A stretch of 32,000 nt of DNA from an uncultured Thermoleophilia bacterium (lineage in GTDB: Bacteria > Actinomycetota > Thermoleophilia > Miltoncostaeales > Miltoncostaeaceae), in contig CAWATR010000015.1 in assembly GCA_963784985.1 (NCBI GenBank), positions 148,902-180,901 on the forward strand, read 5' to 3'. The translations under genes and the position numbers were made by a program. The stretch's first letter is position 1; each line of letters opens with the position of its first letter. Positions 1-32,000 of the stretch are shown here, piece by piece. The notes below the pieces were generated by a model. The model saw nothing but the letters and a program-made list of their open reading frames with translations, had not been told where the DNA came from and searched no databases.

Positions 1-34
1 CCTCGTCAGCGTGGACGGCGGCCTGTCCCTGTGA
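1..34 (+). CDS. 3' end of an upstream gene, short-chain dehydrogenase/3-oxoacyl-ACP-reductase-like C-terminus (partial)
   Basis: Positions 2-31 read ...LVSVDGGLSL followed by TGA at 32-34. A 'VDGG' tail is typical of SDR enzymes. The stop overlaps the next gene's GTG (GTGA, 31-34). Only 10 codons are visible. Confidence 0.3.
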   Translation, partial: LVSVDGGLSL

Positions 35-1288
35 CCCCGCGTGAATTGCGAGAGCGGGTGGTCATCACCGGCATCGGTCTGGTCTCACCGCTCGGGATCG
101 GGCGCGACCGACGCCTGGGCGGCGGCGCTGGCCGGACGCTCCGGTGCCGGGCCGGTCACGCGCTTCGACGCATCCGGCCACGGGGCGCAGATCGCGTTCG
201 AGGTGAAGGGCTTCGACCCGCTGACCTACATCGACCGCCGCGCCGCACGCCGGATGGATCGCTCCTCGCACTTGGCCGTCGCGGCGGCCGCGCTGGCGAT
301 CGAGGACGCGGGCCTGGTGATCCCGCCGGACGCCGAGCGCTACGGCGCGGTGATCTCGACGGGCAACGGCGGGAACGCGACCTACGAGGACGCGCACCGC
401 ACGCTGCTCGAGCGCGGCCCGGACCGGATCTCGCCGGTGGCCCTGCCGATGATCATCTGCAACATGGCGGCCGGGCACGTGTCGATCGCCTATGGGCTCA
501 AGGGCCCGTTGTCGTGCGTGCTCACCGCGTGTGCCAGCAGCCTGCACGCCCTCGGCGAGGCTGCGGACATCATCCGACGCGGCGCTGCGGACGTGATGCT
601 CGCCGGCGGGTCGGAGGCCGCGATCACGCCCTACGCGATGGCGGCACTCGACGCATCCCGCGCGATGTCGCACCGCAACGACGATCCGGTCGGCGCCAGC
701 CGGCCCTTCGATGCCGAACGCGACGGGTTCGTGCTCGGCGAAGCCGGGGCGATCCTCGTGCTCGAGCGCATGGACCTCGCGCTCGAGCGGGGTGCGACGA
801 TCGTCGCCGAGCTCGCCGGCTACGGAGCGACCTCCGACGCGCACCACATCACCGAGCCGCACCCCGACGGCTGCGAGCAGGCGCAGGCGATCCGCCGGGC
901 GCTGGCCTCGGGCGACATCGATCCCGCCTCGGTCGATCACGTCAACGCGCATGCGACGTCCACCCTCGCCGGCGACGCCTCGGAGGTGCAGGGCATCATC
1001 ACGGCGCTCGGCGCGCCGCACGCGGAGCGCATCGCCGTGAGCGCGACCAAGTCCATGCACGGCCACTGCCTCGGCGCCACTGGTGCCCTCGAGGCGGCGC
1101 TGACCGCGCTCGCGGTGGCCGACCAGGCCGTGCCGCCCACGATCAACCTCGACCACCTCGACCCGGCCTGCGTCGGCGTCGACCACGTGCGCACGGCGCG
1201 CAACCAGGTCATCCGCACGGCGCTCTGCTCCGGGTTCGGGTTCGGCGGGCACAACGCGGTGCTGGCGATCTGCAAGGTGGATGCATGA
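31..1288 (+). CDS. beta-ketoacyl-ACP synthase (KAS I/II, FabF/KasA-like), copy 1; one frame break as sequenced
   Basis: GTG at 31 gives 'RVVITGIGLVSPLGIG' in the 31..1968 frame. The rest is in ORF 41..1288: 'WAAALAGRSG..TRFD', nucleophile motif 'LTACASSLHALG', 'DAHHITEP', 'VNAHATST', 'KSMHGHCLGATG', 'GFGFGGHNAVL'. A +1 frame change is needed near 100-112. Confidence 0.9.
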
Positions 1289-2540
1289 GCCCGCGACGGC
1301 GCGTGGTGGTCACGGGCGTCGGCGTCGTCTGCGCACTCGGCGTCGGCCGGGAGGACGTCTGGCGCAACGCGATCGCCGGGACGCCGTGCGGAGCGCCGAT
1401 CACCGGCATCGAGATCGGCGACGCGCCGGTCCGCATGGCCTGCCAGGCACGCGAGTTCGTCGTCGAGGATTTCGTCGAGCGGCGGCTCGCGCGCCGCGCG
1501 GATCGCACAACCCACTTCGCGCTCGCTGCCGGCCGGCTCGCGCTTGCCGATGCCCGCCTGACGATCGCCGACGACGGCCGCAACACCGGCTGCATCCTCG
1601 GCACGGGTACGGGCGGCAACCACGTCCGCGACGAGAACCACACGGTCATGCTCGAACGTGGCGTGGACCGCATCTCGCCCTTCGCCATCCCCTACAGCAT
1701 GTGCAATCACCCGCCGGCGGAAGTCGCGATGCAGTTGGGCCTGCGCGGCCCGACCATGGCGATGGTTACGGCGTGCGCGGCGGGAGCCGACGCCATCGGG
1801 ACGTCCACCGCGGTGATCCGGCGCGGGGACGCCGAGGCGATGCTCGCCGGCGGGACCGACGCGATGATCACCCGGCTGTGGATCGCCGGCTTCGACGCGA
1901 TGCGGGTGCTCTCCCGTCAACGAGGACGACCCCGCCGGCGCCGTGCGGCCCTTCGACGTCGCGCGTGACGGCTTCCTGATCGGCGAGGGCTGCGGCGATC
2001 CTGGTGCTCGAGGAACTCGGGCACGCGACGGCCCGCGGGGCGACGATCATCTGCGAGATCGCGGGATACGGCGCCAGCGCGGACGCGCACCACATCACGG
2101 ACCCCGATCCGACCGGCCAGAGCCAGGCGCGGGCCATGCGGGCCGCGATCGCCGAGGCCGGCGTCGAGCCCGGGGACATCGGGTACATCAACGCGCACGG
2201 CGGCGCCAGCCGACCCGGCGACCCGTCCGAAGTCGCCGCGATGCGCCACGTCCTCGGCGATGCCCACGCGGCACGTACCGCCGTGTCGGCGACCAAGGCC
2301 ATGCACGGGCACTGCATGGGCGCGACCGGGGCGCTCGAGGCGACCCTCACCGCACTGGCGGTGTCCGAGGGCCGCATCCCGCCGACGATCAACTTGCGCG
2401 ATCTCGATCCCGAGTGTGCGGGCGTCGACCACGTCGTCGACGCGGCGCGCGAGGCGCGCCTGAGCGCAGCGCTGTCGACCAACAACGGGCTGGGCGGCCA
2501 CAACGCCGCGTTGGTGTTCGTGCCGTGGGAGGGCCGATGA
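1285..2540 (+). CDS. beta-ketoacyl-ACP synthase family protein, copy 2 (Cys-His-His retained); two frame breaks as sequenced
   Basis: The ATG overlaps the KS1 stop (ATGA, 1285-1288). It reads 'RRVVVTGVGVVCALGVG', 'MVTACAAGADAIG', then switches frame near 1915-1921 ('NEDDPAGAVRPFDVARDGFLIGEG'). It switches again near 1995-2000 into ORF 2004..2540 ('ADAHHITDPDP', 'INAHGGASRPGD', 'KAMHGHCMGATG', 'GLGGHNAALVF'). Confidence 0.88.
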
Positions 2541-2734
2541 GCCGCAGTCCGGAACGCAAGCTGACCCCGCGCGCCGAGAAGTCCATCCGGCTGACGCTCG
2601 CCAGCGCCCTGAGTGCGATCCCCGGGCTGCTGGGCATCGCCACGGGCACGGTCTGGCTGGGCTATGTCGCCTTCGCCATCATCCTCGCCGCCATCCTGCT
2701 CGGCCCCGTCTCGGAACGCCACTTCACCCGCTAG
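2537..2734 (+). CDS. small (65 aa) two-helix membrane protein, translationally coupled to KS2
   Basis: The ATG overlaps the KS2 stop (ATGA, 2537-2540). The hydrophobic stretch 'LTLASALSAIPGLLGIATGTVWLGYVAFAIILAAILLGPV' follows a basic N-terminus. Codon third positions are strongly G/C, as in neighbouring genes. I recognise no family. Confidence 0.5.
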   Translation: MSRSPERKLTPRAEKSIRLTLASALSAIPGLLGIATGTVWLGYVAFAIILAAILLGPVSERHFTR

Positions 2735-3156
2735 GCCTCCCCGGCGGCGACCTGCGGCACCGCCACCGGCCGCTCATCCGGGCCGATCGCCACGAACACG
2801 AAGCGTCCCGTCCCGCACAGGCGCCGCTCGCCGGTGAGCAGGACCTCGGCGACCATGGTGACCTCGATCGACATCGACGTCCGCCCGGTCGCGGTCACGA
2901 CCGCCTGCACCTCGACGATCTCGCCGATGTGGACCGGGGCGACGTAGTCGACCTCGTCGACGCCAACGGTGACCACCGTCTGACGGGAATGTCGCGTCGC
3001 GGCGACGAACGCGGCCCGGTCCATCATGCTCAGTGCCACCCCGCCGAACAGCGTTCCGCGATGGTTGAGCTGCTCGGGCAGCACGATGTCGGTCATGCGC
3101 GTCACCGCCGGGGCGGCAAGGGCGTCGGCGAACGGGTCGACGGTGGCGTCGGTCAT
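2731..3156 (-). CDS. acyl-CoA thioesterase, hotdog fold (4HBT/YciA-like), 141 aa, intact
   Basis: This is the C-terminal part of minus ORF 2731..3993, starting at the ATG at 3156. It reads 'LPEQLNHRGTLFGGVALSMMDRAAF...VTVGVDEVDYVAPVHIGEIVEVQAVVTATGRTSMSIEV', typical of acyl-CoA hydrolases. The ATG overlaps the tag stop (ATGA, 3153-3156). Confidence 0.8.
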   Translation of the reverse strand: MTDATVDPFADALAAPAVTRMTDIVLPEQLNHRGTLFGGVALSMMDRAAFVAATRHSRQTVVTVGVDEVDYVAPVHIGEIVEVQAVVTATGRTSMSIEVTMVAEVLLTGERRLCGTGRFVFVAIGPDERPVAVPQVAAGEA

Positions 3157-3720
3157 GCCAGGTCCTTCGCGGTCGGTTGCGGTGCCCCGTGGCGCCAGGG
3201 CGGCCCGAGCGCGTCGATGCGCGCGTAGGCGGGGCAGTCGGGGGCATGCGCACCCGGCAGGTAGCCGAGCGACGTCAGGAACTCCCTGGTGATCTCGGGC
3301 CCGGTGAACCGGAACGTCCGTCGGAACAGCCGCACCCATTCGTCCTGGGTCGAGCGGGTGCTGGGCATCCAGCCACGCGGCGACGCTGCCGTGGCTGGCG
3401 ATCATCTCGCACATGACGCCCGCGTTCGCGATGATGGCCTCGATCTTGCGGCGATTGCGGATGACCCGGGGGTCGGTCACCAGGCGTGCGCAGCCCGACT
3501 CGCCGAGGGCGGCCACGTGCGCCGGCGCGAAGCCCCCGAAGGCGTCGCGAATGCCGTCGCGCCGGCGCAACACGATCTCCCACGAGAGCCCGGCCTGAAA
3601 GATCTCGAGCGCGAGCCGCTCGCACAGCACCTCGTCGTCGCGGCTCGGCACGCCGTACTCGAACTCGTGGTAGTCGTGGTGCACCGGATGCCCGGGCGCG
3701 ATCGCGCAGTACGCGCTCAT
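3153..3720 (-). CDS. tag: DNA-3-methyladenine glycosylase I; one frame break as sequenced
   Basis: From the ATG at 3720: '[45 protein letters not shown]', '[18 protein letters not shown]'. The C-terminus continues in ORF 3153..3368 ('[37 protein letters not shown]'). A +1 change is needed around 3343-3370. Confidence 0.85.
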
Positions 3721-3792
3721 CGCCGGACGCCGGCCGGCCGCATTGTCACCTGTCGGCCCTCCCAGAGGTCCCGCAGGATACGCTAGGACACT

Positions 3793-7517
<3,725 letters not shown>

Positions 7518-7521
<4 letters not shown>

Positions 7522-8057
7522 TCGGTCGTGAACTGCTCCTTGGCGAACACGAGCCGCGCACGGTAGGCGCACTCGTACAGCGCCCGGAGCTTCTGCTCGG
7601 CGCGTGCGACCGACAGCCGCTCGAGTCCGGGGCTGGCGACGACCCACAACCCCGACGGGGGCACGTCGCGCGCCGCCTCGACGATCACCCGGGCGGCGAC
7701 GTTCGGATCCTCGACCTCGGGATCGGCCCCGTCGACGACGACGACCATCGCCTCGTCCGGTCCGAAGCGGTAGACGCCGGCGGGCGCCGGGCCGGCCGTC
7801 TCGATGATGCGGGCCCCCGCGGCCGCGAGCGCCTGCGGGTCGGCGGGGTCGGTGGCCTTGACGGTGCGGTACGGGGCGGCCGCCACGGCGGCCGCGTACG
7901 TCGCGGGCGTGTCGTGGAGCGCGCCGGATGCGACGACGTCGACGCCGATCGCCACCAGCCTCGGCGACCAGTCGGGCGGTCCGGGCAATCCGCCGAGGGC
8001 GATCGTCGCAAGCGCCGGGAGCTGGACGTGGAGGCGTTCGAGTTCGTGGCGCCGCAT
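7518..8057 (-). CDS. unassigned protein (~179 aa), intact frame
   Basis: Minus ORF 7518..8198. I prefer the internal ATG at 8057 ('[23 protein letters not shown]...[28 protein letters not shown]...[23 protein letters not shown]') because the upstream 47 codons are Arg/Ala/Pro-rich filler. The composition is protein-like but I recognise no family. The stop overlaps the metH stop. Confidence 0.45.
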
Positions 8058-8269
8058 CGGCAGGCATGCTGCCAGATCCGGGGCGCCCGCGGCGTGCCGA
8101 CGGGCCGGCGCAGCCGGTGCGCGCGAACCCCCGGGGCGTACCGGATATGAACGGGGCCAAGTCCGGCCGAAATCGACGGCTGCGAGCGGTATCCTCACGC
8201 CCTACCGGTTGCGGGCCAATTCCGCAATCAGGCAAACTGTCGTGTTCTGACACCTATCACGGAGGGCAC

Positions 8270-9841
8270 ATGGCAACTGAGGTCGGTGAACGCGCAGTCG
8301 CGCTGCTCGAGGCGAATGGTCTGGCCCCAACGGGAACAGGTGTTCTGGGACCTGTCGACTGAGGTCCTGTACGAACACGCGATCACGAACGGGTCGGCCC
8401 GTCTGGCGCATGGCGGTGCGCTCGCCGTGACCACCGGTGTCCACACCGGCCGGGCGCCCAAGGACAAGTTCATTGTCAAGGAGCCCGGGAGCGAGGCCCG
8501 CGTGGGCTGGGGGGCCGATCAACCAGTCCATCGACCCCGAGCACGCCGCCAAGCTCGGCGCGGACCTGCGCGCGCACCTCAACGCCGCGCCGCAGCTGTA
8601 CGTGCTCAACGCCCGTGTGGGATCGGACCCGACGCACGGCATCATCCTCCGGCTGGTGACCGAGAGCGCCTGGCACGCCCTGTTCACCAAGAGCCTGTTC
8701 ATCGACCTCACCGACGAGGAGCGCGCCAGCCGCTCGACGCCGGACGGCATCATCCTCCACGCGCCGAGCTTCAGCGCCGACCCCGCCGTCCACAAGACCC
8801 GCCAGGGCAACTTCGTGGTGATGAACCTCTCCGAAAGCGAGATCCTGATCGGCGGCACCGCAGTACGCCGGCGAGATCAAGAAGTCGGCGTTCACGCTGA
8901 TGAACGACCGCCTGCCGCTCGAGGGCGTCCTGCCGATGCACTGCTCGGCCAACGTCGGCCCCAAGGGCGACGTCGCGGTGTTCTTCGGCCTGTCGGGGAC
9001 CGGCAAGACGACGCTCTCGACCGACGCGACCCGCCCGCTCATCGGCGACGACGAGCACGGCTGGTCGGACGAGGGCGTCTTCAACTTCGAAGGCGGCTGC
9101 TACGCGAAGGTGATCGGGCTGTCCGCCGAGGCCGAGCCGGAGATCTACGCGACCACGCGCATGTTCGGCACCGTGCTGGAGAACGTCGTCCTGGACCCGG
9201 ACACCCGGATCATCGACCTCGACGACGACTCGCTGACCGAGAACACCCGCGGCGCCTACCCGCTGGAGTCCGTGCCGAACGCGGTGCCCGAGAAGCGCGC
9301 CGGCCAGCCGACGAACATCGTCATGCTGACCTGTGACGCGTTCGGCGTGCTGCCGCCGATCGCCAAACTGTCGCCCACGCAGGCGATGCAGATGTTCCTG
9401 GCCGGCTACACCGCCAAGGTCGCCGGCACCGAGATCGGCGTCACCGAGCCGCAGGCGACCTTCAGCTCGTGCTTCGGTGCCCCGTTCCTGCCGCAACCGC
9501 CGAAGGTCTACGCGGCGCTGCTCAAGGACCGCATCGAGCGGTACGGGGTCAACGTCTGGCTGATCAACACCGGCTGGACCGGTGGGGGCGCCGGCGTCGG
9601 CAGCCGCATGCCGATCAAGGTGAGCCGCGCCGTCGTGCGCGGCGCGGTGTCGGGCGAGCTCGCCGGCGCCGAGACCCGCACCGACCCGATCTTCGGGTTC
9701 GAGGTGCCGGTCGCCGTCGAGGGCGTCGAGCCGTCGCTGCTGGACCCCAAGAGCACCTGGCCGGACCCGGCCGCCTACGACGAAACGGCCACGCAGCTTG
9801 CCGCCGACATCGTGTCCCACGCCGAGACGGCCGGCCAGTAG
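8270..9841 (+). CDS. pckA: phosphoenolpyruvate carboxykinase (ATP-dependent type); three frame breaks as sequenced
   Basis: GGAGG at 8261-8265 precedes the ATG at 8270. It reads '[14 protein letters not shown]', '[18 protein letters not shown]', '[14 protein letters not shown]', P-loop '[13 protein letters not shown]', 'IGDDEHGW', '[10 protein letters not shown]', 'NTGWTGG'. +1 changes are near 8325-8340, 8509-8514 (a run of six G) and 8860-8866. Confidence 0.93.
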
Positions 9842-9851
9842 CACCCGGACC

Positions 9852-9889
9852 GATCGGCCGGGGTCCGCGCACGCGCACTCCGGCCGATC
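9852..9889. terminator. candidate bidirectional hairpin between convergent pckA and the enoyl-CoA hydratase gene
   Basis: GATCGGCCGG (9852-9861) pairs with CCGGCCGATC (9880-9889), a 10-bp perfect stem with an 18-nt loop inside the 54-bp convergent spacer. There is no T-tract. Confidence 0.3.
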
Positions 9890-9895
9890 AGCCGT

Positions 9896-10721
9896 TCAGT
9901 CTGCCGGCGGCGGGCCCACGGGGTCGGCTGGCTCCGCCCAGCGCGGCGCGCGGCGCTCCCGGAACGCCGCCAGCCCCTCGGTGAACTGCTCGGAGGCGTA
10001 TGCCTCCAGGCGGATCCGCTCGATCGTCGCGGCGTCCTGCGGCGCCGGCGCGCCGGCCAGCAGGCTGATCGCCGCACGGGTGCCGGCGACGGCGGTTGGC
10101 GCCGCCTGCACGATGTCGGAGACGGTCTCGCCGATCGCCGCGGCAAGGTCGGCGGCGGGGACGACGCGATCCACAAGGCCGATCTGCTGCGCCCGTGCGG
10201 CCGAGACGGGCCGTCCGGTCAGAAACAGCTCGCGGGTCCGCGCCGGCCCCATGATCGCCAGGAAGCGCGCGAGCCCCTCCGGCGAGTAGACGACGCCGAG
10301 GCGGGCGGCCGGCATCCCGAGCGTGGCGCTGTCGGCGGCGATCCGCCAGTCGCAGGCGACCGCGAGCTCCAGCGCACCGCCGAACGCGGCCCCGTTGACG
10401 GCGGCGACGACCGGACACGGGCAGGCGGCGATGGCAGCCGTCGCGGCGCGCAGCAGCTCCTCGCCCCGGACGAGCCGTTCGGCGAGCACCGGACCCTCGA
10501 GGTCCGCCAGATCGAGCCCGGCCGAGAAGTGGCGCTCACCCGACCCCGTGAGCACGATCACGCGCAGTTCGCGGACGCGGCCGCTGCGTGTGCCGGACGA
10601 TCGCGGCGAGCATCTCGTCGGTGACCGCGTTGGCGCGCTCCGGATTGTGGATCCGGATGACGATCGCCCGGGCATCCTCCTCGACGAGCAGCCCGGGCGC
10701 GGAAGGGATCTGGGGTGGCAT
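9896..10721 (-). CDS. enoyl-CoA hydratase/isomerase (crotonase) family protein; one frame break as sequenced
   Basis: ATG at 10721, preceded by GAGGA. 'LLVEEDARAIVIRIHNPERANAVTDEML' is in ORF 10536..10931. The rest is in ORF 9896..10675: 'LRVIVLTGSGERHFSAGLDL', 'PVVAAVNGAAFGGALELAVACDWRIA', 'ARELFLTGRPVSAARAQQIGLV'. A +1 change is near 10585-10597. Confidence 0.85.
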
Positions 10722-10881
10722 CAGTCCTCGTGACGGGGCGCGTGTGACCTCGTCATCGTCACGACCAGGTGGCACCAGCCTACAGGCGCCCCCGCGCGGC
10801 GAACCGGCCCCGGTGCGCGGTGCCCTGCCGGGGCGACATCCGGCGCCGGCGCCGTCGGGTCCCGACGTGAGGCGGCGCCGA

Positions 10882-11830
10882 TCAGCCGCCGAGCGACGCG
10901 TCGGCGAGCACCCGCTCGACGACGTCGTCAAGCGAAAGCCCCGCCGCCAGCGCCGCCTTGGGCAACAGGCTCGTGTCGGTCATCCCCGGGATCGGGTTGA
11001 TCTCGAGCACCCAGATGCGCTCGTCGTCGTCGATGAGCATGTCGACCCGACCAAAGCCACGGCAGCCCATCGCCGCGTAGCAGGCCAGCGCCGTGCGCGC
11101 GACCTCGCCGGCCAGCTCCGAGCCGAGGTCGGCCGGCGCGACGAGCTCGGTCATCCCGGGCGTGTACCGCGCCTCGAAATCGTAGAACTCCCCGCTGAGC
11201 ATGGCCTCGACGGCCGGCAGGGCCTCGGGCTCCTCGGTGCCGAGCACCGAGACCGCGATCTCGCGGCCGCGCACGAACCGCTCGATCAGCACGTGATCGT
11301 CGAAACTCAGGGCCGTCATCAGCGCGCGCGGGACGTCGTTCGGTTCGCGCGCGACCGAGATGCCGAGCGCAGATCCCTGCTTGGCGGGCTTGACGACCAG
11401 CGGCAGCCCGAGCCGTGCCTCGATCTCCATCAGGGCATCGGCCGCGCCGAGTTCCCTGAACGCACTCTCGCCGAAGGCGAACGCCGGCGGTGTCGCAATC
11501 CCGGCGTTGGCGAACACCGCCTTGGCGATCACCTTGTCCATCGCCCGCGCGCACGCCTGCACGCCCGAGCCGGTGTAGGGGATGTCGAGGATCTCCAGGA
11601 GCTCCTGGACGGTGCCGTCTTCGCCGCCCTTGCCGTGCATGGCCACGAACACCACATCGGGGCGCTCGGCACGCAAGGTGCGGACCAGGCTCGGGTCCGC
11701 ATCGACGGGGATCACCTCGTGCCCGAGGCGCCGCAGGGCGGCCTCGACGTTGGCACCGGAGCGCAGGCTGACCTCCCGCTCCATCGAGCGGCCGCCCTTG
11801 AGGACCGCAACGCGCCGTTGCGCCGCTCAC
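10882..11830 (-). CDS. ddl: D-alanine--D-alanine ligase; inferred frame break in the first ~5 codons
   Basis: ORF 10882..11784 reads 'EREVSLRSG', 'DVVFVAMHGKGGEDGTVQELLEILDIPYTGSG', 'PLVVKPAKQGSALGI', 'GRVDMLIDD..IWVLEINPIPGMT'. The conserved 'RRVAVLKGGRS' lies in-frame upstream of the first ATG but has no start codon. A GTG at 11830 overlapping the upstream stop (GTGA) fits if one base near 11817-11819 is extra. Confidence 0.9.
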
Positions 11831-13117
11831 CGGCCCCCGCCGAGCGCCCGCTGCAGGTCGATCATCGCCTCGATCGCCGCGCCGATCCGCGCGACGCCCT
11901 CGGCAAGGACGTCCTCGCGTGCTCCCGAGAAGTTCAAGCGCATGCTGTTGCGCCCCTGGCCATCGAGGAAGGCCGCTTCGCCGGGCACGAACGCGACCTG
12001 GTGGCGCTCGATGGCACGCGCGAGCAGCTCGCCGGTGTCGATGTACTCGGGCAGCGTCGCCCACACGAACAACCCGCCCTCGGGTCGCGTCCAGGTCGCC
12101 TCGCTGCGGGAAGTGCTGGTCGAGCGCCGCGAGCATCGCATCGCGCCGGCTGCGGTAGATCCCGTTCAGCCGCGCGACGTGATCACGCCAGTCGACCCGG
12201 CGCAGATACTCAACGATGAACCGCTGGCTCATGGTCGAACTGCACAGGTCGACGGCCTGCTTGCCGAGGTTCATCTTGCGCAGGATCGGCGCGGGCGCGG
12301 CGACCCACCCGATCCGCATGCCCGGCGCGAGGATCTTGGAGAACGTCGACAAATAGATCACTCCGCCCGCGCCGCCGTCGAGCTCCCACAGACTCGGCAG
12401 CGACTCGCCCTCGTAGCGCACGGGCCCGTACGGGTTGTCCTCGACGATCAGCACGTCGCGATCGGCGGCGAGCGCGACCAGGCGCTCACGCCGGTGGCGG
12501 GCCATGGTCACGCCGCCGGGGTTGTGGAAGTTCGGGATCGTGTAGATCAGCTTCGGCTTCTGCCCCTGGGCCGCCAGGCGATCCAGCTGCTCCTCGAGCA
12601 GGTCGATCGACATCCCGTGGGCGTCGAGCGGGATGTGGATCACCCGCGCCTGGTAGGTCGTCAGCGTCGGCACGGCCCCGGGGTAGGTGGGGCCTTCGGC
12701 GATCACGATGTCGCCGGGATCGATGAAGGTCCGCAGCGCGAGTGCGATCGCCTGCTGTCCGCCCGCCGTGACCAGGACGCCGTCGGGCTGGGCGGGCATC
12801 CGGTCCTCGGCCATGAGCCGGCAGATCGCCTGGCGCAGCTCGAGCAGACCCTCGGTCGGCCCGTACTGCAGCGAGGATGCCCGGTGGTCGTTGGCGACCG
12901 CGCGCCAGACCTCCTCGTAGACCTCGGCCGGGAAGGAGTCGGTGTCCGGGAAGCCGCCGGCCAGCGAGATGATCTCGGGCCGCTCGGAGAGCGACATGAG
13001 ATCGCGCATCGCCGACGACTTGATCCCCATCGCGCGCGCAGCGAAACGGTCCTCGAAGCGCGACGGGTCCCGCGGGACGGTGCGATCGGCCGTGGATGCT
13101 CCCTTGATGTCGTTCAT
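11827..13117 (-). CDS. PLP-dependent aminotransferase, class I/II (ARO8/LysN-like); one frame break as sequenced
   Basis: From the ATG at 13117: 'MRDLMSLSERPEIISLAGGFPD', 'LQYGPTEGLLELRQ', 'IYTIPNFHNPGG', 'STFSKILAPGMRIGW' (PLP lysine context). The C-terminus is in ORF 11827..12141 ('TWTRPEGGLFVWATLPE', 'AFVPGEAAF', 'MRLNFS'). A +1 change is near 12100-12108. Confidence 0.85.
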
Positions 13118-13201
13118 CGCGGCCCCATAGGCGTCCTACAACCGTACGCGGTGCAGGGAAGGTCTGCCCGGCGGCCCGGTCGCATACCCGCAGTGGGTGC
13201 C

Positions 13202-13210
13202 TGATAAGTT
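13202..13210 (+). promoter_or_regulatory. candidate extended -10 element (TGATAAGTT) upstream of the GtrA-like gene
   Basis: This is the only AT-rich patch in the 96-bp divergent spacer. TGnTAAGTT matches the TGnTAnnnT form and ends 3 nt before the ATG at 13214 and 9 nt before a second in-frame ATG at 13220. The call rests on pattern match only. Confidence 0.25.
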
Positions 13211-13213
13211 TGC

Positions 13214-13685
13214 ATGACCATGGTCAGCGGCCAAGCCCCGGAGACTCTTGCGCAACCGACGAGTCCCCGCCCGTATGCGCTGAGGATCTCACGTATCCGC
13301 CACGCCGATCGCTCGGCGTGGATCCAACTCCTGAAGTTCTGCATCGTCGGAGCCTCGGGCTACGTCGTCAACCTCGTCGTCTACTACGCGCTGATCCACG
13401 ATGGCCGGCGCGCAGTACCTGGTCGCATCGGTCGTCGCGTTCCTGGTCGCCTGGTTGAACAACTTCGTCCTCAACCGCCAGTGGACCTTCCCGAAGGTCG
13501 GCACGTCACCGGTCAGGCAGGCCGCCAAGTACCTGATCGTGAGCGTCATCGGCCTGGTGGTGAACCTCGGCATCCTCTGGGCGCTCGTGCATGCCGGGAC
13601 CGACACGTTACTGGCGCAGGCGATCGCGATCGCCGCCGTGACGCCGCTGACGTTCGTGTTGACCCGGAGTTGGGCGTTCCGCTAG
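13214..13685 (+). CDS. GtrA-family membrane protein; one frame break as sequenced
   Basis: 'LLKFCIVGASGYVVNLVVYYALIH' is in the 13214 frame. ORF 13401..13685 then reads 'AGAQYLVASVVAFLVAWLNNFVLNRQWTF...' with four hydrophobic helices. 'NF..NR.WTF' is the GtrA signature. A +1 change is near 13399. Confidence 0.8.
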
Positions 13686-13720
13686 GCACAGGCGGGTGGG
13701 GCCGACCGGCCGCAATTGCC

Positions 13721-15461
13721 GTGCTGGTGATGGTGGGACTGCTCCTGGCGTGCGGGGCGGCCGTTGGCGCCGTGCGCGCCAGCCAGTCGCCGACGACCGC
13801 GACGATCGCGACAACACCGCGCGCGACATCGGGCCACGCGCGCGAGCTGCCCACGCTCTCCACCCACACCGTGCTCGAACTGGCCGGCCGCTCGCAGGCC
13901 GTCAAGGACTGGATCGCCAGCCACCCCGTGTACCGCACGACGCCCCAGTACGACCCCACCGCACACCAGTGGACGGTCTACTACGTGTCGCGGAACAAGC
14001 AAGGCGTCGAGACGACCCAGGCCGAGGTGCTGATCGACGACAACACCGCCGAAATCCAGGAGACCCGCACCGGCCCGCAGGTCGCCTGGATGATGGCGCG
14101 TGGCTACTGGGGGGCCTTCGGCCGGCACATCAACGATCCCTGGATCTGGTCGGGACTGTGCGCGCTGTTCTTCATGCCGCTCGTGGAGATCCGCCGCATC
14201 TTCAGTTGGCGCACGCTCGATCTGCTGGTGCTGCTGAGCTTCTCGCTGTCGCTGATCTGGTTCAACGCCGGCGAGGTGCTCACCTCGGTGCCGCTGGTCT
14301 ACCCGCCGCTGGCCTACCTGGCGGTGCGCATGGCGCTGATCGGCACCCGCCGGGTGCGCACGCAGCGCGCAGGGCGGCCCGGCGGGCCGGCAGCCCGACC
14401 GGGACGCCTCGCACGCCCCGTCGTTTCGCGGCTGGGCGCCCACGTGGCTGCTCATCGCGGTGCTGATGCTCTCGCTGGGCCTGCGGTACTCGCTGAACGC
14501 ATTCGATTCCAACGTGATCGACGTCGGCTACGCGGGGGTCATCGGCGCGCACCAAATCGTCCACGGAGTCATCCCCTACGGGACGTTCCCGGCGGCCTGC
14601 GGGCACTGCGACACCTACGGCCCGCTGACGTACGTGGCCGTCGTGCCCTTCGAGGTGGTCGCGCCGTGGCACGGCAGCTGGGATTCCCTGCCGGCGGCCC
14701 ACGCCGCCGCAACCGCGTTCGACGTGCTGTGCGTGGTCGGGCTGCTGACCCTCGGGTGGCGACTGGGCGGGTTCCGGCTCGGCGTGGCGCTGGCGACCGC
14801 GTGGGCGGCCTTCCCGTTCACCGCCTACGCCCTCGAGAGCAATACCAACGATGCCCTGGTCGCGGCGATGCTCATCTGGGGCCTGGTCGTCGCCGCGCGG
14901 CCGCTCGGGCGCGGGCTGATGCTCGGCCTGGCGATCGCCGCGAAGCTGTCGCCCGCGATCCTGATCCCGCTGTGGTGGCGCCATCCATATCCGCGCGGCC
15001 AGCGGCGCCACGGGTGGCTCTGGTTCGCCGCCGGGCTCGCGATTGCGATACTGCTGACCGGCTGGGTGATCCTGCTCGGGGGACTGACCGGCATTCACAC
15101 CTTCTGGACACGTACGGTCAGTTATCAACTGGGACGCCAAACACCGTTCTCGATCTGGGGGCAATACCCGGGCCTGCGGCCCGTGCAGCTCGCGCTCATC
15201 GCGATCGTCGCGGTCGCGGCGCTGGCCGTGGTGCGCTGGCCGCGCGAACGCGATCTCCTGACACTGACCGCCCTCTCGGGCACACTCATGATCGGCCTGC
15301 AGCTGACCCTCAACTACTGGTTCTACTTGTATATCCCGTGGTTCCTGCCGTTTGTGCTGGTCGCCACCGTCCCGCACTGGCCCAGACCGCTGCCGATCGC
15401 ACCGTCACCCGCCAGCGACGCGGGTGACGGTGTCGTGATGGCGGAAGCGACCGCCGGATGA
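13721..15461 (+). CDS. large GT-C-fold membrane glycosyltransferase-like protein (GT87/DUF2029-like) with an extra N-terminal extracytoplasmic domain; one frame break as sequenced
   Basis: Candidate starts are GTG 13721, GTG 13727 and ATG 13730, giving the anchor 'VLVMVGLLLACGAAVG'. A soluble segment follows ('HQWTVYYVSRNKQGVETTQAEVLIDDNTAEIQETRTG'), then many TM helices. The loop motif 'IDVGYAGVIGAHQIVHGVIPYGTF' is shared with the two downstream paralogues. A +1 change is near 14340-14400 (frame of 13214.. into ORF 14460..15461). Confidence 0.7.
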
Positions 15462-16726
15462 CCCGCCGCGACCTCGCACTTCCGGGCGGTCTCGTCGCGC
15501 TGGCGGTCTTCGCGTGGGCGTGGCCGCTCCAGCACGTGGCGCTCTGGACGGCGCGCGACGACGCTGGGCGACGTGGGCGTCTACCTGCGCTACGCACGCT
15601 GGATGTCCCGAGGACTCGTGCCCTATCGCGACTTCCACGTCGAGTATCCGCCGGGCGCGACGTTCATCTTCTGGCTCGTCTGGCAGTTGCCCGGCCAGTA
15701 CCGCAGTGCGCTGAGCGCCCTGATGCTGGTGTGCCTGTGCGTGTGCCTGCTCGGCGTCGTGGCGACCGCGCGGGCCCTCGGGCTCTCGCCGGCCCGCCAG
15801 GCGATCGCCGGCGGGATCGTGGCGCTCTCGCCGCTGCTGCTCGGGCCGATCGTCGTCGAGCGCTTCGACATGGCCGTGGCCGCGGTGACGGCCTGGCTGG
15901 TCTACGCCGCGATCACCGAGCGCTGGAAGCTGATGTGGGGACTGCTGGCGGCCGGTGTGCTCATCAAGCTCATCCCGATCGCGCTCCTGCCGCTGCTGGT
16001 CATCTGGCAGGCCCACCGCCGGGGCTGGACCCCGGCGATTCGCGGGGCGCGCGTATCGATCGGGGTCGTGATCCTCGCCGTCCTGCCGATGCTGATCATC
16101 TCGCCGGCGGGTACCTGGTATTTCATCGACTACAACTTCCGCCGGCCGCCGCAACTCGAATCGCTGACCTCCAACCTGTTCCTGCTGCTGTCCAAGTACG
16201 GCCACTACCGCTTCCGGGTCGTCGAGACGTTCCACAGCAACGGCGTCGCAGGGCACGCCGCCGTCCGTGGTGGCGACGATCTCCATGCTCGTGCTGGTGG
16301 TGCTCGTGATCGCGCTGCGCGTGGTGGTCCTGGAGACTGCTCGGCAGCAGCACGGGCCCCGCGGACCGCGGGATCCTCGTCGCGGGGGCGGCGGCGACCA
16401 TCGTCGCCCTGACCGTGTTCGGCAAGGTGCTCTCCCCGCAGTACATGATGTGGCTGCTCCCGGTGACCCTGGTCCTGCAGGGACGCTGGGGACGCGCCGC
16501 CATCCCGCTGACGGTCGCGGCCCTGCTCGTCACGCTCGCCTACTTCCCGACCCATTTCGCCGAGATCTCCAAGGTGCAGATCTACGTGATCCGCCTACTC
16601 ACGCTGCGCAACCTGCTCCTCGTGGCCCTGCTGGTCGTCTGCTGGCCGCGGGCGTCGTCCGGACGGACGGCGGCCACCGCTGACACCGACCGGACGGCCG
16701 CCGCGACCCCCGAGCCGGTGGGCTGA
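15458..16726 (+). CDS. GT-C-fold membrane glycosyltransferase-like protein (GT87/DUF2029-like), paralogue A; three frame breaks as sequenced
   Basis: The ATG overlaps the upstream stop (ATGA, 15458-15461). It reads 'GDVGVYLRYARWMSRGLVPYRDFHVEYPPGA', 'ERWKLMWGLLAAGVLIKLIPIALLPLLVIWQAHR', 'GTWYFIDYNFRRPPQLES', 'FGKVLSPQYMMWLLPV'. +1 changes are near 15553-15562, 16255-16270 and 16330-16345. Confidence 0.7.
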
Positions 16727-16786
16727 ATGCGCGCGCCGTCGAGCCGACCCGTGCCGCACCGCCGACGTTGCCGCCGAGATCGCCCG

Positions 16787-18094
16787 ATGACCGGCGCGCG
16801 CCGCTTCGCGCTGCCCGCCAGCCTGGTCGCGCTGGCGATCATCGTGTGGACGATCCCGCTGCAGCGCGTCGGCGATCTGGACCGATCACCAGATCAACCC
16901 CGACGTGAACCTGTACTTCGACTACGCCCGCGCCATGGCCCACGGCGCAGTGCCGTACCGCGACATCCATATCGAGTACCCACCGGGTGCGACCGGCATC
17001 TTCTATCTGACCTGGTGGCTGCCCGGCAGCTACGTCAACGCGTTCAGCGGCCTCATGCTCGCCTGCCTGTGCGTGTGCCTGGTCGGCGTCGTCGCCACCG
17101 CCCGGGCGCTCGGGTACTCGCCGGCCCGCCAGGCGGTCGCCGGCGGGGTCATCGCGATCTCGCCGCTGCTGCTCGGCTCGCTCATCCAGGCGCGCTTCGA
17201 CCTGGCGGTCGCGGCGGTGATCGCCTGGATGATGTTCGCCGCCGTGACCGAGCGCTGGAAGCTGATGTGGGCGCTGCTTGCCGTCGGAGTCGTCATCAAG
17301 CTGGTGCCGATCGCGCTGCTGCCGCTGCTGGTGATCTGGCAGGCCCATCGCGTCGGCCTACGCGCCGGCCCTCCGGGGGGCAGTCGCGGCGCATCGCGAT
17401 CGCCGCGCTGGTCTTCGTGCCGTTCGCGATCATCACGCCGTCGGGGACCTGGTACTTCATGGCCTACAACCTGCGCCGGCCGCCGCAGATCGAATCGATG
17501 GCCGCGAGCGTGTTCCTGGCCATGCATGCGGCCGCGGGCACCTACGTGCACGTCGTCCACAACTACGGCAGCCTAGGGCTGAGCGGCCGCGGTCCCGCCG
17601 CGCTCGGGGTCGCGCTCACGATCGTGCTGGCCGTGCTCGTGGTCGCCTGCGCGGTCTGGTGCGCGCGCCTGCTGGCGCGGTCCCATCCGAGCCGCGACGT
17701 CGAGATCCTCATCGCCGGCGCGGCGGCCACGATGGTCGCCCTCACGGTGACGGGCAAGGTGCTCTCGCCGCAGTACATGATCTGGCTGTTGCCCGTCGCG
17801 GTGTTGGTCCCCGGACGCTACGGGCGCGCGGCACTCGCGACGATGGTGGCCGCGATGCTGCTCACCCAGGCATTCTTCCCCCTCAACTACTGGGATCTCG
17901 TCGAGCTGCACCCCCACGAGATCGCGCTGCTGGCGGTGCGGAACCTGACCCTGGTCGGCCTGCTGGTGCTGTGCTGGCCCCGCGCCTCGCTCGGATCCCT
18001 CCCGATCGCCGGACGGGTCATCGGCGGCGGCCCGCACGCGGCACAGGTCAACGGGCCGCCGACCGCGGTGCCCGCCCGACACATCGTCGACTGA
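16787..18094 (+). CDS. GT-C-fold membrane glycosyltransferase-like protein (GT87/DUF2029-like), paralogue B; three frame breaks as sequenced
   Basis: The ATG at 16787 gives 'MTGARRFALPASLVALAIIVWTIPLQ', which aligns with paralogue A 'MTRRDLALPGGLVALAVFAWAWPLQ'. It reads 'PDVNLYFDYARAMAHGAVPYRDIHIEYPPGA', 'ERWKLMWALLAVGVVIKLVPIALLPLLVIWQAHR', 'GTWYFMAYNLRRPPQIES', 'GKVLSPQYMIWLLPV'. +1 changes are near 16873-16880, 17352-17358 and 17388-17393. The ORF is open from 16727. Confidence 0.7.
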   Translation: MTGARRFALPASLVALAIIVWTIPLQRVGDLDRSPDQPRREPVLRLRPRHGPRRSAVPRHPYRVPTGCDRHLLSDLVAARQLRQRVQRPHARLPVRVPGRRRRHRPGARVLAGPPGGRRRGHRDLAAAARLAHPGALRPGGRGGDRLDDVRRRDRALEADVGAACRRSRHQAGADRAAAAAGDLAGPSRRPTRRPSGGQSRRIAIAALVFVPFAIITPSGTWYFMAYNLRRPPQIESMAASVFLAMHAAAGTYVHVVHNYGSLGLSGRGPAALGVALTIVLAVLVVACAVWCARLLARSHPSRDVEILIAGAAATMVALTVTGKVLSPQYMIWLLPVAVLVPGRYGRAALATMVAAMLLTQAFFPLNYWDLVELHPHEIALLAVRNLTLVGLLVLCWPRASLGSLPIAGRVIGGGPHAAQVNGPPTAVPARHIVD

Positions 18095-18189
18095 TTCGCG
18101 CAAAATCCGCCGCCGCACCCAGATCTCCGCCCGGGCTGGGCTATGGTCAGGTTGGTATTCGTGAACCGCACAACTCGGGAGGCATCTGG

Positions 18190-19276
18190 ATGGCGACACA
18201 GGTTCGAGGCGGGATCGATGCGATCGTTGAGCTGCTGGGTGAGGACGCGCCGCGGCTGTTGGACCACCGCTGCACCACCATCCCCGCCAGCCGCCTGACG
18301 ACTCCCGGGCCCGACTTCGTCGACCGCGTCCTGATCGACTCCGATCGCTCCATCCCGGTGCTGCGGTCGATCCAAACGCTGTTCGGGACGGGGCGCCTCG
18401 GCCGCACCGGCTACGTGTCGATCCTCCCGGTCGATCAGGGCATCGAGCACTCCGGCGGCGCCTCGTTCGCCAAGAACCCCGACGTACTTCGATCCGCTCA
18501 GGATCGTCGAGCTGGCGATCGAGGGCGGCTGCAACGCCGTGGCGACGACGCTCGGCGCACTCGGGATGGCCGCGCGCAAGTACGCCCATCGGATCCCGTT
18601 CCTGCTGAAGCTCAACCACAACGAGTTCCTGTCGTACCCCAACACCTACGACCAGATCATCTTCGCCTCGGTCAAGCAGGCACGCGAGATGGGCTGTGTG
18701 GCCGTCGGCGCGACGATCTACTTCGGCTCGAACGAGAGCAAGCGGCAGATCCAGGAGGTCTCCGCCGCGTTCGCCGCCGCGCACGAGCACGGCATGGCCA
18801 CCGTCCTGTGGTGCTATCTGCGCAACTCGGCCTTCAACACGACCAAGTCCGGCGGGCCCGACTATCACGTCGCCACGGACCTCACCGGCCAGGCCAACCA
18901 CATCGGCGTCACGATCGAGGCCGACATCATCAAGCAGAAGCTGCCCGAGACGGCCGCGCCCGGATTCGTCGAGCTGAACTTCGGCAAGTCCGATCCCCGC
19001 ATGTACAGCGAGCTCATGTCCGACCACCCGATCGACATGACCAGGTACCAGGTCGCAAACTGCTACATGGGCCGCATCCCGCTGATCAACTCGGGCGGGG
19101 CATCCGGCGACAACGACCTGCACGACGCCGTCGCGACCGCGGTCATCAACAAGCGCGCCGGCGGGTCGGGCCTGATCTCCGGGCGCAAGGCATTCCAGAA
19201 GCCCATGGCCGACGGCGTGGCGCTGCTCAACGCGATCCAGGACGTCTACCTCTGCCCGGAGATCGACCTGGCCTGA
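18190..19276 (+). CDS. fbaB: fructose-bisphosphate aldolase class I (FbaB/DhnA type); one frame break as sequenced
   Basis: GGGAGG at 18177-18182 lies 7 nt before the ATG at 18190. The protein is colinear with my recollection of E. coli FbaB: '[14 protein letters not shown]', '[32 protein letters not shown]', '[19 protein letters not shown]', '[22 protein letters not shown]', 'VGATIYFGS', 'DLTGQANH', '[18 protein letters not shown]'. A +1 change is at about 18484. Confidence 0.92.
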
Positions 19277-19318
19277 GCGCCGCGACCGACGCGCGCACCC
19301 GGCGGATCATGCGCGCAC

Positions 19319-19344
19319 CGACGGGACCTGATGGGATCCCGTCG
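19319..19344 (+). terminator. weak hairpin downstream of fbaB
   Basis: CGACGGGA (19319-19326) pairs with TCCCGTCG (19337-19344), an 8-bp stem with a 10-nt loop, 43 nt after the fbaB stop. There is no T-tract. Confidence 0.25.
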
Positions 19345-19452
19345 GCGCGGTCGTGCCGCCGAGGGCTCGCCCCGGCATCGACTACGCTCAGATCGGGTGC
19401 TCGCGACGGCGCCGTCCCGGGCCGCCCGGTACCTCCAGCGTCCGGACACCGC

Positions 19453-20859
19453 ATGCCGCAGATTCCAACGGGTCGCCCGCAGCGCCGCGATGACGACGCC
19501 GCTCGTCCACGGCGCCGACTCCTGGGCGCGGTGGGCTCGGGGCTCGGGGCCGCCTGCCTGGCCGGACTGGTGCTGGCCGCGACCGGCGCCGCAACCGCCC
19601 CGGTCGGATCGGTGGCGATCACCTCGCCGGGCACGCGCGGTCCACCGCGGGCAGTTCGTGCCCCTGTCGGCAACCGACCCGGTGGGCTGGTTCTGCCAGG
19701 TCCGGGCGAGCGACGGCCGGCACTCGAGCGTGATCACCGGTGTCGTGGCGACGCCGAACGGCCTGCTGCACTCGGGGTGGCTCGTCCCGCGCGCGACCCG
19801 GGTCCGCGCACTGGACCGTGACGGTCGCCTGCGGGCCATCGCCCGCGCCGTTCGCGCCCGGGCAGGTCCGCGTGGCCTCCCAGCGGCGCGTCGTACTCGC
19901 CCCGGTGCCGGCCTCGAAGATCACAGCCGGACATCGTCGACATCACCGCGCCGTTGGGGTATCAGTCCGGCAGCTACGCGGCGGGCACCGGCATCGTGAT
20001 CGCCGCCTCCGGCCTCGTGCTGACCAACAACCATGTGGTCGCCGGCAGCACGGGCATCGCCGCGATCGACCTCGGGAACCGCCACCAGCTACCGGGCCCG
20101 GCTCGTCGGAATCGCGATCTCCGCCGACCTCGCGGTCCTGCAGCTGGAGGGCGCACACGGGCTGCGGCGTGCGCCGTTCGGCAACTCGGCGTTTGCCGTC
20201 CGCGGCAGCGGCGTCAGCGCGGTCGGCAACGTCGGGGGGCGCGGCGGGGCGCCGACGATCACCTCCGGGATCATCACCGCCGTCAACCAGCTCGATCGTC
20301 GCGACCGACGGCGTCGCCAACACGGTCGAGCACCTGACCGGACTGCTGCAGACCAACGCCGTCCTGCGGCCCGGTGACTCCGGCGGTCCGCTGGTCGACA
20401 CGGCCGGGTCGGTCGTCGGCATCGATACCGCCGCGGCGGGTGACGGGACGTCGGATCCGACGGGCTTCGCCATCCCGTTCACGCCGGCGCTGGCGACCGC
20501 CCAGGCGATCCTCGCCGGGGTGCCGCGCCCGGGACTCGCGCTCGGATCGCGACGCATACACGGGATTCCTCGGCGTCCAGGTCGTCGGCGGCACGCCGCG
20601 CGGCGCCCGGATCGTGCAGGTCGAACACGGGTCGCCCGCCGATCATGCCGGGCTGCACGCCGGCGAGACGATCACGGCGCTCAACACCAACCCGACCGCC
20701 TCTCCCGCGATCCCGCCACGCCCGATCGCGACCACCGGGCAGCTGACCGCCCTGCTCGCTCACCTGCACCCGGGCGCCGAGGTCGCCGTCACGGTCACCG
20801 GCCCGAACGTGCCCACCACGCCCGTCTTGGTCACCTCGGGCGTCGGCGCCGCGCGCTAA
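19453..20859 (+). CDS. secreted/membrane-anchored trypsin-like serine protease with C-terminal PDZ (HtrA/S1C-like); about six frame breaks as sequenced
   Basis: The ATG at 19453 gives a basic N-terminus plus the anchor 'LLGAVGSGLGAACLAGLVLAATGAA'. The catalytic triad is in three different ORF fragments: 'GLVLTNNHVV' (19954..), 'ISADLAVLQL' (20033..) and 'RPGDSGGPLVD' (19740.. frame). The PDZ-like 'FLGVQVVGG..GARIVQVEHGSPADHAGLHAGETITALN' is in 20374..20859. All six changes are +1, near 19620, 19800, 19925, 20085, 20290 and 20540. Confidence 0.8.
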
Positions 20860-20860
20860 T

Positions 20861-20898
20861 CGACCGACACGCGGTCGGTGCCGCGGGGCCGTCGGCAC
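20861..20898 (+). terminator. two short GC hairpins directly after the protease stop
   Basis: CGACCG/CGGTCG (20861-20877) and GTGCCG/CGGCAC (20878-20898) start 2 nt after TAA (20857-20859). The stems are only 6 bp and there is no T-tract. Confidence 0.25.
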
Positions 20899-20977
20899 GC
20901 CGCCGCGCCGGCGGGTGTGGTCGGCGCTGGGCGCCGCGATTCTGGGCCGCACGCGATCCGGTCACCGGCGGGCCGGT

Positions 20978-20983
20978 TAGATT
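20978..20983 (+). promoter_or_regulatory. candidate -10 hexamer TAGATT placed for a leaderless GNAT transcript
   Basis: TAGATT fits the TAnnnT form. It is followed by exactly 6 nt (ctcggc) and then the ATG at 20990. There is no Shine-Dalgarno-like purine run before that ATG. Confidence 0.3.
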
Positions 20984-20989
20984 CTCGGC

Positions 20990-21508
20990 ATGGACGCCGC
21001 GCCACCGGACGACGACCTGGTGATCGGCGTCGCCGGGTCCGGACGCATCGACGGGCTCGAGTCCCTCTGGCTGGCCCTGCACCGCCACCATCGCGCGGTC
21101 GCCGCCGTGCCCGTGCAGTCCGACGACCGGCTCTCGTGGGAGCTGTGCCGCGCCAACTACCGGCGCCACATCGATGCGGACGAGGGCTTTCTGGTCGTCG
21201 CCGACCGACCGGCGGGCCCGGTCGGGTACGCGATGGTGCTGCTGCGCAGCGGTCCGGATGACACCTACCCGTTCGCCGGCCGCTTCGCCGAGGTGCTGAC
21301 GCTGGTGGTCTCGCGCGACGAGCGCGGCGGCGGCGTCGGGCGGCCGGCTGCTCGATGCCGTTGACCGGAATTGGCGCGGCGGGGGATCCGCGACCAAGTG
21401 ATCGCCGTGATGGCCGGCAACGCGGCCGCGCAGCGGCTCTACGAGCGCCGCGGGTTCGTCCCGGGCGAGATCATCCTGTTCCGGCTCGGCGGACCGCCGG
21501 GCGCCTAG
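20990..21508 (+). CDS. GNAT-family N-acetyltransferase; two frame breaks as sequenced
   Basis: 'GFLVVADRPAGPVGYAMVL', 'AEVLTLVVSRDERGGGVG' (motif A start). After changes near 21338-21345 (+1) and 21366-21370 (-1, GG where GGG is needed) it reads 'RLLDAVDRELARRGIRDQVIAVMAGNAAAQRLYERRGFVPGEIILFRL'. Confidence 0.75.
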
Positions 21509-22230
21509 GTGTCCAGGCACCGACGCCACCGCGGATCGCTCACCGGTCGCTGCCCGCTGGCGCGGCGCACCGCGTGCGCCCACTCGGGCAGCATCAGCGC
21601 GGCTCCGGCGAAGAAGCACAGCGCCCCGAGCAGCGTGCCGAGGTTGGCCCAGCGCGGATCGATCGCCTGGCTGCTGTGCGGGCAGCACGTAGCTGGCGAT
21701 CGCCGAGACCATGAAGAAGATCGACCCGATCATGTTCAGCCACGCGATCTCCCATGCGAGCGACCCGGGCTCGAGCTCGAACAGCGGCCCGAGCGCGAGG
21801 ATGGCGAACGCGCTCGAGACCAGGAACAGCACCGAGCCGACGAAGTCGGGGACCCAGACCAGGTGGTGCGTCTGGGTGGTGGTCAGGTTCGTGGCGATCG
21901 CGAACGCGGTGCTCGCGTTGAAGGCGAGCGTGCCCGGGAACTGCGTGGCCGCCGCCAGCCAGCCGCGGTCGTGCGGCAGCCAGGCCCGCAGGACGGCCGG
22001 CCGGCGCCGCAGGTCGTCGCCGTCGGGCGCCATCTGCGGGCTTTGGGACTGCACCAGCTGCGAGAACGAGGCGCTCGTGAAGAAGATCGAGCCGACGAAG
22101 AACGTGATCGCATCCGGACGGCTCCGACGGCGTTGACGTACCAGGGGATCGTGCCCAGCGCAAAGCACGCCGACCCGATCATGAACAGCACCGCGATCGC
22201 GGCGTTGAGGTGCCGCGGGCGCAGGCGCAT
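21505..22230 (-). CDS. polytopic membrane protein with YrhK-like repeated 'GS.(F/L)F' helices; two frame breaks as sequenced
   Basis: From the ATG at 22230: 'AIAVLFMIGSACFALG', 'ITFFVGSIFFTSASF', 'FVGSVLFLVSSAFAILALG', 'NMIGSIFFMVSAIASY', and a third fragment 'ANLGTLLGALCFFAGAALMLPEW' ending at TAG (21505-21507). Changes are near 22110-22125 (-1 or +2) and 21655-21665 (+1). The family assignment is from motif memory only. Confidence 0.5.
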
Positions 22231-22233
22231 CAG

Positions 22234-22312
22234 CGCACGCCCCGCGTGCGCCGCGTGCCTGCGCGCCGCAGGGCGCCGCTGCGGGCGGCCGTCGCCGCAC
22301 CCCGACGGCCGC
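22234..22312 (-). terminator. three consecutive GC hairpins filling the spacer after glutamate decarboxylase
   Basis: Hairpin 1 is GCGGCCGTCG/CGACGGCCGC (22285-22312), a 10-bp perfect stem with an 8-nt loop abutting the TAA stop at 22313-22315. Hairpin 2 is CCGCAG/CTGCGG (22266-22284). Hairpin 3 is GCGCACG/CGTGCGC (22234-22251). Confidence 0.4.
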
Positions 22313-23699
22313 TTAGTGCCGGAAGCCTTCCTTGTGGATCGCCGACGGCGTGCGCTCGGGTTCCGTGGCGAAGGCCTCGAGCACGTCGTGCATGTGCGCG
22401 AGCAGCAGCCGCGCGAGGTCGTGGCTGAACCCGTGCCGCACCACGATGCGGCAGATCACCAGGTCGCTGCGGTTGTCCTCCATCGAGTAGGCGGGCACCT
22501 GCCAGCCGTACTCGCGCAGTCGCGCGGACAGCTCAAACAGCGTGAAGTTCTGGTCCGGGCGCAGCGACCAGGACAGCACGGGCAGGTCCGACCCGTCGGT
22601 GATGATCTCGAACGGCCCCATCTTCCCGATCTCGCCGGCCAGGAACTTCGCGACATCCTGCGCCGTCTGCTGGATCTTGGCGTAGCCGCTCCGGCCGAGG
22701 CGGACGAAGTTGTAGTACTGGGCGATGATCTGGCCGCCGGCCGTGAGAAGTTGATGCCGAAGGTCGGCATGTTGCCGCCCAGGTAGTTCACCCGGAAGAT
22801 CAGCTCTTCGGGCAGTTCGGCCGCATCACGCCAGAGCACCCAGCCCACCCCCAGCGGGGCGAGCCCGTACTTGTGCCCGGACGCGTTGATGGACTTGACC
22901 CGGGGGACCCGGAAGTCCCATTCGAGGTCGGGCTGCAGGAACGGCGCGACGAACCCGCCGCTGGCGCCGTCGACGTGGATCGGGATGTCGAGTCCGGTGC
23001 GCTCTTGCAGGTCGTCGAGCGCCGCGTTGATTTCGGCGATCGGCTCGTATTCGCCCGTGAACGTGGATCCGAGCACGGCGACGACGGCGATCGTGTTCTC
23101 GTCGCAGCGCTTGACCGCTTCGTCCGCGCTGAGGATGAATCGGTTGCCTTCCATGGGAACGAGCCGCTCCTCGACGTCCCAGTAGCGGGCGAACTTGTGC
23201 CAGCACACCTGCACGTTGGACCCGGTCACGATGTTGCGGTCGGTCCGTCGGGCGCCCCGCTGCCCGCTGGCGCTGTTGCCAGCGGCGCAGCAGCGCCATC
23301 CCGCCCAGCATGCAGGCCTCGCTCGAGCCCGTCGTCGAGGTGCCGATCACGTCCTTGCGCAGTCGGGCGCGTTCCAGAGGTCGCCGAGCATGTTCACGCA
23401 GCGCAGCTCGAGCTCGGCGGTCTGCGGGTACTCGTCCTTGTCGATCATGTTCTTGTCGAAGCTCTTGGCCATCAGCAGCAGCAGCTCCGGCTCGGCCCAG
23501 GTCTGGCAGAACGTCGCCAGGTTGAGCCGCGCGTTGCCTTCCACCATCATCTCGTCGCGGACGAGCTCGTAGGCGTGGCGCGCATCCCACTCGTCGTCGG
23601 GCATCTTGTACTTGGGCGCGCTCCACGACGGATCCGTGCTGACGTAGACGTCGTCGGCGGCGTCCGCCTCGCTGAGCTCTTGACCCGGTGAACCGCCAT
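22313..23699 (-). CDS. gadB: glutamate decarboxylase (PLP-dependent, GadB-like); four frame breaks as sequenced
   Basis: AAGGAG (23705-23710, minus strand) lies 5 nt before the ATG at 23699. The protein is colinear with GadB across four ORF fragments: '[13 protein letters not shown]', '[23 protein letters not shown]', '[16 protein letters not shown]', '[15 protein letters not shown]', '[14 protein letters not shown]', '[22 protein letters not shown]', '[28 protein letters not shown]', '[11 protein letters not shown]', C-terminal 'GFRH'. Changes are near 23676 (-1), 23360 (-1), 23240 (+1) and 22730 (-1). Confidence 0.92.
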
Positions 23700-23950
23700 G
23701 GTGCTCCTTTGGGTGTCCCGTGCCGCCGCTGATCGCCCGGCGGGCGCCATGGCGGAGAGTCTCTCATGACCGGAGGGACGCGCGACCGCCGTGGCGATGT
23801 CGCGCGCCTCGCTTGCGATCCTGGCAGACGGCCCTCGCGAGAGGTCAACATTGGTCTGCGGGGCCGGTACGGCGGGCGCAGTCGTTCGATATCGGTACCT
23901 GTATCACCGTCTGCCGGCGGCACCGGCGTCGTAGATTCGACGAGGTAGCC

Positions 23951-24550
23951 ATGACCGAGCCCGAAGTATTCGTCCTCGCCGACCGCGCACTGAACGGCGT
24001 CGTTGCGCAAATCCGGCCCGACCAGTGGGACATGCCGATGCCGGCGGAGTTTCAGCGGCGCGACAGCGACCACACGCCGACGCTGCGGGAGATCGTCAAC
24101 TACCACGCCTACGACGACGCCTGGGTCCCCGCGATGCTGGCGGGTTGGACGATGGAGGAGGTCGGCCACGAGGCCTACTCGGGCGATCTGCTGGGTGACG
24201 ACCCGCAGGCGAGCTTCGCGGCCCTGGTAGACACGGCCTGCGCAGCGGCCGTCGCGGTCACCGACCCCAACCAGACGGTGCACTGCTCGTTCGGCAACTA
24301 CACGGTCCAGGAGTACTTCTGGCAGATCACGATGTTTCGCGGCCTGCGGGCCCACGACATCGCCCGGGCCATCGGCGTCGAGCCGGCCCTGCCTGATGCG
24401 CTGATCGAGGGGCTCTGGGAGGAGATCAGCCCGCACGCGGAGGAGTGGCGCCTCATGGGGATCTTCCCGCCGGCGATTCCCGTCGCCGAGGACGCCCCAC
24501 TGTGTGATCGCCTGCTGGGCCTGACCGGCCGGCGCCCAGGCAACGCCTGA
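23951..24550 (+). CDS. DinB-superfamily / TIGR03086-like protein (mycothiol-maleylpyruvate-isomerase N-terminal-like), 199 aa, intact
   Basis: GAGG lies 5 nt before the ATG at 23951. '[23 protein letters not shown]...[20 protein letters not shown]' resembles the DinB-like four-helix family. The assignment is from pattern memory and is not verified. Confidence 0.5.
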
Positions 24551-24598
24551 GCCCGCGTCCGGCGGCGGGACCGCCCTGCGGGCTTCGCCTAGGCGAAG
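24551..24598. terminator. hairpin-rich 38-bp convergent spacer including a 16-bp perfect palindrome over a stop codon
   Basis: GCCCGC (24551-24556) pairs with GCGGGC (24578-24583). CTTCGCCTAGGCGAAG (24583-24598) is a perfect palindrome centred on CTAG. It contains the TAG stop (24589-24591, minus strand) of the PPDK-like gene. Confidence 0.35.
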
Positions 24599-26211
24599 GT
24601 CTGCTGCCAGTCGCGAACGCGCGCGATCAGCTCGAGCGGCCGCTCGTCGATGAGGATCAGCTCACCGACGTAGATCCGACCATCGGTGCCATCGACGGTG
24701 ATCGTGTCGCCCGGGTGCAGCTCGCTGCTGCCGATGCGCACCACCTGGCCGCCGAGATTGATCGACAGCTCGCGGCACCCGACCAGGCAGGCGATCCCCA
24801 GGTGACGGGCGACGACGGCGGCGTGCGACGTGCGGGCGCCCGCCGCGGTGACGAGCCCCCGGCACACCGACAGGCCGGCGATGTCATCGGTGGAGAGCTG
24901 CTCACGGACGAGGATCACCTGCTGGCCCGCGTCGGCGAACCGTGTCGCCGTCGCAACGTCGAGGGCGATCCGCCCGCACGCCACACCCGCGCTCGCCGGC
25001 ACCGCCTGCGCAACCGGCTGCGGCTCCTGATCCGACGCGAGCCGCGACCGGCTGATCGTGTCGATGTCGTATGCCTGCAGGCGGGCGAGCGCGGTCGGAG
25101 GGTCGATCACGCCGTCATCCACGAGATCGCAGGCGATGCGCAGCGCCGCCCACGCGGTGCGCTTGGCGGCGCGCGTCTGCAACAGCCACAGCGCGCCGTC
25201 TTCGACGGTGAACTCGAAGTCCTGGGCGTCGCCGAAGACCGACTCGAGCGCGCGCCGGACGCGTCTGCAGCCGGTCCGCAAGCCCGGGGACCGCGGCGAT
25301 CTGGGCATCGGGGTCGTGCGACCCGTGGCGCCCGCCGACGACATCCTCGCCCTGTGCGTCGAGCAGGAAGTCGACGTACAGCCGGTCCTCGCCCGTCGCG
25401 GGATCGCGCGTGAACCCGACTCCCGATCCCGAGGTGGGGCCGAGGTTGCCGAACACCATCGCCTGGACGGTGACGGCGGTACCTTCCAGGTCCGTCAGGC
25501 CCTCGAGCCGACGGTAGGCGACCGCGCGCGGGGCGTCCCAGGACCGCAGCACCCCCTCGATGGCGCCGAGCAGCTGCTGCATCGGATCCTGCGGGAACTC
25601 ACGCCGGGCTTCGCTCGCGGAAGATCGCCAGGAGCTCCTCGACGATCTCCTGCAGCGCGGCCAGGCCCAGCTCGGAGGCGACCGGTACACCCGCCCGGCC
25701 CAGGGCGCGGGTCGTCACGGCGGAGAACGGCGCAACCGGGCACCCCTCGACAACCTCCGCGTAGGTCTCGATCAGACGGCGGTATGAGTCCCAGACGAAG
25801 ATCGGGTCGCCGGTCGCCCGCAACAGCGCCGGCACGGTCACCTCACACAGCCCGACATTGAGCACCGTGTCCAGCATCCCCGGCATCGAGGCGGCCGCGC
25901 CGGAGCGCACCGAGACCAGGAGCGGCCGGCGGCGCGCGGCGAAGCGGCGCCCGGTGCGCTGCTCGATGTGCGCCAGCCCCACGCCGATCAGCTCGATGAC
26001 GTCCTCGACCGACGCGCTCGCCGCCGGCGTGGTAGTCCGCGCAGACATCCACACCGAGCACGAATCCGGACGGAACCGCCAGGCCGGCGTCGGCCATGCG
26101 CATGAGGTTGGCCGCCTTGATCCCGACCCGCCGCGGGTCCGCATCGCCGTGGCCGTCGCCATCCAGGACGTACAGGCGCCCGTCCGCCGACGCAAGGCCG
26201 CCGGAGCTCAT
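24589..26211 (-). CDS. pyruvate-phosphate-dikinase homologue with the ATP-grasp N-terminal and phospho-histidine swivel domains only (no PEP/pyruvate-binding domain); three frame breaks as sequenced
   Basis: The ATG at 26211 overlaps the upstream stop (ATGA, 26208-26211). It reads '[24 protein letters not shown]', '[26 protein letters not shown]', '[11 protein letters not shown]', '[13 protein letters not shown]', 'DVVGGRH', '[27 protein letters not shown]'. The swivel domain reads '[28 protein letters not shown]', '[12 protein letters not shown]'. The stop comes about 25 aa later. +1 changes are near 26040, 25615 and 25280. Confidence 0.85.
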
Positions 26212-28164
26212 GGCACCGAGAGCTGCTCGAGGATGCGATCGCGCAGTCCGAGCGCAGACAGCAACAGCGCGTCGGTCGCACCCTCCGCGCACCGGCAGAC
26301 GCTGTCGGCGAGATACAGGCTGCGGAAGTCGGGGGCCTCGACGACGAAGCCCGCACGCGCGGCCCGGTCGGTCGAATCGGCCTCATGCTCGAGCGCGGCC
26401 ACCCGGTCGACCGCGACCAGGAAGTCCTCGAGGTCCTCGGGCGCCGGCCGGTTGACCACCTCGCGCGCGATCTCGAGCGCCTTGAGATGTTCGCGGGCGG
26501 CCATGACCGCGATCGACGCGAGCGGCTCGAGCCGCGGGTCGCACGAGCGCCGCCGCGTCGGCGGGCAGCAGGGTGAGCAGGAAGATGGCCTCCTCGAGAT
26601 CATCCACCGCGTCATCGGCGATCGTGGTCAGCGCGGTGATCTTGTCGCCGGCGTCGACACGGCGTGCCGCCTCGCGCTGCCAGTTGAGGATCTCGTCAGC
26701 GCGGTGCTCGCAGCCGGACGCGCGCGCGGCCGCCCGGTCGGCGAACTCCGCGCTCTCCCCGGTGCCGAGCCGGACCACCACGGCCTGCAGGACCTGCGCG
26801 CATTCGACCAGCAGGCTGGCATGGTCGGCGCTCGCATCGAGCAGGCGACGGTGGGATGCGTCGATGTGACGAAGCATCTCGACGCGGATCTCGTCGCGGA
26901 TCAGCAGCGGCGACTTGCCGGCCAACATCCCCTCGGTCGCCGCCCGCAGCGCAAAGCGCGTGATGTCAAGCACCGCGTCGCGGCCGAGGATCTCCACGAG
27001 CGGCTCGCCGTAGCGTGCAGGCACGCGCTCGGCGAGCTCGACCGCGTCATAGACCAGGCGCTCCCCGCCGAGCATCAGGAAGCCCATGTGTCCGACATTG
27101 GCGTCCGCGGCCCAGCGCAGGATCGCGACCGCATCTGCGCGCGACAGGAAGCTGTTGAGCCGCTTGCGGGCGCGATTCCAGTCGAGGACGAAGACCAGCC
27201 GCGACCCAAGGTGGCGAAGATACGCACGCAGCTCGCTGCGATCGCGGGCGTCGAAGCACCCGGTGGTGAGGTGATGGGCGCCGATCGCCGGCTCGCCGTG
27301 GCGTTGCTCGGTGCCGGACCAGCGTACGGGAAACGCGTCCAACATCGATTGGAAGAACTCCAGGCGCCGACGATGCACGTCCGTGTACGTCACCGTCACC
27401 TGCAGGTCCTCGATCGCGATGACCACGACATGCGCGTTCGTCGTGCCGAGGTCGTTCTGGATGAGCAGCCGGGCGCCGGCACGGGTCGCAGTGGTGGCCA
27501 GGCCCGGGTGGTCGAACTTCAGCGCCTGCGTGTCGTGGACGCCCGCCATGAACGCGGCCACCTGCGGTGCGTCGTCGGCGTCCAGCCCGTACACCGCGGC
27601 ACCGTCCAGGCTGGTCGTCGCCACGCGGGTCTGGAGCCGGTTGAGCGCGCGATGCGCATCCATCACGACCAGATGCAGCGAGTCGCCGAGATCCCTGTCG
27701 GCCGAGGTGATCCGGTCGATGTAGCTTCCGCGCACGCGATCGCCGCTCAGATCGGACGGACCGGGCGCGAGGGCGTCCAGCCGCGCCCGGTCAGGGGCGT
27801 CGACGGCCTGCGCAGCGGCCAGCGGTGTCAGCATCTGCCTGACCGCTGCCAGCAGCGTCTCGTGGATGCGCTCGGCGTTCGGGACGAAGTAGATGTCGGC
27901 ATCGATGCGCCGGGCCCGCTCGATGACATCGTCGTACTCCGGCTCGGGCACGCCGGCCGCGAGCCGTTCGTCACGCAGCGACGCGAACCGCTGGTCGGGA
28001 GCATCGGCGCGGGCGCGCGCCGCCTGGAGCAGGCTCAGCAGGTATTTTGCGCGGTTGTTCGCGTCGAGACCGTCGTTGAGCAACGCCGGCAGCACGAGTG
28101 AGGCTTCGCCGAGCGCCTCCAGGACGTCGTGCTTGACCGGTGCGGTGTCGGGATCGGACATCAC
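26208..28164 (-). CDS. unassigned ~650-aa protein with a DUF47/PhoU-like helical C-terminal region; one frame break as sequenced
   Basis: GTG 28164 or ATG 28161, with GAAGG 7 nt upstream. A 593-aa fragment (ORF 26383..28164) has ordinary globular composition and no motif I recognise. The C-terminal ~200 aa carries two 'EH.AD' helices: 'GCEHRADEILNWQREAARR...DDAVDDLEEAIFLL', then (ORF 26208..26615 frame) 'VAALEHEADSTDRAARA...CAEGATDALLLSALGLRDRIL'. A +1 change is near 26540-26570. Confidence 0.6.
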
Positions 28165-28171
28165 GAGCGTA

Positions 28172-28195
28172 CCTTCGGGTCGTCAGCAACGAAGG
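28172..28195 (-). promoter_or_regulatory. leader hairpin whose 3' arm contains the Shine-Dalgarno-like GAAGG of the unassigned-protein/PPDK-like operon
   Basis: The minus-strand RNA reads CCUUCG-uugcugacgacc-CGAAGG-uacgcuc-GUG-AUG. The stem is 6 bp with a 12-nt loop. The anti-SD-like CCUUC pairs with GAAGG. Confidence 0.25.
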
Positions 28196-28486
28196 CCTCC
28201 GCACGCCGGGAGCCGGCCGGGCATCAGTCCTCGCACATCCCACGATAGGCGCACCGGGACGCGAGCGCGCGCGGGTGCTGTCACCTCGCCATAACCGCCC
28301 GCGCTCGATGGCCGCTCGGCGTGGACCTCCGGCTCGCATGGGCTGCCGCCGCGCGCGGCGCGGGCAGGGGCGGCGGCCGATCGCGCCGACCGCACGGCTC
28401 CCGACATGGGTGCTTGCTACGCTCGATCCAGGGAGGACCCGGCACGGCCGCGCGTGCGCGCGGCGAACCTCGATGACGGAGCGACC

Positions 28487-29402
28487 ATGCGGGCGGTGCG
28501 GTTCAACCAGTACGGCGACGAGCACGTCTTGCAGGTCGTCGAGGTGCCGCGTCCGGTTCCGGGTCCCGGTCAGGTCCTGGTCCAGGTGCGCGCCGCCGGA
28601 ATCAATCCGGGCGAAGCCAAGATCCGCGACGGCGCGATGCACGACATGTTCCCGGCGACCTTCCCGTCGGGCGAGGGCAGCGACTTGGCAGGGGTCGTCG
28701 TGGAGACCGGCGCCGGTGTCGACGGATTCGCGCCCGGCGACGAGGTCGTCGGGTTCACCGACACCCGTTCGAGCCACGCCGAATACGCGCTGGTGGAAGC
28801 GGCCAACCTCGTCCCGAGGCCACCTTCGGTCGCATGGGAAGTCGCCGGCGCGCTGTTCGTCGTCGGCACGACGGCGATCGCGGCGGTTCGCTCGGTTGGT
28901 GCGGGACCCGGTGACGTCGTCGTGGTGGCGGGAGCCGCCGGCGGCGTGGGCTCCCTCGCTGTCCAGTTGGCGCACCTTGCCGGCGCGCGGGTGCTCGGCA
29001 TCGCCGGGGCTGCCGACGGGCCCGTGGCTGCGCGAACACGGCATCGAGCCCATCAACTACGCCGGCGACGTCGCCGCCGCGATCCGGGCGGCGACAGGCC
29101 AGGTCGACGCGTTCATCGACGCCGCCGGACACGGCAACGTCGCCCTCGCACTGGATCTCGGCGTCGCACGGGACCGTATCGACACTGTCGTCGACTTCGC
29201 GGCCGCCGCACAATTCGGCGTCAAGACCGACGGCAGCGCGGCGGCAGCGACCGCCGACACGCTCGTCGAGCTGCTCGGGTTGCTCGCGGATGGCCGGCTC
29301 GAGTTGCCGATCGGCAGGACATTCCCGCTCGACCAAGTGCGCGAGGCCTACCGGTTCCTGGATACCAAGCACGGCCACGGGAAGGTCGTGCTGATCCCCT
29401 GA
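28487..29402 (+). CDS. NADPH:quinone oxidoreductase-like, medium-chain (zinc-type) dehydrogenase/reductase family; one frame break as sequenced
   Basis: GGAG lies 7 nt before the ATG at 28487. It reads 'MRAVRFNQYGDEHVLQVVEVPRPVPGPGQVLVQVRAAGINPGE', 'GDEVVG', and the nucleotide-binding 'VVVAGAAGGVGSLAVQLA'. The C-terminus is in the 28140.. frame ('LELPIGRTFPLDQVREAYRFLDTKHGHGKVVLIP'). A +1 change is near 28995-29025. Confidence 0.85.
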
Positions 29403-29560
29403 TCCCTGTCGGGGGCCGTCACCGTACCCTCGGCGTGCAGTGGCGATTCAATGGCTTGCGCGCCCGCATCGACCCTCGGGCAACGCATATCGTGCGGGCA
29501 TTGGCGCTCGTATGTGCGTGACCGGGTAACGCAGCCGCACGGTACGAGATACCTCCCGGC

Positions 29561-31310
29561 GTGCCCGCTCCGACGGATGGGGCGCTGACGGTGCCCGCGC
29601 GACGCGACGGCGGGCCACGGGAACCGCCGCCCGCGCCGATTCTCGCGCTCGATGGCGACCAGCTGCTCGCGGGACTTCGCGGCGCGGCAACGGCCCTCGC
29701 ATCGCACGAGGCGTTGATCAACGAGTTCAACGTCTTTCCCGTTCCCGACGGGGATACCGGGTCCAATATGCGCCTCACCTTCGCATCCGCCCTCGCCGAC
29801 GCGGAGCAGGCCGCGGCGCCCGAGCGTCGCGTCAAGCATCATGGATGCCGCCGCGCACGGCGCGCTCATGGGGGCCCGTGGCAACAGCGGCGTCATCCTT
29901 TCCCAGGTCATCCGCGGCCTGGCGCACGGCGTCGACGGGCGCGCGACCGTGGACGCCGGCACCCTCGGCGACGCGTTCGCGCAGGCGACGAGAGTTGCCT
30001 ACGCCGCGGTGATCAACCCGATCGAGGGCACGATCCTGACCGTGGTGCGGTCCGCTGCGGCCGGCGTCGCGGCGGCTGCGTCCAGCTCGGGCGACATCCG
30101 GGTCGTGCTGGCCGCGGGCGCGCAGGCCGCATACGACGCCGTCGACGGAACGATCGATCAGCTGCCGATGCTCCGCGACGCCGGCGTGGTCGATGCAGGC
30201 GGCTTCGGATTTGCCGTACTGCTCGCCGGCTTGTGCGCGGCAGTGACCGGCATCGCCGTGGAGCCGGGACCCGTGCTCGCCGCGCTGACCCGCACCGATC
30301 GCCAGCAGATCGCCACGGGTCCGAATGGAATACAGGTGGAGGCTGCTCGCGGGACGGCGGCGATGCCCGACCGCGAGGAGTCATGGGGGTTCTGCACCGA
30401 GTTCATCATCGAGGAGCCGCGCATCGCGACCGCCGCACTCCAGTCGCTACTGGCATCGGAGGGAGACTCGCTGCTCGTGGCGGGTGACGAGGTGCGAATG
30501 CGGGTACACATCCACACCGACGCACCGGATGAGGTCATCGCGATGGCGTCGCGCTACGGACGCGTCGAGCGCATCAAGGTCGAGGACATGTCAGCCCAGC
30601 ACGACGACGTCCTTGCGCGGGGCGGCGGGGCGTCGTCGCCCGGATCCGCCCGCCGGGCCGCCGCGGTCGTCCCGGTCGCTGCCGGCCACGGTTTTGTGTC
30701 GATCCTGCGCAGTCTCGGTGCCGACCAGATCGTCGATGGTGGCCAGACCATGAACCCGTCGACCCACGACCTGCTGAGCGCCGTCGTCGCCGCCCGCGCC
30801 GAGACGGTGATCCTGCTGCCCAACAACGGCAACATCATCCTTGCGGCCGAGCAGGTCCACGAGCTTGCCGAGGGGGTCGACGTCCGCGTCGTGCCAACGC
30901 GCAACCTGCCCCAAGGCATCAGCGCGCTCTTGTCATGGGACCCGGGTGTCGGTATCGATGACTGCGTGGACCGGATGCGTGCGGCTGCCGCACGCACGCG
31001 AGCGCTGGAGATCACCCGCGCGGTCCGCGACGCCCGTGTCGGCGCCCGTGACATCCGCGGCGGCGACGTGCTGGCGATCCTCGACGGTGAGATCGCCGGC
31101 CACGGAGCACGTGAGGACACCCTCATCATCCAGATGCTCGGCGGTCTCGCCGTCCTGCCGGAATTCGTCACGATCTATCACGGCGCGGGAATCGATCCCG
31201 CCGACGCTGCGTACCTCCTGTCCTCACTTGAATCCGCGCATCCGACGATCGGGTTCGAGCTGCACGAGGGCGGCCAGGATCACTACACGTACGTGCTCGG
31301 ACTGGAGTAG
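29561..31310 (+). CDS. DAK2 domain fusion protein (YloV-like); one frame break as sequenced; start uncertain
   Basis: 'INEFNVFPVPDGDTGSNM' is in the 29561 frame. ORF 29841..31310 reads 'HGALMGARGNSGVILSQ', 'NPIEGTILTV', 'LRDAGVVDAGGFGF', and a C-terminal DegV-partner-like domain ('GFVSILRSLGADQIVDGGQTMNPST'). A +1 change is near 29825-29840. GTG 29561 and GTG 29588 are candidate starts and neither has a clear SD. Confidence 0.85.
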
Positions 31311-31314
31311 GTCG

Positions 31315-32000
31315 TGATCCACGTGGTCACCGACAGCACCTGCGACCTCGACCAGGCGACCGCCGTGGCGATGGGCGTGCGCATCGTGCCGCTCACGGTC
31401 CGGTTCGGCGACGAGCAGTTCCTCGACGGGATCGACCTACGGGCGGAGGAGTTCTATCGGCGGCTGACGGCAGCTCACGCCACGCCGACGACCTCGCAGC
31501 CGCCGCCGCACGACTTCGCGGCGGTGTACCGCGAGCTGCTGCGCGATCCGGACGATCAGGTCGTGAGCATCCACATCTCCCGCAAGCTCAGCGGGACGCT
31601 GCAATCGGCGCTGATCGCGGCCCGCGACGTCGATCCCGAGCGGGTCCATCCCATCGACAGCGAGTCGGTGACCATCGGCCTCCAGCTGCTGGTCGAGGCC
31701 GCCTGCCGCGATGTCGCATCCGGCGCAGACGTGGCGGCGATCATCGGCAATGTCGCGCTGCGTCGCGCCTGCCTGCCGATCTACTTCCTGCTCGACACGC
31801 TGACCTACCTGCATCGCGGCGGTCGCATCGGCCGCGCGCAGGCGTTCGTCGGCGGCGTGCTCAAGGTCAAGCCGGTGCTCGCACTTCGCGACGGGGAAGT
31901 CCATCCCCAGTCGCGCGTGCGCAGTCAGACGCAAGGCATCGCCGCGCTCGTGGAACTCGTCCGCGCGACCCCGGACCTGACCGAATTGCGCATCGTGCAC
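31315..32000 (+). CDS. DegV family (fatty-acid-binding) protein, 5' partial to the window end, intact over 228 codons
   Basis: The GTG at 31315 lies 5 nt after the upstream TAG. It reads 'IHVVTDSTCDL', 'IVPLTVRFGDEQFLDGIDL', 'PTTSQPPP', 'SIHISRKLSGTLQSA', 'LDTLTYLHRGGRIGRAQAFVGGVLKVKPVL'. The gene runs off the window, which is why it is absent from the ORF track. Confidence 0.85.

Follow-up and report, generated by a model that had tools for sequence, protein, structure and literature searches.

The frame breaks that interrupt most genes of the window, the whole 32,000-nucleotide stretch analysed here, are very probably features of the deposited sequence and not of the organism: consensus errors of a long-read metagenome assembly of mixed strains. 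Relative to three related genomes, we found about 55 frame-changing indel clusters that are private to the window, about 47 of which carry an extra base and about 8 a missing one. The inserted bases fall mostly outside homopolymer runs and often match the allele of the adjacent site in relatives.

Private frame breaks in the window

We compared the window with a sister genome, G006, which is 96–97% identical, and used two relatives at 85%, G002 and G003, as outside references to polarise the differences between the window and G006. A blastn alignment to the syntenic G006 region contained 103 gap events, including 70 single extra bases and 27 single missing bases. After polarisation, the private frame-changing clusters numbered 54 (43 of +1, three of +2, seven of −1 and one of −2), and the largest private event spans 2 bases. 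In 34 of the clusters the +1 holds relative to each of G006, G002 and G003; others are +1 relative to both of the relatives that can be aligned at that place. One more private +1, beyond the 54 clusters, emerged within 14366-14392 from the four-genome alignment: the linker of the first GT87 gene is 101 nt long in the window versus 100 nt in the three relatives, only the window loses frame, and the codon decoder described below flags the site. Orthologues of 10 genes are uninterrupted, with a length that is a multiple of three, in G006, G002 and G003 alike; pckA is intact, at a multiple of three, in all of them. The consensus error rate in the window is about 1.5 single-base errors per kb, with insertions outnumbering deletions by about 6:1. 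Genes hold 44 of the 54 private events and make up about 91% of the window, so that the density is alike in coding and non-coding DNA.

An earlier note on this DNA had counted 45–50 breaks, biased about 8:1 to the extra base, and had needed a frame change in about 22 of 27 genes. The breaks themselves hold up, as does, broadly, the share of genes affected (20–21 of 26 here), whereas the bias is nearer 6:1 by cluster. Most of its per-gene counts were reproduced (metH 8, gad 4, pckA 3, the PPDK-like gene 3, and 2 each for KS2, the GNAT gene and the YrhK-like gene), but the protease has seven breaks, not six, and the two GT87 genes for which it gave three each have three to four. Its gene names are backed by Pfam, and DegV, which it described as unbroken, is an open frame with no private indel called. 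Four of its six proposed −1 sites are indeed missing bases (gad 22738 and 23670, GNAT 21365 and YrhK-like 22116), whereas those near 4815 and 23360 each turned out to be two extra bases. The extra base that it had assigned to the GGGGGG run at 8509-8514 is, in the alignment, a C after the run and not a seventh G. It had also listed ddl, metH and fbaB as affected, which applies to metH and the fbaB-like gene; the event at ddl (11819-11821) touches only its 5' end or lies just before it.

Table 1. Features of the window and the private indels called in them. Positions are those of the window.
Feature	Coordinates	Strand	Private indels	Domain evidence and remarks
KS1, beta-ketoacyl synthase	31..1288	+	extra base 105-107	Pfam ketoacyl-synt on G002 orthologue
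KS2, beta-ketoacyl synthase	1285..2540	+	extra bases 1917, 1991	Pfam
Gene(s) in the region read earlier as a thioesterase	2774..3723	-	extra base 3352	no Pfam match for minus-strand pieces 2774-3253 and 3275-3625
metH, B12-dependent methionine synthase	3787..7521	+	extra bases ~3800-3803, 3998, 4793+4794 (two), 5343, 6031, 6439, 6774, 7031	five MetH Pfam domains on G006 orthologue
Spacer or 5' region before pckA	8092..8149		extra base near 8092, missing base near 8148	
pckA, ATP-dependent PEP carboxykinase	8279..9841	+	extra bases 8338, 8516, 8859	Pfam
Enoyl-CoA hydratase	9896..10691	-	extra base 10572	Pfam
ddl, D-Ala-D-Ala ligase	10882..11826	-	extra base 11819-11821, at or just before 5' end	Pfam
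Class I/II aminotransferase	11827..13135	-	extra base 12103	Pfam
GtrA-like membrane protein	13295..13685	+	extra base 13400-13402	Pfam
First GT87 (GT-C) glycosyltransferase	13718..15461	+	one extra base 14366-14392, variable linker	Pfam GT87
Second GT87 gene	15458..16726	+	extra bases 15561, 16249, 16314	Pfam
Third GT87 gene	16727..18094	+	extra bases ~16743, 16874, 17363, 17392	Pfam
DeoC/LacD-family (class I, fbaB-like) aldolase	18214..19276	+	extra base 18484	Pfam
Aldolase 3' end	19276..19293		two bases missing	relative to G006
HtrA-like trypsin-PDZ protease	19277..20859	+	seven extra bases: 19303, 19358, 19808, 19926, 20088, 20289, 20550	Pfam
GNAT acetyltransferase	20984..21508	+	extra base 21341, missing base 21365	Pfam
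YrhK-like membrane protein	21540..22236	-	extra base 21678, missing base 22116	Pfam
gad, PLP-dependent (glutamate) decarboxylase	22313..23684	-	missing bases 22738, 23670; extra bases 23236, 23355+23360	Pfam
Spacer before PPDK-like gene	24569..24576		two extra bases	G006 sole reference here
PPDK_N / PEP-utilizers protein	24589..26193	-	extra bases 25261, 25614, 26014	Pfam
654-aa protein	26208..28170	-	extra base 26539	no Pfam match
Near start of alcohol dehydrogenase-like gene	28344..28407		+1 and -1 events	G006 sole reference there
Zinc-type alcohol dehydrogenase-like gene	28406..29402	+	extra base 29018	Pfam
FakA-like (Dak2) and DegV genes	29841..32000	+	none called	open frames; Pfam

Frame correction and a decoder that uses no relatives

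Undoing the private events alone in silico yielded full-length ORFs. The longest piece of metH, for example, was 283 codons before repair, and after it the gene reads through 1241 codons from stop to stop. The earlier observation that in-frame stops and large deletions are lacking is thus borne out, since the genes are stop-free once the frame is corrected and no private event exceeds 2 bases.

A per-contig measure of ORF length, based on GC3-supported ORFs, failed to separate clean from dirty regions, and this crude metric was therefore replaced by a frameshift-aware Viterbi codon decoder that makes no use of the relatives. On the window the decoder called 41 shifts (34 insertion-type and 7 deletion-type), at sites that agree with those from the alignments, whereas the corrected window yielded only 7 and a 35-kb region of G006 yielded 11.

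Substitutions and the identity of the inserted bases

Over the 17.1 kb of coding sites that were aligned, we counted 83 window-private substitutions. Of these, 51 are synonymous, where random change would give 27%. The dN/dS on this private branch is about 0.23, equal to that on the G006 branch. Private indels stand to substitutions at about 1:3, whereas natural ratios lie nearer 1:10 or lower.

The inserted base differs from both of its neighbours in 36 of 48 cases (75%, with 48% expected), which argues against homopolymer slippage. Insertions are spread uniformly over the three codon slots (14/14/12), with no preference for a codon phase. At 23 of 36 sites (64%) the inserted base equals the allele that G002 or G003 carries at the adjacent position, against a null of 14% (p ~1e-11), and a strict subset gave 9 of 14 against a null of 18% (p ~2e-4). 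Within the bin, contigs also overlap one another over about 175 kb, at 88–98% identity. Taken together, the repetition of the relatives' adjacent allele and the strain overlaps in the bin point to collapsed strain SNPs. One prediction of such an origin failed: strain SNPs at third codon positions should deplete insertions between the first and the second codon position, a slot that holds 14 of 40. The case for the strain mechanism is therefore made by the adjacent-allele test together with the strain redundancy of the bin.

Frame breaks across the source genome

Frame breaks extend well beyond the window. Across the source genome (G000), the decoder called 2126 frameshifts, 1495 of insertion type and 631 of deletion type, or 0.78 per kb, compared with 0.21 per kb on 435 kb of G006. 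Each of the genes rpoC, ileS, secA and gyrA is interrupted by single extra bases in the source genome; in G006, rpoC, ileS and gyrA are single ORFs, and secA is split once there too. The frameshifts are distributed patchily (dispersion index 3.6). The rpoB gene and the 23S rRNA are clean, as are whole stretches of 10–40 kb, and adjoining 2-kb segments range from no frameshifts against about 150 substitutions to six against 16. On contig C15, which holds the window, clean stretches lie at about 20–35 kb, 118–131 kb and 180–215 kb, the last of them starting near window position 31100 and extending past the end of the window. Two candidate drivers were rejected. GC content correlates with frameshift density only modestly (rho ~0.32), and partly through detection power; divergence from G006 correlates weakly, with clean patches being either 0.1–0.8% or 6–8% divergent. 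An exact-pattern scan of public metagenome contigs across the insertion site at 18484, with the base present or absent, gave no match.

Origin of the frame breaks

The source assembly is a medium-quality metagenome-assembled genome (MAG) of an uncultured Thermoleophilia bacterium from soil, and we infer that Nanopore reads were most likely its only input. A relative from the same genus, G003, is a long-read MAG of the Microflora Danica catalogue, a Nanopore-only resource for which Flye served as the assembler and a single round of Medaka as the polishing step (PMC12313526). Nanopore-only assemblies and MAGs of this kind (Flye plus Medaka, examined by IDEEL-type tests) likewise have healthy genes fragmented by single-base indels, with errors that worsen at low coverage and CheckM-type completeness that falls (PMC9262707, PMC12313526); relatives of the source genome come from such a catalogue. 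In our model, reads of two or more co-occurring strains would have been merged in a single contig. At a SNP between the strains, or at adjacent SNPs, the aligned reads may then show the difference as an insertion plus a deletion. If the polisher (the exact step is one that we infer) retained the inserted allele while the original was not dropped, the two alleles would stand side by side and shift the frame by +1. The spectrum does differ from the homopolymer indels that the Nanopore literature stresses (PMC9262707), in that three-quarters of the insertions here lie outside runs and usually repeat the alternative allele of the neighbouring site.

Thin coverage might by itself have left random residual errors in a long-read assembly, with strain mixture playing no part, an account that we consider unlikely although it deserves some weight. 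It would fit the uniform spread of insertions over codon slots and an error density that rises and falls along contigs, as coverage would; a depth of about 40x is required for Nanopore consensus to come near finished quality (PMC9262707), and the Microflora Danica study ties Nanopore-associated cases of low coding density to lower-coverage MAGs (PMC12313526). However, random noise predicts neither an adjacent-allele match of 64% where chance gives 14–18% nor the avoidance of homopolymers, and the bin is visibly a mix of strains. The suggestion in the earlier note of consensus errors from a noisy-read assembly is upheld, with two refinements: the errors are patchy, and they are not plain random read noise, as most are found next to positions at which the relatives vary and copy the other allele, which fits collapsed, co-assembled strains.

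Its preference for uncorrected, insertion-biased consensus errors over pseudogenes is likewise supported, since the indels are private, equally dense in coding and non-coding DNA and free of phase preference, the substitutions are synonymous for the most part, and rpoC, gyrA, ileS and secA are broken. Genuine and very recent mass pseudogenisation, as part of reductive decay in the lineage, is accordingly most improbable. Such decay, if it spared essential genes, would also be expected to leave rpoB and the 23S rRNA clean, and the rRNA operon is indeed intact, in contrast to many metabolic genes with repeated hits; some actinobacteria without mismatch repair, moreover, have insertion-biased indel spectra. 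That expectation is contradicted by the breaks in four single-copy essential genes, and decay is equally hard to reconcile with private substitutions that are few and show a low dN/dS, with insertions that fall outside runs and hence do not reflect slippage, and with a ratio of frameshifts to substitutions that swings between adjoining 2-kb segments. The decaying genomes of Mycobacterium leprae and of recent endosymbionts likewise carry several frameshifts in many genes while some core genes stay intact, but the window, unlike these, has no nonsense codons and no deletions above 2 bases, its private substitutions are for the most part synonymous, as purifying selection would leave them, essential genes are hit and the insertions are not slippage-like.

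A reading in which the breaks are decoded by programmed recoding (+1 ribosomal frameshifting, quadruplet decoding or correction of the transcript) is more improbable still, even though the genes keep their full sense to either side of each break, and nearly all breaks are +1. The inserted base lies between many different pairs of neighbours, with no shared context and no preferred codon phase; a relative that is 96–97% identical lacks the extra bases and codes for the same proteins; and the same events occur in spacers and, as five extra bases, in a stretch of 1.3 kb, without annotation here, next to the 23S rRNA gene. We rejected quadruplet decoding in particular, as the 48 tRNAs found include none with an expanded (four-base) anticodon or an odd anticodon loop, and the sites share no common four-base word. 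Programmed +1 frameshifting in prfB and in Euplotes, and quadruplet decoding, likewise shift the frame by +1 and leave the coding sense intact on both sides, but the breaks described here lack a conserved shift site and a special tRNA, are not shared by close relatives and occur outside coding sequence as well. That the extra bases are real in the DNA of the strain, with full-length proteins made through genome-wide +1 frameshifting or transcript editing, can thus be given almost no credence.

Implications for annotation

On the favoured account of consensus errors from collapsed strains, the frame breaks bear on annotation quality and not on biology. Automatic gene calls on this genome are fragmented and include spurious pseudogenes, and its completeness is under-estimated, at 74.6% versus 94% for the sister genome G006; from the decoder, about 1500 excess frameshifts are expected genome-wide. 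For users of long-read MAG catalogues, the error signature consists of single extra bases, grouped in patches and away from homopolymers, which copy a neighbouring strain allele. Checks focused on homopolymers would miss it, and frame-aware or strain-aware polishing should remove it.

The related genomes also carry private single-base indels here, though fewer than the window does. Five or six single-base insertions are private to G006 and fall in the regions of KS1, KS2 and metH; private one-base indels occur in G002 and G003 as well.

Results

Frame breaks in the window

A GC3 frame plot shows the coding frame hopping within long genes of the window, and blastn against the sister genome G006, the nearest in our comparison (6 contigs, 94% complete; syntenic, 96-97% identity across the window), returned 103 gap events; the window has a single base too many in 70 of them and a single base too few in 27. 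Every gap event was polarised against two further syntenic relatives of ~85% identity, G002 and G003. One base is extra (+1) relative to all three relatives in 34 clusters, and relative to the two aligning there in several more; four clusters lack one base (-1) relative to all three. After filtering, 54 frame-changing clusters were private to the window (43 at +1, three at +2, seven at -1, one at -2), and one more, a +1 in the linker belonging to the first GT87 gene, was later called by the decoder and confirmed by a four-way alignment, bringing the total to 55.

The abundant, insertion-biased breaks described in the earlier note are therefore present, and its counts per gene agree closely with the polarised events. 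Pfam confirmed its gene names, supporting two ketoacyl synthases, MetH, ATP-PEPCK, enoyl-CoA hydratase, Ddl, an aminotransferase, GtrA, three GT87 proteins, a DeoC-family aldolase, an HtrA-like protease, GNAT, a YrhK-like protein, a PLP decarboxylase, a PPDK_N protein, ADH, a FakA-like protein and DegV. Some details changed: its -1 class exists, but the members near 4815 and 23360 are paired extra bases; the extra base assigned to the G6 run at 8509-8514 is real, but the alignment places it behind that run, as a C; and among the essential genes said to be affected, metH is broken, whereas the only event in ddl lies at its extreme 5' end.

The longest GC3-supported frame in the raw window is 417 codons. 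Undoing the private events alone in silico gave full ORFs: metH becomes a single 1241-codon frame, and repair is equally complete, with no internal stops, for pckA, the aminotransferase, the GT87 genes, gad and the PPDK-like pair. Ten orthologues are uninterrupted in each of the three relatives, and their lengths there are divisible by three. A reference-free frameshift-aware codon decoder, trained on the long ORFs of the source genome (G000) and using no relatives, placed its shifts in the raw window where the private events lie (Table).

Extent across the genome

G000 comprises 2.72 Mb in 30 contigs (70% GC, estimated completeness 74.6%). ARAGORN lists a tRNA-Pro of 98 nt, a tRNA-Ala of 83 nt with its anticodon at position 27 and a tRNA-His of 82 nt, and no tRNA-Asn; indel damage or an incomplete bin may account for these. 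Genome-wide, the decoder called 2126 frameshifts, 1495 of insertion type and 631 of deletion type. This rate of 0.78 per kb compares with 0.21 per kb in 435 kb of G006, where insertion and deletion calls are balanced, and implies roughly 1500 excess events in G000.

These are patchily distributed (dispersion index 3.6 over 10-kb bins). On the window's contig, C15, successive bins hold 27, 1 and 26 events, and those from 180 kb onward 0-2; the window ends at 180.9 kb, just within a clean stretch. The clean stretch at 118-131 kb is 4-8% divergent from G006, so similarity to that genome does not explain cleanliness, and GC content and divergence explain little of the patchiness. Between neighbouring 2-kb segments, decoder frameshifts versus substitutions range from 0 versus ~150 to 6 versus 16, a swing more readily explained by a local technical cause than by mutation. 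Both rpoB and 23S rRNA are clean.

Features bearing on the frame breaks (G000 unless stated)
Feature	Location	Observation
rpoC		1 extra base; single-copy essential, split
ileS		2-3 extra bases; single-copy essential, split
secA		3 extra bases; single-copy essential, split
gyrA		2 extra bases; single-copy essential, split
Raw window	C15:148902-180901	41 decoder shifts (34 insertion-type, 7 deletion-type)
Corrected window		7 decoder shifts
G006 region	35 kb	11 decoder shifts
Clean stretches	C15 ~20-35, ~118-131, 180-215 kb	almost no predicted frameshifts; adjoining stretches 10-27 per 10 kb
Low-divergence part	C15 192-215 kb	0.0-2.0% divergent from G006, mostly <1%; clean
23S rRNA locus	C7:128252-134236	gene same length as in G006; five single extra bases in adjoining 1.3 kb (here without annotation)
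Contig overlap	C3:1-15830 / C29	98.1% identical; 90 gap openings in 15.9 kb
Contig-end overlap	C16:1-12690 / C15:206157-218840	
Contig-end overlap	C6:1-15461 / C15:199350-214798	
G006 private extra bases	window-equivalent 205, 1351, 1714, 2462, 4209, 21038	
Protease N-terminal region	window 19627-19851	+1/-1/+1 vs G002 and G003, common to window and G006
Spacers around GNAT gene	window 20860-20976, 21504-21556	5-35-base block differences vs G006

Discussion

Our results indicate that the frame breaks are not a real biological feature of the organism; their value is as a quality-control signature. Under gene decay, the broken genes would be pseudogenes. Where all four genomes align (17.1 kb of coding sites), however, 51 of the 83 substitutions on the window's private branch are synonymous (27% expected for random changes), and dN/dS is ~0.23, equal to the value for the G006 branch with its 265 substitutions. 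This is consistent with purifying selection in the very lineage that has roughly one frame-breaking indel for every three substitutions; natural indel-to-substitution ratios are nearer 1:10 or lower. In line with what the earlier note observed of stops and large deletions, the window lacks in-frame stops and its private indels span at most two bases; indels are equally common inside and outside genes (44 of 54 events in genes, which cover ~91% of the window). Single-copy essential genes elsewhere in G000 are split by single extra bases too, of which rpoC, ileS and gyrA are each a single ORF in G006 and secA has one break of its own there. On these grounds we reject decay. Recoding, in which the extra bases would be read through, is rejected as well: the inserted bases have many different neighbour pairs, hit the three codon slots 14, 14 and 12 times, occur also in spacers and beside the 23S rRNA gene, and are absent from G006, which encodes the same proteins, while none of the 48 tRNAs of G000 has an expanded anticodon loop.

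The note's preferred reading, consensus error, is supported and sharpened, and the breaks are almost certainly artefactual, whatever the exact mechanism. Homopolymer slippage, by polymerase or pore, is not the source, since 36 of the 48 inserted bases match neither neighbour, where random insertion would give 48%. Instead, the inserted base equals the G002 or G003 substitution allele at an adjacent site in 23 of 36 evaluable cases (chance 14%, p ~1e-11), and in 9 of 14 (18%, p ~2e-4) in the strictest subset, with flanks identical to G006 and a base unlike both neighbours; at a variable site, then, the consensus tends to carry the two alleles as neighbouring bases. About 175 kb of G000 is redundant, with contig ends overlapping other contigs at 88-98% identity, so that at least two related strains or species are combined in this MAG, and some near-identical overlapping pairs differ by >5 gaps per kb. 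Reads of co-occurring strains would have been collapsed into one contig, and SNP differences between them retained as insertions at consensus or polishing. We consider this strain collapse a reasonably probable origin of the extra bases, graded below the artefact reading as a whole because insertions between codon positions 1 and 2 show no depletion, contrary to its prediction. A scan of one insertion site against public metagenome contigs found no match.

G003 is an uncultured Thermoleophilia MAG from the Microflora Danica long-read catalogue, which was built from Nanopore reads alone by Flye assembly (meta, nano-hq) and a single round of Medaka polishing, and whose authors describe Nanopore-associated errors in lower-coverage MAGs (PMC12313526). 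By analogy, G000 presumably has a similar provenance. The private indels of the relatives, including ~11 insertions in G002 and ~9 indels in G003 in this region, probably represent errors of this type too, at a lower density. The differences in the protease N-terminal region, in contrast to private errors, look like real compensated lineage changes or a poorly alignable low-complexity linker. The blocks in the GNAT spacers are ordinary intergenic length variation and were left out of the frame-break count.

Follow-up and report, generated by a model that had tools for sequence, protein, structure and literature searches.

A short PPDK homologue without the PEP/pyruvate domain and its obligate 650-aa partner, a possible two-subunit phosphotransfer unit

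The locus and its reading frames

The window, meaning the whole stretch of DNA analysed here, comprises 32,000 nucleotides from an uncultured Thermoleophilia bacterium (GCA_963784985.1, CAWATR010000015.1:148902-180901). Its minus strand carries two consecutive genes, the first for a protein of 650 aa (28161-26208; the partner) and the second for a 539-aa homologue of pyruvate, phosphate dikinase (26211-24589; the short PPDK). The features of the locus are as follows.

26208..28161, minus strand: partner gene, 650 aa after removal of the inserted base 26535; the repaired translation matches the intact protein P0001
26208..26211, minus strand: ATGA stop/start overlap; partner stop TGA at 26208-26210, PPDK start ATG at 26209-26211
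24589..26211, minus strand: short PPDK gene, 539 aa after removal of the inserted bases 26007, 25613 and 25262
26535, minus strand: inserted base breaking the partner frame, absent from contigs L001 and L002
26007, minus strand: inserted base, PPDK frame break 1, absent from L001 and L002
25613, minus strand: inserted base, PPDK frame break 2, absent from L001
25262, minus strand: inserted base, PPDK frame break 3, absent from L001

The overlap lies exactly where the sequence-only reading of this DNA had placed it, and suggests that partner and short PPDK are co-translated. No RNA element, sigma-70 promoter or terminator consensus, or Streptomyces-type PHO box was seen near the pair, whose window neighbours encode a PLP decarboxylase and a zinc ADH. 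Just past 24589, the sole listed minus-strand ORF of at least 60 aa has 81 aa (24298-24543) and lies inside a plus-strand ORF (23720-24550).

The window copy contains four frame breaks, each caused by a single inserted base: the partner has one and the PPDK three. As the reference for frame repair we used L001 and L002, two independent contigs about 98% identical to the window, both of which encode P0001. Removal of the four bases, a repair that had been called for before any further search, opened both ORFs (650 and 539 aa), and the repaired partner was 100% identical to P0001 by the BLASTP figure. Comparison with P0001 also set the partner start at ATG 28161, not GTG 28164.

Four frameshifts within 3.6 kb could mean that the breaks are real and that a decaying pseudogene pair encodes nothing functional in this organism. 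We regard this as very improbable: all four are single-base insertions missing from the ~98% identical contigs, and they are also missing from the MAG locus L005 (92-95% identical), in which both ORFs are intact. Compared with L001, the repaired partner shows 23 synonymous and 3 non-synonymous differences and the repaired PPDK 19 and 13, respectively. Moreover, the PLP decarboxylase and zinc ADH genes of the window are frame-broken too, a sign of indel errors throughout a long-read MAG. The four breaks are thus probably assembly errors. L005, the closest relative, is a metagenome bin.

The short PPDK and its relation to VadK

In a Pfam search the short PPDK matched PF01326 (E 1.9e-35) and PF00391 (E 2.3e-20) and gave no match to PF02896, precisely the pattern that had been predicted for it. 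Its domains map as follows.

25174..26148, minus strand: ATP-grasp nucleotide-binding region, about residues 22-345 (PF01326)
24679..24924, minus strand: swivel phospho-histidine domain, about residues 429-510 (PF00391, and alignment to PPDK structures)
24823-24825, minus strand: codon of the catalytic His462, within the motif TSHAAVVAR (TSH motif)

Alignment to the canonical PPDK of C. symbiosum (EC 2.7.9.1; 1KBL; E 7.5e-123) revealed that the short PPDK keeps the TSH motif, part of the second linker and the ATP-grasp motifs, with residues aligned to GGKGxNL, VRSGAxxSMPGMxDT, EDVVxG, EFT and LQTR, but that the C-terminal TIM barrel (PF02896, about 350 aa) is missing. The alignment covers residues 11-527 of 874, and the protein stops in the linker that precedes the TIM barrel. 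Both motifs singled out earlier, '[15 protein letters not shown]' and '[12 protein letters not shown]', were found, and the early end was located 20 codons past the latter, at 24589.

All of the 120 best homologues of the short PPDK have 490-578 aa and the same two domains, and the TIM barrel is absent in 57 of 57 complete related ORFs. The PEP/pyruvate domain, whose presence would speak against a split system, was thus found neither in the corrected nor in the related sequences, and tblastn of the window with two TIM-barrel domains returned nothing (best E 0.03). Loss of the barrel through an assembly error at 24589 was rejected, since the ORFs of the relatives end at the same place and the window holds no remnant. 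The short PPDK also scores 523.7 bits against the PPDK equivalog TIGR01828, below the cutoff of 843.45. Database labels on the proteins of the pair read 'pyruvate, phosphate dikinase', 'PEP/pyruvate-binding domain-containing protein' and 'phosphate transport regulator'. Because the PEP/pyruvate domain is missing, the short proteins cannot correctly be called PPDK, and metabolic reconstructions that count them as such are therefore in error.

Since truncated PPDKs have already been described, a short PPDK alone is not new. VadK (Rv1127c) of M. tuberculosis, the sole truncated PPDK studied and presented as a trait of pathogenic mycobacteria and their relatives, acts as a histidine kinase (Pascoe et al., EMBO Rep 2026, PMC13400623). 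Given ATP and Mg, it phosphorylates its own catalytic His; it co-purifies with its operon partner Rv1126c, a downstream protein of 201 aa, and is proposed to regulate methylcitrate-cycle enzymes by protein-protein contact and not by small-molecule phosphorylation (PMC13400623). Like VadK, the short PPDK combines ATP-grasp and swivel-His domains without a PEP/pyruvate domain, has its catalytic His in a SHAAVV motif and would be co-transcribed with a second protein, as the gene overlap suggests. In contrast to Rv1126c, the present partner is encoded upstream, has 650 aa and combines a novel domain with a PhoU-like tail; the M. branderi counterpart of Rv1126c is annotated as MarR family. VadK genes adjoin methylcitrate-cycle genes, whereas the window pair has neither such neighbours nor a downstream Rv1126c-type gene of about 200 aa. 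The present pair is, moreover, distributed across both bacteria and archaea.

On the VadK-type model NF004531 (cutoff 456), the window protein scored 443.2 bits over profile positions 12-461 of 534 and four other pair-linked short PPDKs scored 404-438 bits, compared with 838.5 bits over positions 12-530 for an M. branderi VadK-like protein. The pair-linked proteins split from all others in 100 of 100 neighbour-joining bootstraps, in a tree with a small outgroup (four full-length PPDKs, the M. branderi VadK-like protein and an R. opacus short form). Orthology with VadK was rejected on account of the separate clade and the score under the cutoff. What is new is a distinct short-PPDK clade with an obligate partner. 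This lineage of truncated PPDKs is far wider than that of VadK, counts more than a thousand bacterial and archaeal cluster representatives, and is always paired with, or fused to, a large protein for whose main domain no relative is known.

The partner and its pairing with the short PPDK

The partner divides into a novel N-terminal domain and a helical tail.

26887..28161, minus strand: N-terminal domain, residues 1-425, with both alpha and beta structure, no family assigned
27088..27783, minus strand: most conserved core, residues 127-358, holding all 15 invariant columns
26211..26886, minus strand: C-terminal PhoU-like/DUF47 six-helix bundle, residues 426-650 (Foldseek, family profile)
26695-26709, minus strand: EHRAD motif of the tail, residue 485
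26376-26390, minus strand: EHEAD motif of the tail, residue 591

The first ~430 aa had been said to match nothing recognisable. In support of this, the N-terminal 425 aa gave no match in Pfam, NCBIfam, PDB sequences or a PDB profile search, and Foldseek of the domain, which is modelled confidently (AF2 pLDDT 91.6, pTM 0.87), gave no real match in PDB (best E 0.011, TM about 0.2) or BFVD. A Walker A motif was likewise absent from the partner. The earlier view that the partner lacks PEP/pyruvate-domain motifs was borne out as well. A divergent PEP/pyruvate TIM barrel could be discarded, since hhalign against the PPDK TIM barrel gave a probability of 0.08%, and the model predicts four consecutive strands with no helices between them (residues 222-261), a pattern that argues against any beta-alpha barrel.

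Among the 85 full-length homologues of our alignment (31-78% identity to its first sequence), 15 columns are invariant: R127, F204, G207, G220, H244, D261, R266, F269, W281, L315, D327, W328, N329, L348 and G357. All lie in the N-terminal core and many are His, Asp or Arg, which fits a catalytic or ligand site. An 'acceptor site' in this domain is nevertheless a guess from conservation, because the domain has no recognised ligand-binding fold.

As predicted, the tail contains two EHxAD helices and, in the model, adopts a PhoU-like six-helix fold. Its best Foldseek match was the PhoU-like protein 3l39 (TM 0.80 on target, rmsd 2.6 A), followed by others including 2iiu, 2olt and PhoU 1t72, and the partner family profile found 3l39 among PDB sequences at E 7e-8. 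PF01865 matched residues 443-602 with 21.2 bits, under the gathering cutoff of 24.4; some homologues exceed the cutoff (24.2-36.9 bits among those matched) and others have no match. The last ~225 residues of the partner thus share with PhoU-like/DUF47 proteins (PF01865; 3L39, 2IIU, 2OLT) the six-helix bundle and the paired acidic motifs. Known DUF47 proteins are stand-alone and of about 205 aa, whereas here the bundle forms the C-terminal third of a 650-aa protein coupled to a kinase.

The partner has more than 1000 homologues. Two longer 'partner' calls (P0037 and P0051) carry no additional domains, and an apparent N-terminal extension at one locus (L080, a 1395-aa open frame) proved spurious, the real genes lying on the opposite strand. 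A genome scan with a single protein as query returned four loci.

A survey of the pairing, which had been recommended when the pair was first noted, found the short PPDK behind the partner on the same strand in 81 of the 81 loci with enough downstream sequence to show it. The 4-base overlap of the window recurs in 20 related loci, and the majority of the remaining junctions fall within about 20 bases. In addition, several independent assemblies encode both proteins as a natural fusion of 1200-1213 aa, one example being NCBI MGO8905770.1. Comparison of two Thermoleophilia MAGs shows the pair inverted as a block, and the hosts of the pair include Actinomycetota, Proteobacteria and archaea. The only plasmid records that carry the partner are the two best PPDK matches. 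Two further PPDKs (P0373 and P0347) have directly upstream a gene of 662/663 aa, likened to the partner by size, place and absence of a Pfam domain.

The sequence-only reading had proposed a split His-phosphotransfer system. That idea came through on all three points that could have undone it, and since the N-terminal region has no characterised family, the pairing holds in 81 of 81 loci and the corrected and related sequences show no PEP/pyruvate domain, the functional coupling of the two proteins is well supported; the phosphotransfer itself is a more tentative matter.

A possible phosphotransfer unit and its alternatives

We propose that the pair represents two subunits of one dikinase-type phosphotransfer unit with the third site contributed by the partner, a reading to which we give a probability of about 0.5. 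In canonical PPDK, the phospho-His is formed in the half-reaction ATP + Pi + E-His -> AMP + PPi + E-His~P, in which the His receives the beta-phosphate of ATP. By analogy with PPDK and VadK biochemistry, and given its conserved residues, the short PPDK would bind ATP in its ATP-grasp domain and become phosphorylated on His462. The phospho-His domain would then swing to a third site other than a PEP/pyruvate TIM barrel, supplied by the 650-aa partner in trans, or in cis in the natural fusions, where the conserved His/Asp/Arg-rich N-terminal core may bind the acceptor or be the acceptor. As the most tentative step, the unit might act in phosphate or polyphosphate homeostasis, a role suggested by the PhoU-like tail and by recurrent polyphosphate/phosphate neighbours.

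Related arrangements are known. Rifampin phosphotransferase and its kin join the ATP-grasp/swivel-His cassette to a non-TIM-barrel acceptor domain in the same chain; matches to such families were weak and confined to the swivel domain, and the RPH structures 5fbs and 5hv1 were absent among the 50 best Foldseek matches listed for the partner. Foldseek, the profile against PDB sequences and hhalign detected no relation of the partner to any dikinase domain. Phenylphosphate synthase (PpsABC) of Thauera aromatica is a split PEP-synthase-type dikinase made of separate polypeptides from adjacent genes, in which the ATP-binding part (beta) is apart from the His-plus-phenol-binding part (alpha) and an extra subunit of unclear role stimulates the enzyme (PMC6114531). 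PpsABC divides dikinase-type His phosphotransfer between the products of adjacent genes, as the present pair may do; here, in contrast, the ATP-grasp and His domains share one chain and just the third component is separate.

Could the short PPDK instead be a VadK-like regulatory histidine kinase, with the partner as a PhoU-like sensor, inhibitor or protein target tied to phosphate status rather than an acceptor-binding catalytic subunit? PhoU-type domains are usually regulatory and the partner tail has the fold of such regulators, which counts against an acceptor site in the partner. The use of Pi in the phospho-His half-reaction would, moreover, make the kinase itself Pi-sensitive. The VadK precedent, with autophosphorylation, co-purification with Rv1126c and proposed regulation by contact with methylcitrate-cycle enzymes, also counts against small-molecule phosphotransfer (PMC13400623). 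However, the pair-linked clade is separate and not VadK-type (404-443 bits against the NF004531 cutoff of 456), conservation peaks in the N-terminal core, where invariant His, Asp and Arg resemble an active site more than they do a docking surface, and the neighbour censuses revealed no conserved downstream target gene. A regulatory kinase is accordingly the less probable of the two readings. That the pair is an ordinary PPDK or PEP synthase, joined in trans by a PEP/pyruvate TIM barrel encoded elsewhere, we find scarcely credible. A PF02896-type gene does lie within a few kb in six related loci, but the one that was domain-checked (L090) encodes an entire enzyme, ATP-grasp and His domains included, and the flank census has two neighbours in which PPDK_N, PEP-utilizers and PEP-utilizers_C occur together. 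No stand-alone TIM-barrel ORF is present in the window or recurrent among the neighbours, the partner itself is no divergent barrel by hhalign and its modelled strands, and the TIGR01828 score (524 bits) is far from the cutoff (843).

Returning to the proposed two-subunit unit, 12 polyphosphate/phosphate genes (CYTH-CHAD, PPK2, Ppx-GppA, PhoU) were counted in 0.54 Mb of flanks from actinobacterial and archaeal loci, an enrichment gauged against an assumed background and among flanking genes most of which have no relation to phosphate. The neighbours are heterogeneous, with no conserved third gene in the upstream and downstream censuses. The literature searched yielded nothing linking DUF47 or PhoU with a dikinase, and no account of what the short PPDK/partner pair phosphorylates. 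More speculatively, the pair could be a widespread, previously unrecognised dikinase with a third site of novel fold and an inorganic phosphate species as acceptor. This could take the form of ATP-driven pyrophosphate, triphosphate or polyphosphate formation, or of a phosphate-gated His phosphorelay. We consider this extension unlikely; if true, either form would account for the PhoU-like tail and for the CYTH-CHAD, PPK2 and Ppx genes that recur nearby in both Actinomycetota and methanogen-type archaea. The pair is well suited to testing, with two genes, clear point mutants, a plausible phosphate/polyphosphate link and cultured hosts, among them Aquabacterium olei NBRC 110486, Methylocella tundrae T4 and Amycolatopsis species.

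Reading frames and conservation of the gene pair

Our results confirmed the gene pair described in the sequence-only reading, including the ATGA stop/start overlap, and the frame breaks noted there could be repaired. As read, the partner gene contains one break and the short PPDK gene three; both genes are intact on the independent metagenome contigs L001 and L002, which share about 98% identity with the window (G+C about 70%).

28161-26208, minus strand: partner gene, upstream in the pair; 650 residues once the extra base is removed
26211-24589, minus strand: short PPDK gene, downstream in the pair; 539 residues once the extra bases are removed
26208-26211, minus strand: ATGA overlap joining the two genes
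26535, 26007, 25613 and 25262: extra single bases, the four breaks, by comparison with L001 and L002
22313-23700 (minus), 28481-29402 (plus) and 29561-31310 (plus): other frame-split genes (decarboxylase, zinc alcohol dehydrogenase, perhaps DAK2/FakA-like)

After repair, the partner gene differs from that of L001 by 23 synonymous and 3 non-synonymous changes (its protein being reported as 100% identical to the intact homologue P0001), and the short PPDK gene by 19 and 13. Frames are also broken in neighbouring genes of the window: the PLP-dependent (glutamate-type) decarboxylase is split into three or more pieces, the zinc alcohol dehydrogenase into two, and the DAK2/FakA-like gene may be split too. 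These several split genes suggest that the assembly has a general indel error rate. Since the pair is intact on L001 and L002, the differences are mostly synonymous and neighbouring genes are broken as well, the four breaks are probably assembly indel errors rather than gene decay. Note that L005, a contig of the uncultured Thermoleophilia MAG MFD02134.bin.1.165, is 92-95% identical to the window, and that the 206-aa ORF at 23930-24550 (plus strand), convergent with the short PPDK gene, had no Pfam match at E 0.001.

A metagenome scan with a partner profile gave 80 loci, to which eight loci fetched earlier were added. A short-PPDK homologue came next after the partner, on the same strand, in each of the 81 loci where the sequence runs on for some 220 bases or more past the partner stop; in the other seven, the sequence after the partner is too short. 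The 4-base overlap was identical at 20 junctions, and most of the remaining junctions were within about 20 bases. Moreover, single-chain proteins of 1200-1213 aa that join partner, ATP-grasp and His domain were seen in several independent assemblies, including MGO8905770.1 (a Solirubrobacteraceae MAG). This strict pairing across genomes, together with the natural fusions, supported the functional coupling that had been proposed. According to the sources, the pair occurs, among other hosts, in Thermoleophilia, Acidimicrobiia, Amycolatopsis, Streptosporangiaceae, Rhodoferax, Aquabacterium and Methylocella, and among archaea in Methanomethylovorans and Halobacteria MAGs. The short PPDK matched 98 plasmid records, and only the two top matches (Aquabacterium olei pTB101 and Methylocella tundrae T4 p1) carry the partner. 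Directly upstream of each of two short PPDKs picked from the homologue list lies a 662/663-aa gene without a Pfam domain, known here by size, position and Pfam only.

In L007, a locus from a second Thermoleophilia MAG, the flanks are collinear with those of the window and the two-gene unit is inverted (L007:6001-9581 against window 24589-28161, 77-81% identical); the gene that separates the unit from the right flank is dissimilar.

Truncation of the short PPDK and its relation to VadK

As predicted, the short PPDK had Pfam matches to PF01326 (ATP-grasp domain of PPDK) and PF00391 (mobile phospho-histidine domain), and none to PF02896 (PEP/pyruvate domain). The protein aligns with residues 11-527 of the 874 of Clostridium symbiosum PPDK (E 7.5e-123), with conservation of the T-S-H motif and of the motifs at the nucleotide site; its predicted catalytic residue is His462. 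The chain ends inside the linker before the TIM barrel, and tblastn with two TIM-barrel domains as queries gave no match in the window. The best 120 homologues measure 490-578 aa, all 120 with the same two domains, and the distance from the partner stop to the end of this gene is 1.6-1.74 kb in the 57 related loci whose ORFs are complete. Thus, judged by these comparisons, the truncation is real and ancient. Loss of the domain through an assembly error at 24589, a possibility raised earlier, was ruled out by the equal shortness of these relatives.

Truncated PPDKs are a kind already known from VadK (Rv1127c of M. tuberculosis), which lacks the PEP/pyruvate domain, uses ATP and Mg to autophosphorylate at His422, has been proposed as a methylcitrate cycle regulator that binds the enzymes of that cycle, and is expressed together with Rv1126c, its partner in the operon (PMC13400623). 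The VadK-type NCBIfam model NF004531 (cutoff 456) gave 838 bits for the Mycobacterium branderi short PPDK, which has a VadK-like His motif, and 404-443 bits for the window protein and four other pair-linked proteins (from Amycolatopsis, Aquabacterium, Methylocella and an archaeal contig). By each model's own cutoff, the window protein falls outside both the canonical PPDK and the VadK-type family. In a neighbour-joining tree, 23 pair-linked proteins formed their own clade, split in 100 of 100 bootstraps from a small outgroup sample (four full-length PPDKs, the M. branderi protein and a Rhodococcus opacus short form). On this sequence evidence, the window short PPDK is not VadK-type. The M. branderi gene is followed by one whose 200-aa product carries a MarR family annotation.

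At that locus (plasmid pJCM12687, L091:5022-8848) the 200-aa protein had no Pfam match, and the opposite strand encodes a 543-aa protein in which the one domain recognised is a PEP-utilizers mobile domain at the C-terminus. Rhodococcus opacus B4 pROB02 (L092:4833-6545) carries a 570-aa short 'pyruvate, phosphate dikinase' without partner, flanked by a cytochrome P450 gene on one side and genes for ferredoxin and an FAD-oxidoreductase on the other; it seems to have been truncated independently, in another context.

The partner protein and the proposed phosphotransfer

The partner has more than 1000 relatives, named 'hypothetical', 'DUF47 family' or 'phosphate transport regulator' by the sources. 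Its AlphaFold2 model, built with 85 homologues, was confident (pLDDT 92.5, pTM 0.85). Residues ~426-650 are predicted to form a six-helix bundle, whose best PDB matches were the PhoU-like/DUF47 structure 3l39 (TM 0.80 on target), then 2iiu and 2olt, and also PhoU; the partner family profile found 3l39 at E 7e-8. The suggested DUF47/PhoU-type tail was thus supported by fold, although the window partner scored just under the PF01865 cutoff, which some relatives exceed. The N-terminal 425 residues, modelled alone with equal confidence (pLDDT 91.6), had no match in Pfam or NCBIfam, none among PDB sequences by single sequence or profile, and none by Foldseek in PDB (best E 0.011, TM about 0.2) or BFVD. 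This main domain, in which the first reading recognised nothing, is outside every described family, and our literature search found no paper describing the pair.

We propose that the short PPDK would move phosphate from ATP onto His462, as PPDK chemistry and VadK suggest, and that its swivel domain would be received by a third site, as expected from how enzymes of this family are built. By the same logic, the partner may supply this site, its conserved N-terminal core binding the acceptor or being the acceptor itself. The pair would then work like PPDK, PEP synthase and rifampin phosphotransferase, all of the ATP-grasp/swivel-His kind, and like phenylphosphate synthase, a split example.

The chief alternative is that the short PPDK is a regulatory kinase in the style of VadK and the partner its sensor or target: VadK shares the truncation, and the pair-linked proteins stand apart from the VadK-like M. 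branderi protein in score and in the tree. Decaying pseudogenes, to which the broken frames might point, are poorly supported, the genes being intact on two independent contigs; so is a TIM barrel complementing in trans, for which the window offered no candidate by tblastn.

Genes near the pair

Among the flanking genes of the loci we found no third conserved gene. Polyphosphate/phosphate genes recur near the pair, with 12 in 0.54 Mb of flank, presumably of the order of ten-fold above chance, by a rough estimate of their genomic frequency and with some of the loci related.

CYTH-CHAD: L003, L004, L017, directly upstream of the pair
PPK2: L025, L042, L052, L099
PhoU: L003, L065, L071
Ppx-GppA: L055

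Because of the PhoU-like tail and these neighbours, the proposed phosphotransfer unit might act in phosphate or polyphosphate homeostasis, the most tentative step of our proposal. In the archaeal-type, Methanomethylovorans-like locus L099 (9565-12288), partner and short PPDK are followed directly by a 416-aa fusion of CYTH, Ppx-GppA domain III and HD, and then by PPK2.

Several Acidimicrobiia-type loci have a PF02896-type gene upstream of the pair, at a distance of a few kb (tblastn matches at L006:1647-2180 and L008:3224-3757). In L090 (103-2577) this gene is complete, of PPDK/PEP-synthase type and 824 aa long, with a Usp gene after it; thus these genomes have both kinds of enzyme. Ribose-phosphate diphosphokinase (prs-type) genes lie near the pair in two unrelated hosts (L089:7850-10203 and L094:17034-17470), which may be coincidence.
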